Sequence record: PZ026127.1
DNA: 64,000 nt
DNA from: a phage
Reading direction: 5' to 3' (one strand)
Shown here: positions 1-64,000 of the stretch, in pieces
How the letters are laid out: each line of letters opens with the position of its first letter
Position numbering within the stretch: the stretch's first letter is position 1
Notes under the pieces: generated by a model
What the model was told of the DNA's origin: nothing
Databases searched by the model: none
The model's input: the letters and a program-made list of their open reading frames with translations, nothing else
Translations under genes and position numbers: made by a program

Positions 1-254
1 TTCCAGGCTTTAGTAAATTTGTTCTGAAGGTCTTCGCCAAATAGCTGGTCTGGATTAACGTATTCACGTGGTATATAATAAAGCTCAATACCACGCATTT
101 GAATAGACTCAGCAACTAAAGCATCAGCCAATGTTTGGGTATTCTCATGCTTGTAGAAGTTGACGAACGGATTCATTATTTCAGTTTCGTTCGTGTTAGC
201 ATAGCCAGTATTATTTTCCAGCTTGGCAAATAAACTCGAATCGAAAGTAGCCAT
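1..254 (-). CDS. 14: neck protein gp14, N-terminal part (gene runs off window start)
   Basis: ATG (rc) at 254-252, two nt after gene 13 stop; hand translation [18 protein letters not shown]... stays open to position 1; follows 13 as in T4. Confidence 0.6.
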
Positions 255-256
255 AA

Positions 257-1192
257 TTATCCAATTAAAATAGGTGTTGGTGGGTCGAGTAAATCTAATT
301 CTTCGCGAAGGCGTTCTTTTTCTAAACGAGCTTCTTCAATCAATCGAATACCATCTACAGTGGTTCCACCCGCAAGTTGCATGCCTTGGTGTTTGGCCAA
401 AATATTACCATTGACTTCTTTAACCAATGCCGTCGCATAATCTTTGACCCAACGGTTATTATATGAACCATCTTGCAAACCAAGGTCTTCACCTGCCCTC
501 ATACCTGAAATACGACGAGCCGGGTTATCCCAAATAGCTCCGGGACTCCATTCATTTTCGTCGCACCCGCCAGAGGCATATCCATATCCTGCGGTATTTC
601 CTACCATAGAATCAACCCCATTAAAAGAGCGAGTATAAACTTCAATTACAATAAAATCACCTTTAACAAAGTTACCCATTACCTTCAATTGTTCGGTGGC
701 ATCGTTATACCAATAATCAGGCAATGGAACCAAAAGGTCCTGCATCATAGAACGATATTGCATTAATTGTGTAAAATAACCAAGGTCAGCACCGAAGGCA
801 TTAGGTCCAAAGCTATTACAAGAAGTTCCAAGACCGCCATTAATACCGGCCAAGCCTAATACAAAATCAGTAAACCACGGATAAGTCGCTTGGCCATCCA
901 TAGATGTTAAAGAACCTACATTAGTTCTCAAAATTTGTGTTACCGCAAATATATTACGGCCTTTAAGGTCAAATACGCCGTTACGGAATTTTTCTTCGTC
1001 ATCATGGCCTATATAAAAGGCCTGATAACCTTTGTTATAGCCGTTATAATGATACTCACCGTAGAGCTCCAGGGCGCGCTGGATGCAATCGTATACTTGG
1101 TCTGTAGTTACTTCAATATTCGTAATCGGCGCACCCAGGCGGCGCAGGATTGCGTCCTTGAGTTGCTTAGGGTTATATGATTCACTTGCCAT
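257..1192 (-). CDS. 13: neck protein gp13
   Basis: 311 aa (T4 gp13 about 309 aa); N-terminal ...[13 protein letters not shown]...[14 protein letters not shown] resembles recalled T4 gp13; late promoter and RBS upstream. Confidence 0.85.
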
Positions 1193-1213
1193 GGTTTATT
1201 CCTCTAATAACCG

Positions 1214-1221
1214 TATTTATA
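1214..1221 (-). promoter_or_regulatory. T4-type late promoter TATAAATA for gene 13
   Basis: minus-strand TATAAATA about 20 nt upstream of gene 13 RBS (GAGGAA) and ATG at 1192. Confidence 0.7.
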
Positions 1222-1223
1222 GC

Positions 1224-1245
1224 AAAAAAGGGCCGAAGCCCTTTT
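1224..1245 (-). terminator. intrinsic terminator after wac
   Basis: minus-strand hairpin GGGC-UUCG-GCCC followed by U6 directly after wac stop. Confidence 0.7.
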
Positions 1246-1246
1246 A

Positions 1247-3409
1247 TTATGGTTCTGAGTTTAAAGTCACAAAATCGGACAATAATACCCATGCATTATC
1301 AACAAGAACATACGGAAGTCCATCAGCAACTGGGGCCGCTGGCGGACGTTTACCAAGTTCGGTTTCTAGTGCAGTGATTTTAGCTTCGGCTTCAGTTAAA
1401 CGAGTAGTTAATCCTGCTACCTTATCAGATTCAACTTTAACAGCAGCTAAACCTGTTTCAAGAGTACCAACTTCACCTTCAACAGTGACTAAACGGGTAT
1501 CGATTCCTGCTACTTTATCCGATTCAACTTTAACAGCGGCAAGTCCTGTTTCTAAAGTAGTGATTTTACCTTCTGTCGTAGTAACTCTAGTTGTTAAAGG
1601 AGCAATTTTGGCGGTATCAACTTTAATTGCGTTAATTTCGCCTTCAGTAGAAGAAACTCTACCTGTTAAAGAAACGATATCGCCTTTGTTCTTGGTGATA
1701 TCCGCTTTAATAGGGGTCAACTGGTTTTCCAAATCGGTTACATCTAAAGCCAGTGCAGTAACATCATCATCAGTAGTATCTGTCTTAGTTTCAAGAGCGG
1801 CAATTTTACCGTTAATGGTTACATCACTAGATTCAAGTGCTGTTAAACGACCCTCCTGTTCAACGTCTTTAGCCTTTATAGTAACGATATCTGCTTTAAT
1901 CTCACCAACCGAAGTGTTTAATGCACCTGTACGAGTATCAAGAGAAGAAATTGAGGTATCATTATCATCGACTCTAGAAGTTAAAGCGGTCACTTTACCG
2001 TTAGTAACAACCAAATCATCCTTAACAGATTCTATTTCAGTAGAAACGTTAGGAACTTCGGTCCATGTAGCATTACGACGAGCATAAAGCTTACCATCGG
2101 AAGGGGCATCATTCAACTTACCTAACATCTGGGTTTCTAAAGAAGTAACCGCGTTAATAAGACCACGCTCTTCTACAGTAGCACCGTTAGGGTTTGTCCC
2201 GTCAACCTTATTGGTGAGTTTAAGTAAAGTACCCTTAATACCAGATTGGTTATTTCCAATTTCTACTTGAATATCCTGGATAGATGAAGTAGATTGGTTT
2301 GCTTGGATAATAACGTCATTTAAACGCTTATTAATGGTCCCAGCTGCCGGAGATACTTCACTACCTAAACGGCGGTTGATATCAGTAACTTGGAAACGTA
2401 AGCCATCACTTGAACTAGCGCCCACTACGGTTTTAAGGTCATTTACATCAGTACGAAGACCGCTTAAACGTCCATTAATAGAAGTAGGAGTTGATTCAGA
2501 ACCTATTTGGGTTTCAATTGATGTTACACGAGGTTTTAAATCAACGTTGACTGAATTTTCTAGGGTAAGAGTTTTGCTTTCTAAAGTAGTTACTCGGTCT
2601 TTTATAGGCATACCAGAGAAATCAATATTAGTCTTAATTTCGTCGATAGATGTATTGAAATTAATTGCAGCCGTTTCTAATACAGAAATTCGGGTATAAG
2701 CCTGTTGTTTACCTACCGTATCGGAATGGGGCCCGAGTTCAGCACGAATTTCATTTAATTTAATACCTAGTTGCCCGACGTCAGAATCTTCATAATTCCT
2801 TTCAAGGGTATCAATGCGAAGACGATGGTCGACCAATTGAGTGGTATTATCAATGATGCGTCGTTTCATACCGGTGGCTTCACTGGTTTCACCAGGAGGC
2901 AACGGATTACCATTTATATCCTGGTTTTCATAATGACCTATTTCGGTTTTAAGAAGAACAATATTTTCGCGTACAGTTAAATATGGGCCATCTTGTAAAG
3001 GGTCATGGTAGCCAACGTCTTCTTTTAGGTGGTCGAAATTTATGGTTAAATTGTTTAGCCCAGTAGTGGTTTCGCCTTCTACTCTCTTAAGCTCTACGAT
3101 ATCAACACGGTTTTTCTCAATTTGTTGGATGACGGAAATATCCGTAGCCATTTCTAAGGCATCATTGATATTATTAACGTTTTCTACCAGTTCGTTAACT
3201 TTATCTGCGGTTTTCAAATCATTCGCATCAAGAGCTTCAACGTTTTTCTGAACTCCTAAAGCAGCAGCGTTCAAATTACCTTCATTGCCGTATTTTGTTT
3301 TTGCTGCAGACATACAATCACCCTCGCGTATCCATTGGATACGCTTTTGAGGAGCATCAGGTACGCCGTCAACAAATGGTAACTCACTAAGTTCCAATTT
3401 GTTAATCAT
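1247..3409 (-). CDS. wac: fibritin (whisker/collar), expanded coiled coil
   Basis: 720 aa; N-term ...LSELPFVDG... and C-terminal foldon-like ...DGLPYVLVDNAWVLLS...; heptad-rich middle; sits between 13 and 12. Confidence 0.85.
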   Translation of the reverse strand: MINKLELSELPFVDGVPDAPQKRIQWIREGDCMSAAKTKYGNEGNLNAAALGVQKNVEALDANDLKTADKVNELVENVNNINDALEMATDISVIQQIEKNRVDIVELKRVEGETTTGLNNLTINFDHLKEDVGYHDPLQDGPYLTVRENIVLLKTEIGHYENQDINGNPLPPGETSEATGMKRRIIDNTTQLVDHRLRIDTLERNYEDSDVGQLGIKLNEIRAELGPHSDTVGKQQAYTRISVLETAAINFNTSIDEIKTNIDFSGMPIKDRVTTLESKTLTLENSVNVDLKPRVTSIETQIGSESTPTSINGRLSGLRTDVNDLKTVVGASSSDGLRFQVTDINRRLGSEVSPAAGTINKRLNDVIIQANQSTSSIQDIQVEIGNNQSGIKGTLLKLTNKVDGTNPNGATVEERGLINAVTSLETQMLGKLNDAPSDGKLYARRNATWTEVPNVSTEIESVKDDLVVTNGKVTALTSRVDDNDTSISSLDTRTGALNTSVGEIKADIVTIKAKDVEQEGRLTALESSDVTINGKIAALETKTDTTDDDVTALALDVTDLENQLTPIKADITKNKGDIVSLTGRVSSTEGEINAIKVDTAKIAPLTTRVTTTEGKITTLETGLAAVKVESDKVAGIDTRLVTVEGEVGTLETGLAAVKVESDKVAGLTTRLTEAEAKITALETELGKRPPAAPVADGLPYVLVDNAWVLLSDFVTLNSEP
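1413..1598 (-). repeat. 93-bp (31-codon) tandem duplication inside wac coiled-coil segment
   Basis: near-identical units beginning at 1413 and 1506 (cctgctac.ttatc.gattcaactttaacagc...); encodes LETGLAAVKVESDKVAG twice. Confidence 0.8.
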
Positions 3410-3418
3410 TTTTTACCC

Positions 3419-4945
3419 TTATTCTACTTTAATAATAAAAAGAACGGACATTGTCCATGGACGTGTTTCGTTGGCAATAAGACCTTCACTATTCAATGTG
3501 GTATGTCCATCACGGTTCCAAGGATCGGTGGTCTCAAAACCATCGTTGGTATAATAACTACGGTTATCCCAGTCAAGGCCTTTACGAGTACCAACATATC
3601 CGGAGTTAGCGGTGTTACCGAAGGCACCCGCATTATCATGTTCACCAAAACCACCAGCATGTTTATGATAACGTAATGCTTGGGCTTGAACGGAAGATTG
3701 CGGGAAAGAACCAACACCATTACCTAAACGGGCTTTACCTTTACCGTCTTCTCCTCGGTTACCGGCAATATGCGGGTTAACTTCGCCTTCAGAATATCCA
3801 CCGACCGTGTTAGCGCCACGAGGATATAATCCACGGAAATCTGGAATAGCACCCCACCATCCCCAACGCCCACCAACAGCATTTAAATATGCACCACCAG
3901 TGTAAGTCCCACCTACACAAGCACGCCATTTACCAGGTATATTACCTTCATTGCCACCCCACATGCAAATAGTACCCACCGGAACGCTATCTGATAATTG
4001 GTCATGGGTAACAACATCAACACCATTACGACGTAATGCTCCATTAACGTTTAAAGTACCCCATATTTCGCCGCCTGAAGTAGAAATAACGTTAGCATTA
4101 TAAGCCAGCGCCGTATTACCATCGCCTTGGCCTACAGTAGTAGATAAACGAACCAACCCAATACGTCCGGTATTACCTGTACGAGCTAACAAAGAAGCAG
4201 GTGTAACTGCGGTGGTATGGTCGGTACCATTAGATACCATATCCCAACCAGCGAGTTTAATAATACCACTTCTGGCTTCGGTGGAAGTTAATGTGGCTAA
4301 TCCTGCTGGAGAAATAGCGATACCTACCGAAAGACTTCCATTACCAACCTCGGCATTGGTCGCTAAACGAACTAAACCTTCATTTGTAGTCGTTGCTGTA
4401 GAATAAACCGGTAACGCTGCCGTCGCTGCACCAATTGCCTGAGATACTTTAAGCGGGGTCATTGCTGTGGTATCATCGGTACCAGCTAATGCGGCAGGTG
4501 TAGTTGAAATCTTGATAACGCCTGTGGCGTTCTCTGTTGATAAACGGTTCTCAAATGTATAATCCATTACCGCTTTCAAAGAGGTTGCTACGATTGCAGC
4601 CTGGGGCTCTGTGCCTGCTATGGCTTCAGCGTTAGTAGCATAACGGGTGATACCTACATAAGTTTCTGTTGCCTGAGTAGGAATATCTAAACGAGCTTTT
4701 AAAGTTGCTGGTGTCACTGCACTATAAGCATCCAGACCATCCATTACTTCTTGTGTGGTTGCAAGACGAATAATACCTTGGGATGTTTCTGTGGCTGAAG
4801 GAACATTACCTGTGACGCCGATTAATGAAATAGTGGCCAATGCTTCTTGAACATTAGTAATATCAGGCGGGAAATTCGACCCGGTAGGGTCGAATGATTT
4901 GAATTCCGATTTATCACTAATGTGTTTTAGTGTGTTTGTTGACAT
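3419..4945 (-). CDS. 12: short tail fibre protein gp12
   Basis: 508 aa (T4 gp12 about 527); repeated ...G(I/L)(I/V)(R/K)LAT... motifs; position between wac and 11. Confidence 0.8.
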   Translation of the reverse strand: MSTNTLKHISDKSEFKSFDPTGSNFPPDITNVQEALATISLIGVTGNVPSATETSQGIIRLATTQEVMDGLDAYSAVTPATLKARLDIPTQATETYVGITRYATNAEAIAGTEPQAAIVATSLKAVMDYTFENRLSTENATGVIKISTTPAALAGTDDTTAMTPLKVSQAIGAATAALPVYSTATTTNEGLVRLATNAEVGNGSLSVGIAISPAGLATLTSTEARSGIIKLAGWDMVSNGTDHTTAVTPASLLARTGNTGRIGLVRLSTTVGQGDGNTALAYNANVISTSGGEIWGTLNVNGALRRNGVDVVTHDQLSDSVPVGTICMWGGNEGNIPGKWRACVGGTYTGGAYLNAVGGRWGWWGAIPDFRGLYPRGANTVGGYSEGEVNPHIAGNRGEDGKGKARLGNGVGSFPQSSVQAQALRYHKHAGGFGEHDNAGAFGNTANSGYVGTRKGLDWDNRSYYTNDGFETTDPWNRDGHTTLNSEGLIANETRPWTMSVLFIIKVE

Positions 4946-5610
4946 TAATATAATCTCTTATAGTAATATAAAGGAATCGTGCCGTTAACTGTACCACCTG
5001 CTAACGATTGGGTAGAGTTACCTAAGTATTCCCACTTACCGTATCCAGCCCTTGGCTGTTGGACTATAGTATGGGAAATTGTACAACCCGATTGTTTATA
5101 TGGTGAAAAAATATGATTCTGATAGTCATTGTATTTAATATTCAAGGTAGATTGGTCTAAGGCATCAATAGCAGTTTCGGCCAAAATATAGCTATTAGCA
5201 ATAGCGTCTAAAAACACATCATTTACTTTAGATGCAACCAATACAGATGAATCGCCAACTAAGACCTCTACAGGAAGTCCGAACACTTTAATAATAACCG
5301 GGTCGCCAAGTTCACCGCCTGAAGAAATAGAACCGGTAAATGTAATTTTATCAGATTGCTGAATAAATCCAGGTGCTCTGTTTTCTGTGGTAATAATAAC
5401 AGAGTTCACAGGAAGCTCTGTTCTAAATGCAATATCATCTATTGCACTTTGGACTGTAGGAAAATAAACACCCTTCTGGGTTTGGTTTGCAGAAGGCCCA
5501 CCGATAGGACGTTGGTCAGCGACAGCAGTAGGCTTGTCACTAGTGTAAGATAATTCCAAATAATCGGCTAAGCGGGATTTTAACCCGCTTTTCATTTCAG
5601 TTAAAGTCAT
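4945..5610 (-). CDS. 11: baseplate wedge protein gp11 (short tail fibre attachment)
   Basis: 221 aa (T4 gp11 about 219); ATGA overlap with gp10 stop; synteny. Confidence 0.8.
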   Translation of the reverse strand: MTLTEMKSGLKSRLADYLELSYTSDKPTAVADQRPIGGPSANQTQKGVYFPTVQSAIDDIAFRTELPVNSVIITTENRAPGFIQQSDKITFTGSISSGGELGDPVIIKVFGLPVEVLVGDSSVLVASKVNDVFLDAIANSYILAETAIDALDQSTLNIKYNDYQNHIFSPYKQSGCTISHTIVQQPRAGYGKWEYLGNSTQSLAGGTVNGTIPLYYYKRLY

Positions 5611-7421
5611 TATGCAATCCTCATCCAGCGATGAACAGTTAAGTATGGTGGTAGAGTATTAACCGGGATAGGAGTGGTTCCTTGAGCCTTATTAATACTG
5701 GCTTTATCTTCACGATATTTTGTATAAGCTGGTCCTTGTGAATCAGGGTCAACTAAACATCCACCTACAAAAATAGGGCCATCGTTATCAGCAATAAGGA
5801 CTTTATCATCGGTATTAAGTTCAGGGATATTCTCATATTTCAAATTAGCCACATGAGCGCCACCAGTACCGCCAGCAGTTGACTGTGGAATACCAGCAGA
5901 ATCCAGATCGTTGTTATTTGCATTAAACAAAGAACTAGCGTCAGGAGACCAACCTACCAAGAACACATCAGATAAACGCTTCCATGAACCAAAGCCCATA
6001 TAAGTTTTAGGGTTATTAGGGTTCACCGTATTCTCATAGATGGTTCCTATTGGATAAACCAAATCAAAAAACGTTGCTGCTGTATCTATTGTAATATTGG
6101 ACGCGGCGACCGGTTCAACGTTAGGTGCAAAAGGATTGTCTACATCAGTGATACGAACTTGACCTGTTATATCAATCGATGGGCCTTTAGAAATATAGAT
6201 GTTGTTGGTATAATCCAAAATCTCATCAATTTCCATGGTAGTACCGATATCATTATTGTACCAAATTACCGTAAGAATATCGCCATGTTCAAAGCTACGT
6301 CCAAATTCAATAGATTCAATCTTATCTTCAGGAGTCAAATTAAAAATATAATCAGATTTAGATTGGGTCCATTGACCGCCTGCATTAAAACACTCGGTAG
6401 CAGTACGACCATCAGCGCCTTCACAATAAAACGAAGGAAGTCCGGCCGTACCAGCTTGATGAAGTAATGTGCTATTCAGCATAACTTGACAAGCATTTGG
6501 GTTGATAGGACTGTTAACAGAAATATTCAAATCTGCTGCCGATATAACATGTGAAGTATTCAAATCTCCGACGAAAGAAGAACCAGGAACAGAAACATTT
6601 TTAGTCAATTCTGAACTTTGGATTGTTATATCACGACGGTTATAAGAACTGCGCCATTGAGCAAGCCCGTCATTATACGATTTGATAATAACAGTATCAC
6701 CTGCTTCACAAGGATATTTTAAACGGATGTCCTTACCATTCAAGGCAACCAATTCACCTGGTTGAGCACCTGGGGAACCGAACTCTGCGGTAGCCGCATC
6801 AAAAATATCATCAATACCATAGAACAAATTGTTACCACGTTGTGAAACGCTTAAACTTGCTACGTTATAAGAAAGACCTGGGAAAACATCTAGAAAATCT
6901 GTTTGACCTTCGGTGGCAATAAACTGCTTGGTTGCTACAGTAGCAAGGTCGTTATTTGGAATACGGTTTACTTGCTTATTTTCAACATATTCCCATCGTC
7001 CTGGGGCACAATAAACTAATTCAAGGTCCGAGAAGTTGCGAGCAATTTCTACTTGAGTAGCTGAACCCTTAATGGTATCACCCGTGGCAGGGATTAGGGT
7101 TACAGGGTTAGCTTGCCATGAGGAATACACATCACGTACACGGATAACAAAGTTATATTCTTCAGGAGAGCCTTTAGGAAGCTGAACGTTAATACGCCCA
7201 CCTTGAGTATTAAGGGTATAGCTATGACCCATTACAGCGTTCAACAAAGCACCATCTGCAGTAGAATGCTGTTTCCAAGCGCCTGCTGCATGAGGGTTGT
7301 TGCCATCACCTAATTGGTAATAAAGCTCATTGAAGTTGTTATTAATTTTAAGACCACCTGCACGCAGGTAATCACCGGACCCGTCATCAACAGCGGAACC
7401 TACTTTTAAGTCTTGTTTCAT
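5610..7421 (-). CDS. 10: baseplate wedge protein gp10
   Basis: 603 aa (T4 gp10 about 602); synteny 9-10-11. Confidence 0.8.
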   Translation of the reverse strand: MKQDLKVGSAVDDGSGDYLRAGGLKINNNFNELYYQLGDGNNPHAAGAWKQHSTADGALLNAVMGHSYTLNTQGGRINVQLPKGSPEEYNFVIRVRDVYSSWQANPVTLIPATGDTIKGSATQVEIARNFSDLELVYCAPGRWEYVENKQVNRIPNNDLATVATKQFIATEGQTDFLDVFPGLSYNVASLSVSQRGNNLFYGIDDIFDAATAEFGSPGAQPGELVALNGKDIRLKYPCEAGDTVIIKSYNDGLAQWRSSYNRRDITIQSSELTKNVSVPGSSFVGDLNTSHVISAADLNISVNSPINPNACQVMLNSTLLHQAGTAGLPSFYCEGADGRTATECFNAGGQWTQSKSDYIFNLTPEDKIESIEFGRSFEHGDILTVIWYNNDIGTTMEIDEILDYTNNIYISKGPSIDITGQVRITDVDNPFAPNVEPVAASNITIDTAATFFDLVYPIGTIYENTVNPNNPKTYMGFGSWKRLSDVFLVGWSPDASSLFNANNNDLDSAGIPQSTAGGTGGAHVANLKYENIPELNTDDKVLIADNDGPIFVGGCLVDPDSQGPAYTKYREDKASINKAQGTTPIPVNTLPPYLTVHRWMRIA

Positions 7422-8281
7422 TATACTGGAACTCCAATAGTTTGGGTTTCTACGACCTTAATTGCAAGCCTCATAGGATTGACAGAAGAAGCGGTCGCGA
7501 TAATATAGTTTGATGTATCGAATTTAAAATCTAGGGAATAAATTTCGTCATCATCTGAAGTTTGCCCACGTTTAATAACAGCGTATTCGGTGGAATAAAT
7601 CTTTTTAGCTTGGTTGTCGATAAACACAAGATATTCTGAAGCTTTGTAAACGGTTTCGTTGGCATTCACTGCCGTAACTAAAAGTTTGACCAATGAATAC
7701 TGGCCGGAATAAACCACCGGAATATCACGAGCGACAGAAGATATATTATATGTCTTATTTAATGGAACTCGTTTATCACCAAACATACTTTCAATTGAAT
7801 AATCCCATACTGCAATGCCGTTTGTATCTGATACACACCATAAAAGAACTCGTGTATAAGGTGTTACGATACGCAAAGTCGAAGTTGAATGGCTTGCAAA
7901 AGTATCCAATATACGGATTTCAAGATAATTAGTGGAAGAAATACTCCCGTTAGAGTTGATAATCTCGATTCCTTCACCGACTGCACCTTTTACAGTGGTT
8001 AATACGATAGAACCGGTAGAAGCATCGATATCCACCAAAGAGCCTAAATCTACTGAGCTTGCTTGGTCCATATCACCAAATTTTTGATAATAACCTGTAG
8101 CGTGTAATTTCTGACCGGTTAATTCACCAGTTAAAGCGGTTTTGCGTTGGTCGCCGAAAGTATTATATATGTTGTTTAAGTCAGTGTTCAGTTTAACACC
8201 GCCATCATAAAGAATGTCGCCGGTGCTGGCATTACCAATTTCACCGACGTCAATTAGTTCTTTACCAGTTTGCTTAATCAT
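7421..8281 (-). CDS. 9: baseplate wedge protein gp9 (long tail fibre socket)
   Basis: 286 aa (T4 gp9 about 288); synteny. Confidence 0.8.
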   Translation of the reverse strand: MIKQTGKELIDVGEIGNASTGDILYDGGVKLNTDLNNIYNTFGDQRKTALTGELTGQKLHATGYYQKFGDMDQASSVDLGSLVDIDASTGSIVLTTVKGAVGEGIEIINSNGSISSTNYLEIRILDTFASHSTSTLRIVTPYTRVLLWCVSDTNGIAVWDYSIESMFGDKRVPLNKTYNISSVARDIPVVYSGQYSLVKLLVTAVNANETVYKASEYLVFIDNQAKKIYSTEYAVIKRGQTSDDDEIYSLDFKFDTSNYIIATASSVNPMRLAIKVVETQTIGVPV

Positions 8282-8307
8282 AGGTATGCCTCATTATTGA
8301 TATACTG

Positions 8308-8315
8308 TATTTATT
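8308..8315 (-). promoter_or_regulatory. late-promoter-like AATAAATA upstream of gene 9
   Basis: minus-strand AATAAATA (7/8 of TATAAATA) in the 61-bp gap between gene 8 stop and gene 9 start. Confidence 0.45.
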
Positions 8316-8316
8316 A

Positions 8317-8339
8317 AACCCGAAAGGGCCTTGCGGCCC
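8317..8339 (-). terminator. hairpin/terminator after gene 8
   Basis: minus-strand GGGCC-GCAA-GGCCC hairpin followed by UUUCGGGUUU. Confidence 0.5.
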
Positions 8340-8342
8340 TTA

Positions 8343-9347
8343 TTAGAATTCGAAGATAATGTTAATTTCTTCTGTTTGGTCCATGGAACGAATAACCGGA
8401 GGACGGTTTTCCATATAAATCATTTCACCTGAATGGCGGGAGAGGTCTATAACATCATAGTACTCTTTTTCGGCTTTAATGATCGGATCGGATGGGTGAG
8501 CTTTAGCTTCTAATGGATTAGAAATTATCGAAAGCTGTCTAAATCCTTTGTTACCAGGAAGACTAAATTCAGGGAAGTAAACTGAATCTAAGAATGCTTT
8601 AAAACGAATGGTATTGCCTTTAATACGATAAATCAATCCATAATCGTCTTGCTGCCAAGTAAGATTATTCTCGTATCCCCAACGTTCAGGGTCTTCGGCA
8701 ATTTCTTCTGGCCATGGTACTACAATATATTCATTAGTGCAACGGTTAATACTTACATCAGGTGGAATCTCATACAAATATTCCCAGAGATACCCATCAC
8801 CCGTATCAACCATACCTTCCGTATCACCTTGACCTGCTGGAGCTTTAACCGACTGTACATTTGAGGTCCATTTACCACCAAGTTTAATACACTCAGTTTT
8901 ATTATCAAGGGACAAAATAGAACATGTACCTGATTCTGGGATATCTACACAACGATAAACCATCCACCCGGCACCGACATCAGTACGGTTTTGCGGCTGG
9001 CTGTTCGCCACTACAATTTCACCAATCTGGAAAGTAAACGGATTAGGATAAGAGGTATCGCCCCAGTCTTTGCGCGGGACAACACAATCCAACATGCTCT
9101 TATAAACCTTAACGCATCCCATCATGTTTGTCCAGACGTCTTCTACGCCTTCAGAATCATCTACAGGATACGGCGGGGCAAAACCTGGGTCGTTTTCGTT
9201 ATCGGCCCATGGTCGGGCCCTTCCGAAAGATACATACATGGTGTTCTGGTCTTCACCATCACCTATTGTTCTGTAAAAGTTGTACATTTTTTCCGTTCTA
9301 AATTTTGAAGTAACAATAGAACGATAAACTACTGTAGAATTAATCAT
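8343..9347 (-). CDS. 8: baseplate wedge protein gp8
   Basis: 334 aa (T4 gp8 334 aa); overlaps gp7 stop by 8 nt; synteny. Confidence 0.8.
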   Translation of the reverse strand: MINSTVVYRSIVTSKFRTEKMYNFYRTIGDGEDQNTMYVSFGRARPWADNENDPGFAPPYPVDDSEGVEDVWTNMMGCVKVYKSMLDCVVPRKDWGDTSYPNPFTFQIGEIVVANSQPQNRTDVGAGWMVYRCVDIPESGTCSILSLDNKTECIKLGGKWTSNVQSVKAPAGQGDTEGMVDTGDGYLWEYLYEIPPDVSINRCTNEYIVVPWPEEIAEDPERWGYENNLTWQQDDYGLIYRIKGNTIRFKAFLDSVYFPEFSLPGNKGFRQLSIISNPLEAKAHPSDPIIKAEKEYYDVIDLSRHSGEMIYMENRPPVIRSMDQTEEINIIFEF

Positions 9348-12300
9348 TAATTTTTACCTGAGTTGGAACTTTAGGGTCTCTAGGATTTCCAATATCGTCT
9401 TTAAGACGCTTATCAACCAGTGCACGCCAATTGGCAAAGGTCACAGCACTTTGGTCAAACAATGGACTATGCTTTTTAATACGTTCGTGTGGTAATTGAC
9501 CTTGGAATACAGAGAAATCATTTTCCGCATCATAATCTGCAGGGATATCAAACGGTTCTCCTGCTTTAGGTCCAACGTTATAAACCGGAAGCCCTGTTCT
9601 AGGGTCTCGTTCTATATTACCATCAAAACCTATTACAGCAACTCTATCATACCATTCAGATGGCAAACCTGAGTCCCATTTGTAGTTCTTAAGGATATTA
9701 ATAATAGTTTCTGTATGTTTTAGCGTTAAACCTACGTTAACGAACATAGAAAGCAAAGTTATACCTACAAAGCCGAAACCTACTGGATGAACAAATCTCA
9801 AAACATCGTTGCGATAACGAGAAGTAGGGAGATTAGACTTAATGGTCATCACATAATAAGAACGGTTACGGTTGATATAGTCGATATTGTTACTCAAAAG
9901 CTCTTTACCACGTACGCCCTGAACAATCATACCCTTGAACGAAGTGCGTTCAGATTTAATCTCTTGTCCGACTATAAAACGGCCTAAAAGATTGTGAATG
10001 GTTAAACGCCATTGCAGTTTACCATCTTTGTAATTTCGTTCTATATAAGTAACATTACTACGACCTGTAGGAGTATAAATCGTTTGGCCTACGATATCTT
10101 CACTGATATTATCAGATTCTACGATGATATCATATTCGATAGAGTTCTTGGACTCGATATCAATTTCTACATCTTCATTGTAAAGCAATTTAAACAGGAA
10201 TTTATATGAAGCTTCGGTACCTTTTGTAGACCAAAAATCGGTTTGGCGCGCCTGGAAAAAACGAACTACTTCGTCGCGTTTTTCTTTCGACAAATAGATA
10301 TTACGCTTATAGATTTCCGACCACAAATATTCCCATGAATCTTCTTCACGTGGGTATTGGTTACGAATAAGATTCAACAAATTATTATAGTGTGTACCTG
10401 AGCCATCACTAATAAATTGGAGATAGTATTCACAGAATTTTTCAAAGTTGCTATCTTGAAGCAAATAACTATCTGGAATCATTTTAACCAGTAAAGGCTG
10501 GAGGTCCGGGTCTTGCTCACCAACTTCCTCTTTAGGTTTCCACGGGATTTCATGTTCTTGGTTTTGCAATTCAGCCGTAAACATAATTTCTTTAGGCTTC
10601 CAAATAACACGGACTTCATCGCGTACACGATAGTCGAATTCAAAATATCCAACCAATTCACCTGTAGATTTGTGAATCATCATTCCGGAAGAATATTTCT
10701 TAAAGCCGTTGAACTCTATATTAGGAGATGTGACTTTACAAAAACCTTTATTCCAAATCTCATGAACAATACGTTCAGGTGAAGAACCACTGTTCAGGTC
10801 GATAATTTTCTGGTATAAAGCATCATTATAAACAACCATCGCATGGTCGCTAGTAGTAATCCACGAACGGGTTCCATCGCGTCGAGACCAACTAAAGAAT
10901 GGTTCGGCATAATAAGCCATACGCCCAGGTTTAAATTCTTTGAAATCGGATTTAGAGTTAGACCTAAAACTCATCATCAAATAATGTTTATCGTGAATCC
11001 ATTGTTCATCTTTAACATATTTAACGGCGGAGGTGACAATTTCAGGGTATTCCAAAGGAAGCTCAGAATCAACCTCTACTTCATATCTAAAGTTGCTTGA
11101 ACTGAAAAATAATTCCTCTCCATCAGTAGACATGCTGGTATATCCATGCTCTATACGACGACGTTCTTCTTCAGTGTTTCCAAATACACGGGTCCATGTA
11201 TCAGTTGAAGTGTCTAACCAATAAACACCTTTGGATTCAGAATCAACCACATTGGATTCGACCGTAGGGTCCATTTTTTCTTCTTTAACTTCACCTGTAA
11301 TTAAAGCAAATGTATGGCCTTGGATAGAATCTAATTTATAACAAACAGCTTTAGGGTTCCCTGTGATAGTCGAATATCCGCTTTCAAATATCTTCTCTCC
11401 ATAAGTCGGAGAACTAGGGTCGGTGTCTATAGGGGCCTCAGATGTTTTTGCTTTATAAACTCTGTCTCTACCTGCAACATAAATGAAATCATCAGAAGCG
11501 CATATAGCTTCAGCAATAGTGGAAATAGGCAAAGGAAGTTTTGCATATGACCCAAATATCTCGATTTCAAATGGAAGGTCGATATCACTACCTATTTTAG
11601 CAAATGTTATATCTTGGGAGCTAAAACGGACATCATCAGCAGACCAACGAATATCACTTGATTTACGTCCGTAAAATATTTGGTCATAACCTAGAACATA
11701 CGTAGTAGTTTCAGTTTGGTAATGTGCCGTACGTGAAACAGGGTTACCTACTCGGTCATTAAACAAACGGATATAATGCCAGTTCTGCCCTTTATCATTA
11801 GAAACCTTAGCGGTACTTTGGAATCTTTCTAAAAGGTAAAGTACACCACCAAGTTCCATTAAAATAGAACGTTTAGGGTCTTTACAAACCGCTTGGATGC
11901 TTCCTTGGATTTCATGGAAACGGTCGGCTTTTAAAACATAATTTGATATAGATGACAAATGCGAATACGCTGGCGTAAAGTTAAAATCTTCACTCATCAA
12001 AGAAGCCATAATGGCGTCAGTATTAAAGTTCACATAATTCTGATTATTTTTTGTGAATTTTTCTTCAATAAATTTATTAGACAACGCGAATTCGCGCATA
12101 TGCTCAAATGTATATGCGTTGGTAGAGAAAGTTTCAAATTCTTCAGTGTAAACCCATTCAGACTGCTCAAACCCCTGGGCGGCCACCGCAACTCGCATTT
12201 TATAAAATGAATTAGGAGAAATGAATGCCTCTTCAAACCATTCGTTATTAGGGGTGTAACCTAAATTTCTCCAAAATAATCTATCGTCGGGAATTTCTAC

Positions 12301-12435
12301 ACCCGCATCCTTCGTTTGGGCCAGTTCTACGAAATAATAGAAGTTGGCGCCTACGTCATCCCAAAGAATGCTCACATGGTTAGCCGAGAGTTTATCAATT
12401 CTCAGACTAGTAACATAAGGCGCTTGTACAGACAT
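9340..12435 (-). CDS. 7: baseplate wedge protein gp7
   Basis: 1031 aa (T4 gp7 about 1032); synteny 6-7-8. Confidence 0.8.
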   Translation of the reverse strand: MSVQAPYVTSLRIDKLSANHVSILWDDVGANFYYFVELAQTKDAGVEIPDDRLFWRNLGYTPNNEWFEEAFISPNSFYKMRVAVAAQGFEQSEWVYTEEFETFSTNAYTFEHMREFALSNKFIEEKFTKNNQNYVNFNTDAIMASLMSEDFNFTPAYSHLSSISNYVLKADRFHEIQGSIQAVCKDPKRSILMELGGVLYLLERFQSTAKVSNDKGQNWHYIRLFNDRVGNPVSRTAHYQTETTTYVLGYDQIFYGRKSSDIRWSADDVRFSSQDITFAKIGSDIDLPFEIEIFGSYAKLPLPISTIAEAICASDDFIYVAGRDRVYKAKTSEAPIDTDPSSPTYGEKIFESGYSTITGNPKAVCYKLDSIQGHTFALITGEVKEEKMDPTVESNVVDSESKGVYWLDTSTDTWTRVFGNTEEERRRIEHGYTSMSTDGEELFFSSSNFRYEVEVDSELPLEYPEIVTSAVKYVKDEQWIHDKHYLMMSFRSNSKSDFKEFKPGRMAYYAEPFFSWSRRDGTRSWITTSDHAMVVYNDALYQKIIDLNSGSSPERIVHEIWNKGFCKVTSPNIEFNGFKKYSSGMMIHKSTGELVGYFEFDYRVRDEVRVIWKPKEIMFTAELQNQEHEIPWKPKEEVGEQDPDLQPLLVKMIPDSYLLQDSNFEKFCEYYLQFISDGSGTHYNNLLNLIRNQYPREEDSWEYLWSEIYKRNIYLSKEKRDEVVRFFQARQTDFWSTKGTEASYKFLFKLLYNEDVEIDIESKNSIEYDIIVESDNISEDIVGQTIYTPTGRSNVTYIERNYKDGKLQWRLTIHNLLGRFIVGQEIKSERTSFKGMIVQGVRGKELLSNNIDYINRNRSYYVMTIKSNLPTSRYRNDVLRFVHPVGFGFVGITLLSMFVNVGLTLKHTETIINILKNYKWDSGLPSEWYDRVAVIGFDGNIERDPRTGLPVYNVGPKAGEPFDIPADYDAENDFSVFQGQLPHERIKKHSPLFDQSAVTFANWRALVDKRLKDDIGNPRDPKVPTQVKIND

Positions 12436-12462
12436 TAAATCTCCTTAAACCTCCGAAGAGGC

Positions 12463-14421
12463 TTATATTGTAATTGGTTCCAACTCTATAGTTGTGTACT
12501 GAGGACGAAGGTCATCTTCAAATACGATTAAAGAACCGTCTTTGGTAAAGATGTTGTCTTGGTCTGGCCCTGCATAAAGTTCAATAGACTGGACTTCAAA
12601 ACGGTCGGAAGTAAGGCCTATTGCGGCAATATCCCAGAAAATAAAATCTGAGTAATAATCAATTTCGCCAATAACATAGTAGACTGATTGGTCTGCAGGC
12701 GCTGCCATTTTATCAAAGTCATCTCCAGTGTAAGGTTGGATGTATTGGTTTTCAATTACATCGCCAGGTCGGAAAGGACCTATAACCATTTTACCATCGC
12801 CTCGTTCGTCTTTATCTGTGGCAACAATACGTACGTTGTAAGATTTAACAACATCCGATACGTTTGTTGGGACGAACTCAAATTCACTAGAAGTTACAGA
12901 ACGGTTGGTGTATTGATTATAGTATTTAATACCCGCTTCAGGTGTTTTGAAGAAGTTTAATACCTCGCGAACCATTGTTACCGTAGCCGAAGAGCCAAGG
13001 ATACTGTGGTCTGCATTATCAATATAAGTCAACATTTTAGACTTGGCAAATCCATGGTTGAATATTTCAACTTCGTTAATATAATAACGGTCTATTTGAG
13101 AAAGGATTTGAGCCGTTAACCATTGTTCGGATTCCTGTAATTTGTTCAGTGCATATGAAACCTTAATTTTATGCTTCAAGAACAAGTAGTCAGGAGAAAT
13201 AACCGAAGGGGTAATAGGTGCCAAGTTAAATTCTGAAAGATAATTTTGGATATCTTCGCGTTGAACCGCAGTCAAATACAATCCTGATTTAGGTTTAATG
13301 GTAACAAAGGCGTAACCCGGTTTATTTGGGTCTGTAAAGGTTTGTACTGCTTGTACAATAGAACCAAATCGCTCCGAAACGAATGTATCGTAATCTGTAC
13401 CAGTTACAGCACGCATCTGGGCTTCACGTTTAACTACGGCCAATTCACGAATACGTTCAATATCTTCAGGGTCACCACCACCATCAGCACCTACATAATC
13501 CGGGTTTTCATCGTAGTTTTCTGTAATTTTTTCAACTGTAATATACGCCAAAGAATCCGCATAACTAAAGTCCACCGCCCCGTTAGCAACTTCACCGTCT
13601 GTACGAAGGTATTCTATAACAATGGTGGCATCTTTAACAGGTTTTAAACCACCAATATAATTAGCTTCTAATACCCCACCTGCAACTGATTTTTCAGCAA
13701 CACCTTCACCAAAGAAGAATTCAGTATTACCATCTACGGTTTCACGCATATAGTAAATTGTTGATGTACTACCAGCATGAACCATGGATTTATTAGTCCA
13801 GTTAGTCCATTCTGCGCCATCGACATAAAGTTTAACTTCCTGTCTATCAATATCCGGGTCACGAATAAGAATAGGAGTTTTAGGGTCATACTTAAGTTCA
13901 GTACGGATAATACGACCTTGTGCTAAAGATACGATAGGAAGATATTGGTTATTAACATCACGTACGGCAATAACGTTTTCCGTGGTAACAAAAGCATACG
14001 GGTCTGCTGAAGTATCACGGGCATAGGCCAAGAATTTAGTACCACGTGGGATACGAATATTCTTTTCATTCAGGGCTTGGGTACAGGTCAACATGATACT
14101 TGTTTTGGCTGCTGATTTAGAACTTGGCAAATAGCCGTTATCCTGTGCAGCCTGGACGACGGAGGAACGCAAGTTAGCAGTACCGATGAAAGATTCATAT
14201 ACCGCGGTATTAGCAAACTGCTGCATATACAGGGTGTTGTAAGCTAACATGTCAATCAGGATATTCATTCGCGAACCAACGAAATCGTAATCCTTAAATT
14301 CGTCCTGGCTAGAAAGCCAATCGATAATATTCTTTTTAATCTCTTCAAACGTAGCTCCCACAAATACTTTTGGGATAGCGTTAACGGTTCTTGTTAATTG
14401 GTAATTCGTAGGAGTAGCCAT
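12463..14421 (-). CDS. 6: baseplate wedge protein gp6
   Basis: 652 aa (T4 gp6 about 660); synteny. Confidence 0.8.
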   Translation of the reverse strand: MATPTNYQLTRTVNAIPKVFVGATFEEIKKNIIDWLSSQDEFKDYDFVGSRMNILIDMLAYNTLYMQQFANTAVYESFIGTANLRSSVVQAAQDNGYLPSSKSAAKTSIMLTCTQALNEKNIRIPRGTKFLAYARDTSADPYAFVTTENVIAVRDVNNQYLPIVSLAQGRIIRTELKYDPKTPILIRDPDIDRQEVKLYVDGAEWTNWTNKSMVHAGSTSTIYYMRETVDGNTEFFFGEGVAEKSVAGGVLEANYIGGLKPVKDATIVIEYLRTDGEVANGAVDFSYADSLAYITVEKITENYDENPDYVGADGGGDPEDIERIRELAVVKREAQMRAVTGTDYDTFVSERFGSIVQAVQTFTDPNKPGYAFVTIKPKSGLYLTAVQREDIQNYLSEFNLAPITPSVISPDYLFLKHKIKVSYALNKLQESEQWLTAQILSQIDRYYINEVEIFNHGFAKSKMLTYIDNADHSILGSSATVTMVREVLNFFKTPEAGIKYYNQYTNRSVTSSEFEFVPTNVSDVVKSYNVRIVATDKDERGDGKMVIGPFRPGDVIENQYIQPYTGDDFDKMAAPADQSVYYVIGEIDYYSDFIFWDIAAIGLTSDRFEVQSIELYAGPDQDNIFTKDGSLIVFEDDLRPQYTTIELEPITI

Positions 14422-14429
14422 TTTAATTC

Positions 14430-14723
14430 CTATTTTATGAATACTTTAGATGAGGCTTGTGCGACTGTATCTCCGCACGAAATAGGGTCTGCCATCTGGA
14501 CAGCCTTTTTGCCTGTAACATACACCTTTGATGTTCTAGGTTGGGTTACCCCACCATGGGTTTCATATGGTTTTTTAATTTCTGTGTGTTCTGTAATAGG
14601 GTCCCCGTCAACTAACACAGGAATACCACCTGTAAATACTTTACCTTGAGTGGCATTTATTACTGTAGGAGGCCACGCTTCATGACCTGCTGTTACGCAT
14701 TGGTTATAACTTAAGCCTGACAT
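14430..14723 (-). CDS. 5.4: PAAR-repeat spike tip protein gp5.4
   Basis: 97 aa, same length as T4 gp5.4; position between 5.1 and 6. Confidence 0.75.
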
Positions 14724-15245
14724 TTATGGCCTCGCATATACGTATTCTCTTAATTGATTTGCCCATTTGGACCAATTACCGACAATAACCTTGGTATAAA
14801 CCTTAGTAAGGGTTTTTCTTACAGGAGCCGGAGGAGGGTCTATTTCGCTACCGGCCCTAGAATTACTACCGCCTGAGTTCCCTGTATCACCTCCTGATGA
14901 CTCTTCTTGAAAGTCATAGATTAATGTGACTGTGTAAGAAAACGTCTTCTGGAGATTACTAGGGGCTTTCCAGAGGTATAATTGAGTGTTACTATCGCCT
15001 GGTAAGTCTTTCCATGAACCGGCTGTTTTAAATTCATCGTTTAATCGATATTTCAAGGCATCTTCAGAGAATCCAAATACCGATTCGTAGGTTCCATATA
15101 AATGAGCTCCATCGACAATAATGCCTTCTGTAGGCTCATATTCTGTTATATTTATTTCAACTAATGTTTCGTTTGTTTCTAATTGAGCAGTAAACGTAAC
15201 ATCGATTGAGGCTCCTTCCATGGAGTCTCCTAAATCTGTGCTCAT
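14724..15245 (-). CDS. gene 5.1-like hypothetical protein
   Basis: ORF downstream of gp5; ORF-track start (15305) overlaps gp5, internal ATG at 15245 lies 10 nt after gp5 stop. Confidence 0.55.
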   Translation of the reverse strand: MSTDLGDSMEGASIDVTFTAQLETNETLVEINITEYEPTEGIIVDGAHLYGTYESVFGFSEDALKYRLNDEFKTAGSWKDLPGDSNTQLYLWKAPSNLQKTFSYTVTLIYDFQEESSGGDTGNSGGSNSRAGSEIDPPPAPVRKTLTKVYTKVIVGNWSKWANQLREYVYARP

Positions 15246-15255
15246 AGGTAAAATA

Positions 15256-16998
15256 TTAGCCAATGTCAATCCTCGAACCATCAATAGTATATTGACCAGA
15301 TGCAATAGAACTCATTGAAGCCATAGTCTCGGACCACGCACCTGCACAAGTCCAAGAAACGGTACCGTTTACTGTCCAATTTAAATTACCATTGGTCGTA
15401 CGAGTTTCATTACCTTCAACTAAGGTAGTTGCATCACCCTTAACAGTAACATCAGCATTTCCTTCAACAATAACAGTAACATTTCCTTTAACAAGCAGAG
15501 TTCCGTCACCTTCTACAGTTTTGGTTTCATTACCGCGAATATGGATGGTTTCGTTTCCATCAGTCTGACGACGCACGTTTGCCATATTATAATAGGTTTC
15601 ATCGCCACCAACGTTGACTTTATTATTACCACCAACATAAGTATTTGAATCGCCTTGGGTCATATAATAACCATCGGCTACCGTCTTAGAAGTTTTACGT
15701 CCATCAGGAGCAACTTCTTCATAACTACCGGTAGGATGGATTAAACGATATCGTTCTTGCCCTGGGGTGTTATCAAATTCTTGGATATGCCCACCTTCAG
15801 TTTGCATGGTTTGGACATATGGATATTCGCCTTTATAACTAGAATCAGGTTCTTTAAAAAGAATCCTTGTGTCTTCTGGAGTCCACGGGTCGGCAGGGTC
15901 CGAATTTGTAGGGGCCGCAAAGGTTTGAATCATTCTATACGAACGACCATTAAATGACCTTTCTTTAGGGGCCATAATACCATATGATTCCATGTTACCT
16001 GTGAGGATAATCATTGACACCCTTGATGCACGGCCTTTAGTTTGGTTAAACCATACTGAATTACGAGCTTCCTCAAATGCCTTTTTATAATCGCCTATTA
16101 GCATTGCACTAAGCATTCCACGGAATTTAGCCAAGCCGCCCAATCCCATTTGGAAAGCCATGTTTTCAAGAGCCATTTGTCTCGAACGGTTTTCTTTATT
16201 ATAAACAGGACCTACAACACTATGCCTGCCTATATCGTTTTGGACTTTTTTAAGGTCGTCTTGGAATAATTTAGAAACCTCGTCCATTGATATTGCACCA
16301 GGGTTACCTTTAACTTCTCGTCCTACCTGATTAGATAATATTTTGTTTATTTGATTCATATCTCTAATAGGTTGTGGTGTAATAAGGTGACCTATACCGA
16401 TAGTAGGGTATCCTTCGGTGTCCCAATATACCTTCAGTCGAAGCCCTTCATCACGGTGAAGCATGTTTTCTATTGTGAAATTAGGATTATCATCAGGCTT
16501 AACCTGGCTCAAATCTAAACCATCAGGATTAATACCTACATCGGTGTTTGCATCTTGTATTACGTTGGAAGTGGCATCATATCCAACTTCACCACCCCGG
16601 TTTAGTGCAGCGGCATCGTTACCTAAATAAAGTGGATATTGACCTGTCGGGTCACTAAAACCTTCATTAGGATTAGCCTTTTGTCTTGAAGCGGAACCGT
16701 ATGTACCAAGGACAAGTCCGTTTAATTTCCACTTATCAAGAAAGTGCCCGTAAACCTGTGTACCGGGGACCATACCAGTCATAGCGGTTTGGATACCTGA
16801 AACAGAGGCAGAAGATGTAGGCATTAATACCGACATCCATGGTAAATCTTCTGTACGAAGGCCTTTTACAGGGCCTTGTACTTTTTCATATGGATGCATA
16901 CCCCATACGCGCACGCGTACTCGGCCTTGTTGGAGTGGGTCCATTCGGTCTTCAACTACACCGACGAACCAACTTACATTATCAGACATGTTAATCAT
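15256..16998 (-). CDS. 5: baseplate central spike / tail lysozyme gp5
   Basis: 580 aa (T4 gp5 575); N-terminal OB-fold region, internal T4-lysozyme-like domain (...HRDEGLRLKVYWDTEGYPTIGIGHL...), Gly/Val-rich C-terminal beta-helix repeats. Confidence 0.9.
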   Translation of the reverse strand: MINMSDNVSWFVGVVEDRMDPLQQGRVRVRVWGMHPYEKVQGPVKGLRTEDLPWMSVLMPTSSASVSGIQTAMTGMVPGTQVYGHFLDKWKLNGLVLGTYGSASRQKANPNEGFSDPTGQYPLYLGNDAAALNRGGEVGYDATSNVIQDANTDVGINPDGLDLSQVKPDDNPNFTIENMLHRDEGLRLKVYWDTEGYPTIGIGHLITPQPIRDMNQINKILSNQVGREVKGNPGAISMDEVSKLFQDDLKKVQNDIGRHSVVGPVYNKENRSRQMALENMAFQMGLGGLAKFRGMLSAMLIGDYKKAFEEARNSVWFNQTKGRASRVSMIILTGNMESYGIMAPKERSFNGRSYRMIQTFAAPTNSDPADPWTPEDTRILFKEPDSSYKGEYPYVQTMQTEGGHIQEFDNTPGQERYRLIHPTGSYEEVAPDGRKTSKTVADGYYMTQGDSNTYVGGNNKVNVGGDETYYNMANVRRQTDGNETIHIRGNETKTVEGDGTLLVKGNVTVIVEGNADVTVKGDATTLVEGNETRTTNGNLNWTVNGTVSWTCAGAWSETMASMSSIASGQYTIDGSRIDIG

Positions 16999-17597
16999 AG
17001 CGCTTTTTCCATTTCTCTAATTAAAGCGGAAACAAAGGACTCGATGTCGTTAGGGTCTATAATCTTTATTTCGCGCTTATATTCATTTTTACGAATGGCG
17101 TCCTCGTAAATATCTACTGCAGCCAAAGGACCTTCATATTGAGGATAACGTTTTTCTGTATCACCTTTATCGTACCAAGTATAAGGATTTTCCGGAGTAT
17201 TTACTAGATTCCAGAATTTCTCACCCTTTTCATTGACATGATAAAGGACTTGGTTTCCGCCTGCAGTAGCATAACGTTGAATAGCTGCTTGATACGCAGA
17301 TTCTTGGCCTGTAATCCAGCCGTAATAAGGGTCATATACGTTATTACACATCAATAAAACCCAATATAATTGCACGTTACCATAAAGTTGATGGGCTAAT
17401 TCTTCTGGACGAGGGGCCCCACTGATATAATATGTTTTAAGTGTATAATTTTTAGCCACTTTATCAAAATATTCTTTATAGTTTCTAAATATATCAGTCA
17501 TCGGTACGCTCAGTACATCGGCATCAGTTAATGAGCCGGAATCTGGCTTGACTGTTTTTGATTCGTAATCGATAGGATCGAAAAATGAGAAGAGCAT
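16995..17597 (-). CDS. 53: baseplate wedge protein gp53
   Basis: 200 aa (T4 gp53 about 196); ATGA overlap with gp5; first gene of the minus-strand late block. Confidence 0.75.
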   Translation of the reverse strand: MLFSFFDPIDYESKTVKPDSGSLTDADVLSVPMTDIFRNYKEYFDKVAKNYTLKTYYISGAPRPEELAHQLYGNVQLYWVLLMCNNVYDPYYGWITGQESAYQAAIQRYATAGGNQVLYHVNEKGEKFWNLVNTPENPYTWYDKGDTEKRYPQYEGPLAAVDIYEDAIRKNEYKREIKIIDPNDIESFVSALIREMEKAL

Positions 17598-17642
17598 AGT
17601 GCCTCCGAGTATAAATAATATTAATATTTATAAGGAGGCACT
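17598..17642. promoter_or_regulatory. palindromic divergent late-promoter module (TATAAATA on both strands) between genes 53 and 4
   Basis: plus TATAAATA 17610-17617, minus TATAAATA 17625-17632, flanked by 9-bp inverted repeat AGTGCCTCC/GGAGGCACT giving identical GGAGGCACU-AUG leaders for both genes. Confidence 0.75.
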
Positions 17643-18092
17643 ATGGCCTACTCAGGGAAATTTAAACCTACAAACTTACAAAAATATAAAGGTGATTGGA
17701 AGAAAATCCAATATCGTTCCTCTTGGGAAGCATGGCTTATGCGTTGGCTTGACAACCATCCTAATGTCGTCCAGTGGAACTCGGAAGAGGTTGTGATTCC
17801 ATATTTTAGTAACGCTGATGGAAAGAAACGTCGGTATTTTATGGACTTCTGGGTTAAATTTGATACGGGCCAACAATTCTTTTTTGAAGTCAAACCTTTT
17901 AAAGAAACCCATGCTCCTGCGGTGCCTGTTAAAATGACTACGGCTGCTAAAAAGAGATATATCAACGAACACTATACTTGGTCTGTTAATACTGATAAGT
18001 GGAAAGCAGCTAAAGCTACAGCAGATAAAATGGGTATCACCTTTAGATTGATTACCGAACATTCACTGAAAAAATTAGGATGGAAAGGATGA
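17643..18092 (+). CDS. 4: head completion protein gp4
   Basis: 149 aa; MAYSGKFKP...YRSSWE...[10 protein letters not shown]... matches recalled T4 gp4 (150 aa). Confidence 0.9.
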
Positions 18093-18916
18093 GTATATTT
18101 TCCTACATCAATGAGGCTACTGAAACCACAAAGGGTTCCAAGCCTACTCGTTCAGAACAACAATGGATAACTTTAGGCGTTGAATATGCCAACGCTAAGG
18201 CTAAAGGTGTCTCGGCTAAGAAATTCGCTGAAGATAAAGGCATCAAGTATTCTAGCTTTACATCTGCGATGTCTCGATACTCGAGTCGAATTAAAACTGC
18301 TGTACAGGTTGAAAAACTTCAGAAGAAACCTGGCAATAAATTAACCAAAGCCGAACGTCAATTAATTTTGGTGAATAGTTTTAGAAAGAGTATTCGTGAT
18401 AAGATTGCTAACGAAGGCGCCGCTGTAAACAATAAATCAGCTAAATGGTTTACAGAAACATTAAAGAAAGGAATTCGTGGACACCAGGTATCTAAACCGT
18501 CTCCTGGCAAGCTTTATGCTTATATCTATGACGCCAAGCACAAGGATACTCTACCGTATTGGGACAAATATCCTTTAATCATTTATCTTGGGTTAGGTAA
18601 GCATAATTTAATGTATGGGCTGAACTTACACTATATCCCGCCTAAAGCACGCCAACAATTTCTGGAAGAATTGCTGAAGCAATACGCGAGTACGCCTACC
18701 ATTACTAACTCGACTAAATTAAAAATCGATTGGAGTAAGGTAAAAGGATTCGCTGGTGCAGACGTGATGATTAAGGCTTATATCCCTGGAAATATCAAGG
18801 GCCCTTTAGTAGAGATAAAACCGTCTGATTGGGCTAATGTCGTAATGATGCCGCTCCAACAGTTCATGTCTAAAGGCAAGCGTTATTCAGCTCAGAAAGT
18901 ATGGAAGAATTCATAA
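18080..18916 (+). CDS. 2: DNA end protector protein gp2
   Basis: 278 aa (T4 gp2 about 274); overlaps gp4 end; synteny 4-2-3-1. Confidence 0.8.
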
Positions 18917-18998
18917 TCTATTATCCCAGCCAGTTATTGAATGGAACAGACCTAGGACCATTATACACTGTCTGGGACTTAAGCAATATAGGAACCCT

Positions 18999-19589
18999 AT
19001 GAACGGTTTATTTAACCAAACTAACACTACTAACTTTATCTTAGAGGTTAGTGACGCAGGAATGACACAGGCATTCAAATTGAACGTACAAGATGTAACA
19101 CTACCGGGTATCCATATTCCGGTCTCAGACGTCCCAGGATCGACCCAGGGCATACATCGTGCTAAGCTGCCAGGTTCTACTGTAGAATTCGACCCATTGA
19201 TTGTGAACTTTCTTGTGGACCGTGAATTGAAATCGTGGCTTGACGTTTATAAGTGGATGTTGTCATTAAACAACTATGTAACCCATGATTCAGAAGCCTG
19301 GCATCCTAAAGGTCAACCGGAAGCTATCACCCTCCACATCCTTGATAACAACAAACAGAAAATCGTAATGAGCATTCATTACTACGGTGGTTGGCCATCC
19401 GACCTCTCGGAAATCCAGTACTCTTATAAAGAGGATTCTGACCCGGCGATAATCGCCACAGCAACATTCAACTTCAAATCGTTTGCTGTAGAAATAGATG
19501 GTACAATAGTTACAGGTCGTCCACAAATTGATTCGTATGCCGAACAACGAGTGGCTCGTATGTCTATGCATCCATCTATGAGAAAATAA
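18999..19589 (+). CDS. 3: tail completion/sheath stabiliser gp3
   Basis: 196 aa (T4 gp3 about 176); synteny between 2 and 1; assignment by position only. Confidence 0.65.
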   Translation: MNGLFNQTNTTNFILEVSDAGMTQAFKLNVQDVTLPGIHIPVSDVPGSTQGIHRAKLPGSTVEFDPLIVNFLVDRELKSWLDVYKWMLSLNNYVTHDSEAWHPKGQPEAITLHILDNNKQKIVMSIHYYGGWPSDLSEIQYSYKEDSDPAIIATATFNFKSFAVEIDGTIVTGRPQIDSYAEQRVARMSMHPSMRK

Positions 19590-20342
19590 TGAAACTAATA
19601 TCAATTGTAGGAATCAAACGTAGCGGTAAGGATACCGTTGCTAACTATGTAATCGAAAATATGGATTCGGTAAAATTTCAGCTCGCAGGTCCTATTAAAA
19701 AGTATCTGGCTGAAGCCTATGAATACATCTCTGATGACCCTGTATTCGACCGTAGTTACATGCCTAAACTAGATTTTAACTGTTTTGAAGGTATCGGTTA
19801 CGACCGTGAAGAAATCATTCCTTTAAAACCATATGATGTGATTGATATCTTTGAAAATGCTATTGTCAAACTGAATAATATCCTTCCTATTCCAGGAATG
19901 GATGTTCGTACCGCATATCATTATGGTCTTACCCCAGCCCAGTATCTGTCTGAAGAAACAAAAGACCAACTGTTTGAAGTAATAAATAAAAATAACAATT
20001 GGTCAGTACGTCGTCTCATGCAGACCCTTGGGACTGATATTATTGTTAACCAATTTGATAAGATGTATTGGGTTAAGTTGTTCGCTTTAGACTATTTTGA
20101 TAAAATATACTCTGATGCGAAATACTATGTCGTACCTGATGTTCGTCAAACACACGAAATTGATTCGCTCAGAGCGATGGGTGCTACGATTATTCATGTA
20201 GTTCGCGCTGAAACCGGTCAAGTACAAGACTCGCACATCACTGAAGCGGGTCTACCAATTTTACCTGGTGACGTTGTTGTTGAAAATAACGGCACTCTTT
20301 CTGAACTATACACCACTATTGATAAATTATTAGGAAATAAAA

Positions 20343-20350
<8 letters not shown>
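19589..20350 (+). CDS. 1: deoxynucleoside monophosphate kinase gp1
   Basis: 253 aa; P-loop GIKRSGKDT, ...KFQLAGPIK...WSVRRLMQTLGTD...MYWVKLFALDY... matches recalled T4 gp1. Confidence 0.9.
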
Positions 20351-21043
<693 letters not shown>

Positions 21044-21050
21044 GAACAAA

Positions 21051-21380
21051 ATGAAAACATATAACGAATTTGTACAAACTGAAGCAATTAATGAAGTAGC
21101 CATCCCTAAACCGGCTAAAGCTGGCGGTACTGAGTACTACCATATTGAAACATCTTTTGATGCAGCTTCAGATATGGCTAACGGGCTTGGTGATTTCATC
21201 CGTCAAGCTAAGTCCGACCTGGCTAAATTTACAAAGACCCTTGATAAAGAGCAAAAGAAACCTTTCTCGGATCTGGCTAAAAAACTGGACGCGTTAAATG
21301 ACAAGGTCTTTAAAGAAGTTTACCACGGTATGATTGGTCTTACCCGTGAATTCAATGCTGAAGTTAAAAAACTTCCCTAA
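21051..21380 (+). CDS. internal head protein with capsid-targeting sequence (IPI-locus)
   Basis: 109 aa; N-term MKTYNEFVQTEAINE has T4 internal-protein CTS pattern MKTYxEF + (L/I)xE cleavage motif; sits next to 57B like T4 ipI. Confidence 0.7.
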   Translation: MKTYNEFVQTEAINEVAIPKPAKAGGTEYYHIETSFDAASDMANGLGDFIRQAKSDLAKFTKTLDKEQKKPFSDLAKKLDALNDKVFKEVYHGMIGLTREFNAEVKKLP

Positions 21381-21388
21381 GTACAGAT

Positions 21389-21412
21389 AAGGAGCCACAA
21401 AGCTCCTTTTTG
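21389..21412 (+). terminator. intrinsic terminator
   Basis: AAGGAGC-CACAAA-GCUCCUU hairpin followed by UUUUUG after IP gene. Confidence 0.7.
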
Positions 21413-21428
21413 TATCTAAACAAAAGGT

Positions 21429-21460
21429 GTTTACTTTCCTGGATAGCCGTGATACTATAG
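21429..21460 (+). promoter_or_regulatory. T4-type early promoter cassette (GTTTAC -35, TACTAT -10)
   Basis: GTTTAC at 21429, 16-17 bp spacer, GATACTATAGCCCTATCAA core shared with 9 other cassettes. Confidence 0.65.
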
Positions 21461-21494
21461 CCCTATCAAAACAAATGAGTGATTGGAGAATAAA

Positions 21495-21680
21495 ATGAAA
21501 CGTTGTGAATTAATTAGAAATGTTACTGCACTGGCCGCTGTTACCGCTTTTGGCTTTAGTATGTTTGCAGGATTCATGCTCGATATGCTTTCAACTTCCG
21601 AGAATATAATCTCTTTAGTAGTGGCATTTTTAATTGGTTCAATTTCTTTTGTTATGGATAAAATCTCTAAAGGTGAGTAA
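21495..21680 (+). CDS. small hydrophobic protein
   Basis: 61 aa, ATG 21495 (ORF-track start is a TTG); predicted TM segments; downstream of promoter. Confidence 0.5.
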   Translation: MKRCELIRNVTALAAVTAFGFSMFAGFMLDMLSTSENIISLVVAFLIGSISFVMDKISKGE

Positions 21681-21681
21681 A

Positions 21682-22062
21682 ATGTATAAAGTGTATGCAG
21701 ATTATCAGGCAAATCCATCTGAAAAACCAGATTGTCAAATTGGGTGGGCACACGACACCCTGCTTGAGGCGGTAGATAAAGCCCAGGAATTAGGGTATAG
21801 TTATGTGGATATTGTTCAACCCAATGGGACCGTTATTACACTTGAAGAATTCAAGAATATCAAAACAAACTTTTTGCTCTTTGCGGGTGATAACTATTAC
21901 CCTCGTGGCGGTTATGCCGACTTAATCGCAAAGGCCGCTACTGAAGATGAACTGCGCGATATCATTAAAGAAAATGAGAATAACCCTCTTTACGGTTCCA
22001 ATCGTTTTGACTGGTGGCAGATTGTTAATGCTAATACCCATACTATTGTAGACGAGGGTTAA
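21682..22062 (+). CDS. hypothetical protein
   Basis: 126 aa from internal ATG after GGTGAG RBS (ORF-track start 21634 overlaps upstream gene). Confidence 0.55.
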   Translation: MYKVYADYQANPSEKPDCQIGWAHDTLLEAVDKAQELGYSYVDIVQPNGTVITLEEFKNIKTNFLLFAGDNYYPRGGYADLIAKAATEDELRDIIKENENNPLYGSNRFDWWQIVNANTHTIVDEG

Positions 22063-22353
22063 ATGCTATACGTTAAGGTTACTAATCCAGAGAATGGATA
22101 TAATTCAGACCAGGTTGCAGCAGAGCTACTGATTCGCAACTTTGGCAAAGGTGCTGTGCTTGATGTCCAACAGGTTAATATTGGTCGTAGTTCAAGCGAC
22201 GTTAAACTAAAAGTTAATGGTCGCCGTTATAATTCTGTTAACTTTACTTTCTACACCGCAACTGAAAACGGATTGATCGAATACGACATCTTTAAAAATC
22301 CTTTGAAGATTGCTTCTATTAAACTTGATTACATTAATATGTGGCCACAATGA
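22063..22353 (+). CDS. hypothetical protein
   Basis: 96 aa ORF, ATG directly after upstream stop (TAAATG). Confidence 0.55.
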   Translation: MLYVKVTNPENGYNSDQVAAELLIRNFGKGAVLDVQQVNIGRSSSDVKLKVNGRRYNSVNFTFYTATENGLIEYDIFKNPLKIASIKLDYINMWPQ

Positions 22354-22390
22354 ATCAAATTTGACCAGACTATTCCTAAAAATAGTAATA

Positions 22391-22415
22391 TGCTTTAAGA
22401 GTAATGTGTTATTAT
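22391..22415 (+). promoter_or_regulatory. candidate MotA-dependent middle promoter
   Basis: MotA-box-like TATGCTTTA at 22389-22397, 12 bp spacer, -10 TATTAT at 22410; overlaps 8-bp inverted repeat AGAGTAAT/ATTACTCT. Confidence 0.45.
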
Positions 22416-22532
22416 TACTCTAACATTATTAAGTAACCCTCTATTACCAAAGGTTCTTCCCTCAAAGAGCCTTTCATAATAGACAAGGTCTATTAATCAA
22501 ACTTACTTTACTTAATTTTATTTGAGGTGTTT

Positions 22533-22799
22533 ATGTTAGTATTAAAATTAGCTTTTTACGACCCAGAAACCAAGACAACAACTACCAAACGTTGTTCTAT
22601 TTCATATGAATGTCAATTTGGCGAAGTTGAGACTGATGGCGAGCCCTTTATGGCAATTGCCGATAGCACATTCGCTAAACCAAAAATAATTCCACTAGTT
22701 AACGCTGCGGCTTATCTGGTTGCTCCTGAAGAAATGACTTATCATACAATTCAGCACATGGCTAAAGATGATAATGCTCCTGCTGGATTTGTAGTTTGA
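22533..22799 (+). CDS. hypothetical protein
   Basis: 88 aa from ATG 22533 (ORF-track start is a GTG); GAGGTG RBS. Confidence 0.5.
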   Translation: MLVLKLAFYDPETKTTTTKRCSISYECQFGEVETDGEPFMAIADSTFAKPKIIPLVNAAAYLVAPEEMTYHTIQHMAKDDNAPAGFVV

Positions 22800-22804
22800 T
22801 TTAA

Positions 22805-22875
22805 GGCCCTGTAGCTGGACGGTCGAGCGAGCGACTCATAATCGCTGGATGGTGGTTCGATTCCACCCAGGGCCA
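22805..22875 (+). tRNA. tRNA-Met (anticodon CAU; could also be a lysidine-modified Ile reader)
   Basis: hand fold: 7-bp acceptor GGCCCTG/CAGGGCC, anticodon stem AGCGA/TCGCT with loop CTCATAA, T-arm GGTGG-TTCGATT-CCACC, discriminator A. Confidence 0.85.
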
Positions 22876-22916
22876 TATTTTGAGAACATAAATACTCTTA
22901 GAAATAGGAGATATTT

Positions 22917-23582
22917 ATGTTCCATTACACTTATAAAATAACAAACAAAATTAATAATAAAATCTATATAGGTGCCCATTCAACCGAAAATTTGAATGAT
23001 GCATATTTTGGTTCCGGTAAACTCTTGAAAAGGGCCCAGGCCAAATACGGTATAGAAAATTTCTCTAAAGAAATATTAGAGTTCTTTGACGATAAAATCT
23101 CTATGTTTGAGTCAGAAAAGAATATTGTGACTGAAGAGTTTTTAAAGCGCCCCGATGTTTATAATTTGAAATTAGGCGGTGAAGGTGGTTGGGACCATTT
23201 AAACACCGAAGAATATTTAGATAAAAAGAAAGAAGCTTCCTTAAAAGGAGTTGCCGCTTTTAAAACCAGATTTGAGAACGACCCAGACCTTAAAGAAAAA
23301 TATCGTAAAATGGGTTCAGAAAGGTTTAAACAACTTTGGGATAATCCTAAGTATAGAGAGAAATTTTCAAATACTAAATCTTTCTTGGGTAAGACCCATT
23401 CAGATGAAACCAAAAATAAAATGAAAGAATCTCACGCCAGAAATAAACACCAACAAGGTGAAAATAATTCCGGATATGGAAAAATGTGGATTCATTCTTT
23501 AGAAGAAAAAGTTTCTAAACGTATTAACAAAACGGATATTATTCCTGAAGGTTGGAATAAAGGCCGTAAAATAAAATTTTGA
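22917..23582 (+). CDS. segB: GIY-YIG homing endonuclease (Seg-like) in tRNA cluster
   Basis: 221 aa; N-term YTYKITNKINNKIYIGAHS (GIY-x10-YIG variant), C-terminal NUMOD-like GKTHSDETKNKMKESH; lies between two tRNA genes like T4 segB. Confidence 0.75.
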   Translation: MFHYTYKITNKINNKIYIGAHSTENLNDAYFGSGKLLKRAQAKYGIENFSKEILEFFDDKISMFESEKNIVTEEFLKRPDVYNLKLGGEGGWDHLNTEEYLDKKKEASLKGVAAFKTRFENDPDLKEKYRKMGSERFKQLWDNPKYREKFSNTKSFLGKTHSDETKNKMKESHARNKHQQGENNSGYGKMWIHSLEEKVSKRINKTDIIPEGWNKGRKIKF

Positions 23583-23587
23583 ATTAC

Positions 23588-23662
23588 GTCCCGCTGGTGT
23601 AATGGATAGCATACGATCCTTCTAAGTTTGCGGTCCTGGTTCGATCCCAGGGCGGGATACCA
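23588..23662 (+). tRNA. tRNA-Arg (probable anticodon UCU), CCA encoded
   Basis: hand fold: acceptor GTCCCGC/GCGGGAT (one G-U), T-arm CCTGG-TTCGATC-CCAGG, anticodon loop CTTCTAA, 3' ACCA; anticodon stem has one mismatch. Confidence 0.7.
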
Positions 23663-23901
23663 AATGAAGACTATTATATAGTCAAGCCGTCGTATGAAGA
23701 CTGATTACCAGCATTCACCGGCGCAACAAACAAGAAACCGGGTCGCTACCGGTAAGTCGTCGGACTGATGTTCCCTGTTTAAGGACTGACATTAATAAAT
23801 CTTTACGATTTGTTGATGTCCCCTTATATCACAGCAGAAACGGCGCACCGAATTATCGATTCGAGGAAATATCTTTGCCGTAAGCCGAGTAGCGTTTTTG
23901 A

Positions 23902-23993
23902 CGGAACGTTCGGATATGGTCGAGATATGGCCTTTTAAAAATATTGAGTGGCGTCAACTACTTAATAACCGGGTTCGAATCCCGGCGTTTCGT
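23902..23993 (+). ncRNA. tRNA-like element / candidate small stable RNA
   Basis: 7-bp acceptor-like pairing CGGAACG/CGTTTCG enclosing a canonical T-arm CCGGG-TTCGAAT-CCCGG; D and anticodon arms could not be folded confidently. Confidence 0.3.
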
Positions 23994-24044
23994 ACAAACA
24001 CTTGCCTTAGCAGGTGGAACCCCGACAAGGTTGCCGCAAGGCAT

Positions 24045-24073
24045 AGCCCCTTCCGAAAGGTTGGGGCTTTTTG
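24045..24073 (+). terminator. intrinsic terminator
   Basis: AGCCCC...GGGGCU hairpin followed by UUUUUGG. Confidence 0.7.
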
Positions 24074-24113
24074 GCATAATAAATAGATAAGTTAATTAAC
24101 TTAGGAAATAACA

Positions 24114-24578
24114 ATGAAAACTTACAATGAATTTTTGACCGAACAATCTAGTTCAGATGTAAAAGCCGCCGCGATTGCAGCAATTCAAGCAGGTAAATAT
24201 TCTTACAAAGACGCCTCTGATGAAGAACGTTTCCGTTTTATTAAAGATTTTAAAGCCGAAGGTTTTACTAATGCTAATACTGTTAGCCGAGTTTTTAAAA
24301 GCCTAGCTGCATCAGGTGAATTGTTCCAGAAAGCCACAGGTAAAGCACCTGCGTCAAAAGCGGACCCTAAAGCCGCTCAAGAAAAAAATATCGCCAAAGG
24401 AATTATTTCTAAGTATGAAGCAATTCTTAAAGAGCTTTTAGTAATCAAAACAGAAGGCCAGAAACTGGCACGAGCACATAGCTTCAAAGATAATCCGCAT
24501 GCTCACGACTTAGAGTATGTTGAAGATATTCAGAAAATCATCAAAGACCGTATCTGGTCTGCTAAACAAATCAAATAA
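24114..24578 (+). CDS. internal head protein with capsid-targeting sequence
   Basis: 154 aa; N-term MKTYNEFLTE (CTS + LTE cleavage motif); strong RBS AGGAAATAACAATG. Confidence 0.7.
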   Translation: MKTYNEFLTEQSSSDVKAAAIAAIQAGKYSYKDASDEERFRFIKDFKAEGFTNANTVSRVFKSLAASGELFQKATGKAPASKADPKAAQEKNIAKGIISKYEAILKELLVIKTEGQKLARAHSFKDNPHAHDLEYVEDIQKIIKDRIWSAKQIK

Positions 24579-24585
24579 CGAAAGC

Positions 24586-24606
24586 CCCGTCTGGGGTTTT
24601 TTGGTT
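24586..24606 (+). terminator. intrinsic terminator
   Basis: AAAGCCCC-GUCU-GGGGUUUUUUGG directly after IP gene. Confidence 0.75.
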
Positions 24607-24692
24607 AACTTAGAGAAATATATGAAACTTTTAAAATAAAGCTATGTTAGCCTTCCATGTAAACCCGTTCCGGTTCTACAAGAACTGATTCT

Positions 24693-24722
24693 AGGCCCTT
24701 CCGAAAGGTTGGGCCTTTTTTG
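24693..24722 (+). terminator. intrinsic terminator (duplicate of the 24045 module)
   Basis: AGGCCC-UUCCGAAAGGUU-GGGCCU + U7; shares CCCTTCCGAAAGGTTGGG with 24048-24066. Confidence 0.7.
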
Positions 24723-24745
24723 TTTCTAAAAAGTTTAAAAAAGAT

Positions 24746-24776
24746 GTTTACTCTTTCGTAGAACATGATACTATAG
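24746..24776 (+). promoter_or_regulatory. T4-type early promoter cassette
   Basis: GTTTAC at 24746, -10 TACTAT at 24769, shared TGATACTATAGACCTATCAA core. Confidence 0.65.
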
Positions 24777-24809
24777 ACCTATCAAAACAACAGTGTGAAG
24801 GAGAGTAAA

Positions 24810-25073
24810 ATGGATAATTATGGTGAAGTGTTTAATTTCTTTATGAAATGTGTTCCGGAAGAATTTGGTGCTACAGTTAACGATATTAAAGTTATCGGTC
24901 CTGAACACCCAGTGTATGAAACCTATGCAGTAATGGGTAATGAAGATGGACAGTGGTATACAATTAAAGTTGTGATTAATATGTTCTCAGCTGAAGGCTA
25001 CGCCAAATCGTCTACCAAAGTTTACCATGATAACGATTTTGATGCGGAAGATTATTTCAATAATATGAAATAA
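24810..25073 (+). CDS. hypothetical protein
   Basis: 87 aa from ATG 24810 (ORF-track start is a GTG); AGGAGAG RBS. Confidence 0.55.
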   Translation: MDNYGEVFNFFMKCVPEEFGATVNDIKVIGPEHPVYETYAVMGNEDGQWYTIKVVINMFSAEGYAKSSTKVYHDNDFDAEDYFNNMK

Positions 25074-25131
25074 AATGTTTACATGGGCCCATGATTAAGA
25101 TATTATGAGCCCATAATTTGAGGAGAACATA

Positions 25132-25530
25132 ATGAATATCGAAGATAAAGAAATGCAAGAGTTGTATAATTCATTAACACCTGAACAACAAAAATATGCC
25201 AAAGAATTAGAGAAAGCCCTTGCTTTCAACTTGGCAAAAACTGATTGGGCCGCGATGTATGAAGAAAAAACTAGATTAGAACTTGAAGCTGCTGAGAGAA
25301 ATGAATGGATTGTCGAAACCAAGATTTCTGATGGTGGTTGCTCTGTTGAGGTGTCTGCTGTAATTAAAGGTACTCATGGCGAAAAATCATGGGGCTGGCA
25401 TAATGAAACAAACAAATGTATTGTTCTCTCAACGTCAAAAACTTATGGCCAAAGGGCCCCTGTATCCAAAGCTATTATTAAGCAAGCTCAATGGGAAGCC
25501 AATGAAATCTGCCTCGCAAAAATGAAATAA
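25132..25530 (+). CDS. hypothetical protein
   Basis: 132 aa; RBS GAGGAGAACATAATG. Confidence 0.6.
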   Translation: MNIEDKEMQELYNSLTPEQQKYAKELEKALAFNLAKTDWAAMYEEKTRLELEAAERNEWIVETKISDGGCSVEVSAVIKGTHGEKSWGWHNETNKCIVLSTSKTYGQRAPVSKAIIKQAQWEANEICLAKMK

Positions 25531-25534
25531 AAGT

Positions 25535-25564
25535 GTTTACAAACCTCAGAGGACAGGGTATAAT
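25535..25564 (+). promoter_or_regulatory. sigma70-type early promoter (TTTACA-17-TATAAT)
   Basis: GTTTACA at 25535, 17-bp spacer, TATAAT at 25559; 7-bp inverted repeat GAGGACA/TGTCCTC brackets the -10. Confidence 0.7.
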
Positions 25565-25606
25565 GTCCTCATGGATTATAAATCTTAATCAACTGAAGGA
25601 AATACT

Positions 25607-26200
25607 ATGAACACTTTAAAGAAAATCGTTGAATTCATCCGTTCTAAACTGGGTACCGCAATGACTCAGAACCTGTCAATCGAAGACCAATACACCAAAG
25701 CGGCTTCTACCCTGATTGATAAAATCACTGAACTCCAGACTGCCCATGTTAAGTCTGTGAATGAAGAAAAACGTATTCGTGCTTTGGCTAATGAAAAAGA
25801 CCAGCTCGCTGCTTCTAAAGAACGCGAAATTCGTAAACTGATTGCCGAAGGCGCTGATGTCCAGGTACATGCTAAACTTGGCCTCCTTTATCGTCGTACA
25901 GCTACTCAGCTTCGTAAGAAAGCCGATGATTATATCGAAATGCGTAATGAAATTAAACTGAAGGTTAAGGAACTTGATGACTCTCGTCAGGAACTGGCTG
26001 TTAAGCTCGAGTACATCCGTGAAACTCGTAATATGGCTGCCCTTGGTATTGCTACTGCCGATGATGTTGTTGAAATCGCTGCACTGACTAAGATTGATAT
26101 TGAAGACACCCTACTGCGTGTAGAAACGTTTAAAGGCCCACAAGTTGGAATGGATACGACTTCTGCTGATATCGAAGACTACATTAATTCACTTAAGTAA
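25607..26200 (+). CDS. coiled-coil protein, possibly PspA/IM30-like
   Basis: 197 aa, continuous heptad-like charged pattern; family assignment tentative. Confidence 0.5.
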
Positions 26201-26248
26201 TGTTACCGGGAGACTTCGGTCTCCCTATTTGGAGGAGAGGAGAATATT

Positions 26249-26785
26249 ATGAGTTTATATGATAACCTTATATCAAATATTGATTGGTTTAAAAATAGTG
26301 GTCTTTCCCATGAAACCAATTCAGTTCTTTATAGAATTCGCCAAGACCTAGGCTATTCAAACGATTTCTTAAGCAGAACATCTAGCCGTGGCGATACTAC
26401 CAAATTACCTTTTATTTTTGCTTTAGCTGAGGACCTTTCTTTTGCAGATGCTTTAGAAATTATTGACGTAAATCTGGCTATTCAACGAGTGGAATTCGCT
26501 GGGCTACGCTATTCAGTATACTCTTTAAATGAACCAAGCGATTATAAACAGCTTGTTGATGCCGACGATGATTACCATTTAGTATGCTATTTGATGTTAG
26601 AAAATGGTGACCACTTTGGTATGGTCGACCGCCGCCCGAGTTATTCGGATATTAAAAATTACGATAAAGATGAGCTTATTATTTTAGCCAATGAGTATAC
26701 ATCAGAGATTCGTAAACAACAACGTAAACTTAATCGTTTTATTACTGAATGTCGCGAATACGCTAAAGAGGTTCAAAATGCATAA
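26249..26785 (+). CDS. hypothetical protein with C-terminal FI(T/K)EC motif
   Basis: 178 aa; RBS GGAGGAGAGGAG; C-term ...KLNRFITECREY... Confidence 0.55.
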   Translation: MSLYDNLISNIDWFKNSGLSHETNSVLYRIRQDLGYSNDFLSRTSSRGDTTKLPFIFALAEDLSFADALEIIDVNLAIQRVEFAGLRYSVYSLNEPSDYKQLVDADDDYHLVCYLMLENGDHFGMVDRRPSYSDIKNYDKDELIILANEYTSEIRKQQRKLNRFITECREYAKEVQNA

Positions 26786-27131
26786 GCCTAGTAAAACCGA
26801 CCCTGGTTACGCATTAGCAGATTACGATATCTCTATTTCATTATTCCTCGGCATTGCTACTAGTATGACTGCAGGGATAATTGGATTTCTTGTCGGTGGG
26901 ATTATTAATGGTATGCCTCGCCATCCGTTTGAAGATATGAGCCTCGCGTGGATTTGGGTTCCGGCTTTAATAGGATTTTTTATCCCATGGGTCTTTGATA
27001 TTGCCCAAACTAATAAAATAAACAAGCCACGTAAAAAGAGATATGCTTTAGCTATGGCTAATTATAATGAGTATGTAAAACAAACTAAACGTAATGACCT
27101 TGAAACCTTTATTAAGGAATGTAAATCATGA
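26778..27131 (+). CDS. small membrane protein with C-terminal FIKEC motif
   Basis: 117 aa from ATG 26778; two predicted TM helices; C-term ...LETFIKECKS. Confidence 0.5.
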   Translation: MHKPSKTDPGYALADYDISISLFLGIATSMTAGIIGFLVGGIINGMPRHPFEDMSLAWIWVPALIGFFIPWVFDIAQTNKINKPRKKRYALAMANYNEYVKQTKRNDLETFIKECKS

Positions 27132-27418
27132 ATAAAATTGAAATTGAAATCCCGGAACACAATGACGAGAAATCTGCAGAAAAGGCTATCTATGCTCTTC
27201 TGAATAAAGTGAATACCATCGAACATGAATGTGAAGCTATTGCCGATAAGTATGGTATCCAATTCGGTACTGGTGATTATGGTTCAGGCCGTACATATTA
27301 TCCTGTCGGTTATGAATGCTCCCAGTGGTTTAAAGATGAAATTGAAAACAATGGTGGTGAAGTTGAAAATGGCGTCGTTACAGTTGGTGCTTGGATCTCC
27401 TCTTCGGCAATGTGCTAA
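27128..27418 (+). CDS. small protein, paralog 1 of 4 (C-terminal WISSSAMC)
   Basis: 96 aa; shares GxGxxYYxPG core and W-x-SS-x-x-C terminus with the next three ORFs. Confidence 0.6.
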   Translation: MNKIEIEIPEHNDEKSAEKAIYALLNKVNTIEHECEAIADKYGIQFGTGDYGSGRTYYPVGYECSQWFKDEIENNGGEVENGVVTVGAWISSSAMC

Positions 27419-27427
27419 GGAAACGCT

Positions 27428-27709
27428 ATGATGAATGATTACCATAAAAATAAAGAATTGGCTGAAGCAGTAAATGATATCCATAAAGCTATTCGTCGTG
27501 CCGAGGAAATTGCAAACAAATATGAGACTCATTTTAATATATACCCTGCTCGCGGTATGGGCGGTGACTATTATTCTCCTGGCGCCTTGAAAGCCGACCT
27601 TGCCCACTGGGAAGAATACGGTGAAGCTCAGTACGCTATTGTAAACCAACATGATTACACTACCAGCCTAGAAAATGGCGGTTGGGTGTCCTCTTCTTCT
27701 GAATGTTAA
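27428..27709 (+). CDS. small protein, paralog 2 of 4 (C-terminal WVSSSSEC)
   Basis: 93 aa; RBS TAAGGAAAC...ATG; conserved motifs as paralog 1. Confidence 0.6.
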   Translation: MMNDYHKNKELAEAVNDIHKAIRRAEEIANKYETHFNIYPARGMGGDYYSPGALKADLAHWEEYGEAQYAIVNQHDYTTSLENGGWVSSSSEC

Positions 27710-27718
27710 GGAAATAAA

Positions 27719-27931
27719 ATGACTATTGATGAAATTGAAAACCAAATCCGTGAATTAGTACGTAAAGGCCAGTCTGTGGCTGACGAAACGGGTGAAGAGT
27801 TCCGTGTTTCTGGTCGTGGAGAATACATTTCTCCAAAGAACCCGGAATATGATGATTACGAATGGGTCCGTGATGATTACGGCATTCCTGATGGTGATGG
27901 TTTCTGGTTTACTTCTTCTATGTCTTGCTAA
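27719..27931 (+). CDS. small protein, paralog 3 of 4 (C-terminal WFTSSMSC)
   Basis: 70 aa; RBS TAAGGAAATAAAATG. Confidence 0.6.
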   Translation: MTIDEIENQIRELVRKGQSVADETGEEFRVSGRGEYISPKNPEYDDYEWVRDDYGIPDGDGFWFTSSMSC

Positions 27932-27941
27932 GGAAATAAAA

Positions 27942-28166
27942 ATGTCTGATATTAATGAATTAGAAAAAGCTGCTCTTGAACTGGCTGCACTGTATAAGAA
28001 AGTAAAAGATATGGCTTCTGCCCAGGATTTCGGTGTTGAGCTCGATGATTATGACGGTGAAGTTCGTCTCGAAGATTGGCTGAATAGCTCTTGTTATGGT
28101 GAAGAAGCTGGTCGCACCTTCGTTGCTCAGGCCGATGGTAAAATCTGGTATCCGAGCTCATGCTAA
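27942..28166 (+). CDS. small protein, paralog 4 of 4 (C-terminal IWYPSSC)
   Basis: 74 aa from ATG 27942 after TAAGGAAATAAAAATG (ORF-track start 27792 would overlap paralog 3). Confidence 0.55.
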   Translation: MSDINELEKAALELAALYKKVKDMASAQDFGVELDDYDGEVRLEDWLNSSCYGEEAGRTFVAQADGKIWYPSSC

Positions 28167-28387
28167 AATTAAAGAAAAGATACATTCGTAAAATAAATGG
28201 TCTTCGCGATTATGCCAAAGGTTGGCCACTAAGTATTATTATGGCTGATAGACACCCGCGTTATAATACTGAGATGACTTATTACAAAAAGTACGATTCA
28301 TATTGTCGGTCTAAAGCAGGTCGTTTAGATGGTTCTTATGAAGACTATTTCGGTAAAAAACCTACTCGTATTTCGTTAGGAAAATAA
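28160..28387 (+). CDS. hypothetical protein
   Basis: 75 aa ORF, basic. Confidence 0.45.
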   Translation: MLKLKKRYIRKINGLRDYAKGWPLSIIMADRHPRYNTEMTYYKKYDSYCRSKAGRLDGSYEDYFGKKPTRISLGK

Positions 28388-28417
28388 TTTAACCACATGG
28401 ATGTGGTAGGAGGACTT

Positions 28418-28747
28418 ATGCATAAAGATTCAGTATTCAAATATCTTTTGAAAACAAATAAAGAATTCTATATGAATGGACAGGCCTTCTTGTTCGTTCG
28501 TGGTAAACGTGAGATGTTTTACAAATGCGACCTCTCAATGCACCATCATATGTATCACACCCGCGGTGAGCCTATACTGGGGTTCTCTGGTGACGAGACT
28601 AGACACATAGCTATGTACTACGACCATTTTAAGCTCAATGATTGTGGTGACAACGCTTTGGTCTGGAACCCGTCTTGGCGTCGTTGGGATACAGTAGACA
28701 ATGATAAATTATTTTTAGAATATTGCAGAAGTGATGTACAACTCTAG
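28418..28747 (+). CDS. hypothetical protein
   Basis: 109 aa from ATG 28418 after GGAGGA RBS. Confidence 0.5.
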   Translation: MHKDSVFKYLLKTNKEFYMNGQAFLFVRGKREMFYKCDLSMHHHMYHTRGEPILGFSGDETRHIAMYYDHFKLNDCGDNALVWNPSWRRWDTVDNDKLFLEYCRSDVQL

Positions 28748-28790
28748 AAAATCATGTTACTATTACCCTACACAAACATGAGGAGAACAT

Positions 28791-29030
28791 ATGTGGTATT
28801 ACGCTCCGATGTCCGATAAGTCTAATGAACCGGTACGCATTACTCGCGCCAAGTTTAAAAAGATTTATGGCTTCTCTTATAAGAAGTCTGATTACGGTGT
28901 TCGTTTTGAAGATGCCCACTGTATCAATGACCCTTATGCTGAAGAAATCTCTAATGAGATAATTCCTATCATTAAGAATAATTCTGATGATATGTGGGAA
29001 TTGCATAACGATTACGTCGCTGAAATTTAA
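28791..29030 (+). CDS. hypothetical protein
   Basis: 79 aa; RBS GAGGAGAACATATG. Confidence 0.55.
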   Translation: MWYYAPMSDKSNEPVRITRAKFKKIYGFSYKKSDYGVRFEDAHCINDPYAEEISNEIIPIIKNNSDDMWELHNDYVAEI

Positions 29031-29049
29031 GTTTACTGAGGAAAATATT

Positions 29050-30009
29050 ATGATGTTAGTTATTGGTTCTCGTGCACTGCACCACGCTGGTCTGATTGAA
29101 AGTAAGCATATCGAAAATTCTGATTGGGATTTCATTGCCGACCAAGGCTCATGGAATCACTTTAAAGCACGTATGTTCGGCGCCCATGTACACGTTGACA
29201 ATCCTGATGTCCAGGCTTTCAAATGTATGCATAATGGTAAAGAAACCTATTTTGAAGCTTATATCGTTCGTGCTCTGACTAACGTACGAGAAATTACCGG
29301 TGAGCTTCAAGACGAAGATTTCACTTCAAGCTATCGTCTCCTGAAATATGCTGAAAATCATATTAAAAAGGACCGTCTTACTGGTTTCTATTGGGCAACC
29401 CCTGATATCTGTCTGGCTATCAAAACCTCCCATCGTTTCCTTAAGAATAATCCGTTCTTCTTGAAAACCATGTCCCACATCAAATACCTTCGTAATAAAG
29501 GTATCACCCTTAACGAAGAACTCCAGGAAATTATGTTGCAACGTCAAAAAGAAACGTTGAGCTATTCCCACCCTAAATTGGATGTAAACAAATCATCGTT
29601 CTTTAATGATACCATTTATACGCTGGACCATGACTCTATTCATGAAGCAGTGGCATTGGCAGGGCGCCCTGCATATACCTTTTATATGAAGGAAGGTTCT
29701 GAAGTCATGACCTCTCGTGAGAAGTTCGAGGCTTTGCCTGAAGCTATTAAACTGGCTGGTGTATATGAAGAAACTTGTGTCCTGGCACTAGAACGTTCAC
29801 AGGTTCCTAATGACTTCAATATTTCACCATCATTAAGTTTCTATATGGCCCTTGAGAAAGTGTGCACCTCAATCACTTCAGGTTGGTTCCGCACTTATGC
29901 ATGGGAAAACTACCAAGCTGTGGTTAATATGTACAAGACTTTAGGTGAAAACGACTACATTGAACGGTTTAAGCGTAACCAACATTTAATTCGTCCTTTC
30001 GAAAAATAA
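29050..30009 (+). CDS. hypothetical protein
   Basis: 319 aa from ATG 29050 after GAGGAAAATATTATG. Confidence 0.6.
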   Translation: MMLVIGSRALHHAGLIESKHIENSDWDFIADQGSWNHFKARMFGAHVHVDNPDVQAFKCMHNGKETYFEAYIVRALTNVREITGELQDEDFTSSYRLLKYAENHIKKDRLTGFYWATPDICLAIKTSHRFLKNNPFFLKTMSHIKYLRNKGITLNEELQEIMLQRQKETLSYSHPKLDVNKSSFFNDTIYTLDHDSIHEAVALAGRPAYTFYMKEGSEVMTSREKFEALPEAIKLAGVYEETCVLALERSQVPNDFNISPSLSFYMALEKVCTSITSGWFRTYAWENYQAVVNMYKTLGENDYIERFKRNQHLIRPFEK

Positions 30010-30022
30010 TTGCACAAAACAG

Positions 30023-30052
30023 TGTACAAGGTCTATAGGTGTGATACTATAG
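30023..30052 (+). promoter_or_regulatory. early promoter cassette variant
   Basis: TGATACTATAGACCTATCAA core with degenerate -35 (TGTACA); 9-bp inverted repeat GGTCTATAG/CTATAGACC at 30030-30055. Confidence 0.5.
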
Positions 30053-30087
30053 ACCTATCAAAACAACAGAGTGAAATGGAGAATAAA

Positions 30088-30300
30088 ATGAAACTTTCTA
30101 ACCAAGCAATCAACATGTTAAACGAAGTTCGTGCAGCTGGTGCTAAATGCCTGATGGTTAACACTCGTGACGGTGACCTTCGTCAAGCATTTGGTGAATT
30201 GAAATCTGCTGACCTGGTTAAATGTTCAGTTGGTATTGGTAACGCACTTCGTGTATCCTTATCTCCTAAAGGTAAAATGTACTTTTTCAACAAAAAGTAA
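30088..30300 (+). CDS. hypothetical protein
   Basis: 70 aa from ATG 30088 after GGAGAATAAAATG. Confidence 0.5.
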   Translation: MKLSNQAINMLNEVRAAGAKCLMVNTRDGDLRQAFGELKSADLVKCSVGIGNALRVSLSPKGKMYFFNKK

Positions 30301-30314
30301 GTGAGGAAAATATT

Positions 30315-31001
30315 ATGAACGGTCTGAAAACTTTTAATTCTAAAGCTCGTGCTGTAGGCGGATTTGCAGGTCATATTTCTAATGATGATATTAAAAACGA
30401 GCCTATGTTCTTTAACTGTGATTTGAATTTTGCTGCACAAAATGGCGGCCCTATTACTCGCAGCTTTATCATGAACCTGCCTGACGATTGGAACACTGAC
30501 CAGGTTGTATTTGATTCTCGGGTTCATATGCTGATGCCTGGTTGGTATCCTGCTATCCCAGGTTATCACCATGATGATGTACCACGTCCGGATATTCCGG
30601 TGGGTCAACACTTTATTACCGCAGGGCAACCTGATTATGATAATCCTCGATACCATTCTGAACATATTCTTGGTCTTGTTAATGCTGATGTGTGTCCTAC
30701 TCATTTTGCAACCGGAACTGCACAGTTCAGTCAGATTCCTGAAGGCGAACTTATCTATCGCCAGTGGCATAAAGAAGTTCTGGAAAAAATTGAGTCTAAT
30801 GAATTAACCAAGTGGGATGCTCCTGACCGCACGTTACTCCAGTTTGATTGGCAAACATGGCATACAGGTTCTCGTGCAGTAAGTAACGGGTGGCGCTGGT
30901 TTGGTCGTGTGTCTCGTAATACAGACCGTGTTAAAAAGATTACAAATGAAATCCGCGTTAATGCTCAAGTATATCTGGAATTCCCTATGGAGGGCTGGTA
31001 A
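30315..31001 (+). CDS. hypothetical protein
   Basis: 228 aa, His/Trp-rich; RBS GAGGAAAATATTATG. Confidence 0.6.
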   Translation: MNGLKTFNSKARAVGGFAGHISNDDIKNEPMFFNCDLNFAAQNGGPITRSFIMNLPDDWNTDQVVFDSRVHMLMPGWYPAIPGYHHDDVPRPDIPVGQHFITAGQPDYDNPRYHSEHILGLVNADVCPTHFATGTAQFSQIPEGELIYRQWHKEVLEKIESNELTKWDAPDRTLLQFDWQTWHTGSRAVSNGWRWFGRVSRNTDRVKKITNEIRVNAQVYLEFPMEGW

Positions 31002-31588
31002 TGGCCCTTTATGAACCTGGTTGTATGGGTATTGATACAAACTTCATCCGTCGGTCGGAAAATGCTGGAATTATTATCCCAAGTGGTGAGACTATGATTA
31101 TTAAAAAGTCCTGGCGAAATATTGATGATGGTGATGAAGGAATTTCAGCCAGTACAATAGATTGGTCAGGTTGTACTGCCGAAATGAAACAGCTTTTAAT
31201 TGAGGAATATAAAATGGGCTATATCGTAAATGGCTGGCAAGCGGAACCACATAAAGAACAGACTCCAGACCCATTGATTTGTTATAGCAAAAAATACGGC
31301 TTCCGTGCATGGAGTGATGAATACGACAAATTGGTGAGTTCTAGATTCTATGTTTGGATGGGTATATTATTTTTCCCACTCCTAGGGTTTTTCCTGACAA
31401 CAGATAATGACCTGCCTATTTGTGTATTCGCTTCAGCGATGTCTGCTGCTATCTTAGGTCTTATCGCATCATTTTTATGGACCTCTGTTATCGAAGTACC
31501 TTTTCGTATTTCTAAAGTTAAAAAGGTATATGACGATATCACTAAGAAAAATACATTAAACTCTTTTATTAAGGAATGCCGTAAATGA
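31001..31588 (+). CDS. membrane protein with C-terminal FIKEC motif
   Basis: 195 aa; TM helices near residues 125-165; C-term ...LNSFIKECRK. Confidence 0.55.
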   Translation: MALYEPGCMGIDTNFIRRSENAGIIIPSGETMIIKKSWRNIDDGDEGISASTIDWSGCTAEMKQLLIEEYKMGYIVNGWQAEPHKEQTPDPLICYSKKYGFRAWSDEYDKLVSSRFYVWMGILFFPLLGFFLTTDNDLPICVFASAMSAAILGLIASFLWTSVIEVPFRISKVKKVYDDITKKNTLNSFIKECRK

Positions 31589-31821
31589 GCATTGCAATTT
31601 ATATTAAATCTGAGTCATGTGATTCTTATCTGTATTCCTATGATACCGGAACATCAGAAGAGAAAATTAAAGAAGACTTAGAAAGCGATATGGATATGTT
31701 CTGTCCTATTGGTGACTATATGCTTCAAGTGTCTGATAGTGAAAGTCCATCATCAGAAAATAGACTTCAAATTATTATGCAAGATATTTTTAAACAATCA
31801 TGGGAACGAGACGATGAGTAA
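31585..31821 (+). CDS. hypothetical acidic protein
   Basis: 78 aa ORF, overlapping start/stop with neighbours. Confidence 0.5.
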   Translation: MSIAIYIKSESCDSYLYSYDTGTSEEKIKEDLESDMDMFCPIGDYMLQVSDSESPSSENRLQIIMQDIFKQSWERDDE

Positions 31822-32263
31822 GAAAGCTAAGGAATTATCGGCAGGTATTTTGTTCATGACCGTTGATAAAGAACTAGTTATGGGTCGTGTAACAGGCTCT
31901 CGTAATCCAGAGAATATGCGTCATAAATGGGACATTCCTAAGGGTCATGTCGAACCAGGCGAAGAGCCTATTCAAGCGGCAATGCGCGAAACCGAAGAAG
32001 AGATTGGATTCACAGCATACGATCCTGCGTTCCTGAAAGACCTAGGTGAGTTCAAATATTCAAGCAATAAGAATCTACATCTGTTCTTATATACAGTGCC
32101 TGTGGAACACGAGCAGTTCAAGGATTGCAAATGTACGGCTTACCATACGTTCCCTGATGGTCGTACTATTCCTGAATTCGATGCGTTCGCTTTGATTAAA
32201 CGTCCGCAATGGGAATATGTCATGGGCCAGTCGATGTTTAAGGTTTTAGATTCACTCTTTTGA
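31814..32263 (+). CDS. nudE: Nudix hydrolase (NudE.1-like)
   Basis: 149 aa; Nudix box GHVEPGEEPIQAAMRETEEEIG (GX5EX7REUXEEXGU); directly upstream of lysozyme e as in T4. Confidence 0.85.
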   Translation: MSKKAKELSAGILFMTVDKELVMGRVTGSRNPENMRHKWDIPKGHVEPGEEPIQAAMRETEEEIGFTAYDPAFLKDLGEFKYSSNKNLHLFLYTVPVEHEQFKDCKCTAYHTFPDGRTIPEFDAFALIKRPQWEYVMGQSMFKVLDSLF

Positions 32264-32293
32264 TATAAATACCTCCTATACTCAGGAGGTATT
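32264..32293 (+). promoter_or_regulatory. late promoter TATAAATA embedded in SD-sequestering hairpin upstream of e
   Basis: TATAAATA 32264-32271; 10-bp stem 32268-32277 / 32284-32293 pairs AGGAGG SD; same layout as the known T4 lysozyme translational control. Confidence 0.8.
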
Positions 32294-32782
32294 ATGGATA
32301 TTTTTGATATGTTACGTCAAGACGAAGGTCTTGATTTAAATCTTTATAAAGACACTGAAGGTTATTGGACTATTGGTATTGGCCAATTGATTACTAAGAA
32401 CCCATCTAAAGACGTTGCTCGCGCTGAACTTGATAAGCTTATGGGTCGAGTTTGTAATGGTCGTATTACTATGGCTGAAGCCGAACAACTCTTTAACCGG
32501 TCGGTTGAAAATGCTCGTAGAGCTATTCTGCGTAATCCTAAATTGAAACCTGTTTATGATGTATTGGACGAAGTTCGTCGTTGTGCTTTAATTAACATGG
32601 TCTTCCAAATGGGTGAAGCAGGTGTAGCAGGGTTCACTAACTCTTTACGTATGCTCCAACAGAAACGTTGGGACGATGCGGCAGTTAACCTGGCTCAATC
32701 CCGTTGGTATAAACAAACTCCAAATCGTGCTAAGCGCGTGATTTCAACATTTAAAACCGGCACATGGGCTGCTTATAGATAA
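32294..32782 (+). CDS. e: endolysin (T4 lysozyme e)
   Basis: 162 aa; [26 protein letters not shown]...[31 protein letters not shown] matches T4 lysozyme; catalytic E11, D20, T26 present. Confidence 0.95.
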
Positions 32783-32787
32783 AAGCA

Positions 32788-32818
32788 GTTTACATCTCCT
32801 AGAATTGTGATAGTATAT
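32788..32818 (+). promoter_or_regulatory. T4-type early promoter cassette
   Basis: AAAGCAGTTTACATCTCCT... with -10 TAGTAT about 16 bp downstream. Confidence 0.55.
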
Positions 32819-32869
32819 CTACAGTTACTTGAACAGACCAATTAAAATATTTACCTTTAAGGAACCCGT

Positions 32870-33466
32870 ATGAAAACGTATAAAGAATTTATCGCCGAAG
32901 CTTCTGTAGGAAAGGTCCAAGGCATTAATAAAGATGAGTGGACTTACAAAGGAAACGGCGTTGACAACCCAGGAAACGGTTTTGACGCTAAAACAGCTCC
33001 TATTGAACGGTATTTAGCTACAAAGGCTTCCGACTTTAAAGCTTTCGCCTGGGAAGGACTTCGCTGGCGTAACGACCTAAATATTGAAGCTGATGGACTT
33101 AAATTTGCCCATATCCAAGATGTTGTTGCTAGTAACTTGGACGCAGCTTTTGTTAAAGCTGACGGTGACCTTCGTCGCTGGAATTTAAAACTGTTCTCTA
33201 AACAGAAAGGTCCTGTATTTGTACCTAAAGCAGGTAAATGGACTATTGATAATAAATTGGCTAAGGCGGTCAACTTCGCCGGTCTTGAATTTGCCAAGCA
33301 TAAATCCGCATGGAAAGGTCTTGATGCAATGACTTTCCGTAAAGAATTTGCCGATGTTATGGTTAAAGGCGGCTTTAAGGCAGAGATAGATACCTCTAAA
33401 GGTACGTTTAAAGACGCTAATATTCAGTACGCTTACGCCGTTGCTAATGCAGCCCGTGGTAATTAA
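32870..33466 (+). CDS. ipIII: internal head protein IPIII-like with capsid-targeting sequence
   Basis: 198 aa (T4 IPIII about 194); N-term MKTYKEFIAEA with IAE cleavage motif; between e and denV. Confidence 0.7.
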   Translation: MKTYKEFIAEASVGKVQGINKDEWTYKGNGVDNPGNGFDAKTAPIERYLATKASDFKAFAWEGLRWRNDLNIEADGLKFAHIQDVVASNLDAAFVKADGDLRRWNLKLFSKQKGPVFVPKAGKWTIDNKLAKAVNFAGLEFAKHKSAWKGLDAMTFRKEFADVMVKGGFKAEIDTSKGTFKDANIQYAYAVANAARGN

Positions 33467-33491
33467 TAAAGCTGATACTTGATAAAAAGCA

Positions 33492-33542
33492 GTTTACATC
33501 TCCTGTAGTCATGATACTATAGACCTATCAACTACAGGAGAT
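33492..33542 (+). promoter_or_regulatory. early promoter cassette with SD-complementary spacer
   Basis: GTTTAC 33492, -10 TACTAT 33515; 11-nt ATCTCCTGTAG (33498-33508) is exact reverse complement of CTACAGGAGAT (33532-33542) containing the denV SD. Confidence 0.7.
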
Positions 33543-33548
33543 TAAAAA

Positions 33549-33956
33549 ATGACTCGTATCAACCTTACCTTAGTATCTGAATTGGCTGACCAACACTTAA
33601 TGGCTGAATACCGTGAACTCCCACGGATTTTTGGTGCGGTTCGCGAACGTATTGCCAAAGGGCAAGGCTTCTCTGATATCCCTAAAGACTTCCGCCTTGG
33701 TGCAGGGCACGTCAAGTTCTTTTATGACAAAATTGGATTTTTGTTCTTGCGACAAAATGCAATAATTGAGGAACTTCTGAAGCGTGGTTACCAGATTCAA
33801 AATACCCATGTAGACGTAGCGGATATTCCATTACGGCTCATGAACGATTTCACCCCATCCGAAGCTGATATAGCTTTAAGCCAAGCTCGTCTGGACGAAA
33901 AAATTGCACAGCGTCCTACCTGGTACAAACATTACGGCAAGGCTATTTACGCTTAA
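33549..33956 (+). CDS. denV: endonuclease V, pyrimidine-dimer DNA glycosylase
   Basis: 135 aa; [26 protein letters not shown]...LGAGHV.FFYDK...[24 protein letters not shown] matches T4 DenV. Confidence 0.95.
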
Positions 33957-33998
33957 TTAAATCCGTGATAGAATATTTCTATCAACTTAAGGAATAAT

Positions 33999-34358
33999 AT
34001 GAAAACTTACCAACAATTTATTACTGAATCTACTCAGCGCATTAACGAAGCTATGTCTCCTGAACAATTGGCTAAGGCTAAAGAAGGGCTGAACCCATCT
34101 GAAGTTTTTAAAGTTACAGGTAAAGACTTTGCTTCCATGGCCACTAACCAAAGTCTGGCTAAAGAACTTAAATCTAAATCTAACTTCATTCATGCTACAT
34201 GGAATGGTGATTCTCTTACTTCAATAAGCGTGTACAATAAAAAAGGTCTCCTTAAGAGCTCTTATGGCGCTGATGCCATCCGTGTTTCTAAATCAGATTG
34301 GCATAAAAACACTACTAAAGCAGAAAAACCTCATAACCCAGCCCTTGACCATCTTTAA
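33999..34358 (+). CDS. internal head protein with capsid-targeting sequence
   Basis: 119 aa; N-term MKTYQQFITES; RBS AAGGAATAATATG. Confidence 0.65.
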   Translation: MKTYQQFITESTQRINEAMSPEQLAKAKEGLNPSEVFKVTGKDFASMATNQSLAKELKSKSNFIHATWNGDSLTSISVYNKKGLLKSSYGADAIRVSKSDWHKNTTKAEKPHNPALDHL

Positions 34359-34366
34359 GGAATAAT

Positions 34367-34624
34367 ATGAAAACTTATCAAGAATTTATTACAGAATCCA
34401 CTTTAGTTTCTAAACGTTGGAATATGATTGTAAACGTTAAACCTTCCGGCACTGAAGTTTCTATGGCCGACCCTAATGATGACGAACTTGAGCACGCTTT
34501 TAGCTCTAAAGAAACTGACGAGAAAGTGGTTAAGCAACTGGTTGCTGATGCAGACCAACTTCGTAAAGTAGCAGATGTTGTTAAGCTGTTTACTAAGAAA
34601 GGTTTTAAACACGAAGAACGTTAA
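34367..34624 (+). CDS. internal head protein with capsid-targeting sequence
   Basis: 85 aa; N-term MKTYQEFITES; RBS AAGGAATAATATG identical to the preceding gene. Confidence 0.65.
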   Translation: MKTYQEFITESTLVSKRWNMIVNVKPSGTEVSMADPNDDELEHAFSSKETDEKVVKQLVADADQLRKVADVVKLFTKKGFKHEER

Positions 34625-34773
34625 TTAGCATTTTAAATGGGAGCAACCTGGACCTCACAATTCTGTGAGGGACTCCCGCCAACCTGTAATAAGGTCGAGC
34701 CCAAGTGCGGTAATGGGTAAATGCAGAAAGGGACGAATTAATGTGCCAAGGAACGGCCCTCAAAGGAAATACT

Positions 34774-35301
34774 ATGAAATTTTTAACTCCCATTTATCTA
34801 ACCTTAATGCACGCCTTCGCTGAACGCGCCATTGAACGTTTAGACTCAGACCAATATACCTGGTATGAACCTGCTTCAAGAATGCAAGAGTTTGGTACTC
34901 TTCGACTTGATGGCGGACGCCAAACAGGTAAAACAAGTGCCCTTGCTCAGTTCGCCGCTGATTGGGTTTCCAAGGGTAATGATGTGATTGTTATGTCGAG
35001 TTCTTCGCATCGCTCGCGAGAAATTTGTAATGTAATAAAACAGGTTTCTAAGGCACACCCACATCTCCAAGTCGAAGGTCCTGGTTTTGTTGTCTATGAT
35101 ACTGTGCGCAGTTTCCTTGATGAAGACAATTTCCATAAGTATCGTGGACTATCTGTTACTCGATTATTGATTATTATCGAAGAGCCAATGCGCCTTCCAG
35201 CGATGGATAAGTTCTATGAAGCTTACCAGGTAATGATTAATAAATTTATGTGCCAAGGCGACAAGCCTTTGCCTCTGTTCTTTGTGATAGGAATGCAATG
35301 A
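34774..35301 (+). CDS. small P-loop NTPase-like protein
   Basis: 175 aa from ATG 34774; Walker A-like GGRQTGKTS and Walker B-like LLIIIEE. Confidence 0.55.
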   Translation: MKFLTPIYLTLMHAFAERAIERLDSDQYTWYEPASRMQEFGTLRLDGGRQTGKTSALAQFAADWVSKGNDVIVMSSSSHRSREICNVIKQVSKAHPHLQVEGPGFVVYDTVRSFLDEDNFHKYRGLSVTRLLIIIEEPMRLPAMDKFYEAYQVMINKFMCQGDKPLPLFFVIGMQ

Positions 35302-35594
35302 TGACTGATGAAGAACTTTTTGAGTTCTGTTATTTCTCACGTAAGGTTCGAAGAGAGGACCTTACTGCAAATTTCGAATATGCTTATTTCTACCCATTGG
35401 AATATGTATTCATGACAGGGCCCTTTAAGGGCCCTCGTTTTAGATGTCATGCCCCAAGCATCCGATTAATGAAACAGGTTCCTTACTTCACCCTCGAGTT
35501 CATCTCAGGGCCTTGTAAGGGTATTATTACTCGCAGTCTCTTAACTTATGACCAAGAGATTCATATGATTTCTGATTGGAAAAAATATGTCTAA
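35298..35594 (+). CDS. hypothetical protein
   Basis: 98 aa, ATG overlapping upstream stop (ATGATGA). Confidence 0.5.
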   Translation: MMTDEELFEFCYFSRKVRREDLTANFEYAYFYPLEYVFMTGPFKGPRFRCHAPSIRLMKQVPYFTLEFISGPCKGIITRSLLTYDQEIHMISDWKKYV

Positions 35595-35805
35595 ATTGAC
35601 AATTGAAGGTTCTGAAGAAGCTCTGAAAAGATTTGTTGAATGGCTTAATGGACCAGGTGAACAAGACTTTCTGGAAGTCTGGGATGGCGGTCGGTGGAAT
35701 GGTAAAGAAATGATTTACCCGACTACCTATATCTCCGTGCAAGGTTGGACTGAAGGCCTTCGTTTGGTAGAATATGATATCGCAACTGGCGAGGAAGTGA
35801 AATGA
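35587..35805 (+). CDS. hypothetical protein
   Basis: 72 aa, overlapping start/stop with neighbours. Confidence 0.5.
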   Translation: MSKLTIEGSEEALKRFVEWLNGPGEQDFLEVWDGGRWNGKEMIYPTTYISVQGWTEGLRLVEYDIATGEEVK

Positions 35806-36080
35806 TTGAAGATATCAAGGGTTACAAACCACATACCGACGATAAAATCGGTAAAGTGAATGCTATTAAAGATGCCGAAATTCGGTTAGGGCTGATGTTT
35901 AAAGCTCTAGAAGAAGAACATGTTACCTATTATATGAACTTAGATACCGAAGAGGTTTCTGAACAAGAACTAGACCAGGCTCATGAACGCATTACCCAGA
36001 TTCGTAATGCAATTGACCGTCTGAAAGAAGCAAGCATGTGGGCGTGTCGTTCCGTTTTCCAACCCGAGGAAAAATACTGA
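35802..36080 (+). CDS. hypothetical protein
   Basis: 92 aa, ATGA overlap with upstream gene. Confidence 0.5.
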   Translation: MIEDIKGYKPHTDDKIGKVNAIKDAEIRLGLMFKALEEEHVTYYMNLDTEEVSEQELDQAHERITQIRNAIDRLKEASMWACRSVFQPEEKY

Positions 36081-36289
36081 TGAAAATTGAAAGTTTACAA
36101 GATTTCCAGCGTATCATCGGTGAAGCCTGTACTGGCTACCACAAATACTTGCTTGACGACCAAATGGCTTGTCTCGAAGAAGGTGAAGTACAGTATGCAG
36201 CCCAACGCCTTGAACAAGTGAAAGAGTTTTACCCTGTACTGGTAGAAATTTGTTCAGCTGCTGGAAAACTTACCCCATTCCAAGAATAA
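36080..36289 (+). CDS. hypothetical protein
   Basis: 69 aa from ATG 36080 (ORF-track start 36038 overlaps upstream gene). Confidence 0.5.
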   Translation: MKIESLQDFQRIIGEACTGYHKYLLDDQMACLEEGEVQYAAQRLEQVKEFYPVLVEICSAAGKLTPFQE

Positions 36290-36293
36290 AGCA

Positions 36294-36344
36294 GTTTACA
36301 TCTCCTGTAGACGTGGTACTATAGACCTATCAACTACAGGAGAT
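36294..36344 (+). promoter_or_regulatory. early promoter cassette with SD-complementary spacer
   Basis: GTTTAC 36294, -10 TACTAT 36317; ATCTCCTGTAG (36300-36310) complementary to CTACAGGAGAT (36334-36344) containing the regB SD. Confidence 0.7.
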
Positions 36345-36350
36345 TACAAA

Positions 36351-36809
36351 ATGTCAGAAATTAATTCAGAAGTATTCATCCGCCGCAATAAATTACGTCG
36401 TCAGTTCGAAACCGAATTCCGTGAACTGAATACGTCCATCAAAAAAGCCGCCATCAAGAGCGGAGTCCCAGCCTTCTTTATTAAGTACTCTAATCACTTG
36501 TTGGACCGTGCTATCCAACGTGAAATCGACGAAAAATACGTTTTTGCTTTATTCAAGCAACTCCATAACCATGTTAAAGAAATTCATGAATTTTTAATCC
36601 AGGAACCTCTACCTGATGTAGAATCCGAAATTGTCCCTGGTAAAGTGTATCGTCCATTGCGTCTCGAAATTACCGATAAAACCTTATGGCTAGGTATGAC
36701 AGTAGACCGTAAACATCCTGATAAAGGATATTCCCTTAAATGTCGTATGGCATTTGTTAACTCTAAACGTTTAGAAGGTAAAACCAGCACGAAAGTAATC
36801 TATCTTTAA
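36351..36809 (+). CDS. regB: endoribonuclease RegB
   Basis: 152 aa; ...EVFIRRNKLRR.FE.EFR.....I..........YS.HLLDRAIQREIDE.YVF.LF... matches recalled T4 RegB (153 aa). Confidence 0.9.
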   Translation: MSEINSEVFIRRNKLRRQFETEFRELNTSIKKAAIKSGVPAFFIKYSNHLLDRAIQREIDEKYVFALFKQLHNHVKEIHEFLIQEPLPDVESEIVPGKVYRPLRLEITDKTLWLGMTVDRKHPDKGYSLKCRMAFVNSKRLEGKTSTKVIYL

Positions 36810-36821
36810 TAATGAGGTCTC

Positions 36822-37361
36822 ATGAAAAAAGTATTAGCCACTTTACTATTGACAGTTAGTATGTCTGCCCATAGCGTAGAGCCTACTTTCAGTAATGAAC
36901 AACTCGATAATTTACATTATGCGTATGCTTTCGGTGAACAATACCAAAAGTCGGGAAAGTTCAAAGAAACCCCTAATCAAAAAGGATTAGGATATATCAT
37001 GGCCGGATTACTATGGCAGGAATCATCTGCCGGAATTAATCAGGGTTTAAATAAAGATAAGCACCATGCTTATGGCATGTTCCAAAATTACTTGCCTACG
37101 TTAAGAAGTCGTGTTCAACAGGTAGGTTGGAAGATGTCTGACAAAGAAATAATTCGTATGGTCCAAAAACGACAGAACAGTGCCTCTTGGGCCTACATTG
37201 AACTGTCTTATTGGATTGATGTTCACAAAGGTGACCTGAGAAAAGCGATTGCTTCTTATAATGCGGGCTGGAACGCCAAAGCAGGCAGTAAATATGCTTC
37301 TGAAGTTCTAGAAAAGGCCAATTACCTAAAATCTAAAAAGATGTTTGAGGCGGTGTATTAA
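36822..37361 (+). CDS. secreted lytic transglycosylase-like (SLT domain) protein
   Basis: 179 aa; N-terminal signal peptide MKKVLATLLLTVSMSAHS; family-1 LT motifs WQESS and SYNAGW. Confidence 0.6.
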   Translation: MKKVLATLLLTVSMSAHSVEPTFSNEQLDNLHYAYAFGEQYQKSGKFKETPNQKGLGYIMAGLLWQESSAGINQGLNKDKHHAYGMFQNYLPTLRSRVQQVGWKMSDKEIIRMVQKRQNSASWAYIELSYWIDVHKGDLRKAIASYNAGWNAKAGSKYASEVLEKANYLKSKKMFEAVY

Positions 37362-37718
37362 ATGATTAAGCAGATGACTATAGCGCTTATGTTGATTGCT
37401 CCGGGAGTATTAGCGTCACAAGTTTATGATAGTAATAATTCAATTGTCGAGTATGCTACCCGTACAGCAAAAGATTATTGTCATCCGAGTAATACTGAAT
37501 GCATTATCGAATTCAGTTCAAAAATCACAGCTGCTTTTAAAGATGGCCAGAACGACGTAGAGCATCGCCGAATGAAAGAGAAAACTCTTTCTAAAAGATA
37601 CGAGCAACGTCTAAACGTTACTGAATGTATTCCATCTGATAAAAAGTACAAAGAAATGTGCGCGTCTATGGTAGACAGACTCGTTGACTCATACAACCGA
37701 GGATTAAACTCTAAATGA
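37362..37718 (+). CDS. secreted/periplasmic hypothetical protein
   Basis: 118 aa; signal-peptide-like MIKQMTIALMLIAPGVLAS; 4 Cys. Confidence 0.55.
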   Translation: MIKQMTIALMLIAPGVLASQVYDSNNSIVEYATRTAKDYCHPSNTECIIEFSSKITAAFKDGQNDVEHRRMKEKTLSKRYEQRLNVTECIPSDKKYKEMCASMVDRLVDSYNRGLNSK

Positions 37719-38182
37719 TTATTGATTATATTAAGGGCGATATCGTCGCCCTGTTTCTTCAAGGTAATAATGTTGCACACGGGTGCAACTGTTTCCACAC
37801 AATGGGTTCAGGTGTAGCTGGGCAATTGGCTAAGGCTTATCCGCCTATTCTCGCTATTGATAAAACAACTTGTTTAGGTGATTTGGCAAAACTTGGTACG
37901 TTTACTCAAGCTACAGGTAATAAGGGTCAAATTTGCTATAATTTATACACCCAATACGAACCGGGCCCTAATCTTGATTACGGTGCTTTAGTAAACTGTA
38001 TGATAGAATTAAACCGTACCGCAAAGGGTCTTTTGTTTAAACCAAGAATTTATATCCCTCGCATCGGTTGTGGTATTGCTGGTGGTGATTGGGACAAGGT
38101 TTATCAATTGATTAATTTGTTTACTCCTGATATTAATTTAGTGGTGGTAGATTATGAAAGCCCATTACCCACATCCGTTTGA
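37715..38182 (+). CDS. macro-domain protein (ADP-ribose binding/hydrolase-like)
   Basis: 155 aa; motifs NNVAHGCNCFHTMGSGVAGQL (N..G.GVA..L) and IPRIGCGIAGGDWD (G.GI.GG) typical of macro domains. Confidence 0.65.
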   Translation: MIIDYIKGDIVALFLQGNNVAHGCNCFHTMGSGVAGQLAKAYPPILAIDKTTCLGDLAKLGTFTQATGNKGQICYNLYTQYEPGPNLDYGALVNCMIELNRTAKGLLFKPRIYIPRIGCGIAGGDWDKVYQLINLFTPDINLVVVDYESPLPTSV

Positions 38183-38366
38183 CCCTAAAAACAAAGCGGA
38201 AATTATTCGACGCTGGACCGAAACCCGAGTAACTAAATGCCCTATAAAAAGTCAACACAACACCGATAAATGGTATATTGGCGAATATGTTGAATATACT
38301 TTTATAGATAAAAATAAACGTAAACAGCATGTAGAAGAATATTGCTTAAAGGTGCAATGGTTATGA
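38154..38366 (+). CDS. hypothetical protein
   Basis: 70 aa ORF overlapping end of macro gene. Confidence 0.45.
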   Translation: MKAHYPHPFDPKNKAEIIRRWTETRVTKCPIKSQHNTDKWYIGEYVEYTFIDKNKRKQHVEEYCLKVQWL

Positions 38367-38548
38367 GTCTGAGTAAAGAACAGAAAGATAAATTGTTTGA
38401 GCTTATCCATGAACTTCTAGATGAGCATGCAGAAGCAAATTCTTTTTATGATGAATATGGCCCTATAGATGCCGAACACCTGGAAGAATTTGCCAATCGA
38501 TTTGATGAGAAAGAAAATGAATTAATAGCTTATGTAAATAGTCTTTAA
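38357..38548 (+). CDS. hypothetical acidic protein
   Basis: 63 aa from ATG 38357 (second ATG at 38363). Confidence 0.5.
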   Translation: MVMSLSKEQKDKLFELIHELLDEHAEANSFYDEYGPIDAEHLEEFANRFDEKENELIAYVNSL

Positions 38549-38557
38549 GAAGGTATT

Positions 38558-39130
38558 ATGGCCCAACTTTATTTTCACTACGCAGCAATGAATTCCGGGA
38601 AGACCGCTTCATTGCTAACAGCCGCTCATAACTACAAAGAACGTGGTATGGGCGTACTCCTTTTAAAGCCTGCGATAGACAATAGAGAATCAAGCCATAG
38701 CATTTCGTCTCGTATAGGGATTAGCCAAGAGGCTAATGCAGTGACTCCGGATATGGACCTATACGAGTTCTATCGTTGGGCTGAATCTCAAAAAGATATC
38801 CACTGTGTGTTTGTGGATGAAGCGCAGTTCTTAGAACCTGTACAGATAAAACAACTGGCAAAGATAGTAGACAATTATAATGTTCCAGTTATGTGCTATG
38901 GACTAAGAACTGATTTTCAGGGTAAACTGTTTCCTGGCTCTGCTGAATTACTCGCTACAGCAGATAAACTCGTTGAGTACAAAGGTGTGTGCCATTGTGG
39001 CCGTAAAGCTACTATGACTGCTAGGGTCCAGGATGGTATCGCAATTAAGGACGGCGCCCAAGTTTCTATAGGTGGCAACGATTCTTACGTGTCATTGTGC
39101 AGGAAGCACTGGATAGAAATAACGAGTTGA
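38558..39130 (+). CDS. tk: thymidine kinase
   Basis: 190 aa; P-loop AAMNSGKTASLL, ...CVFVDEAQFL...VPVM.YGLRTDF.GKLF.GS.ELLA.ADKL.E.K.VCHCG.KA.MTAR... matches recalled T4 Tk. Confidence 0.9.
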   Translation: MAQLYFHYAAMNSGKTASLLTAAHNYKERGMGVLLLKPAIDNRESSHSISSRIGISQEANAVTPDMDLYEFYRWAESQKDIHCVFVDEAQFLEPVQIKQLAKIVDNYNVPVMCYGLRTDFQGKLFPGSAELLATADKLVEYKGVCHCGRKATMTARVQDGIAIKDGAQVSIGGNDSYVSLCRKHWIEITS

Positions 39131-39137
39131 GGGTATT

Positions 39138-39416
39138 ATGGACCTAAATTCAAAGATTTTAATTCTAGCGTTCGCTGTGGCTATTTCTTATATTGTTCTT
39201 TCGCCTATCATGGATGATGTGGCTTACAAAAGAGAGATAGAGGTTGTAGCAGCGACGTATAATGCTAATAATAAAGAGTGTCCTAATAAAAACGGGATGG
39301 ATTTAATTAAAGCGCATTATATGCTTTCCATTACCTCGCCTATACAGAGGAATTGGGTTGAATATAATTTTAACGACGTGTTCTATTCTTATTGTCGTAA
39401 GCTTAAAAAGCTATAA
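39138..39416 (+). CDS. small membrane protein
   Basis: 92 aa; N-terminal TM helix ILILAFAVAISYIVLSPI. Confidence 0.5.
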   Translation: MDLNSKILILAFAVAISYIVLSPIMDDVAYKREIEVVAATYNANNKECPNKNGMDLIKAHYMLSITSPIQRNWVEYNFNDVFYSYCRKLKKL

Positions 39417-39508
39417 ATAATAATACTAACCGTAGAGCTTTAGCTTTTGGTAATCGCTATCGGTTAAGGCCGAAAGGCAAATAGTATAAAACAACAAAGG
39501 ACTTTTGT

Positions 39509-39802
39509 ATGGATATTTTCCGTACAGCGGCTTGTATCCTTATGGCGGGATGTTTAAGCCCTACAGTTTCACTAGCAAATGGTGCCAATGATAAATTGAT
39601 GGATGCATTTGCTAGTAGTGCGATGCCTGTTTATGCGCAAATGAGTAGACCCAGCGTAAAGGCCTCCGAAGACTATTGGGCCTATGTTACGGCTTCCTGG
39701 AAGATTTCAAGTTGTCGGACTATAGAAGCGTGCTCAATTGAAGGTCGGGCCATCGGAGAGCGTTATGTAAAACTAATGAAGGTGGAAGATGAAGTTCAAT
39801 GA
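39509..39802 (+). CDS. putative lipoprotein
   Basis: 97 aa; signal peptide with lipobox-like ILMAGC. Confidence 0.5.
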   Translation: MDIFRTAACILMAGCLSPTVSLANGANDKLMDAFASSAMPVYAQMSRPSVKASEDYWAYVTASWKISSCRTIEACSIEGRAIGERYVKLMKVEDEVQ

Positions 39803-40172
39803 TTTCGTACCCAGTCGAGGGTCTGAAGTGGATTCTTATATTGGTTGGCTACTGGTTTCTTTAGCCTATTTTAAGTCAGCCCATTTAGAAACCAAAAGCT
39901 ATGCAAGACACAAAGCGTATGACTTCTATTATGTAGAAGTTCAAGGACCACTGGACCAATTTAGTGAGCAATATCTTGGATTCAGTGGCAAAGAATATAA
40001 AGCATCATTACCGTCTGCTTCAGACTTGCCTAAGGACCCGGTAGATTTTCTTGACGAGCTTCTTAAAGCATCTGATAAAATCTATGACACCCTTCCTAAG
40101 GCCATCCAGTCGACTTTGGACGATATCACTGGCGTCTTTTACCAGACTAAGTATTTGCTGACGTTAGAATAA
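39789..40172 (+). CDS. hypothetical protein
   Basis: 127 aa ORF overlapping upstream stop. Confidence 0.5.
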   Translation: MKFNDFVPSRGSEVDSYIGWLLVSLAYFKSAHLETKSYARHKAYDFYYVEVQGPLDQFSEQYLGFSGKEYKASLPSASDLPKDPVDFLDELLKASDKIYDTLPKAIQSTLDDITGVFYQTKYLLTLE

Positions 40173-40175
40173 TCA

Positions 40176-40204
40176 AAGGTCTCACTTCGGTGGGACCTTT
40201 TTTC
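40176..40204 (+). terminator. intrinsic terminator
   Basis: GGUCUCAC-UUCG-GUGGGACC (8-bp stem, one G-U) followed by U6. Confidence 0.8.
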
Positions 40205-40212
40205 GTTTAGGT

Positions 40213-40243
40213 GTTTACATCCTCTAGGAACATGATACTATAG
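40213..40243 (+). promoter_or_regulatory. T4-type early promoter cassette
   Basis: GTTTAC 40213, -10 TACTAT 40236, TGATACTATAGACCTATCAA core; 9 nt after terminator (PeSL-like). Confidence 0.7.
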
Positions 40244-40269
40244 ACCTATCAACTAATGAGGAGAACAGT

Positions 40270-40506
40270 ATGAAACTTACAAGTACTACGGTTTCATTAG
40301 AATATGAAATCAACGGTCGTATCCTTGAGATTAAGATATTCGACGACCGAAGTATCTTCGCTGATTATCGAGGATACAGAATTCGTCTAGAAAAGGACGA
40401 GCTCAAGGAACCATGGCTCCTTAAAGACACATTAAAGGGTTGTGGATGTAAACTGAAGACTACCCAAGCCCAAGAATTAATTTCTACTATCAACAAATAC
40501 TGGTGA
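40270..40506 (+). CDS. hypothetical protein
   Basis: 78 aa; RBS GAGGAGAACAGTATG. Confidence 0.55.
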   Translation: MKLTSTTVSLEYEINGRILEIKIFDDRSIFADYRGYRIRLEKDELKEPWLLKDTLKGCGCKLKTTQAQELISTINKYW

Positions 40507-40510
40507 TATT

Positions 40511-40693
40511 ATGTTAACTACTGAACAGATTGAACAAATCCTTAAACTAGCTACTGCTATTGAACGTGATTCTTATGATAGTGCAGTAGAACATTGCGAA
40601 GGCTATTCATATTCCGGAATAGAGCAGTGTAAACGTGATTTGGCTAATTCTAAAGCGGCCTTGGTTGAGTATCTTAATGAGTTGAAAGCATAA
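40511..40693 (+). CDS. hypothetical protein
   Basis: 60 aa ORF. Confidence 0.45.
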   Translation: MLTTEQIEQILKLATAIERDSYDSAVEHCEGYSYSGIEQCKRDLANSKAALVEYLNELKA

Positions 40694-40814
40694 TGGCTGA
40701 TGGCACAGGAGCCTGAAGATGATTTACTATCTTGAACCTTGGGCTTGGTCAACAATGATTATAGGCCCTATTTTAATCGGTTTATTCTTTTCATGGTTAG
40801 TGAGGAAATTGTAA

Positions 40815-41012
40815 ATGTTATACGATCCAAATGGTTGTTCTGAAGATGGTGTGATTGCCCTTTTAGCAGATGTTGAAGAATCTGACGATGACGTCTTTGT
40901 TAAAGATTGGGAAGAAAAAGGTGGAATTACGCTCCAACAAGAAAATGATATGATTTGTCTGAATGCAGACCAAGTCGAAGAGCTTTATAGTATTTTAAAA
41001 CATAACCGTTGA
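40815..41012 (+). CDS. small acidic protein
   Basis: 65 aa; RBS GTGAGGAAATTGTAAATG; strongly acidic. Confidence 0.5.
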   Translation: MLYDPNGCSEDGVIALLADVEESDDDVFVKDWEEKGGITLQQENDMICLNADQVEELYSILKHNR

Positions 41013-41022
41013 GGAATAGAAA

Positions 41023-41583
41023 ATGATTATTGAAACAACTGAATTGTTTGGCGAACTGTCCGCTGAAGTAGTTAATAACGCAATTGAGCTTTCACAAGAA
41101 GACGATAAAATCGTACTGACTATCGCTGATATTAAACCGCTTTATGATTTAATGGTTTTAGATAGACACGATTATCTTAACGGTCGGGCTAGTGCTCCTA
41201 TCGATATCAATGATGATATGTTTGCCTATATCTATAAAAATGAAACCGGGTTTAATCTGGAAAATGGTATTGAATGTCTGAGCATCAGCGATTCTGATAA
41301 ATTCTTTGATTGTATTTTCAAACTGTTCCAGGAAGAATGCAAGCCGGAAGTTGAATGGAAAGTCCCTGGCCAAGATGCCGTGATTCGTTCTAGTGAAACC
41401 TTTGAAGGTGATGAAGAAGAACTGAATTATGATACTGAATTAACCGTGTATCAACATCAGGGCCGTGATTTGTTATCCTTGACCCAAAGACACGATGGTG
41501 AAAGTGAAGTGGTATTTACTAAAGACGAACTAAAAGTTTTAGTCTCTTATCTGAACTCTGTTATCCCAACTATGAACTCTTAA
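41023..41583 (+). CDS. highly acidic protein
   Basis: 186 aa; RBS GAGGAATAGAAAATG; by eye many more D/E than K/R. Confidence 0.55.
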   Translation: MIIETTELFGELSAEVVNNAIELSQEDDKIVLTIADIKPLYDLMVLDRHDYLNGRASAPIDINDDMFAYIYKNETGFNLENGIECLSISDSDKFFDCIFKLFQEECKPEVEWKVPGQDAVIRSSETFEGDEEELNYDTELTVYQHQGRDLLSLTQRHDGESEVVFTKDELKVLVSYLNSVIPTMNS

Positions 41584-41593
41584 GGAAAATATT

Positions 41594-42052
41594 ATGATTA
41601 TGATTATCAATGCAAACTCTTGGCACGCTAAACTTCATGACCGTTTTTATGACAGTCATTCTCGACCGCACTCTTTATGTGCTTACTTCTGGAAAATGGT
41701 TTGGGCTTGTTTTGCTTGTGCTGTTGTTGCAGGTAGTACGCTTTTTGGATTAACTGTTGCAGGTGTTGGTGTATTAGAGCATTTCTTTGTATTAAGTACC
41801 CCTGTTCTGTTGAGTCTAGGGTTTGTTTTAGGATTGGTTGCAATAGCTCTTATTATTGCGCTATCCATTGGTTTGGCATTCGGTGCGATGAATTTACACG
41901 CATGGTATGATGCCCGTAGAGAAGAAAAGGAACGGCAACGTATTCAAGCTGAGCGTGAAGGCCGAGAAACTAAAGAAAACATCGTTATTCAATACATTAA
42001 AGCTCGTAAATCTAAGGTCTGTCCGGTAATCCACTTCGAGGACAAAGAATGA
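41594..42052 (+). CDS. membrane protein
   Basis: 152 aa; two long hydrophobic helices then basic C-terminal tail. Confidence 0.55.
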   Translation: MIMIINANSWHAKLHDRFYDSHSRPHSLCAYFWKMVWACFACAVVAGSTLFGLTVAGVGVLEHFFVLSTPVLLSLGFVLGLVAIALIIALSIGLAFGAMNLHAWYDARREEKERQRIQAEREGRETKENIVIQYIKARKSKVCPVIHFEDKE

Positions 42053-43059
42053 GAACAGTTATGAAAGGCTACTTCGGTAGCCACCTTTATGGAACAAGTA
42101 CTCCAGAATCTGATGTTGATTTTAAAGAAATCTTTGTTCCACATCCGCGTGATATTCTGTTAGGTACGGCTATGAACCATACCAACCTGAATACGAATAA
42201 CACAGCTTCTAAAAACACTAAAGATGATGTTGACCACGAGCTTTACAGCCTGAAATATTTCTTTAAACTGGCTGCTGATGGCGAAACCGTTGCTCTGGAT
42301 ATGCTCCACACTCCACCTGAAATGGTGGTTAAATCTGATTTACCTGATGTATGGAAATTTATCCAAGACAATCGTTCTCGGTTCTATACGACTAACATGA
42401 AAGCCTATTTAGGGTACGTCCGTAAGCAAGCTTCTAAATATGGTGTTAAGGGTTCTCGACTAGCTGCACTGCGTGGTGTACTGGCTATTGTTAACCAGAT
42501 TCCTGAACAGTGGGTTGACTATCAAGAAGGAATCCCTGATAGACTTCGTCGTACTAAGGTAGAAGATATCAAACACAGACTCCCTGAAAATGAGTTCTGT
42601 GAATGGGTATTCCATAACCATGAGAAAACAGGCCCTCAAACGTTCTATACTGTTCTAGGACGTAAGTACCAAACTACTTTGTCTTTAATCGAGCTCAAGC
42701 AATCTCTGAATAAGCTTGATGCTGAATATGGCGAACGTGCTCGTAAGGCTGAAGCTAATGAAGGTATCGATTGGAAAGCTCTGAGCCATGCTTATCGTGC
42801 CGGTTATCAGTTGAAGGAAATCTATATGACCGGCGATCTCAAATATCCTTTACGTACAGCACCGTTTATCCTTGAAATCAAACAAGGGCTACATGCTTTT
42901 AAAGATGTGCAGGCTGAACTTGAAGCTATTGTAGATGAAGTCGAAACTAATGCTATCTGGGCCGCTAAGAATGGTATGCCTGATAAGGTAGACATGAAAT
43001 TCTGGGACAAGTTCGTTGAAGAGGTGTACCTAGAAAACCATAACTCGTATTATAAATGA
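42049..43059 (+). CDS. pol-beta-superfamily nucleotidyltransferase-like protein
   Basis: 336 aa; N-terminal YFGSHLYGTSTPESDVDF fits the G[GS]x9-13[DE]h[DE] NTase motif with a further acidic VALDMLH about 60 aa later. Confidence 0.5.
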   Translation: MRTVMKGYFGSHLYGTSTPESDVDFKEIFVPHPRDILLGTAMNHTNLNTNNTASKNTKDDVDHELYSLKYFFKLAADGETVALDMLHTPPEMVVKSDLPDVWKFIQDNRSRFYTTNMKAYLGYVRKQASKYGVKGSRLAALRGVLAIVNQIPEQWVDYQEGIPDRLRRTKVEDIKHRLPENEFCEWVFHNHEKTGPQTFYTVLGRKYQTTLSLIELKQSLNKLDAEYGERARKAEANEGIDWKALSHAYRAGYQLKEIYMTGDLKYPLRTAPFILEIKQGLHAFKDVQAELEAIVDEVETNAIWAAKNGMPDKVDMKFWDKFVEEVYLENHNSYYK

Positions 43060-43060
43060 T

Positions 43061-43082
43061 AAAAGGCCTTCGGGCCTTTTTT
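43061..43082 (+). terminator. intrinsic terminator
   Basis: AAGGCC-UUCG-GGCCUU followed by UUUUGGG directly after the NTase-like gene. Confidence 0.8.
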
Positions 43083-43101
43083 GGGTTTAGTGCAAAAAAG
43101 A

Positions 43102-43132
43102 GTTTACACTCTCGTAGAGCATGTTATTATGG
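43102..43132 (+). promoter_or_regulatory. T4-type early promoter cassette
   Basis: GTTTACA 43102, 16-bp spacer, TATTAT 43125; 20 nt after terminator (PeSL-like). Confidence 0.65.
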
Positions 43133-43167
43133 ACCTATCAAATCTACTGAGTGAAATGGAGAATATA

Positions 43168-44148
43168 ATGTTAACTATCAAAATCAACAAAGGTGTCTAT
43201 CGCGGTAATGAAATCTCTGGTACGTTCATGAGTTCAGGTAAAACCTGGTTCCCTAATAAAATTCATGAATCTGAAGCTCACCTCGGTGATGGTAAGGTAT
43301 TCGTACAGATTGATGGTGTTGAACGTGGTGTATGGGTATTCAAATCTGATATCGAAACCGAAGGTGCTGAAGCTCCTGTAGTGGTTACCGAATCTTCTGA
43401 AGAAATGAAACACCGCATCAACAAACGTTTTAAAGTAATGAACATGATGACTAATGGAATCATCGATGGTAAAATTCGTTCCCTTATCATCTCTGGTGCC
43501 GCAGGTATTGGTAAAACATATTCTTTGGATAAAGCATTACAGAATGCCCACGAAAATGAAACTATCGAATATAAATCAATCAACGGAAAGATTAGTGGAA
43601 TCGGTCTTTACGAGCAGCTTTGGAATAACCGCGGCCCTAATAGTGTTCTTCTTATTGATGATGTTGATGTATTCTCTGATATGGATATCCTGAACCTGTT
43701 AAAAGCAGCATTGGATACCGGTGAAAAACGTAAGGTGTGCTGGAGCACTTCAAGTTCTTACCTCGATGATAAAAATATCGATAAAGAATTCGAATACGAA
43801 GGCACCATCGTGTTCATCACCAACGTTGATATCGACCGTGAATTAGAGCGCGGAACTAAACTTGCTCCACACCTCCAGGCTTTAGTATCTCGTTCAGTTT
43901 ACTTAGACCTCGGAGTTCACTCTAACGAAGAGATTATGGTCCGTGTTGAAGACGTTATCCTGTCCACTGATATGATGCAAAACCGTGGTCTGACTGATGC
44001 CGAGACTTATCAAGCACTGTCCTGGATGAAGGCTAATGTATCTCGTCTTCGTAACGTATCATTACGTACAGCTCTTTATCTGGCGGACTTCATTGCCACC
44101 GATAAAAATGACTGGAGCGAAATCGCTGAAGTTACACTTCTGAAATAA
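43168..44148 (+). CDS. AAA+ ATPase
   Basis: 326 aa from ATG 43168; Walker A GAAGIGKTYSL, Walker B VLLIDDVDVF, sensor-1-like IVFITN. Confidence 0.65.
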   Translation: MLTIKINKGVYRGNEISGTFMSSGKTWFPNKIHESEAHLGDGKVFVQIDGVERGVWVFKSDIETEGAEAPVVVTESSEEMKHRINKRFKVMNMMTNGIIDGKIRSLIISGAAGIGKTYSLDKALQNAHENETIEYKSINGKISGIGLYEQLWNNRGPNSVLLIDDVDVFSDMDILNLLKAALDTGEKRKVCWSTSSSYLDDKNIDKEFEYEGTIVFITNVDIDRELERGTKLAPHLQALVSRSVYLDLGVHSNEEIMVRVEDVILSTDMMQNRGLTDAETYQALSWMKANVSRLRNVSLRTALYLADFIATDKNDWSEIAEVTLLK

Positions 44149-44158
44149 AGGTGAAATT

Positions 44159-44500
44159 ATGTTCGAACAATTTATTTACAATCTTTATAACGCAGGTCAG
44201 ACTTTTTCCAAAGCTATGAAACAGTCTGTTGAAGACTATATTAATGAATGTAGTACTAAGTTTTCTGAGAAATTCTATAAAAATCCGTGTAGTGGAGGAG
44301 ACTTCAGGAGACTGCGCTTGGCCGTTAACACCCAGGCCTTAATAAATCTAGACCGCAAGCAGGTAAAGTTGGCAGGCGACTTCCGAGATGAACTCTGCGC
44401 CATCAGGAATGAATATCGCATTCGTATTGAACACCAACGGAAAGAGAACACTCAATCCGCATGGTTTAGTGGTCAAGCCGGTGAAAAAAGTTTCTATTAG
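44159..44500 (+). CDS. hypothetical protein
   Basis: 113 aa ORF. Confidence 0.5.
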   Translation: MFEQFIYNLYNAGQTFSKAMKQSVEDYINECSTKFSEKFYKNPCSGGDFRRLRLAVNTQALINLDRKQVKLAGDFRDELCAIRNEYRIRIEHQRKENTQSAWFSGQAGEKSFY

Positions 44501-44502
44501 TT

Positions 44503-44553
44503 GTTTACATCTCCAGTAGAAATGATACTATAGACCTATCAACTACTGGAGGT
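44503..44553 (+). promoter_or_regulatory. early promoter cassette with SD-complementary spacer (compensatory variant)
   Basis: GTTTAC 44503, -10 TACTAT 44526; ATCTCCAGTAG (44509-44519) pairs with CTACTGGAGGT (44543-44553); paired G/A and C/T changes relative to the 33492 and 36294 copies. Confidence 0.7.
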
Positions 44554-44557
44554 TATC

Positions 44558-45082
44558 ATGAACGCTAAAGATATTTTTTCACTGATTAATTTCAACAACG
44601 GTAATTTCAAATCTGAAAAACAAAGCAAGTTCTTTAACGACGTTGCTTGTGGTAATGAGATTACCGTATCTGGAGGAGAGATTTACAAAAGCCGTTGGAA
44701 CTGGATTGTTATCATCGATTCAGTTGGTATTGTAGAGCTCTATAAAAACACTAACAAAAAACGTACTCTTCACTGGAGTCGTGAAACCAATCAAGCTTAT
44801 CAAGCTGAACGTAACAAACGTTTAATGCCTACCGAATCTGACCTGGCAAACGTTAAATCTGATATCGCTTATTTCGATAATCTGATTGCTGAACAACAAG
44901 CAGTTATTGATAAGTTTGACGAAATCAAAGCTTGTAAAGAGATTCCTGAATTTATGCGGGAATCAGTAAACGAACAGTACGCCCTCACTTCAGGTCGTAT
45001 CGAGCAGTACAAATCACAACGAGCTGAACGCCAAGCTCTGCTTCATAAATTTGAAGAGCGTTTAAAGACGGTTCTCGCATAA
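44558..45082 (+). CDS. hypothetical protein
   Basis: 174 aa ORF. Confidence 0.55.
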   Translation: MNAKDIFSLINFNNGNFKSEKQSKFFNDVACGNEITVSGGEIYKSRWNWIVIIDSVGIVELYKNTNKKRTLHWSRETNQAYQAERNKRLMPTESDLANVKSDIAYFDNLIAEQQAVIDKFDEIKACKEIPEFMRESVNEQYALTSGRIEQYKSQRAERQALLHKFEERLKTVLA

Positions 45083-45108
45083 ACGCTTTATACCAAGGAT
45101 GGTATAAT
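45082..45108 (+). promoter_or_regulatory. candidate middle/early promoter
   Basis: MotA-box-like AACGCTTTA, 12 bp, TATAAT at 45103; palindrome ATACCA/TGGTAT within spacer. Confidence 0.45.
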
Positions 45109-45145
45109 GGTTCTAGGTTCTTAATTACTTACTGAGGAAATTATT

Positions 45146-45988
45146 ATGTCACAGGCAATTAATCAAATTCGTTCTGAAGTTAAAAAAGTTATTAAATTTG
45201 GTCGTATTCCACTGAATAAAGAAGTGGTTGAAAAGGTTTTGGCCATGATGTGGGAAAAGTTTGAAGTTTGTATTTCTGTAGATGAATTCACTAAAATATT
45301 TGACAAGACTAAAGGTTTGTTTACGTTAGAAGACCGAGTCATGAAATCTCTTCACAGGGCCGGTATGTTGACTCGTGCTAACGCCAGAATTATTCTTAGA
45401 AATTATAACAAAGGCTATGACCTCTATGGTCGTTTAATTCCAGCGATGTCATTTGATGAAGTTGTTAAAGACCTTCGTACTAACCAACGTCGTTTACTAG
45501 CACTGGGTGCTCGCCTTGCAAAAGGTCAAGATAAGCAAATGCCATTTAAGACTAATGGTTCAGGCGATTGGATTATCTTTAATATTGTCAACCAACCAGG
45601 TAACGAAAACGAGTATCTTACTTCAACTTTTAGTGGTTGTCAATATGACAACTGGAAATTCCATCTTCGATTGGCTTTGTCCGAACTCGAACGTAGTGGT
45701 ATTCTTACCTTCGATAATGTTAATACCAGTACAGGCTGGCGTATTAAACTTGTTAAGCCAGGTAATGATGTTAAGAGTCATTCAGAAGCTCCTAAACCGG
45801 AACCTGTACCAGTGCGCAGCAATGAGAAGCACCAAGCTCAAATCGAGTATTTTAGCAATTTGCTTACTTGTCTTAATGTTACAATTCAACAACAAGATGA
45901 TGAGATTTTCCGACTCTCTGGTCTGAATGCTAAAGCCGAGGCTGAACGTCAAAAATATATCGATATCCTAAATCTTCTTAAGGATTAA
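45146..45988 (+). CDS. hypothetical protein with C-terminal coiled coil
   Basis: 280 aa; RBS GAGGAAATTATTATG. Confidence 0.6.
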   Translation: MSQAINQIRSEVKKVIKFGRIPLNKEVVEKVLAMMWEKFEVCISVDEFTKIFDKTKGLFTLEDRVMKSLHRAGMLTRANARIILRNYNKGYDLYGRLIPAMSFDEVVKDLRTNQRRLLALGARLAKGQDKQMPFKTNGSGDWIIFNIVNQPGNENEYLTSTFSGCQYDNWKFHLRLALSELERSGILTFDNVNTSTGWRIKLVKPGNDVKSHSEAPKPEPVPVRSNEKHQAQIEYFSNLLTCLNVTIQQQDDEIFRLSGLNAKAEAERQKYIDILNLLKD

Positions 45989-45990
45989 TT

Positions 45991-46206
45991 ATGGAAATTA
46001 TTGGTTTTATTCTTGCTTATCTTGTGATAGGATTTATTACTGCTTTGATTGCGCATAAAACAGGCGCGTGGAACCCGGTTAAAATTGAATCAAGCTATGA
46101 TGCGGTATTCATTACATTTGTATGGCCAGTATTTTGCTTTGCCTGGTTATGTATGCTAATTCTGTGGCCTATCGCTAAACTCTATGAAAAATTATTTGGA
46201 CTCTGA
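45991..46206 (+). CDS. small membrane protein
   Basis: 71 aa, two hydrophobic helices. Confidence 0.5.
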   Translation: MEIIGFILAYLVIGFITALIAHKTGAWNPVKIESSYDAVFITFVWPVFCFAWLCMLILWPIAKLYEKLFGL

Positions 46207-46207
46207 T

Positions 46208-47077
46208 ATGAACATTAAAACACGTAAAGAATATTCCATCTATGACCATGACACGACTCGTCGTATCGCTATCGATCGGCTGGCCGACTTCGGTCATATT
46301 TGTAATGGTAATTATACTTATGGTGTAGGTCGTAAAGGGACTTATATTAGTTCTTTGAACGATTATTGCCGTTGCCCTGCTCATTTATTTGGTGCAACAC
46401 TGCGAGCTAATATCAAAGACCTCTTGGCTACTGCAGGACGTATTTCTACGGTTCCTGTCAATATCAAGAATATTAATTTTACGGCTCGTAACCTAGTCAT
46501 TAATATTCTGCCTGACGGTATTCAAGTTCGTTTCCGTCCTACCTCAAAAGGTAATAAGGCCCTTCGTGAAGCATTCGAAACCTTATTCAGAGAGGCAATG
46601 ACCCGTATTAAGGCAGTAGAATCATATAAAGTTACAACCGATGAATATGCTGATTGTTTTGAGCGGGCTGATGCAGTGTATTTTAATGTTAAACTAACTC
46701 GTGAATATCTTTTGTCTTATGCCCCTTATCAATCCCAACAAAAGGAACCACAAATGGAACGTCGTATCTCTACCGCATCATATGGGCCCGTAGGCCAGTA
46801 TGCAGCCTATGACAGATTCAAAACCACGGCTGTACCGAGTCCATTCAATTCTGAACCGTATCATTGGAAAATTAAACCCGAGAATTCTTTGGTGGTTACT
46901 AACCCTACGATGAAACCTATCGAGAAGTATCATGAGGACCACCTCCAGGAATCAATCCACCGTTTAAACGGCCAGATCGAAGATGAGAAAAAGAGTATCC
47001 AAGACGTATTGATTCGCATCAAGAACATGGAACTCCAGCGTGACAAGCTCCGCGCGGCAGTATTAGCTCTAAAATAA
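46208..47077 (+). CDS. hypothetical protein with C-terminal coiled coil
   Basis: 289 aa from ATG 46208 (ORF-track start 46184 overlaps upstream gene). Confidence 0.55.
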   Translation: MNIKTRKEYSIYDHDTTRRIAIDRLADFGHICNGNYTYGVGRKGTYISSLNDYCRCPAHLFGATLRANIKDLLATAGRISTVPVNIKNINFTARNLVINILPDGIQVRFRPTSKGNKALREAFETLFREAMTRIKAVESYKVTTDEYADCFERADAVYFNVKLTREYLLSYAPYQSQQKEPQMERRISTASYGPVGQYAAYDRFKTTAVPSPFNSEPYHWKIKPENSLVVTNPTMKPIEKYHEDHLQESIHRLNGQIEDEKKSIQDVLIRIKNMELQRDKLRAAVLALK

Positions 47078-47078
47078 T

Positions 47079-47108
47079 GTTTACATCCAAGGATGGATGG
47101 AGTATAAT
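47079..47108 (+). promoter_or_regulatory. sigma70-type early promoter (TTTACA-17-TATAAT)
   Basis: GTTTACA 47079, 17-bp spacer, TATAAT 47103. Confidence 0.7.
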
Positions 47109-47134
47109 CTTTTAAATCTACTGAGGAGAATATC

Positions 47135-48145
47135 ATGACTCGTACTGAATACATCAATGCCTTTACTACGTATATCACTACCAACACCCCTCCGTTAACC
47201 CCATACGAGGTAATAGTTTCTAATATCAATAAATGGGTCGACCAAATTGATGATGCATTATCGCGCTGTTTCAAAGCTGAAATCGAAAAGATTGCAGGCC
47301 GTTTGTGCATTCATGATATCATTAAAACATTTAAAGGTTCTCGACTGCTTTCGCGCCTGGTCAATAAGGACATCCTTTCTGAGTTCGGTAAAGAGAAATA
47401 TCCAGGTTCCAACCGTGTTGTTAGCTACAAATGGTTTGGTGATACCATAAAAGGTTATATCAAAATTAAAGGTATGGACCCTAATAGTTTATTTCCGCAA
47501 CGTTGGGTTAGCGAATTCAAGGCTAACTCTGCATTAATTCTCAAAGCGGCCTCTAAAACTATAGTTTCCGGTGATTGTCGTACTATTCACCCGATGGCTA
47601 ATTGCATGATTAAAACAAATAGTTATAAAGGAAAAGCTATTATTTCTGTTATTTGGTCACCTAATAGGAAACCTAAAGATGATGTGGAAGTTGTAAAGTA
47701 TCAAGATATTGCTTACGATACCTTGAATACTATCGAACAAGCTTTAGCTCTGATGGATACCGTAGAGAAATATGAGACCCAAGAAGTTAAACACCACTTA
47801 GGCTGGAAAGGATATGAAGTCTTAGTAACAGTCCGTGAAATCAAATGTACCGTTCCAAAAACTGATGCTGAAATTTACCAAGAAAAATGTGAGGAAATTG
47901 TGAACACTGATAAAGAGCCTGCTACATTAGAAGATTTGATTAACGACTTGAACAGCCCTATCATGGCCCCTACACCAATTACTAAATCCAAGTTACCGGA
48001 AATCGTGGCCTTAGAAAAAGCGTATAAAGATGCCCTTGCTATTAACAAAAAACTGACTGGGCAATATACCGCTGCCAAGAAACTTTGGGAAGAGTCTACC
48101 AATCGTTTAGACCGTCTTGAACAAGCTCTGGAGCTGTTGAAATGA
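47135..48145 (+). CDS. hypothetical protein with C-terminal coiled coil
   Basis: 336 aa; RBS GAGGAGAATATCATG. Confidence 0.6.
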   Translation: MTRTEYINAFTTYITTNTPPLTPYEVIVSNINKWVDQIDDALSRCFKAEIEKIAGRLCIHDIIKTFKGSRLLSRLVNKDILSEFGKEKYPGSNRVVSYKWFGDTIKGYIKIKGMDPNSLFPQRWVSEFKANSALILKAASKTIVSGDCRTIHPMANCMIKTNSYKGKAIISVIWSPNRKPKDDVEVVKYQDIAYDTLNTIEQALALMDTVEKYETQEVKHHLGWKGYEVLVTVREIKCTVPKTDAEIYQEKCEEIVNTDKEPATLEDLINDLNSPIMAPTPITKSKLPEIVALEKAYKDALAINKKLTGQYTAAKKLWEESTNRLDRLEQALELLK

Positions 48146-48363
48146 AATACCAATTAGCTGAAGATATTGACCAAACTATTCCTGATTGGAATGCCATTAT
48201 TAAAATTGTCGCACGACGAGAACAAGCTTCTAAGAACGTTCCGAACTGTCCGGAATGTGGAACTGAACAGGTTCAATTGGTCCATTGGCAGACTAGTAAT
48301 CTTCGTTACAAATGCCGCCATTGTAAACATAAATTTGAGCGAGAAGAAAATGGCAAAGCGTAA
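48142..48363 (+). CDS. small zinc-ribbon protein
   Basis: 73 aa; CPECG ... CRHCKH Cys pairs. Confidence 0.5.
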
Positions 48364-48586
48364 AGAATATGTAGAGGCTGCCGATAAGGCAGTCCGCGAA
48401 CTTACTCTAGCTTATTATAAAGAGCACGGTAAATTTCCGGACAGTTATTCAGTATTGAAATCTGCTTTAACTCGCTCGTATAATAATATACTATCTGATG
48501 TGTATAATTTAAAATATGAGCACATGGAAAAATACGGAACAGAACTCGACCGTTCTGAAGCATTCAAACAAATATTAGGAATTTAA
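48350..48586 (+). CDS. hypothetical protein
   Basis: 78 aa from ATG 48350 (ORF-track start 48167 overlaps upstream genes). Confidence 0.45.
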
Positions 48587-48587
48587 A

Positions 48588-48851
48588 ATGTTTAAAGTTT
48601 ATGGTTATGATTCAAATATTCACCGTTGTGTTTTCTGTGATAATGCCAAACGACTGCTTGATGTTAAGAAACAACCTTACGAATTCATTAACGTGATGCC
48701 GGAAAAAGGTGTATTTGATGATGAGAAGATTGCTCAACTCCTGGCTGCGCTTGGTCGCGAATCTCAAATCGGTTTGACCATGCCGCAAGTATTTGCCCCT
48801 GATGGAAGTCATATTGGTGGCTTTGACCAACTGCGAGCGTATTTCAAATGA
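48588..48851 (+). CDS. nrdC: thioredoxin/glutaredoxin NrdC
   Basis: 87 aa; MFKVYGYDSNIH.CV.CDNAKRLL.VKKQP.EFIN.MPEKGVFDDEKIA.LL..LGR..QIGLTMPQVFAPDGSHIGGFDQLR.YFK matches recalled T4 NrdC. Confidence 0.95.
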   Translation: MFKVYGYDSNIHRCVFCDNAKRLLDVKKQPYEFINVMPEKGVFDDEKIAQLLAALGRESQIGLTMPQVFAPDGSHIGGFDQLRAYFK

Positions 48852-49009
48852 TTGAATTAATGTTGGTTGTTTTGTATCTTATCATCGGTATTGGTTATGC
48901 TAAGACCCTAGCTAAATTAGATGATTCAGGTGACTTTTGTTCATGGCTGACGTCTATGATTTGTTGGCCTTTATTTCTGGTTGGTGCTTCATTCTGGAAC
49001 TTCAAATGA
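48848..49009 (+). CDS. small membrane protein
   Basis: 53 aa ORF (below ORF-track cutoff), ATGA overlap with nrdC stop; hydrophobic. Confidence 0.4.
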   Translation: MIELMLVVLYLIIGIGYAKTLAKLDDSGDFCSWLTSMICWPLFLVGASFWNFK

Positions 49010-49194
49010 CTGAATTTGATACAGCTTATGGAACCTGCGCAAGAGAGTTTACAAGTGAGTTTGATACTCCTGCGCCTAGTAAAGAAACCGTATTGGCAAA
49101 TCTCCCGGATTGGTTAAAAGAAGAAGCCAACGAATGGGGCTGGACTGATACTTGTGTACGTGACCAGCTATTTGAATTTATGGTGGAATTATGA
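49006..49194 (+). CDS. small acidic protein
   Basis: 62 aa from ATG 49006 (ORF-track start 48937 overlaps upstream ORF). Confidence 0.45.
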   Translation: MTEFDTAYGTCAREFTSEFDTPAPSKETVLANLPDWLKEEANEWGWTDTCVRDQLFEFMVEL

Positions 49195-49499
49195 TTGAAT
49201 TAAACGAACAAACCATTTTTCTAGGTGATGGTACCGAAGATGACCTGGAATATAAACTATACGAATATATGGTTTGGTTGGCTAAAGCAGAAGGTATAGA
49301 CTTTGCTGTAGCCCATCCATATGGCGAGAACACTGTTGTAATCGGCGGCACCGCTTACGAAGTCCAATGGCAATACGTTGGGCTTGAATCCGAAGAATTT
49401 GAAGAAGATGAACACGGCGATTGGCATCCGGTTGGTCCTTGGTACTGGGACAACGGTGAACCTGATTTTGAAGTAAGTTGTTATTGGTGTGACCGATAA
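49191..49499 (+). CDS. small very acidic protein
   Basis: 102 aa; E/D-rich with C-terminal CYWCDR. Confidence 0.55.
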   Translation: MIELNEQTIFLGDGTEDDLEYKLYEYMVWLAKAEGIDFAVAHPYGENTVVIGGTAYEVQWQYVGLESEEFEEDEHGDWHPVGPWYWDNGEPDFEVSCYWCDR

Positions 49500-49512
49500 G
49501 CCATGGTATGTC

Positions 49513-49575
49513 GCTCGGTGGAAAACTACCGAGCCAGAGGAACCTGTTTACAACGATTCCGAAATAGAGTATAAT
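49513..49575 (+). promoter_or_regulatory. stem-loop plus early promoter (PeSL-like)
   Basis: hairpin GCTCGGT/ACCGAGC 49513-49534, then GTTTACA 49546, 17 bp, TATAAT 49570. Confidence 0.65.
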
Positions 49576-49615
49576 GAACCTTCAAACAATGATTTAATCG
49601 ATATGGAGTTTGGAT

Positions 49616-49789
49616 ATGAGTACCAAAATTGAAGTTGGCCGTCATAAAGGCCGTCTGATTGAACATTCGCTTTACGAATTGTCGGATTCGGGTTCTTTAC
49701 CTGACTTAGAATCCGATTTGATTAAAGCTGCAGCCGATTATATTCATTGGCTTGAAGCTCAACTTCGCTTTTCCGATGGGGCCTTCTGA
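49616..49789 (+). CDS. hypothetical protein
   Basis: 57 aa ORF (below ORF-track cutoff) downstream of promoter; stop overlaps next ATG. Confidence 0.45.
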   Translation: MSTKIEVGRHKGRLIEHSLYELSDSGSLPDLESDLIKAAADYIHWLEAQLRFSDGAF

Positions 49790-50091
49790 TGAATTTATTT
49801 GAATTTGAAGGTAAAACTGTTCGTATTACTGAAGAAGATGTCGACCACTATGTTGACTGGCCTGAATTAAACGGCAATCGCGGCTTTGAATCAGGCGAGC
49901 TTTGTGAAGGCGCCGAAGTTAAAATCCTTAAGGTGGAGATTTCTCCCTGGGGCGACCCTGAAATCATCGGCGTAACTGCTATCGAATTTAATGGTAAGGT
50001 ATACGAATACACTAAAGAAATGTTTGAAGATACTAAAGCTTCATTCTGGTGTTTTTGGACTAACGATGATAATGAATTTGAGGTCGCATGA
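49789..50091 (+). CDS. small acidic protein
   Basis: 100 aa ORF. Confidence 0.55.
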   Translation: MNLFEFEGKTVRITEEDVDHYVDWPELNGNRGFESGELCEGAEVKILKVEISPWGDPEIIGVTAIEFNGKVYEYTKEMFEDTKASFWCFWTNDDNEFEVA

Positions 50092-50264
50092 AAACTGTAT
50101 TAGTCTATACCGAAAAATTAAATGGCGGTAAGGTCTGGAAACTTCTTATTAAAGGAAGTCCTACTGACCAGTTTATGGCCACTTGTGTAGGGTTATACAC
50201 CCGTCCTACTAAAAAGATGATTCGACAATTTAAACGTTTGCATCGTTCGTTCTATAAGGACTAA
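50088..50264 (+). CDS. small basic protein
   Basis: 58 aa ORF (below ORF-track cutoff), ATGA overlap with upstream stop. Confidence 0.4.
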   Translation: MKTVLVYTEKLNGGKVWKLLIKGSPTDQFMATCVGLYTRPTKKMIRQFKRLHRSFYKD

Positions 50265-50266
50265 TT

Positions 50267-50410
50267 ATGGACGCCTTATTAGATATGAGAATAGGTCCTG
50301 ATGGTAATCCTTTTGTTATGGTGTTTTGGATTGCTGTTTCTCTATTAGGTTCTTTAGCTTTAGCCTGGATTGTTGCCAAGCTAGAAGGTTATCCTGGAAA
50401 GAAATCTTAA
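50267..50410 (+). CDS. small membrane protein
   Basis: 47 aa hydrophobic ORF. Confidence 0.35.
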   Translation: MDALLDMRIGPDGNPFVMVFWIAVSLLGSLALAWIVAKLEGYPGKKS

Positions 50411-50440
50411 TAAATACCCTTATCTAATAATGGTAAGGGT
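50409..50440 (+). promoter_or_regulatory. late-promoter-like AATAAATA within hairpin upstream of gene 49
   Basis: AATAAATA 50409-50416; inverted repeat ACCCTTA (50416-50422) / TAAGGGT (50434-50440) covers the weak SD; layout like T4 gene 49. Confidence 0.55.
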
Positions 50441-50445
50441 TTATT

Positions 50446-50919
50446 ATGTTGCTGACTGGCAAGCTTTATAAAGAACAAAAAGAACAGATGTACAAAGAAC
50501 AACAGGGCTTGTGTTTAGTATGTAAACAGCATCTAAATACAGATGTTCAAAGTAACCACTTAGACCACTCTCATGATTTAGAAGGGTCACAAGCCGGACG
50601 AGTTCGTGGGTTGCTCTGTAATCTTTGTAATGCCTGGGAAGGGCGCAGCAGACACCAATTTGTACGCTCTGGTCTTAAAGGTCGTGGAAACGACTACCTC
50701 GAGTGTCTTAAAAATCTGGTTGCGTACCTCGAGAATGATTGCTCAAAGAATCCTATTCACCCTACCTTTGTAACTGACAAAACCAAAGAGTTCAGCAGGT
50801 TGGGTAAGGATGAAATGATTGCTGAAATGCTTTCGCATGGAATGACTTATAATGAATCTGATACTAAGAAACAAATGGTCGATTCGTTTAAAAAACAACT
50901 GAGGAAATCGCTTAAATGA
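50446..50919 (+). CDS. 49: endonuclease VII (Holliday junction resolvase)
   Basis: 157 aa; MLLTGKLYKE...C..C...LN.DVQ.NHLDH.H.L.G..AG.VRGLLCNLCNA.EG...H.F.RSGLKG.G.DYLE...NL..YL matches T4 gp49. Confidence 0.9.
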   Translation: MLLTGKLYKEQKEQMYKEQQGLCLVCKQHLNTDVQSNHLDHSHDLEGSQAGRVRGLLCNLCNAWEGRSRHQFVRSGLKGRGNDYLECLKNLVAYLENDCSKNPIHPTFVTDKTKEFSRLGKDEMIAEMLSHGMTYNESDTKKQMVDSFKKQLRKSLK

Positions 50920-51029
50920 TTAATTTTTATGCCTTAACCGAATCTATGAATGATATTATCCGGCGCATGGGTGTTGAGTATCCTGCTCAATGGTTATTTG
51001 TTGTAACTAATACATGGACTATCGTATGA
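50916..51029 (+). CDS. small hypothetical protein
   Basis: 37 aa ORF, ATGA overlap with gene 49 stop and with next gene. Confidence 0.3.
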   Translation: MINFYALTESMNDIIRRMGVEYPAQWLFVVTNTWTIV

Positions 51030-51241
51030 ACAAATTTCGTAATGCTGTTTCTGATATCCTGGCCAATATTACATTTGTCTTGTTTATCGTGTGCCTTTTA
51101 ATCCTGGTCGTCCCATTTGGATTGCTGTTTATGATTATTGGTGCCCTGAGTACTGAAAAAGGTCTTGAAGGGTCCGAGTTCGACAAACGAATCCAGGCTG
51201 TTCATAGTGTTATTGCAAAAATGATGAAGGTGAAAGAATGA
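51026..51241 (+). CDS. small membrane protein
   Basis: 71 aa from ATG 51026; one long hydrophobic helix. Confidence 0.5.
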   Translation: MNKFRNAVSDILANITFVLFIVCLLILVVPFGLLFMIIGALSTEKGLEGSEFDKRIQAVHSVIAKMMKVKE

Positions 51242-51534
51242 AACGTTTTGAAGAATATGTAGCTTTGAATTGGACCGCTTGGGACAAGTTTGGTGATGAT
51301 TGGTACTTCCATGACTGTGACCTGAACCCTGAATTCTTTAAAGGTAAGGAAGACGACCTCAAGGACATCTATGCTCTGTCAGAGATTCATGGTATTAAAC
51401 CTACTGTCTATTTCTCTTTTGATGATACCGGGTTCCTTATCCAGATTTACGTCCCATACGGAACTAATGAAGACGAAGTTCTAAAAACTTGGGACTACCA
51501 AGGAGTTATTTCCTGTGGACCAAAAGTTAACTAA
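51238..51534 (+). CDS. hypothetical acidic protein
   Basis: 98 aa ORF. Confidence 0.55.
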   Translation: MKRFEEYVALNWTAWDKFGDDWYFHDCDLNPEFFKGKEDDLKDIYALSEIHGIKPTVYFSFDDTGFLIQIYVPYGTNEDEVLKTWDYQGVISCGPKVN

Positions 51535-51832
51535 AATTGAGATTTACGGTATCCCTGAGACAGTCATGCGCTGTCCAGGGTGCATTGCTGTTCTATCGCT
51601 CCTAAATTCCCTTTCTATCCCACATACTTTCTATCCTGTGATTAATCAGACGCCGTCAGGCGCAGTATATGACAAGCCTCTTATAGTATCATTGGCCAAA
51701 CGTGCAGGCTTCAAGAGCTTAGCGATACGCTATCCTGCCATATTTGTCGATAATAAGAAAATAGAAAATATTCCTGCCTTCAAATCGCTTTTGATTGAAC
51801 TTGGTTATGACCGAGATTTAATTGAAGATTAG
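51515..51832 (+). CDS. redoxin-fold protein with CPGC motif
   Basis: 105 aa; probable GTG start after AGGAG; beta-strand KIEIYG followed by CPGC. Confidence 0.45.
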   Translation: MDQKLTKIEIYGIPETVMRCPGCIAVLSLLNSLSIPHTFYPVINQTPSGAVYDKPLIVSLAKRAGFKSLAIRYPAIFVDNKKIENIPAFKSLLIELGYDRDLIED

Positions 51833-51833
51833 T

Positions 51834-51885
51834 GTTTACTTCCTCTCCTCACGTGTTATAGTCTATCCTATCAACACATGAGGAG
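51834..51885 (+). promoter_or_regulatory. early promoter cassette with SD-complementary spacer
   Basis: GTTTAC 51834, -10 TATAGT 51857; CTCCTCACGTGTT (51845-51857) complementary (12/13) to AACACATGAGGAG (51873-51885) containing the SD. Confidence 0.65.
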
Positions 51886-51891
51886 AACATT

Positions 51892-52074
51892 ATGACTATC
51901 CAAGATAAAGAAATTAAAGCCGACCAGTATTATTTGGTAAATGGGCGTGCGGTTCGTGTAATTGCTGCTAGCGATTCAGACGTATGGTACCGTGTACTAG
52001 ACCATAGAAATATTCCATTGATGGTATGTGACCGTAGTTTGTTTTGTTCGATAGCTAAGGAAATTAAATTATGA
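51892..52074 (+). CDS. hypothetical protein
   Basis: 60 aa; RBS GAGGAGAACATTATG. Confidence 0.5.
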   Translation: MTIQDKEIKADQYYLVNGRAVRVIAASDSDVWYRVLDHRNIPLMVCDRSLFCSIAKEIKL

Positions 52075-52325
52075 GCCTGAAATTACACTCAATGAAAAAT
52101 ATCATTACCCTTAATCTGGATGATGAGCGCCTGATTTTTCTCACCGTCACTGATAAGAATATTGAAATCGCCAACGGCCCGAAAACTTATTGCTGTCCTG
52201 TTAAGAATTGGAAACGCGTAACATTTCTTACTCTGACCGAACGCCTGAAAGATATTAAGTTGGATTTGGATGTCAAAGATGTCCAATACATTAAAAATCT
52301 TATTGGATACAAACTGCTGAGGTAA
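52071..52325 (+). CDS. hypothetical protein
   Basis: 84 aa ORF. Confidence 0.5.
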   Translation: MSLKLHSMKNIITLNLDDERLIFLTVTDKNIEIANGPKTYCCPVKNWKRVTFLTLTERLKDIKLDLDVKDVQYIKNLIGYKLLR

Positions 52326-52327
52326 CT

Positions 52328-52621
52328 ATGGGTAAAACTATTCGTCGTAAAGAATTGTCTGTAAAAGATTTTTATTATTCCGGACGTCGTAAAGCACCGG
52401 ACGGCGTAAGTCAGGAACTGGTTGAAGAAAATATCTTCCGTTCCGACAAGTGGAAACGTATGCGCGGTGTTGATTCTGAAGTTAAGAACGAAATGAACCG
52501 CCAGCTTCGTAAAGAAGTGAGAAAGCTGAAAAAAGATGTTTACAATGACGATGAACCTGATTACAATACTTCTCATCGAGTTGCAAAACGTAAATCAAAC
52601 GAATGTTATCGTTATAGCTGA
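52328..52621 (+). CDS. hypothetical basic protein
   Basis: 97 aa ORF, K/R-rich. Confidence 0.5.
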   Translation: MGKTIRRKELSVKDFYYSGRRKAPDGVSQELVEENIFRSDKWKRMRGVDSEVKNEMNRQLRKEVRKLKKDVYNDDEPDYNTSHRVAKRKSNECYRYS

Positions 52622-52628
52622 GGAAAAT

Positions 52629-52760
52629 ATGAATATCAAACGAATGCTTTTTAAGCAAGGACTATACACTTTAAATGTTAGTCCAAAGGGCGATACAACC
52701 ACGTGGTCAGTAAATGACTGGATTAAATTCATTGATAAACACGGAAACTGGAAAATTTAA
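52629..52760 (+). CDS. small hypothetical protein
   Basis: 43 aa from ATG 52629 after GAGGAAAAT. Confidence 0.35.
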   Translation: MNIKRMLFKQGLYTLNVSPKGDTTTWSVNDWIKFIDKHGNWKI

Positions 52761-52961
52761 ATGAATCCTGAATCTAAATTATCACAGCGAATTGCTGAAG
52801 CTCGTCGTCAGTTCTTTGAAAATATGATAGCCCAAGGTATTGATGACGAAGTTTTTCTGAACTGGTTTTGGAACCACAAATATTCAAGTTGTTCAGGCGC
52901 TTTATTAATTTCAGCTGCATCTATGTACGAAGGCTGGAAAGGTGCAATGAGTCAAAAATAG
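52761..52961 (+). CDS. hypothetical protein
   Basis: 66 aa ORF. Confidence 0.45.
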   Translation: MNPESKLSQRIAEARRQFFENMIAQGIDDEVFLNWFWNHKYSSCSGALLISAASMYEGWKGAMSQK

Positions 52962-52990
52962 TTTACAAACTCTTGGGACCAGAGTATAAT
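52961..52990 (+). promoter_or_regulatory. sigma70-type early promoter (TTTACA-17-TATAAT)
   Basis: GTTTACA 52961, TATAAT 52985; inverted repeat GGGACC/GGTCC brackets the -10. Confidence 0.7.
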
Positions 52991-53029
52991 GGTCCTACGG
53001 ATTATAACTTTAAAACTGAGGAAATTATT

Positions 53030-53359
53030 ATGTCACAAGCTATTAAAAACGTACTGAACTCTTTCGCTTTCGATAAAGTAAACGAACTGATGAATACCGG
53101 TTTTGTGACTCCTCAGGTTCTTGACCAATGGGTTGCTGAACTGCTGCCAATCATGCACTCTAAAGACCAGAAAATTGGTAAGAACGGTATTCGTGAAATC
53201 CTGGTTCAATATATCCTTGATGAATTCGATGTCGCTGCCTTTGGTGTTGAATCCAAAGCTTGGTGCCCTGGTGAAATCACGGATAAAACTATCCGTCGTA
53301 TGAAAAACCAACGTAAGAAAAAATTCGTTGACCTGAAAATTGTTAAGGCAGCGAAATGA
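53030..53359 (+). CDS. hypothetical protein
   Basis: 109 aa from ATG 53030 after GAGGAAATTATTATG. Confidence 0.55.
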   Translation: MSQAIKNVLNSFAFDKVNELMNTGFVTPQVLDQWVAELLPIMHSKDQKIGKNGIREILVQYILDEFDVAAFGVESKAWCPGEITDKTIRRMKNQRKKKFVDLKIVKAAK

Positions 53360-53622
53360 TTAAAATAAAACTCTCTAATTACGATAAAAACTTGGAAATG
53401 ATTGCTATGAAAGAAGAACTCTTGAATGATGTCCGCTTTACCGGTTATGCAGTTCAATTTAATGGTGATGGGACTCTCCAGATTGAGGGTGACCACTTTA
53501 TCATCGAATACGAATTTAAACAGTACTGGCTTTATGCGAAGGATGAAGTTGGCGGTGTTGATTACGTCGACGAGTTCGATAACCTAGATGATGCCTTGGA
53601 AGGAGCTCGATTCCTACAATGA
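53356..53622 (+). CDS. hypothetical protein
   Basis: 88 aa ORF. Confidence 0.5.
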   Translation: MIKIKLSNYDKNLEMIAMKEELLNDVRFTGYAVQFNGDGTLQIEGDHFIIEYEFKQYWLYAKDEVGGVDYVDEFDNLDDALEGARFLQ

Positions 53623-53882
53623 AACCCATATCCACCACCCTCGCCTACGAAGGTCTCGGATTTTTCTTAATAGATAACTGTATGGATGTTGAGTTTGTTT
53701 GTGGTGAGACTTCTTTAGTATGGAAGTCTCATATTTCCAAATACAACCATCGCGAATATCCAGGTCTTTTTAAAGAATTTTGTGGATATATGTCTGAACA
53801 TGGATGTACTGATACAATTTCTTATTCCGAGTTCACACAAATCCTTGAAACCGTATTTCAGGCTTATTGCTTACTCCGTTGA
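53619..53882 (+). CDS. hypothetical protein
   Basis: 87 aa ORF. Confidence 0.5.
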   Translation: MKPISTTLAYEGLGFFLIDNCMDVEFVCGETSLVWKSHISKYNHREYPGLFKEFCGYMSEHGCTDTISYSEFTQILETVFQAYCLLR

Positions 53883-53917
53883 TGCTTTAAAAGGGTCTTC
53901 AAATACTATGATATAAT
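53883..53917 (+). promoter_or_regulatory. candidate promoter for gene 55 (MotA-box-like plus TATAAT)
   Basis: TGCTTTA at 53883; -10 candidates TACTAT 53904 / TATAAT 53912; TGATATAATAGACCTATGA resembles the early cassette core. Confidence 0.45.
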
Positions 53918-53948
53918 AGACCTATGATTTGAGTTATCTGAGGTAACA

Positions 53949-54506
53949 ATGACCGAAATTAAACTGACTAAAAATAACTATGTAAATAATAAGGAGCTTC
54001 TGAAAGCTATCACCCAATGGAAAACAGAACTCAGAGAAAATACCGATCCTAATAAAATAGTTCGCCAGAACGACGTTATCGGCTTGGCTATTATGCTCAT
54101 TGCTGAAGGACTAAGTAAACGTTTCAACTTCTCAGGATATACCCAATCTTGGAAGCAAGAAATGATTGCTGATGGAATCGAAGCTTCGATTAAAGGTCTT
54201 CACAACTTCGACGAAACAAAATACGACAACCCACATGCATATATCACTATGGCTTGTTTTAATGCCTTCGTTCAGCGTATCAAAAAAGAACGTAAAGAAA
54301 TGGCAAAGAAATATAGCTACTTCGTCCATAATGTCTATGACAGTAATGATGACGACATGGTAGGTATTGCAGATGAAACCTTTATCCAAGATATCTACGA
54401 CAAAATGACTCAGTATGAAACCTCTTTAACTAAAGCACCAGGGTCTGATAAGAGTGCCGAACCTAAAGTTGGTGAACTGGATTTTTTATATGGAACATCA
54501 GATTAA
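53949..54506 (+). CDS. 55: late-transcription sigma factor gp55
   Basis: 185 aa; ...[82 protein letters not shown]... and C-terminal LDFLY clamp-binding tail match T4 gp55. Confidence 0.95.
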
Positions 54507-54720
54507 TATCACTCCACTTTTAGATGGAATGGAAGACTTCGAAGCACTCCCTTATTTTATTAAATTGATATTACGGGATGTTAAAGGTCTTCCTATTGAT
54601 ATTGACCCACTTAACGTCAGGAATATTGAATTCACTTCTCCTGACAATAACGTAGATTACCGTTATCATGTTGAGAACGCTAATTTCTACTTCACTATTG
54701 AATTGACTCCAAAGGATTAA
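54490..54720 (+). CDS. hypothetical protein
   Basis: 76 aa from ATG 54490, overlapping the gp55 end. Confidence 0.45.
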
Positions 54721-54721
54721 T

Positions 54722-55033
54722 ATGCAAAGCCATGACATTTCTCAATTGACTGATGAGCAAATTGAAGAAGCCCAGCAACGTTTAGAAGAGCACAATATTA
54801 AAGAAGCTAATTCTCAAGCGGCTAAGATTCTTAAGAAGAATGCTCGTGAAATCCGTCGTTTAAATCTCCATGCCCAAGGCGCTGTACTTGAAAACAACTT
54901 TGAAGCATATAAGTACGCTTTAATTAAATTACGTGGTATTTACCGTCAACCTGTTACTGATGAACTTGTTCAATTGATGTGGGAATCTACCCGCAAACAA
55001 ATTTGGGAAATCGTCAATGGCCCTAGTAAATAA
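54722..55033 (+). CDS. hypothetical protein
   Basis: 103 aa ORF. Confidence 0.5.
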   Translation: MQSHDISQLTDEQIEEAQQRLEEHNIKEANSQAAKILKKNAREIRRLNLHAQGAVLENNFEAYKYALIKLRGIYRQPVTDELVQLMWESTRKQIWEIVNGPSK

Positions 55034-55217
55034 ACCCTTTAAACGGCTTCTTATTGGAGCCGCCTTTAGACTTCGCTCATACGGTAATATCTGTATTAAG
55101 CAGTCCGAAACCGAATATAAAATGGTCGGCCAGTATTCCGATGGAATTTTTCGGATTGAGCCCGTAGCCAAGGTTTGGGTGGATTCACACCAACTTAAGA
55201 AATGGTGGCAACGATGA
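55017..55217 (+). CDS. hypothetical protein
   Basis: 66 aa ORF. Confidence 0.4.
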   Translation: MALVNKPFKRLLIGAAFRLRSYGNICIKQSETEYKMVGQYSDGIFRIEPVAKVWVDSHQLKKWWQR

Positions 55218-55275
55218 TAACATGGACAGGCGGCTAATGAAAGACGAATACGAAAAAGTTTAAGAGGTTGTATGA

Positions 55276-55449
55276 ATGACGAATTCGATGGATTTTGATA
55301 AGATTAAATCTGACAAAAACGAGATGATTCTTCAATTTGAAGCCGCTCGTATTAAAGCAGAAAACGAAGGTACTATTACATATAAGCCTATCAAGTTCAG
55401 GTCTAATCACGAACCTCTGTACGGTGTATTAGTTGGTAAAGGAGCTTAG
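55276..55449 (+). CDS. small hypothetical protein
   Basis: 57 aa ORF after AAGAGG RBS (below ORF-track cutoff). Confidence 0.4.
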   Translation: MTNSMDFDKIKSDKNEMILQFEAARIKAENEGTITYKPIKFRSNHEPLYGVLVGKGA

Positions 55450-55483
55450 GCTCCTTTTTTGCTTTATATTCGGATGATAAAAT
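55438..55483 (+). promoter_or_regulatory. intrinsic terminator followed by candidate MotA-dependent middle promoter for gene 47
   Basis: AAAGGAGC-UUAG-GCUCCUUU + U-run (55438-55460); TGCTTTA 55460-55466, 11 bp, TAAAAT 55478-55483. Confidence 0.55.
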
Positions 55484-55503
55484 GAACCAACTGAGGAGAA
55501 CAT

Positions 55504-55647
55504 ATGGAACTACTTTTAGGATATGTCGTGTTATTCATGGCATTCTACACATTCACACGAGCCTGTTGGATAGGATTCTTTTCTACTCCTGATGGGTTCA
55601 TCTCAATAATTTTATTTTGCATTGCGATAACGGTGCTCGGCTTATGA
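55504..55647 (+). CDS. small membrane protein
   Basis: 47 aa hydrophobic ORF after GAGGAGAACATATG; stop overlaps gp47 ATG (ATGA). Confidence 0.45.
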   Translation: MELLLGYVVLFMAFYTFTRACWIGFFSTPDGFISIILFCIAITVLGL

Positions 55648-56666
55648 AAATATTAAACACAGGTGACTGGCACCTTGGAGTGAAGAACGACGACCCTTGG
55701 GTGCAAAATATTCAATTGGCAGGCATTAAAGACGCCATCAATTATTCTAAAGCAAATGGTATCACTGTCTGGATTCAGTATGGTGATATTTTTGATGTTC
55801 GTAAAGCAATTACTCATAAGTGCATGGAATTTGCCAGACATATTTCAGATTTGCTTAAAGAAAATGGCATTACCATGTATACTGTTGTTGGTAACCATGA
55901 TGCACACTACAAAAATACCTTGACTCCGAACGCTGCTTCTGAAGTTCTGGGTAAATACGACCATATCAAGGTTATTGAGAAACCTACTACGGTTAATTTT
56001 GATGGTACAGAAATTGATTTGATTCCATGGATGTGTGAAGAAAACACGACCGATATCATGGACCATATCAAAAATACTACTGCCGATTTCTGTATTGGCC
56101 ACTGGGAATTAAATGGTTTCTATTTCTATAAAGGAATGAAATCACATGGTTTAGAACCTGATTTCCTTAAGAAGTATAAGCAAGTATGGTCTGGTCACTT
56201 CCACACCATTTCTGATGCAGCAAACGTCAAGTATATTGGTACGCCATGGACCCTGACTGCAGGTGATGAGAACGACCCTCGTGGCTTCTGGATTTTCGAT
56301 ACAGAAACCCATAAAATGGATTTCATCATCAATGAAACTTGTTGGCATCGTAAGATTCATTATCCGAATGCGACTATCGATTACAAAGATTTTACAAATA
56401 TTGCGGTTCGTGTTATAGTCGATAAAATTGATGACGGGCTTACCAAGTTCGAATCTGAACTTGAAAAGGTTGTTCACTCTTTACGTATTGTGTCTAAGGT
56501 AGATAACAGTGTTGATATCGATGATTCTGAAGAGGAAGATGAAGTTAAGTCCCTCTTGGATATGATGTATGATTATATCGATGCCCTTCCTGATGGCCGC
56601 ACTGAAGACGATGTTAAAGCCCTTAAGACTATGGCCGCACAACTTTATAATGAGGTTACACGATGA
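55644..56666 (+). CDS. 47: recombination endonuclease subunit gp47 (Mre11-like)
   Basis: 340 aa from ATG 55644; MKILNTGDWHLG phosphoesterase motif, GNHD motif; upstream of 46 as in T4. Confidence 0.85.
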   Translation: MKILNTGDWHLGVKNDDPWVQNIQLAGIKDAINYSKANGITVWIQYGDIFDVRKAITHKCMEFARHISDLLKENGITMYTVVGNHDAHYKNTLTPNAASEVLGKYDHIKVIEKPTTVNFDGTEIDLIPWMCEENTTDIMDHIKNTTADFCIGHWELNGFYFYKGMKSHGLEPDFLKKYKQVWSGHFHTISDAANVKYIGTPWTLTAGDENDPRGFWIFDTETHKMDFIINETCWHRKIHYPNATIDYKDFTNIAVRVIVDKIDDGLTKFESELEKVVHSLRIVSKVDNSVDIDDSEEEDEVKSLLDMMYDYIDALPDGRTEDDVKALKTMAAQLYNEVTR

Positions 56667-56926
56667 CTTTAGATGAATTCAAAAAATCGGGACTTGAACT
56701 AGAACACGACTGCATCGTTATTGATGACGACGGACAAACGAGTATTATTAAGTTCTGGTTTGAAGCCGTGAGCACTCGCGACACCAACGAGCTTATTAAA
56801 GTTTATGTTGCTACTGATTGGGCTGTGGAATTTAGCTTTAATGTAATGGTAGATGATACTCCAGAAACATTAATTCATATGGCTGAATCATGCATCAAGG
56901 ATGCTTATAACGATGAAGACTTTTAA
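56663..56926 (+). CDS. hypothetical protein (46.1-like position)
   Basis: 87 aa ORF between 47 and 46, ATGA overlap. Confidence 0.5.
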   Translation: MTLDEFKKSGLELEHDCIVIDDDGQTSIIKFWFEAVSTRDTNELIKVYVATDWAVEFSFNVMVDDTPETLIHMAESCIKDAYNDEDF

Positions 56927-58595
56927 GTTAAAGAAAGTAACGTATAAAAATATTATGTCGGTAGGGCAGCAGCCCATTACAATTCAACTTGACAAGGTCC
57001 AAAAGACCTTAGTCACCGGTAAAAATGGTGCAGGGAAATCTACTTTCCTTGAAGCCGTTACATTTGCTCTGTTCGGTAAGCCTTTTCGTGATGTTAAGAA
57101 AGGGCAGTTGATTAACTCAAGTAATAAGAAAGACCTTTTGGTCGAACTGTGGATGGAATATGATGGCAAAGAATACTATATCAAGCGCGGGCAAAAACCC
57201 AATATTTTTGAAATCTCTTGTGGCGGTGAACGTCTTGATGAATCTGCCAGCAGTAAAGACTTCCAAGCAGAATTTGAACAGCTTATCGGAATGTCATATA
57301 CCAGTTTCAAACAGATTGTCGTACTTGGTACAGCAGGGTATACCCCTTTCATGGGTTTGTCGACCCCTGCGCGCCGAAAGCTTGTGGAAGACCTCTTAGA
57401 GGTTTCTGTATTAGCGGATATGGACAAGTTGAACAAATCTTTGATTCGTGAGACTAATAGCCAAATCCAAGTAATCGACGTTAAACAGGATTCTATTATC
57501 CAGCAAATTAAAATTTATAATGACAACGAAGAACGTCAGCGTAAATTATCAGGTGAGAACGCAGCACGTCTACAAACAATGTACGATGAGCTCGTTAAAG
57601 AAGCCAGGACTGCGAAGGGCAATATAGAAAAACTGACTGATGAATTACTCAATGTCATCGTCGATGATGACCCTAGCAACTCTATGAGTGACCTGAGCAA
57701 TAAAGGATTTGCAATCAAGAATGATATGGCAACCTTTACTAAGGTCGTGAAATTATACGAAACCGGTGGTAGTTGTCCTACATGTATGCAAGGACTGGAA
57801 GAGCATGGGAACATCCTTACTAAAATTAAGGACAAGAACTTTGAACTTCAAAAATCTTTGGATAAGATTAATGAGCAGTACCAAGAACTCAAGCTCATTA
57901 AGGACCAAGTAACCGAACAACGTAATAAAGCGCTGGCTATTAAATCTCAGATAGCTACTCATAAGCAACAAGCCATTACTGCCGTAGAGAAAGCTAAAAA
58001 AGTTAAAGTATTAATCGACCAAGCAGCTGCTGAGTTCGTAAGTAATGCCGAAGAGATTGCCACGCTTCAAGCAGAGCTTGATAAAATCGTCTCTACCAAA
58101 TCGTCCTTGGTAATGGAAAAATACCATCGTGGAATTCTGACAGAAATGTTGAAGGATACTGGTATTAAAGGTTCCATTATTAAGAAATACATTCCTATCT
58201 TTAATAAGCAGATAAATTCTTATTTGAAGATTATGGAAGCGGACTACGTCTTTACACTAGACGAAGAGTTCAATGAGACGATTAAATCACGTGGACGTGA
58301 AGACTTTAGTTATGCTTCATTTTCACAGGGTGAGAAAGCACGTATTGATATCGCACTACTTTTTACATGGCGCGATATTGCTTCTAAGGTATCAGGTGTT
58401 AATATCAGCACGTTAATTCTTGATGAGGTATTTGACAGTGCTACTGACGCTGAAGGCGTTAAGACCATTGCAACCATCTTGAATAGCCTTGAGGATACGA
58501 ACGTGTTCATTATCTCTCACCGAGACCATGACCCACAAGCTTATGGCCAACATCTTCAAATGAAGAAAGTTGGACGATTCACGGTGATGGAATGA
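56913..58595 (+). CDS. 46: recombination endonuclease subunit gp46 (Rad50/SbcC-like)
   Basis: 560 aa from ATG 56913 (T4 gp46 560 aa); Walker A GKNGAGKST, long coiled coil, signature SGGE and Walker B LILDE. Confidence 0.9.
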   Translation: MKTFKLKKVTYKNIMSVGQQPITIQLDKVQKTLVTGKNGAGKSTFLEAVTFALFGKPFRDVKKGQLINSSNKKDLLVELWMEYDGKEYYIKRGQKPNIFEISCGGERLDESASSKDFQAEFEQLIGMSYTSFKQIVVLGTAGYTPFMGLSTPARRKLVEDLLEVSVLADMDKLNKSLIRETNSQIQVIDVKQDSIIQQIKIYNDNEERQRKLSGENAARLQTMYDELVKEARTAKGNIEKLTDELLNVIVDDDPSNSMSDLSNKGFAIKNDMATFTKVVKLYETGGSCPTCMQGLEEHGNILTKIKDKNFELQKSLDKINEQYQELKLIKDQVTEQRNKALAIKSQIATHKQQAITAVEKAKKVKVLIDQAAAEFVSNAEEIATLQAELDKIVSTKSSLVMEKYHRGILTEMLKDTGIKGSIIKKYIPIFNKQINSYLKIMEADYVFTLDEEFNETIKSRGREDFSYASFSQGEKARIDIALLFTWRDIASKVSGVNISTLILDEVFDSATDAEGVKTIATILNSLEDTNVFIISHRDHDPQAYGQHLQMKKVGRFTVME

Positions 58596-58783
58596 GTGAT
58601 TTTATAACAGGCCAGCATTTGTTGGCCGTTCCTGAACTAAAGCGGTATGTTTTAGTTAATAACTTCTCTGGAGACGAACATCTTGTTACTGAAGATTATC
58701 TCCGAAATGCTTTTAAGTCAGAGTATGATAGAATCATGTCGAACAGGAATCCTGCCTGGTTCGTTTATGAATACTTTGATTAA
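58592..58783 (+). CDS. hypothetical protein
   Basis: 63 aa ORF, ATGA overlap with gp46 stop. Confidence 0.5.
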   Translation: MSDFITGQHLLAVPELKRYVLVNNFSGDEHLVTEDYLRNAFKSEYDRIMSNRNPAWFVYEYFD

Positions 58784-58843
58784 ATTAAGTGCTTTAAAAT
58801 ATTGATTTATAATACATCTACCAACCAAATGAGAGAAAATATT

Positions 58844-59257
58844 ATGTTTGCTAACGCTATTACTGTTAAAGATATCCAAGTTAAAACCATTCGTACTGAT
58901 TCCAACCCACATAATCAAAACCGTATCCGTAAATCATGGGTACTGAATATTGATACCGACTCTGCACGTCGTCTGCAGTCTCTTCCACAAGAAACTAAGT
59001 TCATGCTCTACGGTATCATTGATAACGACGTATCCGATAAGTGGGTAGAAATTATGCGTCGCCACTATAATGATTCACTGGCCGCAGGTGCTAAACTGGT
59101 TATCGACCGTGATGGTTCTGAACGTCTCGAAGATGATTATTGTGTAGATTTTGACGAACAACTGCTTGAAGCTGGTGCTATTGTTGCTTCCCAGATTCCA
59201 GAGTATATTGAATCTCTGCCTGAATCCATTCGTAAACAAATGATCGTTATTGCTTAA
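58844..59257 (+). CDS. rpbA: RpbA-like protein (by position between 46 and 45)
   Basis: 137 aa from ATG 58844 after GAGAGAAAATATTATG; assignment by synteny only. Confidence 0.45.
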   Translation: MFANAITVKDIQVKTIRTDSNPHNQNRIRKSWVLNIDTDSARRLQSLPQETKFMLYGIIDNDVSDKWVEIMRRHYNDSLAAGAKLVIDRDGSERLEDDYCVDFDEQLLEAGAIVASQIPEYIESLPESIRKQMIVIA

Positions 59258-59281
59258 TTTTTGACTTGATAAGGAAACATT

Positions 59282-59980
59282 ATGAAATTCTCTAAAGAAA
59301 CTCTGAACATTCTGAAAAACTTCTCCAGTATTAACCCAGGTATCATGCTTAAGCCTGGTAACACTATTCTAACTCGTTCAGTAACGGGTGCAAGTTATGG
59401 TGAAGCTACTGTAAGCGATACCTTTGATATCGAAGCCGCAATCTACGACCTGAACGGCTTCTTAAGTATTCTGTCATTGGTATCCGATAGTGCTGAAGTT
59501 TCAGTAAGTGAAGACCAAACCACTTTAATTATTAAAGACCAACGTTCAACTATTAAGTGGCCTATTGCTGACCCAAGTACAATTGCATTCCCAAGCAAAG
59601 CTATTCCATTCCCGGTGGCTGAAGTTATTTTTGACCTTAAAGCCGAAGATTACCAACAGTTGATGCGTGTGTCCTCTGGATTGAGTATTGATACATTTGC
59701 TATCACTGTAGACAACGGTAAAATTGTAATCAATGGCTACAAACAAGTTGATGATAAGGACCTGGCACGTCCATTGTATTCCTTAGTGGTTGCAGACCAT
59801 GATGGTCCTGAATTCAAATTCATTATCAACAAAACCAATATGAAAATGATGCCTGCTGATTACCATGTATTGCTATGGGCTCGTGGTGAAGGTCAGGATG
59901 CTCGTTTCGCAGCCAAGTTTGAAGGTTCACAAGCTTCTTATGTATTGGCTATGGAAGCAGGCTCAAGCCACTCGTTCTAA
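59282..59980 (+). CDS. 45: sliding clamp gp45
   Basis: 232 aa; MKFSK.T...LKNF..IN.GIMLK.G......V.G..Y.EA..SD..D...AIYDLNGFL.ILSLV.D.AE.S.SED... matches T4 gp45. Confidence 0.9.
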   Translation: MKFSKETLNILKNFSSINPGIMLKPGNTILTRSVTGASYGEATVSDTFDIEAAIYDLNGFLSILSLVSDSAEVSVSEDQTTLIIKDQRSTIKWPIADPSTIAFPSKAIPFPVAEVIFDLKAEDYQQLMRVSSGLSIDTFAITVDNGKIVINGYKQVDDKDLARPLYSLVVADHDGPEFKFIINKTNMKMMPADYHVLLWARGEGQDARFAAKFEGSQASYVLAMEAGSSHSF

Positions 59981-60546
59981 TGTACATTTGCTATCATAAT
60001 ACAATAACAAATACCAAAACTAAGGATGTCTACCATTATTTCGGTAGACACCGTGTTACTCCTGAAGAATATTATGGTACTGGTAAATTTGTTAAGAAAT
60101 GCAAACGAGAAAATGCTATAACTCCTGGTGTTTGGGAGTTTAGTATTGAGATTGTCCACAAAACGGATACATTTAAAGAAGCCAAACTTATTGAAGAGGC
60201 CCTTGTTAAAGAAGGTATTGCCAAGTATGGTTCACTTTGTGTTAATAAAGCTCCCGGCGGTCCGGGTGGCGTAGATTTCCACAGTGCTGAATCTAAACGT
60301 AAGATGTCTATCACCCGAACCGGAAAATCAAGAACATTTTCCGAAAGCCATAAGCTTAATTGCTCTAAATGGCAACGCTCTGAAATATGGCAGAATTATG
60401 AAGAGCTCCATAAGATTTGGATAGAACTTGGTATGCCTAAAAAGGGTAGATTTAGTACGCTTTTACAAAATTATGGATATAATTATTCTGCAAACGAATT
60501 GAATAAAATTGTTAAACATTTTAATGAGGAAAATAATAATGAGTAA
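59980..60546 (+). CDS. GIY-YIG-like homing endonuclease (Seg-like, divergent)
   Basis: 188 aa; N-term YICYHNTITNTKTKDVYHYFGRH (GIY...YIG variant, Arg after YIG), NUMOD-like SAESKRKMSITRTGKSRTFSESHK; inserted between 45 and 44. Confidence 0.55.
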   Translation: MYICYHNTITNTKTKDVYHYFGRHRVTPEEYYGTGKFVKKCKRENAITPGVWEFSIEIVHKTDTFKEAKLIEEALVKEGIAKYGSLCVNKAPGGPGGVDFHSAESKRKMSITRTGKSRTFSESHKLNCSKWQRSEIWQNYEELHKIWIELGMPKKGRFSTLLQNYGYNYSANELNKIVKHFNEENNNE

Positions 60547-61516
60547 AGTGGTAAATGGTTTAACTATTAATGAAAATGACTTCATGTGGGAACAGAAATA
60601 TCGTCCAGGTACTTTATCTGAGTGTATTCTGCCGGCGCATGATAAAGAAACCCTCCAAGCCATTGTTAATAAGGGTCTAATCCCTAACATTATCCTAGTC
60701 TCTGCTTCACCAGGCACAGGTAAAACTACCGTAGCTAAAGCATTGTGTGCTGATACAAATTCAGATATGCTGTTTGTTAACGGTTCTGACTGCCGTATTG
60801 ATTTCGTTCGTAATGAACTTACTCGTTTTGCATCTTCCAAATCTATCGAAGGTAAACGTAAGGTAATTGTTATCGACGAATTCGACCGCGCCGGTGTTGC
60901 TGAAGCTCAACGTCACCTTCGTTCGTTCTTAGAAGCCTATTCCTCAAACTGTTCTGTAATTATTACAGCAAACAATATTGATGGTATTATCGGCCCACTT
61001 CAATCCCGTTGTCGTGTTATTAAATTTGGTGAAGCCACTCCGGCCGACCAAACATCCATGATGAAAGAAATGATTCATCGTGCTGTAGCAATCTGTAAAA
61101 ACGAAAATATCGAAGTCGAAGACCTTAAAGTTATTGCTGCCTTAGTTAAACAAAACTTTCCTGACTTCCGTAAAACAGTTAACCAACTGGACCGTTACTC
61201 ATCCAGTGGTAAAATCGATACAGGCATTTTGAGTATTGTAATGAATACCAATTCGCCTATCGATGAAGTAGTGGCTGCACTTAAAGATAAAAACTTTAAA
61301 GAACTCCGTGCATTAGCTCCACGTCATGTCAACGATTATTCCAACTTTATTATGTCGCTGGCTAACGAACTCTATGGTAAATTGCCTGGACCAAGCATTG
61401 TTAGAATGTACGAAATTGTCGGTGAAAATAACCAATACCACGGTATTGCGGCTAACCCAGAAATTCACATGACTTATCTGTTCATCCAACTTGCTCTGGA
61501 GCTCCAATGGCTATAA
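60539..61516 (+). CDS. 44: clamp loader large subunit gp44
   Basis: 325 aa from ATG 60539; ...EQKYRP......LPA.DKET......KG.IP.I.L.S.SPGTGKTTVAKALC.D.N.DM.FVNGSDC.IDFVR... matches T4 gp44. Confidence 0.9.
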   Translation: MSKVVNGLTINENDFMWEQKYRPGTLSECILPAHDKETLQAIVNKGLIPNIILVSASPGTGKTTVAKALCADTNSDMLFVNGSDCRIDFVRNELTRFASSKSIEGKRKVIVIDEFDRAGVAEAQRHLRSFLEAYSSNCSVIITANNIDGIIGPLQSRCRVIKFGEATPADQTSMMKEMIHRAVAICKNENIEVEDLKVIAALVKQNFPDFRKTVNQLDRYSSSGKIDTGILSIVMNTNSPIDEVVAALKDKNFKELRALAPRHVNDYSNFIMSLANELYGKLPGPSIVRMYEIVGENNQYHGIAANPEIHMTYLFIQLALELQWL

Positions 61517-62079
61517 GTCTTTTTGATGATGACGTTGAACTGAACGAACATGAAGTTGCTTGGAAATCACGTAACGACGCTGCAATTCAAGCCTTGGCCG
61601 ATTCATTTAAAGAAAAGGCTGAAAACGAACTGTTCGCCATTATGAACGATATCACATATGGTAAGAACCAACGTAACTTGGCTCAGTCGGAAAACTACAA
61701 TCAATTTTGGCTCGATAATAGTTTGAGCCAACATGTGGATTGTATTATGCAGGCTGCAATGGTTAACTGTCTGAAACTTGATGACCAAAGTCATTTCAAC
61801 TATCTTTTACACGCTGTTCCTAAGGGTAAGAGGTTTGGTAAATGGGCTAAGGCCCATGATGATGAAGTTAGTGTAGTTTTTATTACTCGTTTATTGATGA
61901 AATACCATTCAATTAATAATGATGACGCTTATCGTTATCTCGAGACTTATAAAATTAAAGGCCATCTTCCAGCAGTGCTTAAGAAGATGAAAGGGTTGGT
62001 TACGGACGAATTCCTGAAATCCGTAACTAAAAATGTTAAAGAACAAAAAGACTTGAAAAAGAAAGCATTGGAATGGTAA
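61507..62079 (+). CDS. 62: clamp loader small subunit gp62
   Basis: 190 aa; ...LNEH.VAW.S......ADSFKEKAENE... and C-term ...KGLVTD.FLK.VTKNVKEQK.LKK.ALEW match recalled T4 gp62. Confidence 0.85.
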   Translation: MAISLFDDDVELNEHEVAWKSRNDAAIQALADSFKEKAENELFAIMNDITYGKNQRNLAQSENYNQFWLDNSLSQHVDCIMQAAMVNCLKLDDQSHFNYLLHAVPKGKRFGKWAKAHDDEVSVVFITRLLMKYHSINNDDAYRYLETYKIKGHLPAVLKKMKGLVTDEFLKSVTKNVKEQKDLKKKALEW

Positions 62080-62085
62080 ATTAAA

Positions 62086-62448
62086 ATGATTGAAATTACT
62101 CTGAAACAACCTGAAGACTTCTTGAAAGTTAAAGAGACCCTAACTCGTATGGGTATCGCTAATAATAAAGAAAAGAAACTATATCAATCCTGCCACATTC
62201 TGCAAAAGCAAGGGCTATATTATATCGTCCACTTTAAAGAGATGTTACGTATGGATGGCCGCCAAGTTGATATCGATGGTGAAGACTATCAACGTCGAGA
62301 TTCAATTGCCCAGCTTCTTAAGGAGTGGGGACTGATTGATATCGTAGACGACTCTGAGCTGTTCGAAATCACTAATAATTTCCGTGTCATTTCCTTTAAG
62401 CAGAAAAATGACTGGGAACTACTGTCTAAGTATACCATCGGTAATTAA
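62086..62448 (+). CDS. regA: translational repressor RegA
   Basis: 120 aa; MIEITLK.PEDFLKVKETLTRMGIANNK.K.LYQSCHILQK.GLYYIVHFKEMLRMDGRQV... matches T4 RegA. Confidence 0.95.
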   Translation: MIEITLKQPEDFLKVKETLTRMGIANNKEKKLYQSCHILQKQGLYYIVHFKEMLRMDGRQVDIDGEDYQRRDSIAQLLKEWGLIDIVDDSELFEITNNFRVISFKQKNDWELLSKYTIGN

Positions 62449-62449
62449 T

Positions 62450-62665
62450 ATGATTCTTGAAATTGAAATGTGTGAACGTCTTAAAGAGGTATACGGACTT
62501 TCCCCAACTCAAACGATTTTTGACCTTTCCGAAGAGCTCCAAATAGAATTTCAAAAAGAACTCCATAAGTTGCTACATCCAGGTCAGAAAGTCTTCCAGG
62601 CTATGATTAAAACTAAAGACGAAGATGGTAATTCAACCATTAAACGTCAAACAATAGAAATTTAA
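62450..62665 (+). CDS. hypothetical protein between regA and 43
   Basis: 71 aa from ATG 62450, 1 nt after regA stop (ORF-track start 62384 lies inside regA). Confidence 0.5.
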   Translation: MILEIEMCERLKEVYGLSPTQTIFDLSEELQIEFQKELHKLLHPGQKVFQAMIKTKDEDGNSTIKRQTIEI

Positions 62666-62667
62666 GC

Positions 62668-62690
62668 AAAGGGACTTCGGTCCCTTTTGG
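62668..62690 (+). promoter_or_regulatory. stable UUCG-tetraloop hairpin upstream of gene 43 (terminator or translational operator candidate)
   Basis: AAGGGAC-UUCG-GUCCCUU 7-bp stem, followed by UUGGAGUAUAAUG; about 60 nt before gene 43 ATG. Confidence 0.5.
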
Positions 62691-62751
62691 AGTATAATGA
62701 TTCATCAACAAACAAAAGACAATCACTCGTCTATAAAGGAAATGAAATGAA

Positions 62752-64000
62752 ATGCAAGAATTCTATTTGACAGTCGAACAAATCGGTGATAATATTCTCG
62801 AACGTTACATCGATAAAAATGGTAACGAACGTAGTCGTGAAGTTCCATACAAGCCTACAATGTTTATGCATGCTAATCCAGAGCAAGCCGTAAAATACAT
62901 TGATATCTATGGTAAGGGTTGTGTTAAGAAAGAATTCGATTCTATGCGTGATGCATCCCAATGGATGAAACGTATGGATGATATGGGTCTCGAAGCCCTG
63001 GGTATGGACGACTATAAATTAGCCTATTTGTCTGATACCTATCGTAAAGAAATCAAATATGATTCTTCTAAGATTCGTATTGCTAACTTCGACATCGAGG
63101 TAACATCTCCTGATGGATTCCCTGAACCAGCTCAGGCTAAACATCCTATCGATGCCATTACCCACTACGACTCGATTGACGATAAATTCTATGTATTCGA
63201 CCTTTTAGTTTCGCCTTATGGTACTGTTGAAGAGTGGTCGATTAAAATCGCTGAGAAACTCCAAGACGAAGGTGGTGACGAAGTTCCACAGGAAATCATT
63301 GACAAAATCGTTTATCTTCCGTTTAATTCTGAAGAAGAAATGATGCTTGAGTACTTGAATTTCTGGCAACAGAAAACTCCTGTGATTTTGACTGGATGGA
63401 ACGTTGAGTCGTTTGACGTACCGTACGTTTATAACCGTCTGAAAAATCTGTTCGGTGAGAACACTGCTAAGCGATTAAGCCCACATCGTAAAACTCGTGT
63501 TAAAGTTATTGAGAACATGTACGGTGCTCGTGAAATCATTACATTGTTCGGTATCTCTGTTCTGGATTATATCGACCTCTATAAAAAATTCAGCTTCACC
63601 AACCAGCCTTCTTATTCTCTGGATTATGTTTCTGAATATGAATTGAAAGTAGGTAAGTTGAAATATGATGGTCCAATCTCCAAGTTACGTGAGACGAACC
63701 ACCAACGATATATTTCCTATAATATTATCGACGTATATCGTGTAGTGCAGATTGATATGAAACGCCAGTTCATTCTTCTGAGTTTGGACATGGGTTATTA
63801 TGCCAAGATGCAGATTCAGTCGGTGTTCAGTCCAATTAAGACTTGGGACGCTATTATCTTTAATAGCCTTAAAGAGCAAGGCAAGGTAATTCCACAAGCT
63901 CGTTCACACGTGGTCCAACCTTATCCTGGTGCTTTCGTTAAGGAACCGATTCCTAACGCTTACAAATATGTAATGAGTTTCGACCTTACATCTCTGTATC
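62752..64000 (+). CDS. 43: DNA polymerase gp43, N-terminal part (runs off window end)
   Basis: ATG 62752; MQEFYLTVEQIGDNILERYIDKNGNERSREV.Y.PTMF.H...DIYGK.C..K.F.SM.DA..WMKRM.D.GLEALGM.D.KLAY.SDTY... matches T4 gp43 N-terminal exonuclease domain. Confidence 0.95.
   Translation, partial: MQEFYLTVEQIGDNILERYIDKNGNERSREVPYKPTMFMHANPEQAVKYIDIYGKGCVKKEFDSMRDASQWMKRMDDMGLEALGMDDYKLAYLSDTYRKEIKYDSSKIRIANFDIEVTSPDGFPEPAQAKHPIDAITHYDSIDDKFYVFDLLVSPYGTVEEWSIKIAEKLQDEGGDEVPQEIIDKIVYLPFNSEEEMMLEYLNFWQQKTPVILTGWNVESFDVPYVYNRLKNLFGENTAKRLSPHRKTRVKVIENMYGAREIITLFGISVLDYIDLYKKFSFTNQPSYSLDYVSEYELKVGKLKYDGPISKLRETNHQRYISYNIIDVYRVVQIDMKRQFILLSLDMGYYAKMQIQSVFSPIKTWDAIIFNSLKEQGKVIPQARSHVVQPYPGAFVKEPIPNAYKYVMSFDLTSLY

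Follow-up and report, generated by a model that had tools for sequence, protein, structure and literature searches.

In the 64,000-nucleotide stretch of phage DNA analysed here (the window), the open reading frame (ORF) at 21051..21380 on the + strand probably encodes a T4-type internal protein that belongs to a small family distinct from IPI and that would be packaged, injected and used against host defence. A polymorphic ip locus, a common leader, and cassettes seen as diverse anti-defence proteins are already known and make up the standard view. What is new here is a defined family, small and uncharacterised, that differs from IPI, is strongly constrained and has been exchanged between genera; it has a predicted cleavage site and fold. 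Judged by its sequence, the window DNA comes from a JS98-like Dhakavirus, and its segment 20300-22400 is 98.9% identical to Escherichia phage vB_EcoM-E33 (E33) and 99.2% identical to PSD2002.

The coding sequence runs from an ATG to a TAA stop at 21378-21380 and specifies 109 aa, the full translation being MKTYNEFVQTEAINEVAIPKPAKAGGTEYYHIETSFDAASDMANGLGDFIRQAKSDLAKFTKTLDKEQKKPFSDLAKKLDALNDKVFKEVYHGMIGLTREFNAEVKKLP. Upstream of the ATG there are just four in-frame codons before a stop is reached. A Shine-Dalgarno-like AGGAA, read from the sequence at 21042..21046 (+), overlaps the stop codon of the preceding gene, 57B (20588..21043, +), which encodes a 151-aa, full-length member of the Acb1 anti-CBASS family (PF23474, 1.2e-58). 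The coordinates, the MKTYNEF start and the neighbouring 57B gene are all as the original prediction had them. Values of dN/dS were about 0.05 relative to the homologues of phages IME523 and CF1 (0.05-0.09 when the copies of the window, IME523 and CF1 are compared with one another). The gene is accordingly real and strongly constrained, and by this sequence measure strong purifying selection is acting on the family.

As the gap between 57B and the ORF measures 7 nt, the ORF has no promoter of its own in the window, and 57B is probably co-transcribed with it. In IME523 and CF1 the ATG of the homologue overlaps the 57B stop codon as ATGA, so that in these phages it is read together with 57B/Acb1. 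Coupling of the ORF to Acb1 probably takes place in transcription and possibly also in translation. From the 7-nt gap here and the ATGA overlap in the two relatives it follows that Acb1, a cyclic-nucleotide-degrading anti-defence gene, and the putative injected effector form one unit. Family copies from Providencia and Morganella phages are preceded by an early-type promoter of their own. When the window was scanned for exact copies of the T4 late promoter TATAAATA, none was found near the ORF, the closest on the + strand being at 17610. The sequence TATAAAGA at 20999, with one mismatch, was rejected as a late promoter: it is invariant in relatives but codes for E-Y-K-E, a conserved stretch of 57B, and its T4 counterpart is TACAAAGA, not TATAAA. 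Since no late promoter lies near the ORF, expression during prohead assembly through read-through, and hence the presence of the product while proheads assemble, is an assumption.

The N-terminus of the product reads MKTYNEFVQTEAINEVAIPKP..., and codons 1-15, MKTYNEFVQTEAINE (21051..21095, +), constitute a predicted capsid-targeting propeptide, as indicated by motif statistics and by alignment of leaders. A six-frame translation of the window was scanned with the leader pattern MK[TSA][YF].EF, yielding four matches against 0.007 expected under a first-order Markov model, in which the maximum in 300 runs was one. All four matches (21051, 24114, 32870 and 34367) are located at the start of an ORF. 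The leader of the 21051 ORF begins MKTYNEF and includes Y4 and F7, the equivalents of the two positions on which capsid targeting by the IPIII leader mainly depends, with processing of that leader depending on residues 8 and 10 (PMC9026906). It is the internal-protein leader that directs packaging (PMC9026906). Eleven leader-bearing proteins were compared, among them T4 IPI, IPII and IPIII and the ip-slot ORFs of JS98 and UGJNEcP3. Residues M1, K2, E6, F7 and E11 proved invariant and Y4 nearly so, and the leaders aligned while the bodies did not.

The gp21 prohead protease cuts after L/I-X-E, releasing propeptides that are 10-19 residues long in internal proteins (PMC9026906). A predicted site of this kind, I13-N14-E15 (21087..21095, +), would place cleavage after E15 and give a propeptide of 15 residues, which is inside the known range. 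This triplet is the sole (L/I/V)-x-E in the whole 109-aa protein. Moreover, alignment of the family places an (L/I)-x-E directly before a conserved body of the form x-x-(I/V/F)-P-K-P-x-K-A in all six members, which span identities down to 39%, even as the linker between the leader and this motif varies from 2 to about 16 residues. Such conserved placement is the strongest in-silico argument for cleavage at the predicted site. A capsid-targeting leader followed by a prohead-protease site had been claimed for this ORF from its letters, and both elements stood up to these comparisons. On this sequence evidence we consider it highly probable that the product is a packaged and processed internal protein.

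T4 IPI is an inhibitor of the GmrS/GmrD enzyme of E. coli CT596. Its gene lies between 57B and trna.4, and the gene order in the window (3, 1, 57A, 57B, ORF, trna.4, trna.3, trna.2) is identical to that of T4, with the ORF in place of ipI. The assignment to an IPI-equivalent locus is therefore sound in terms of gene order, and both proteins have a leader followed by an (L/I)-x-E site and are of similar size (95 aa for T4 IPI, 76 aa when mature, and 109 aa for the ORF product, 94 aa in its predicted mature form). Beyond these features the two differ. BLASTP of the ORF product against T4 IPI aligned residues 1-10 and nothing further, and the IPI_T4 profile (PF11634), which scores 7.3e-54 with T4 IPI, gave no match to the ORF product even at E<=10. 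Homology of the body to IPI was rejected on these grounds. T4 IPI is assigned to phrog_4363, whereas the ORF product is assigned to phrog_7857. Moreover, T4 ipI has its own early promoter, in contrast to the ORF, which abuts 57B. Processed IPI (IPI*) has a compact fold with two beta sheets flanked by helices (PMC3012670), unlike the two-helix hairpin predicted for the ORF product. The suspicion that the body would prove unrelated to IPI was thus borne out by the missing PF11634 match, the different PHROG and the all-helical predicted fold. In the kind of alignment that had been proposed as a check, here to T4 IPI and to the ip-slot ORFs of JS98 and UGJNEcP3, the leaders align and the bodies do not.

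The boundaries of the cassette were examined by comparison with related genomes. The flanks of the ORF, in a 2.1-kb query, matched 629 phage records, and coverage of at least 80% of the query was reached in just three. The ip slots of JS98 and of UGJNEcP3 each hold two other leader-bearing ORFs, assigned to other PHROGs. On the 5' side, homology with UGJNEcP3 ends at 21042, within the 57B stop codon, and homology with JS98 continues for 38 nt into the ORF, as far as 21088, and takes in its leader codons; by these comparisons 57B makes up the conserved 5' flank of the cassette. On the 3' side, homology with both phages resumes at 21422-21450. This 3' junction consists of an intrinsic-terminator stem-loop followed by a T run (21389..21408, +) and an early-type promoter, TTTACT-N17-TACTAT with an extended -10 TG (21430..21458, +), which serves trna.4 and marks the 3' boundary of the cassette. 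These are the two halves of a promoter-early stem-loop (PeSL), a type of shuffling element that was reportedly described in T4-like phages by Arbiol in 2010. The promoter half, at the site of cassette exchange, fits the T4/PST PeSL consensus TTTACW-N17-TAYWAT (Comeau et al. 2014, PMC4122927). The same PeSL element is duplicated upstream of ip cassettes in other Dhakaviruses, and T4 ipI is preceded by the same kind of promoter, whereas the ORF cassette has a PeSL on its 3' side only, its 5' junction being the 57B stop or the leader codons.

Compared with IME523, the cassette is 85% identical at the nucleotide level with a dS of 0.96, against 75% and a dS of 2.1 for the flanking 57B, and it is also less diverged than 57A or gene 1. 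This lower divergence of the cassette relative to its flanks points to its exchange between genera after they had diverged. On such sequence comparisons, the gene appears as one interchangeable cassette at the polymorphic ip locus, a locus whose cassettes share a common leader and which is said to have been described by Repoila et al. in 1994 (EMBO J). The ip4-ip13-class cassettes of T-even phages have the same character, being unrelated small ORFs with the leader alone in common and swapped between conserved flanks. The exchange itself would occur by recombination in the conserved flanks, that is, at the 57B end or leader codons on one side and at the PeSL terminator/promoter on the other.

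To delimit the family, the ORF product was searched by tblastn against 50,697 phage records and was found in nine, a count that includes IME523 and CF1 twice each (GenBank and RefSeq). The E33 protein is 100% identical to it and that of PSD2002 99.1%, followed by the homologues of IME523 (89%; an Enterobacter phage, Kanagawavirus) and CF1 (79%; a Citrobacter phage, Moonvirus), and by those of two Providencia phages and Morganella phage Rgz1 at 41-42%. The hosts thus comprise Escherichia, Enterobacter, Citrobacter, Providencia and Morganella. Only two Escherichia phage records among the 50,697 contain the gene, both Dhakavirus-like, and no family member was found by this search in classical T-even genomes. 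Sequence and family-profile searches of 5.8 billion proteins returned five clusters, all from T4-like phages and representing five lineages. When 1.84 billion representatives were searched exhaustively with HMMER, a single match was gained, to a 455-aa repeat protein, which we regard as spurious given that it matched through a repeated KIPFSDLAKAQD unit. In all five phages whose context was read (E33, IME523, CF1, PSTCR6 and Rgz1), the gene directly follows 57B, a placement that spans Dhakavirus, Kanagawavirus, Moonvirus, Gualtarvirus and a Providencia phage. The ORF product matches phrog_7857, "internal virion protein", at 2.5e-25, and RefSeq uses the same label for the CF1 and IME523 homologues. 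Public databases hold no Ip name for the family, as clusters P0001-P0004 are labelled "hypothetical protein" or "internal virion protein" and P0005 is nameless. When the supplements of Silas et al. (PMC12373910) were checked for the family among the tested ip genes, no sequence match came up, and a literature search yielded neither genetics nor virion proteomics on a member of the family, nor virion proteomics on a carrier phage.

The predicted mature protein (21096..21377, +) consists of residues 16-109, with 94 aa, a mass of 10.4 kDa, a pI of 8.8 and a net charge of +2, that is, mildly basic. AlphaFold2, run with the family alignment, modelled an all-helical hairpin formed by two long helices (residues 30-61 and 70-106). 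The pLDDT exceeds 90 for most of the body, and confidence is low over residues 1-29, falling below 50 for residues 6-8 and 11-26. Foldseek with this model found no match in the PDB at E<=0.001, and the sub-threshold matches were helical hairpins of a generic kind, for example ROP, Esx and the arms of seryl-tRNA synthetase. In the BFVD, the same model returned its own family alone. Pfam and NCBIfam searches of the protein gave nothing meaningful, and a sequence-profile match in the PDB to designed armadillo repeats was taken as an artefact of composition. A generic helical hairpin, as modelled, offers no functional clue.

The following scheme would account for these observations. The ORF would be transcribed jointly with 57B/Acb1, and the leader (MKTYNEF..., with Y4 and F7) would attach the protein to the scaffolding core while the prohead assembles. 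Cleavage by the gp21 protease after I13-N14-E15 would then leave a 94-residue, mildly basic helical hairpin, which would remain inside the head together with the DNA. In the following round of infection this hairpin would be ejected into the cell alongside the DNA, and there it would neutralise a host defence that acts before phage gene expression. The head genes lie outside the window, and the machinery was looked up in E33, which encodes a gp21 of the Peptidase_S77 type (PF03420, 6.3e-103) and also gp22, gp67/68 and an inhibitor of the prohead protease. E33 also encodes a gp42-like hydroxymethylase, gene 56 and denB, from which modified cytosine DNA, a substrate of type IV restriction enzymes, is indicated in this phage.

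The internal proteins are a diverse set of defence proteins that have the leader alone in common (PMC3012670), and analogy with them makes an anti-defence effector the reasonably probable identity of the ORF product. [quoted passage not shown] Ip1, Ip2 and Ip3 each inhibit a distinct GmrSD, without cross-protection (Silas et al. 2025, PMC12373910). In that work, tests of seven further ip genes (ip4-10) on GmrSD variants yielded no inhibition that could be reproduced (PMC12373910), so the analogy that every Ip blocks a GmrSD is unproven.

A packaged and injected protein could instead be directed at something other than type IV enzymes, such as BREX, type I or III restriction-modification, RecBCD-type nucleases or an abortive-infection sensor. 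We rate this as unlikely, yet it is the alternative that survives best, for the evidence on the class of protein is identical to that for the GmrSD reading, and the negative result with ip4-10 counts in its favour. Moreover, a family carried by phages of five host genera should have a widespread target, and Acb1, to which the gene is coupled, inhibits immunity of another kind. On the other side, every internal protein whose target is known, three in all, inhibits a GmrSD-type enzyme, and the modified-cytosine genes of E33 are of the sort that makes such phages vulnerable to type IV enzymes. One form of this alternative, to which we likewise give a low probability, takes the mature hairpin as an injected inhibitor of an early-acting immune system that lies outside the GmrSD targets of Ip1-3 and is common to the five host genera, with the gene being delivered as a unit with Acb1. 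If this were true, the strategy of head-packaged effectors would extend past anti-restriction.

We also considered whether the ORF product could be a diverged homologue of IPII (Ip2) that moved to the ipI slot and acts, as Ip2 does, on GmrSD/BrxU, the BREX-associated enzyme of ECOR21, or on a close variant of it. T4 Ip2 is the PF26874 protein and an inhibitor of GmrSD-ECOR21, and its gene lies beside ipIII and denV in T4, in contrast to the ipI slot occupied by the ORF. The two proteins share the leader, an all-helical prediction and a K-P-(F/L)-x4-K-K-(L/I)-D motif at a helix start, and both match phrog_7857 over their full length (6.2e-54 for T4 IPII and 2.5e-25 for the ORF product). A Providencia homologue matches this profile outside the leader as well (residues 25-100, 2.3e-7). 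The strong match may nevertheless be self-recognition, as the phrog_7857 profile probably contains CF1-type members, and an HMM built from IPII only gave the ORF product 10.2 bits, against 10-20 bits for unrelated leader-bearing proteins. Comparison of the two family alignments by hhalign gave an E of 1.8e-6 and a probability of 90% over 29 columns around the K-P-(F/L)-x4-K-K-(L/I)-D motif. With the leaders removed, the score of 22.5 still exceeded all 200 column shuffles (maximum 18.4), but the hhalign probability dropped to just 14%. Furthermore, AlphaFold2 modelled IPII with four short helices (4-25, 34-51, 59-79 and 83-98) as against the two long ones of the ORF product, and neither model retrieved the other family in the BFVD. 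Taking both sides together, descent from IPII with retention of its target is doubtful.

A role in the head that is purely physical and has no specific host target (neutralising charge, condensing or ejecting DNA, or helping the scaffold) would fit the mildly basic mature part with its pI of 8.8. It would also fit the roughly 300-370 copies of internal proteins per head and the slower head assembly of IPIII mutants (PMC9026906). Such a role predicts conservation, though, and the gene occurs in nine of 50,697 records, with close relatives carrying unrelated cassettes. The net charge of +2 is, in addition, far below what would be expected of a DNA-condensing protein, and we regard this role as improbable. 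It is very improbable that the protein is not packaged and acts after its expression in the infected cell, its leader-like start being a leftover of recombination, for although the 38 nt of homology to JS98 imply that leader codons do serve as a recombination substrate and no dedicated late promoter is present, the leader and a correctly placed (L/I)-x-E are kept in six of six members down to 39% identity, under purifying selection and despite a variable linker.

An injected anti-defence protein, the reading that we prefer, matters in that internal proteins are delivered ahead of any phage gene expression and are the phage's first answer to host immunity. The GmrSD type IV family is very diverse, and the three known targets of internal proteins are different subtypes (PMC12373910), while most other ip cassettes have no known target. 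The family described here is thus a clean candidate for a new pair of GmrSD subtype and inhibitor or for a target class that is new. The family is relevant, too, to predicting the host range of therapeutic T4-like phages, PSD2002, a carrier of the gene, being used in an anti-O157 cocktail. As a genomic observation, the family confirms the established picture and does not change it; its main value is as a candidate for anti-defence screening.

The three remaining matches to the leader pattern are at the start of other ORFs of the window. The ORF at 24114-24578, just past tRNA genes, encodes 154 aa beginning MKTYNEFLTEQ..., belongs to phrog_2280, has no Pfam match and probably represents a further packaged protein whose gene lies outside the classical ip slot. 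An IPIII orthologue of 198 aa, 87% identical to T4 IPIII, is encoded at 32870-33466, and an 85-aa leader-bearing ORF follows about 0.9 kb downstream (34367-34624). As the latter resembles T4 IPII over its first 25 residues only, the ipII position appears to hold a replaced cassette too.

Between tRNA-Met (22805-22875) and tRNA-Arg (23588-23662), an ORF at 22917-23582 encodes a 221-aa seg-like homing endonuclease of the GIY-YIG/NUMOD3 type. The segment 22817-23581 is absent from E33, UGJNEcP3 and JS98, with 64 bp at that place in E33, so the phage of the window is not identical to E33. In Providencia phage PSTCR6 (1940-2450 of its stretch), the family member and the next gene each follow a near-identical promoter in an inverted repeat, TTTAC(G/A)-N17-TATGAT; the product of the latter begins with MNFKEFF, perhaps a shortened variant of the leader. 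Three tandem Alt-like ADP-ribosyltransferase genes are present in E33 (16533-22645 of its stretch), compared with one alt gene in T4. Alt is likewise packaged in the head, processed by gp21 and injected. Finally, between the genes for the gp42-like hydroxymethylase and uvsX, where T4 has its beta-glucosyltransferase, E33 contains a 297-aa ORF with no Pfam match (1545-2435 of its stretch), which may encode an enzyme that decorates hydroxymethylcytosine in Dhakaviruses.

Follow-up and report, generated by a model that had tools for sequence, protein, structure and literature searches.

Early promoters within hairpin cassettes of a Dhakavirus: spacer pairing, upstream terminators and a probable action on read-through RNA

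Results

The window (the whole stretch of 64,000 nucleotides analysed; record PZ026127.1) is from a Dhakavirus, i.e. a JS98-like T4-type phage. When the window was searched with the core TGATACTATAGACCTATCAA, eight copies with no more than three mismatches were found, all on the + strand, against a chance expectation of 0.01 and with none of 100 shuffles reaching eight. Five copies are exact (24766, 30042, 33512, 40233 and 44523), two have one mismatch (21450 and 36314) and one has three (43122). They lie between 21.4 and 44.6 kb, in the region of IP, e, denV, tk and nrdC, before small open reading frames (ORFs); no copies were found by this search in the late-gene part or in replication genes 47-43. 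A preliminary description of this DNA had reported a core repeated almost exactly and usually preceded by GTTTAC. Its coordinates were right within 1-3 bases, and an exact GTTTAC does stand at 17-18 nt spacing before seven of the eight copies, the eighth (cassette 30022) having GTGTAC.

All eight copies have the GTTTAC-type -35, the 17±1 nt spacer, the TGn and the TAnnnT -10 of T-even early promoters (Pe), the geometry in the window being GTTTAC, N17/18, TACTAT. In these host-sigma-70 promoters, the core runs from the extended -10 (TGn) through the -10 (TACTAT) and the discriminator to the start site; that is, it is the conserved extended -10/-10/discriminator/start-site block of T-even early promoters of the strong class. 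Their identification as early-promoter cores, made already in the preliminary description, agrees both with this geometry and with orthologous sites in T4, and conservation does continue beyond the -10, through the discriminator, to the first transcribed bases. The cassettes are located 5' of orthologues of the T4 early genes denV, regB, nrdC.8 and nrdC.10, and T4 has a predicted Pe at the same place for denV, regB and an nrdC.8-like gene. As the T4 denV promoter carries the exact 20-mer, with the same hairpin, the core is not genus-specific; 11 further T4 sites are within four mismatches of it, and versions with one or two mismatches occur in RB14, RB69 and a Klebsiella T4-like phage. The start sites and the read-through considered below for this phage are those predicted from sequence.

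The order within a cassette is an A-rich UP-like tract, GTTTAC, a 17-nt spacer, TGnTACTAT, AGACC, the TATCAA start region, a short leader with a GGAG-type Shine-Dalgarno and the ATG, and there are 14-16 cassette places per Dhakavirus genome. The GGAG and the A-rich sequence after it agree with the consensus of strong RegB sites, GGAGRAYARAA, for instance as GGAGAATAAAA at 21429 and 30022 and as GGAGAATATAA at 43102. Every cassette combines an A-rich tract, an early promoter and a Shine-Dalgarno/start codon at the 3' end, the composite that defines a PeSL; as to the stem-loop, five of nine have an embedded hairpin and the other four an intrinsic terminator 10-40 nt upstream. This layout fits that of published PeSL cassettes (PMC2839356, PMC4122927), as proposed in the preliminary description.

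Folding gave a significant embedded hairpin in five of the nine window cassettes (z -2.3 to -4.85) and none in the other four. One of the five, with the GTGTAC -35 (30022..30090, +), has an exact core and a class A hairpin (MFE -15.4, z -2.32) with arms AGGTCTATAG and CTATAGACCT, in which the spacer pairs with the -10 and discriminator. Three have class B hairpins. In the denV cassette (33492..33551, +; exact core; MFE -20.7, z -4.85), the arms ATCTCCTGTAG and CTACAGGAGAT enclose the -10 and +1, and the Shine-Dalgarno GGAG is in the 3' arm. The regB cassette (36294..36353, +; core TGGTAC..; z -3.51) likewise hides its GGAG, and the nrdC.8 cassette (44503..44560, +; exact core; z -2.88) has arms ATCTCCAGTAG and CTACTGGAGGT that are compensatory to the denV and regB versions. 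The fifth, a variant cassette (51834..51894, +) with GTTTAC, N17, a TATAGT -10 and a CTATCAA start region, folds with MFE -22.8 (z -4.84) into a hairpin, UCUCCUCAcGUG / CACaUGAGGAGA, whose minimum-free-energy form has the Shine-Dalgarno paired. Three further early promoters, although without the core, carry inverted repeats as well: ATGGGC..GCCCAT around the -10 (25077..25134, +; z -3.48), and GAGGAC..GTCCTC (25535..25609, +; z -4.12) and GGGACC..GGTCC (52961..53032, +; z -2.86) flanking TATAAT.

The four unstructured cassettes are exactly the four with a terminator upstream. At the IP/trna.4 locus (21429..21497, +; GTTTAC, N18, TACTAT, core variant AGCCC; leader with GGAGAATAAA; ATG at 21495), the cassette lacks a strong embedded hairpin (z +1.37) and follows an intrinsic terminator with a 7-pair stem and T-run (21389..21408, +). 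The cassette 5' of an e.8-like ORF (24746..24812, +; exact core; z 0.02) has a weak pairing of the spacer CUCUUUC with GAAGGAG, the Shine-Dalgarno, and follows a terminator-like hairpin with T-run, AGGCCC..GGGCCTTTTTT (24693..24722, +), which was read by eye since its loop is too long for the terminator scan. The third (40213..40272, +; exact core; z 0.18) has only weak CCUC/GAGG pairing behind a terminator of 11 pairs with T-run (40175..40200, +), and the nrdC.10 cassette (43102..43170, +; core variant TGTTATTATGGACCTATCAA; z 0.14) follows a terminator that the scan places 3' of nrdC.11 (43061..43080, +). Thus, two of the terminators named in the preliminary description (40175-40200 and 43061-43080) were recovered, whereas at 49513 the terminator scan found a hairpin without a T-run, which was not scored as terminator-like. 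Of the variant cores listed there, that at 43122 (three mismatches) and that at 51855 are in real early promoters; however, the copy 5' of gene 55 (TGATATAATAGACCTATGAT; 53909..53928, +; four mismatches) has no GTTTAC -35. The same core-like variant occurs upstream of gene 55 in T4.

The sequence between -35 and -10 is not free: it pairs with sequence nearby in the cassette, namely the -10/discriminator in class A and the leader plus Shine-Dalgarno in class B. This pairing of the spacer with the core or the Shine-Dalgarno region had been missed in the preliminary description. Folds become less stable when the spacer is shuffled (mean z -2.4 over 18 promoters of the window and -2.6 over 38 of T4), and compensatory changes are present in both classes. 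In the class A alignment (A1), which includes the arms at 30022, 87.6% of cells are paired vs 26-49% with slid partners, and three pairs changed on both sides; in the class B alignment (A2), the values are 97.9% vs 28-51%, with five pairs changed on both sides, a result that 0 of 500 shuffles reach, although the rows of both alignments were selected for pairing in register and many are orthologues, so that the cell counts overstate the number of independent events. At regB, five genera (T4, Mosigvirus, Kanagawavirus and Mosugukvirus among them) keep the helix hiding the Shine-Dalgarno, with different arms. These hairpins of the spacer with the core or the Shine-Dalgarno region account for part of the extra conservation of the core. 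By inspection, a third spacer type (..CTTTAAACA) pairs with the -35. The invariant AGACC-TATCAA of class B cassettes lies in the loop, and pairing does not account for its conservation.

The 3' arm contains the Shine-Dalgarno at denV, regB, nrdC.8 and the 51834 variant. As the 5' arm lies between -35 and -10, it is absent from the cassette's own transcript, and leaders folded from +1 are unstructured. The predicted probability that the Shine-Dalgarno is unpaired is 0.00 in read-through RNA for denV, regB and nrdC.8 and 0.38, 0.66 and 0.52, respectively, in their own transcripts; it is 0.17 vs 0.87 for cassette 24746 and 0.05 vs 0.72 for cassette 40213. Over 74 distinct cassettes, the values are 0.29 (read-through) and 0.64 (own transcript; p=1e-10, a value that overstates independent events as many cassettes are orthologous), and in T4 they are 0.41 and 0.70 (p=3e-5). 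According to these folding predictions, the ribosome-binding site of the following gene would be masked at about half of the copies in RNA coming from upstream. Among the non-Watson-Crick cells, G.U predominates on the sense strand (19 vs 4 A.C).

Strong embedded hairpins were found only where an intrinsic terminator is absent upstream: in 0 of 20 cassettes with such a terminator vs 25 of 54 without (p=6e-5, again an overstatement of independent events because many cassettes are orthologous). The embedded hairpins themselves lack a U-run and are therefore not canonical terminators.

Several gene gains and losses clearly appear, from genome comparison, to have been mediated by cassettes. The ipIII gene lies between the two copies of a 20-nt direct repeat, each within a promoter, the left copy (AAAAGCAGTTTACATCTCCT; 32781..32800, +) in the ipIII promoter and the right copy (33485-33504, +) at the denV promoter cassette; ipIII is absent from CLBP2 and ESCO10, the junction falling within the repeat. 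At the nrdC.11/nrdC.10 junction, two tandem cassettes flank an extra small ORF in five relatives, with a 54-nt repeat overlap (+257 nt in four relatives, +543 nt in ESCO10), and in JS10 the e.8 ORF is missing, its junction falling at the Shine-Dalgarno. Orthologous promoters with unaltered flanks also exchange their spacer modules. Indels are mediated, too, by other short repeats, for example by gene-end plus Shine-Dalgarno sequences and by non-palindromic repeats. The preliminary description had the cassettes marking the boundaries of accessory modules; this holds for the single cases above but does not appear to be specific, as breakpoints relative to seven relatives were found at 6 of 8 cassette junctions vs 37 of the 74 junctions without a promoter (Fisher p=0.17) and at 11 of 16 vs 12 of 19 when promoterless junctions of at least 40 nt were taken (p=0.5).

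Discussion

Most probably, these elements are T4-type early promoters set in hairpin cassettes that act on read-through RNA and that also serve PeSL-type shuffling. The hairpin would act in RNA entering from upstream genes and would insulate the cassette as a terminator would. In class B, it would bury the Shine-Dalgarno, which is also the RegB cleavage motif; cleavage by RegB takes place at the GGAG of early Shine-Dalgarno sequences and is counteracted by RNA structure (PMC3014915). The gene would then be translated, and its RNA cut by RegB, only from own-promoter transcripts, because such RNA starts inside the loop, without the 5' arm. With an internal promoter of the early sigma-70 type, expression would be limited to an immediate-early burst and made independent of transcription from upstream. 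The Shine-Dalgarno takes no part in the pairing of class A or of the spacers that pair with the -35, so a single mechanism does not account for every copy. As the same ~20-50 nt recur at many junctions, the cassette would at the same time offer one of several short stretches of homology for the gain, loss or exchange of small genes.

The near-identity of the copies might instead be due mainly to recent duplication or gene conversion of paralogous cassettes rather than to function. A small repertoire of spacer modules does recur with different leaders and genes, orthologous promoters of different phages with unchanged flanks carry swapped modules (AAGGTCTATAG vs AATGCCTTTAAACA), and nrdC.8 of JS98 is a hybrid. 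However, the exact 20-mer with its hairpin is present at the orthologous denV promoter of T4, a different genus, and copy-specific variants are stable among relatives. Taken together, conversion does occur but cannot be the main cause of the conservation, and we regard this explanation as unlikely.

That these are plain strong promoters, with the core kept for maximal strength, the inverted repeats incidental and no special part in shuffling, is quite improbable. The core does contain the RNA polymerase elements TGn, -10 and purine start, T4 early promoters have been reviewed as having extra consensus regions beyond -35 and -10 (PMC2988021), and breakpoints are not significantly enriched at cassettes. 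Orthologues also retain the variants of individual copies (AGCCC at the IP locus, TGGTAC at regB), which is what purifying selection on each copy independently would produce. However, plain promoters would explain neither the compensatory changes in both hairpin classes and across five genera at regB, nor the spacer-shuffle z of about -2.5, the mutual exclusion of strong hairpins and terminators, or the indel junctions exactly within cassette repeats.

Equally improbable is an action at the DNA level, with cruciforms or hairpins cut or bound by recombination proteins (endonuclease VII) or another factor, which would make the cassettes active recombination sites ("mobile cassettes") or modulate promoter melting: Arbiol et al. 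(2010) speculated that a DNA-binding recombination protein may target the PeSL stem-loop and found mini-circles in RB49/phi1 (PMC2839356), several indel junctions are inside cassettes and the -10 is often in the loop, but the sense-strand wobble bias would weaken the opposite arm of a cruciform, the arms vary so widely that no common protein site except the promoter is left, the indels also use non-palindromic repeats, and both the tie of class B arms to the Shine-Dalgarno and the lack of hairpins behind terminators are sensible only for RNA.

Cassettes of this kind have close parallels in several known systems. Those of RB49/phi1 (PMC2839356) are likewise dispersed, same-strand and intergenic, with an A-rich tract, early promoter, Shine-Dalgarno and ATG and a stem-loop between or overlapping -35 and -10; they share the hyperplastic regions 5' of small ORFs and the ORF indel junctions in cassettes. 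However, RB49 has promoters close to perfect TTGACA/TATAAT and G-run/C-run stems that were taken for terminators, tested as such and described as attenuating transcription, whereas the window has GTTTAC/TGnTACTAT and AT-richer arms; Shine-Dalgarno hiding and compensatory evolution were not described for the RB49/phi1 PeSLs, for which mini-circles, described as products of recombination between cassettes, and reporter activity were shown. The PeSLs of T4/PST and the T-even IP-locus elements (Comeau et al. 2014, PMC4122927; for the latter, Repoila et al. 1994, as cited in PMC2839356) belong to the same promoter family, TTTACW..N17..TAYWAT. The T4/PST PeSLs are in the same regions (IP loci, nrdC and 49 region) and have the same proposed role as linkers for swapping small genes. 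Their stems were drawn just 5' of the promoter, whereas in the window and in T4 as re-examined here the spacer itself supplies one arm of a helix around the -10; that work touched on JS98-type phages in passing, for the gene 43 locus only (PMC4122927). From T4 Pe and RegB-sensitive early leaders (PMC2988021, PMC3014915), which share the UP/-35/TGn/-10 "uber" promoters, the window elements do not differ in kind; they are the Dhakavirus set.

Hairpins that hide the ribosome-binding site and contain an internal promoter are known for T4 e, soc, 49 and I-TevI (PMC3014915). There too, the Shine-Dalgarno or AUG of long transcripts is held in a helix, and a promoter in the 5' arm or loop gives translatable transcripts without the 5' arm. 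However, those genes use late (gp55, TATAAATA) promoters, which delay expression, and in the window the hidden Shine-Dalgarno is additionally a RegB target. As the internal promoter of the cassettes is early, not late, they would work like the e/soc/49/I-TevI family rather than be a described member of it.

Early promoter cassettes in the window

The window is 92-98% identical to Dhakavirus genomes such as PSD9, WG01, QL01, JS10 and JS98. Its orientation is opposite to that of the usual T4 map, and from about 18 kb on all genes are on the + strand, their T4 equivalents being 4, 2, 3, 1, 57, the internal-protein and tRNA loci, the e region, ipIII, denV, regB, tk, rI, the nrdC.x ORFs, 49, 55, 47/46 and 45/44/62/regA/43. 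A repeated early-promoter core had been claimed in the preliminary description, and this was borne out: a search with TGATACTATAGACCTATCAA, allowing up to 3 mismatches, recovered eight sites (21450, 24766, 30042, 33512, 36314, 40233, 43122 and 44523), from which the earlier coordinates deviated by 1-3 bases at most. All eight sites are on the + strand and five are exact (0.01 expected by chance). The GTTTAC said to precede the core was found 17-18 nt upstream at every site, once as GTGTAC. Each site has the layout TG-n-TACTAT-AGACC-TATCAA, followed by a leader of 15-26 nt with a GGAG-type Shine-Dalgarno (SD) sequence and then by ATG. These cassettes, named here by their start coordinates, precede the trna.4-like gene, an e.8-like ORF, another small ORF, denV, regB, an ORF after rI.-1, nrdC.10 and nrdC.8, and all eight lie within the plastic 21-45 kb stretch.

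In IMG/VR, the exact 20-mer is present in 8-12 copies per Dhakavirus genome, always on one strand, and a 72-nt cassette query matched 14-16 places per Dhakavirus genome, with weaker matches in 679 phage records from several T-even genera. The exact 20-mer, when searched in viral contigs, at first appeared to be a Dhakavirus-only motif, but this was ruled out by the exact core with the same flanks at the T4 denV promoter, and by versions with 1-2 mismatches in other genera. T4 carries 11 further core sites at up to 4 mismatches, TGGTACTATACAACTATCAA being the common form. As the core is found in T4 and, with 1-2 mismatches, in RB14, RB69 and one Klebsiella T4-like phage, the motif is the T-even early-promoter consensus, for which conserved information past the -35, TGn and -10 elements is already described in reviews (PMC2988021), as is a preference for C at -3 to -1 (PMC1524935). 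Spacer-patch swaps between cassettes do occur, but ongoing homogenisation was rejected as the main cause of copy identity, as locus-specific variants and cross-genus orthology speak against it.

A near-identical leader of 24-26 nt (AACAACAGAGTGAAATGGAGAATAAAATG and variants) was seen in four different genes (21470-21497, 30062-30090, 43142-43170 and 24786-24812), with GAGTGAA conserved upstream of GGAGAATAAAA. Upstream of gene 55, a core-like TGATATAATAGACCTATGAT at 53909-53928 is without the GTTTAC -35 element. Its T4 counterpart (KJ477685.1, around 38074) is conserved as TGATATAATAGATCTATGAA, with a similar GGTCT-containing upstream stretch. A TGCTTTA box in the 53909 region is separated from TATAAT by 22 nt; for an alternative TACTAT the distance is 14 nt. 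A MotA box requires a spacing of 11-13 nt, and on sequence spacing this box is too distant to be a standard one.

Complementarity between the promoter spacer and neighbouring cassette parts

Three recurring patterns of complementarity link the 17-nt spacer between the -35 and -10 elements to an adjacent part of the cassette. The partners in class A are AGGTCTATAG and CTATAGACCT, the latter comprising the discriminator and the 3' half of the -10 element, and the spacer tracks the discriminator (GGTCT/AGACC, GGGCT/AGCCC, AGGCT/AGCCT, GGCCT/AGGCC and GATAGGGTA/TACCCTATC). Class B joins ATCTCCTGTAG to CTACAGGAGAT of the leader; it has an inner stem, TGATA/TATCA, and variant arms CCAGTAG/CTACTGG, CCATTAG/CTAATGG and CCTCATG/CATGAGG. 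A third spacer type, ..CTTTAAACA, is complementary to the -35 element (TGTTTA/TAAACA), as judged by inspection only. In alignments whose counts overstate independence, because the sequences were picked for in-register pairing with orthologues included, 87.6% of class A cells (21 distinct sequences) and 97.9% of class B cells (15 distinct sequences) were paired, as compared to 26-49% and 28-51%, respectively, with slid partners; three class A pairs and five class B pairs were changed on both sides, and none of 500 shuffles attained the class B pairing.

Two checks are free of this selection. A helix of 9-15 bp between spacer and SD region is retained, with differing arms, at each of the regB promoters examined (T4, a Mosigvirus, a Kanagawavirus and a Mosugukvirus), and shuffling the spacer alone weakened folding of the -35 to +24 region (mean z of -2.4 over 18 promoters of the window and -2.6 over 38 of T4). 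With a standard fold tool, cassettes 30022, 33492 (denV), 36294, 44503 and 51834 gave z values of -2.3 to -4.85; by the same means, 21429, 24746, 40213 and 43102 folded no better than shuffles. AGACC-TATCAA hardly varies among class B cassettes even though its place there is in the loop, and CTATCAA is conserved also in T4. This invariance is beyond what pairing accounts for; possible reasons include promoter strength, start-site selection, promoter escape or a role of the RNA 5' end, such as its stability.

At 18470-18570 in ESCO10 (OM386655.1), the -10 and core of the denV promoter are different (TGTGATATGATACTCTCATACCGACACAGGAGAT), and the ATCTCCTGT/ACAGGAGAT pairing is kept despite this. 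Product names in that record seem shifted relative to gene order, the regB orthologue being labelled 'putative baseplate hub'.

Predicted hiding of the SD sequence in read-through RNA

The 5' arm of the hairpin is upstream of the -10 element; it is therefore never part of the cassette's own transcript and exists only in RNA entering from upstream genes. Among 74 distinct cassettes, the predicted probability that the SD is unpaired was 0.29 in read-through RNA; it was 0.64 in the own transcript (p=1e-10), and spacer shuffling gave 0.41 (p=7e-5). Window cassettes with a buried SD gave values, for read-through RNA and own transcript respectively, of 0.00 and 0.38 for denV, 0.00 and 0.66 for regB, 0.00 and 0.52 for nrdC.8, 0.05 and 0.72 for cassette 40213 and, more weakly, 0.17 and 0.87 for 24746. 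In the variant cassette 51834 the SD is paired in the minimum-free-energy fold, and leaders from +1 are predicted to be unstructured. For T4 promoters the corresponding values were 0.41 and 0.70 (p=3e-5), and the spacer-shuffle control on SD accessibility in T4 was flat overall (0.41 versus 0.41). The probabilities are bimodal, the SD being almost fully buried in about 34 of the 74 cassettes; in T4, read-through RNA gave values below 0.1 for about 13 of 40 promoters. SD hiding is thus not a universal role.

Among the cells that are not Watson-Crick paired, sense-strand G.U predominates (19 against 4 A.C). This bias, the tie between helix and SD, and the mutual exclusion of hairpins and terminators (see below) favour RNA as the level at which the hairpin would act. 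Because RegB cleaves GGAG in early SD sequences and RNA structure is protective (PMC3014915), the class B helix would also restrict cleavage by this enzyme to promoter-proximal transcripts. In several leaders, GGAGAATAAAA fits GGAGRAYARAA, the consensus of strong RegB (RegB/S1) sites quoted in the same review (PMC3014915).

We predict from these folding models that the spacer is the anti-SD arm of a conserved, covarying helix at denV, regB, nrdC.8 and about 12 other early genes, in which case only promoter-proximal transcripts should be translated and cut by RegB. This would provide a functional reason for conservation inside the promoter spacer and discriminator, and it bears on the temporal confinement of immediate-early expression, which is incompletely understood according to reviews. 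The prediction is directly testable in T4 itself.

Embedded hairpins and upstream terminators

Lacking a U-run, the embedded hairpins are not canonical intrinsic terminators. Terminators upstream of the core had been described at three places, of which those at 40175-40200 and 43061-43080 stand; the analysis added another pair, at 21389-21408 and 24693-24722. The third, at 49513, fails as a terminator, being a hairpin that no T-run follows. This hairpin (GCTCGGTggaaaacTACCGAGC, 49513-49534) is directly upstream of an early-type promoter at 49546, and may be another promoter-adjacent stem-loop rather than a canonical terminator.

Of 20 cassettes that follow a terminator, none has a strong embedded hairpin (MFE at or below -14), as compared to 25 of 54 cassettes without a terminator upstream (p=6e-5); counted by locus, the numbers were about 0/7 and 9/17. 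Within the window, the cassettes that lack structure and those with a terminator ahead are the same four. As strong hairpins and upstream terminators exclude each other, they look like alternative means of insulating the cassette from upstream transcription.

We tentatively propose, at a little short of an even chance, that a large fraction of the early promoters of T-even phages, T4 and Dhakavirus included, is nested in an RNA hairpin with the spacer as its 5' arm; that the transcript start gates translation and exposure to RegB; and that this arrangement serves as a general insulator replacing a terminator. If so, the principle of gene e and I-TevI, so far a matter of a few late genes, would apply to the immediate-early class too, and it may help to explain why early expression collapses after early-promoter shut-off despite persisting read-through RNA.

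Comparison with known elements

The likeness to PeSLs (promoter-early stem-loop cassettes, known from RB49 and phi1) that had been suggested holds, as both anatomy and genomic behaviour agree with the published descriptions (PMC2839356, PMC4122927). The window cassettes share the promoter, the A-rich upstream tract, a stem-loop or terminator, the SD and ATG, and the dispersed same-strand copies in hyperplastic regions. They also match the promoter elements of the T-even IP locus, which the same authors called PeSL analogues. The result mainly confirms, in JS98-type phages, the promoter-plus-hairpin cassettes described for other T4-type phages; JS98-type phages are mentioned in those papers in passing only, and spacer covariation, SD hiding and hairpin-terminator exclusion are not described there. 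The logic of SD hiding with an internal promoter is established at T4 genes e, soc, 49 and I-TevI (PMC3014915), where the internal promoter is late, whereas it is early in the window cassettes. A literature search, with older T4 papers outside its reach, gave no earlier description of an early promoter nested in an SD-hiding hairpin and returned just the late-promoter cases, in a 2010 review. The conserved, promoter-nested SD-hiding helix is the sole aspect that goes beyond the accessible literature. A search against Rfam gave two tRNAs only; none of the cassettes matched a known RNA family.

Cassettes and gene junctions

Comparison with seven relatives (WG01, PSD9, JS98, JS10, CLBP2, VR5 and ESCO10) yielded 76 breakpoint clusters. 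The cassettes had been proposed to mark module boundaries, and they do coincide with breakpoints at six of eight junctions, but not distinguishably more often than promoterless junctions do (37/74; odds ratio 3, p=0.17). When junctions with any early promoter (11/16) were set beside promoterless ones 40 nt or longer (12/19), p was 0.5, and enrichment was not significant under several definitions with these seven relatives. The preliminary description is right on the identity of the element and partly right on its effect on genome structure; the idea that cassettes define module boundaries is tempered, since about half of the gene junctions in this plastic region are breakpoints and other short repeats work too.

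Several junctions do fall in cassettes. ipIII is flanked by a 20-nt direct repeat, AAAAGCAGTTTACATCTCCT, located in two promoters (32781-32800 and 33485-33504), and it is missing in CLBP2 and ESCO10 with the junction within this repeat. The e.8 ORF is absent in JS10, the junction being at the SD of two neighbouring cassettes. Between nrdC.11 and nrdC.10, five relatives have an additional small ORF enclosed by two cassettes in tandem, where the window carries a single cassette; the ORF behind the same terminator-promoter unit varies between phages. Spacer modules of orthologous promoters differ between phages within unchanged flanks, and at nrdC.8 of JS98 the spacer and leader are hybrid, which on sequence grounds suggests short-patch exchange with the -35 element and the core as its limits. 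As other indels use non-promoter repeats, consisting of a conserved gene end plus SD at 27.7 and 29.0 kb, the cassettes are, judging from these alignments, one among several kinds of short homology used in gene gain and loss. At 27682-27724 and 29033-29052, ORF indels relative to JS98, JS10, CLBP2, VR5 and ESCO10 are bounded by repeats of 20-43 nt that comprise the gene end, SD and start codon of tandem small paralogous ORFs.

One homing-endonuclease ORF and one candidate were also seen. The first (GIY-YIG/NUMOD3, 221 aa, 22917-23582) lies between tRNA-Met (22805-22875) and tRNA-Arg (23588-23662), a position resembling that of segB in the T4 tRNA cluster. The 765-851 nt segment containing it is missing in six of the seven relatives, ESCO10 excepted, where the alignment gap covers a larger replaced segment. 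The second, a 188-aa ORF (59980-60546) without a Pfam hit that matches PHROG 314 (homing endonuclease), fills an insertion of about 590 nt between genes 45 and 44 that is absent in all seven relatives.

What the first reader, a model, noticed from the sequence alone, without database searches (positions are those of the whole stretch)
24114..24578. Additional CTS-bearing internal protein just after the tRNA cluster
The 154-aa ORF begins MKTYNEFLTE, a capsid-targeting leader with an LTE cleavage site. It is flanked by intrinsic terminators on both sides, so it looks like a self-contained cassette. T4 has three internal proteins, whereas this window alone encodes five candidates, suggesting an expanded repertoire of injected proteins.
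Basis: partly seen in the sequence, partly recalled or inferred. Interest (0 to 1): 0.5.

Follow-up and report, generated by a model that had tools for sequence, protein, structure and literature searches.

The report
Unannotated T4-type injected head protein
This gene of a T4-like phage very probably encodes one more of the small "internal proteins" that are packed into the phage head and injected with the DNA. The kind is well known; this family (phrog_2280) had simply never been labelled as such.

Summary
ORF 24114-24578 (+) encodes 154 aa starting MKTYNEFLTE. The motif K[TS][YF]x[EQ]F occurs five times in all six frames of the window, each time right after a start Met; 0.21 are expected by chance. 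Residues Y4, F7, L8 and E10 match the positions shown experimentally in T4 IPIII to drive capsid targeting and gp21 cleavage.

The leader persists in homologs only about 25% identical overall. A late-promoter motif sits 26-40 nt upstream in orthologs (TATAAATA); the window has AATAAATA. Terminator hairpins flank the gene. T4 and PST lack the gene and carry one copy of the flanking terminator repeat.

A 70%-identical ortholog, Yersinia phage fD1 Gp140, was detected in purified virions, but that dataset has low specificity.

The family is phrog_2280, "unknown function". It occurs in 511 phage records, and every record inspected calls it hypothetical. No fold or domain match gives a function.

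The mature product is predicted to be a 144-aa, 15.9-kDa, basic, all-helical two-domain protein. An anti-defence role is inferred by analogy with Ip1-3, which inhibit GmrSD.

The "expanded repertoire" is long known: at least 10 Ip families were reported in 1994. Verdict: a new member of a known kind, of modest interest.

The parts
24045..24072 (+). Upstream intrinsic terminator-like hairpin (AGCCCC-TT-CC GAAA GG-TT-GGGGCT) plus U5. It is copy 1 of a 29-nt direct repeat and corresponds to the terminator downstream of rnaC in T4.
   Evidence: Fold -16 to -18 kcal/mol, z -2.3. Repeat family D1. Inside the 93%-identical alignment to the T4 tRNA-Arg/rnaD/rnaC segment. Annotated as a terminator in PhAPEC2.
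24078..24085 (+). Late-promoter-like motif AATAAATA, a 7/8 match to the T4 late consensus TATAAATA, 28 nt before the ATG.
   Evidence: At the aligned position the orthologs in WG01, RB51 and KpV477 have exact TATAAATA, and PhAPEC2 has AATAAATA. Remote homologs have CATAAATA or GATAAATA. Only 3 TATAAATA and 3 AATAAATA occur on the + strand of the whole window. Promoter activity was not tested.
24103..24106 (+). Shine-Dalgarno AGGA, with a 7-nt spacer to the ATG.
   Evidence: Read directly from the sequence. Conserved as TAGGAAAT in orthologs.
24114..24143 (+). Codons 1-10, MKTYNEFLTE: predicted capsid-targeting sequence (propeptide). gp21 cleavage is predicted after Glu10 (L8-T9-E10).
   Evidence: Y4 and F7 (targeting) and position 8 and E10 (processing) match the mutational analysis of the IPIII CTS summarised in PMC9026906. 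Across family members down to 25% identity, position 4 is aromatic, F7 is invariant and the L/V-x-E is kept.
24144..24575 (+). Predicted mature protein: 144 aa, 15.9 kDa, pI 9.5. It has an N-terminal three-helix domain (residues 13-67), a Lys/Pro/Ala-rich linker (77-85) and a C-terminal helical hairpin (85-151).
   Evidence: Physical properties. AlphaFold2 model, mean pLDDT 72.7. Purifying selection: the C-domain is 95% identical in protein with 22 synonymous codon changes against RB51. Family phrog_2280, E 5.7e-53.
24576..24578 (+). Stop codon TAA.
24581..24603 (+). Downstream intrinsic terminator-like hairpin (AAAGCCCC GUCU GGGGUUU) with a U-tract. It is a shortened variant of the flanking repeat.
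   Evidence: Fold -13.4 kcal/mol, z -2.9. In PhAPEC2 and RB51 this position holds the full CCGAAAGG-type hairpin.
24692..24720 (+). Copy 2 of the 29-nt terminator repeat (93% identical to copy 1), followed by an early-type promoter (GTTTAC...TACTAT) for the e.8 homolog. It marks the distal boundary of the indel relative to T4.
   Evidence: T4 has a single copy, which aligns to both window copies. The RB51 GenBank note reads 'flanked by 34 bp imperfect direct repeat'.

Best explanation
ORF 24114-24578 encodes a previously unlabelled T4-type internal (injected) head protein of family phrog_2280.

Proposed mechanism, with the basis for each step:
1. The gene sits behind the rnaC terminator and is transcribed late from its own gp55-type late promoter (AATAAATA at 24078-24085). 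Inferred from the motif and its conservation.
2. The 10-residue leader MKTYNEFLTE directs the precursor into the scaffolding core of the prohead. Inferred: in T4 the leader alone is sufficient to package foreign proteins.
3. The prohead protease gp21 cuts after Glu10 (L-T-E | Q) and releases a basic 144-aa, 15.9-kDa helical protein that stays with the DNA. Inferred from the L/I-x-E rule.
4. The protein is ejected into the cell with the DNA and acts before any phage gene is expressed, most likely by binding and blocking a host first-line defence such as a variant Type IV (GmrSD-like) restriction enzyme. This is analogy only, and is the weakest step.

The gene is a dispensable cassette gained or lost by recombination between the repeated terminator sequences that flank it.
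For: - Leader specificity: 5 motif hits in the window, all at ORF starts, against 0.21 expected.
- All four functionally mapped CTS positions (4, 7, 8, 10) conform (PMC9026906). The CTS alone packages GFP, nuclease and other foreign proteins.
- The leader is retained in homologs at 25-48% identity. F7 is one of only 4 invariant columns.
- Late-promoter motif at the same place in five genera or clades.
- The ortholog fD1 Gp140 (about 70% identical) was detected by LC-MS/MS in purified virions at the strict threshold (PMC8309999 Table S3).
- The mature part is basic (pI 9.5), like the window's IPIII homolog (pI 9.5).
- It is a real gene under selection.
- It is absent from T4 and PST, which have a single repeat copy at the empty site, so it is non-essential like the other IPs.
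- All three T4 Ips inhibit distinct GmrSD variants (PMC12373910).
- Tandem paralogs with the same leader exist in PhAPEC2 and KY593455, and the N-domain evolves fast. Both fit an arms-race protein.
Against: - There is no direct evidence for packaging, cleavage or injection in this phage.
- The fD1 proteome called 113-137 of 277 phage proteins, plus 672 host proteins, virion-associated. These include DenV, lysozyme and NudE, so it discriminates poorly.
- The window's promoter motif is 7/8, not the canonical TATAAATA.
- T4 ipI, ipII and ipIII have early promoters directly upstream and no late promoter of their own, so the expression pattern here differs from the canonical IPs.
- Silas et al. found no target for ip4-10, so an anti-GmrSD role cannot be assumed for every Ip.
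- A second L-x-E (L105-K106-E107) might also be cut, so the mature size is uncertain.
Confidence: 0.75

Rival explanations
1. It is a packaged internal protein, but its role is structural or physical rather than anti-defence. As a lysine-rich basic helical protein it would neutralise or organise packaged DNA, or assist scaffolding-core assembly or DNA ejection.
For: pI 9.5, with 26 K+R in 144 aa and a K/P/A-rich linker. Solid-state NMR showed that lysines of T4 internal proteins contact DNA phosphates (PMC3012670). The C-terminal hairpin is under strong purifying selection (95% identity), as expected for a structural interaction. ip4-10 had no detectable defence target.
Against: The gene is dispensable: T4 and PST lack it. 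The N-domain evolves fast and tandem paralogs exist, which fits antagonistic co-evolution better. Every T4 Ip with a known function is a defence inhibitor.
Confidence: 0.15
2. It is not packaged. It is a cytoplasmic late protein whose 5' end resembles IP genes because the conserved RBS and leader DNA serve as a recombination joint when cassettes are shuffled. The leader would then be a hitch-hiking relic.
For: IP genes share 5' DNA (ATGAAAACTTA...). The gene is a repeat-flanked cassette in a hyperplastic region. Recombination at conserved regulatory motifs is documented in T4-like phages (PMC4122927).
Against: A relic would decay. Instead the key residues (aromatic at 4, F7, L/V8, E10) persist in homologs whose DNA and mature protein have diverged to 25-35% identity. 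A functional CTS is by itself sufficient for packaging of any protein made during head assembly. The ortholog was detected in virions.
Confidence: 0.07
3. It is not a real gene: a chance ORF in an intergenic spacer between rnaC and e.8.
For: It is absent from T4 and PST. All database copies are 'hypothetical'.
Against: 511 phage records carry it, 470 of them over at least 80% of its length. Synonymous changes far exceed non-synonymous ones in the C-domain. It has an RBS, a promoter motif and terminators. Ortholog peptides were detected by mass spectrometry.
Confidence: 0.01

Closest known systems
T4 internal proteins IPII and IPIII (Ip2, Ip3)
   Same: A 10-residue leader of the same pattern, ending in (I/L)-x-E (T4: MKTYQEFIAE; here: MKTYNEFLTE). 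A small basic mature protein. A non-essential gene in a hyperplastic region on the same strand. Presence varies among T-even phages.
   Different: No sequence or fold similarity beyond the leader. A different locus (rnaC-e.8, not e-denV). It has its own late-type promoter and an upstream terminator, rather than the early GTTTAC promoter found directly upstream of T4 ipII and ipIII. The target is unknown, whereas Ip2 and Ip3 inhibit the GmrSD variants of ECOR21 and ECOR17.
T4 IPI (Ip1), inhibitor of the GmrS/GmrD Type IV restriction enzyme
   Same: An injected-protein paradigm: an N-terminal propeptide is removed by gp21, and the mature protein acts in the newly infected cell.
   Different: IPI has a longer leader (MKTFKEFTSTTT...) and a compact alpha/beta fold. 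This protein is predicted to be all-helical with two domains, and is twice the size.
Ip4-Ip12 of T-even relatives (Repoila et al. 1994), and IpIV-IpVI of Yersinia phage PST
   Same: Leader-defined families that are otherwise unrelated and are swapped between related phages. PST IpIV, IpV and IpVI begin MKTYQEFITE, MKTFKEFATK and MKTFKEFIAE.
   Different: Those lie at the ipI locus (57B-trna.4) or the ipIII locus. PST IpIV (also 157 aa) is unrelated in sequence. The phrog_2280 family is not annotated as an Ip in any record or cluster inspected, and PHROGs lists it as 'unknown function'. The original 1994 sequences could not be retrieved for direct comparison.
RB69ORF149c / PhAPEC2_133 family
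   Same: Same PHROG (phrog_2280, E 1.6e-53), same leader (MKTYAEFLTE) and same locus, adjacent in tandem to the ortholog in PhAPEC2. It is linked by transitive BLASTP through a KY593455 paralog.
   Different: Direct pairwise similarity to the window protein is limited to the 10-residue leader. That gene is not present in the window, where the neighbouring slot holds only the relic of a different, deleted gene.
PeSL promoter-terminator cassettes of T4-like phages (Arbiol 2010; Comeau 2014)
   Same: A variable gene bounded by repeated stem-loop regulatory sequences in a hyperplastic region. Copy 2 of the repeat is followed by an early promoter, as in a PeSL.
   Different: Copy 1 is followed by a late-type rather than an early promoter. 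The stem-loop sequence (GCCCC..CCGAAAGG..GGGGC) is not the AGNA-loop-TCNT form reported for the PST/T4 pair. Recombination at the repeat is inferred only from the presence/absence polymorphism.

Membership tests
T4-type internal (capsid-targeted, injected) proteins | N-terminal capsid-targeting sequence of about 10 residues, with an aromatic residue at position 4 and Phe at position 7 (the targeting determinants) | tested here: met
   MKTYNEFLTE has Y4 and F7. The determinants are those described in PMC9026906. The motif is 5/5 at ORF starts against 0.21 expected, and is conserved in remote homologs.
T4-type internal (capsid-targeted, injected) proteins | gp21 prohead-protease site L/I-x-E at the end of the leader (positions 8 and 10 govern processing) | tested here: met
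   L8-T9-E10. Rule from PMC9026906. Orthologs have LTE, LNE or LAE. Actual cleavage was not tested.
T4-type internal (capsid-targeted, injected) proteins | Made while proheads assemble (late expression) | tested here: inconclusive
   AATAAATA (7/8 of the late consensus) lies 28 nt upstream, and orthologs have exact TATAAATA. There are no transcript data. Canonical T4 ip genes use early promoters plus read-through.
T4-type internal (capsid-targeted, injected) proteins | Physically present in purified virions | tested here: inconclusive
   Literature only, and for an ortholog. fD1 Gp140 is flagged PPAP by LC-MS/MS, but 41-49% of all fD1 proteins were flagged, including DenV, lysozyme and NudE.
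T4-type internal (capsid-targeted, injected) proteins | Propeptide removed in the mature virion, and protein ejected into the host with the DNA | not testable with these tools
   This needs semi-tryptic mass spectrometry of virions and an injection assay.
T4-type internal (capsid-targeted, injected) proteins | Non-essential, with presence varying between close relatives | tested here: met
   Absent from T4 and PST. Present in 511 records, while 769 records match the surrounding 1.2 kb.
Ip1/Ip2/Ip3-type inhibitors of GmrSD Type IV restriction enzymes | Sequence or structural homology of the mature region to Ip1, Ip2 or Ip3 | tested here: not met
   PHROG hits to IP families cover only residues 1-44 or less, at E 7e-4 or worse. 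No PDB or BFVD fold match other than to its own family.
Ip1/Ip2/Ip3-type inhibitors of GmrSD Type IV restriction enzymes | Relieves restriction by a specific GmrSD variant | not testable with these tools
   This needs plaque assays. ip4-10 gave no reproducible interaction in Silas et al., and this family was apparently not among those tested.
PeSL-type mobile regulatory cassette | Variable gene bounded by conserved stem-loop plus early-promoter composites, with the indel breakpoints in those motifs | tested here: inconclusive
   The direct repeat of the stem-loop bounds the indel relative to T4. Only the distal copy carries an early promoter, and the stem-loop sequence differs from published PeSL consensus sequences.

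The most novel reading that the evidence does not exclude
phrog_2280 marks a third, unrecognised internal-protein locus (rnaC-e.8) in T-even phages of at least four genera. Its tandem, fast-evolving paralogs would be late-expressed, injected inhibitors of a host defence that is not one of the GmrSD variants blocked by Ip1-3. That defence could be a different class of first-response immunity, which would explain why the family spans phages with glucosyl-hmC and arabinosyl-hmC DNA.
Probability: 0.3. Interest if true: 0.55.

Novelty: new member of a known kind. Interest (0 to 1): 0.3.

Why it matters
Injected internal proteins are the first phage factors to meet host immunity. All three T4 Ips were recently shown to be specific inhibitors of Type IV restriction enzymes. 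Labelling a widespread "hypothetical" family (511 phage genomes, many of them therapeutic candidates) as a probable Ip adds a concrete candidate anti-defence gene and a third Ip locus to screen. It also gives a simple rule for finding more: the leader motif at an ORF start. It does not change the concepts. Variable Ip repertoires and cassette shuffling in T-even phages are established.

Tried and rejected
- Exhaustive HMMER search of 1.84 billion representatives: only 11 hits, all phage family members, fragments or chimeras, plus one spurious repeat protein.
- PST 'IpIV' has the same length (157 aa) as the Tequatrovirus orthologs, so identity was suspected. Translation shows it is unrelated.
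- The sequence TTAACTTAGAGAAATATATGAAACTT downstream of the gene was suspected to be the relic of another IP gene's 5' end. It is in fact the start of a WG01_138-like membrane-protein gene whose interior is deleted in the window.
- The simple terminator scan missed the + strand hairpins, so folding was used instead.
- Rfam does not recognise rnaC or rnaD, so BLAST to T4 was used.
- Literature searches for RB32ORF132c, ORF149c and Sf22 proteomics gave nothing. The fPS-2 paper has no proteome. Repoila 1994 is not held in the library.

Full report
**1. What is there**

ORF 24114-24578 (+ strand) encodes 154 aa beginning MKTYNEFLTEQSSSDVK.

The window is from a T-even phage. The 1.2 kb around the ORF is 96-98% identical to Escherichia phages fDHCT2, WG01 and QL01 (the latter two Dhakavirus), and about 94% identical over 72% of it to Mosigvirus phages such as PhAPEC2.

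The gene order follows T4:
- 57B homolog (20588)
- a leader-bearing ORF at the ipI position (21051)
- trna.4, trna.3 and trna.2 homologs
- tRNA-Met
- a segB-like GIY-YIG gene (22917-23582)
- tRNA-Arg (23588-23662)
- homologs of the T4 stable RNAs rnaD and rnaC (about 23730-23993)
- a terminator
- the ORF in question
- the e.8 homolog (24810)

So the ORF is indeed "just after the tRNA cluster", but more precisely after rnaC.

**2. The leader is real**

The motif K[TS][YF]x[EQ]F occurs five times in all six reading frames of the 64-kb window. Each occurrence directly follows the start Met of a + strand ORF (21051, 24114, 32870, 33999, 34367). Shuffled sequence gives a mean of 0.21 occurrences.

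The review of Black's work (PMC9026906) reports three relevant facts:
- The first 10 residues of IPIII are sufficient for incorporation into the head.
- Targeting depends mainly on residues 4 and 7, and processing on residues 8 and 10.
- gp21 cuts after Glu in the motif L/I-x-E.

Here the residues are Y4, F7, L8 and E10, so all four conform.

The leader survives where the rest of the protein has diverged. In an alignment of eight family members down to 25% identity, only four columns are invariant, and they include M1 and F7. Position 4 is always Y or F, and an L/V/I-x-E follows. This argues against a coincidental or decaying N-terminal match.

**3. Expression signals and cassette structure**

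Folding confirms G+C-rich hairpins with U-tracts on both sides: 24045-24072 upstream and 24581-24603 downstream. The PhAPEC2 record annotates ARNold terminators at both positions around the ortholog.

Between the upstream terminator and the RBS (AGGA, 24103-24106) lies AATAAATA (24078-24085). At the aligned position WG01, RB51 and the Klebsiella phage KpV477 have exact TATAAATA, the T4 late-promoter consensus. Remote metagenomic homologs have CATAAATA or GATAAATA at a similar distance. Such octamers are rare in the window, with 3 TATAAATA and 3 AATAAATA on the + strand.

By contrast, T4 ipI, ipII and ipIII have early GTTTAC-type promoters directly upstream and no late promoter of their own. 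This gene is therefore predicted to be late-only, which is a difference from the canonical IPs.

The upstream hairpin is repeated at 24692-24720 (29 nt, 93% identical, 648 nt away), where an early-type promoter for e.8 follows it. T4 and PST lack the gene and have a single copy of this sequence. The RB51 record already notes that the gene is "flanked by 34 bp imperfect direct repeat".

The "self-contained cassette" reading is therefore reasonable. It resembles the promoter/stem-loop-mediated shuffling described for T4-like phages (PMC4122927), although the motif differs from the published PeSL consensus sequences. In every context examined the gene sits at the same syntenic position (after the tRNA/rnaC region and before e.8 or e.6). 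It is therefore an indel at a fixed locus rather than a roaming element.

**4. The family**

The protein matches phrog_2280 ("unknown function") at E 5.7e-53. Matches to PHROGs annotated as internal virion proteins cover only the leader region.

tblastn finds it in 511 phage records. About 72 are at least 90% identical (Dhakavirus and Mosigvirus types). About 400 are roughly 70% identical (Tequatrovirus: RB51, RB32, PP01, fD1 and others). About 40 Klebsiella phage records match only residues about 4-73.

Every annotation inspected is "hypothetical" or "uncharacterized".

An exhaustive profile search of 1.84 billion representatives found only 11 hits: phage members, truncations and chimeras.

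The neighbouring gene in PhAPEC2 (PhAPEC2_133, similar to RB69ORF149c) also begins MKTYAEFLTE and belongs to the same PHROG. Phage KY593455 carries two members in tandem. The rnaC-e.8 interval is thus a third locus for leader-bearing proteins, with paralog turnover.

**5. The mature protein**

Cleavage after E10 would give 144 aa, 15.9 kDa, pI 9.5.

AlphaFold2 (7-sequence alignment, mean pLDDT 72.7) predicts:
- a disordered leader
- a three-helix N-domain (residues 13-67)
- a low-confidence K/P/A-rich linker (77-85)
- a long C-terminal helical hairpin (85-151)

Against the RB51 ortholog, the N-domain is 63% identical and the C-domain 95% identical in protein, at comparable synonymous divergence: 21 of 41 against 22 of 59 identical-residue codons changed. 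The gene is therefore under selection, with a fast-evolving N-domain and a constrained C-domain.

The Klebsiella phage version consists of the N-domain alone, and some homologs carry other C-terminal parts. A second L-x-E (residues 105-107) could be another gp21 site. Whether it is cut is unknown.

**6. Experimental evidence from the literature**

Yersinia phage fD1 g140 is a 157-aa ortholog. Table S3 of PMC8309999 flags it "PPAP", meaning detected by LC-MS/MS in ultracentrifuge-purified virions at the strict threshold.

That study flagged 113-137 of 277 phage proteins and 672 host proteins. In the same genome stretch DenV, lysozyme e and NudE are also flagged.

On function, Ip1 inhibits GmrSD of strain CT596, and Silas et al. 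2025 showed that Ip2 and Ip3 inhibit other GmrSD variants. Their tests of ip4-10 found no targets. Srikant et al. 2022 showed that leaderless IPIII acts in the host cytoplasm. An anti-defence role for the present protein is an analogy, not a result.

**7. Comparison, novelty and verdict**

The protein meets the sequence-level defining features of a T4-type internal protein: the leader, the protease site and dispensability. Late expression and virion presence are supported indirectly. Processing and injection are untested. It is not a homolog of Ip1, Ip2 or Ip3.

The "expanded repertoire" is a long-known property of T-even phages (Repoila 1994, as cited in PMC12373910; PMC4122927; PMC3012670). 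The difference here is small, five against three.

What is new is modest. A widespread family catalogued as "unknown function" can be assigned to the internal-protein class. It also defines a third Ip locus, with its own late-type promoter.

I rate it a new member of a known kind, with interest about 0.3.

Noticed in passing
window 24622-24688: Relic of a deleted gene. A 5-codon ORF (MKLLK*) and a 14-codon tail (MLAFHVNPFRFYKN*) match the start and end of the 184-aa membrane-like protein WG01_138. The window is about 490 bp shorter here than WG01, QL01 and UGJNEcP3.
   Followed up: partly
window 23668-23993: Homologs of the T4 stable RNAs rnaD and rnaC (93% identical to T4) follow tRNA-Arg, with about 60 extra nt (23668-23726) that are not in T4. 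Rfam has no model that detects them. Some phage records annotate a protein CDS ('RB69ORF150c') over this RNA region.
   Followed up: partly
L001 3983-4546 (PhAPEC2_133); L012 3422-3991 and 4001-4537 (KY593455): The gene next to the ortholog in Mosigvirus phages (RB69ORF149c family) also starts MKTYAEFLTE and falls in the same phrog_2280. Another phage has two members in tandem (leaders MLQYNEFLKE and MLEYSEFLKE). This points to a paralogous, leader-bearing family at the rnaC-e.8 locus.
   Followed up: partly
window 33999-34358 and 34367-34624: Two further leader-bearing ORFs lie after denV: MKTYQQFITE (119 aa, phrog_3966 'unknown function') and MKTYQEFITE (85 aa, with only weak, leader-level PHROG matches). 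In T4, ipII lies before denV, so the order differs.
   Followed up: no
window 27128-28166: Four tandem small ORFs (about 70-96 aa) all end with a similar C-terminal motif, W-x-S/T-S-x(0-2)-C (…WISSSAMC, …WVSSSSEC, …WFTSSMSC, …WYPSSC). This is a locally amplified family of unknown function.
   Followed up: no
protein P0009 (metagenome, 94 aa): A chimeric protein joins a Trna.3-like N-terminal part to the last 31 residues of this family. This implies a deletion that fused trna.3 to the 3' end of the gene in some phage.
   Followed up: no
window 24114-24575 against L003 3001-3471 (RB51): There is a strong asymmetry of protein divergence within the gene. The N-domain is 63% identical and the C-terminal hairpin 95% identical, at similar synonymous divergence. 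Tequatrovirus orthologs also carry a 5-residue duplication that gives two L-N-E sites in the leader (FLNEAVLNE).
   Followed up: partly
window 22917-23582: A SegB-like GIY-YIG homing endonuclease gene lies between tRNA-Met and tRNA-Arg. The window has only 2 tRNA genes, where T4 has 8.
   Followed up: no
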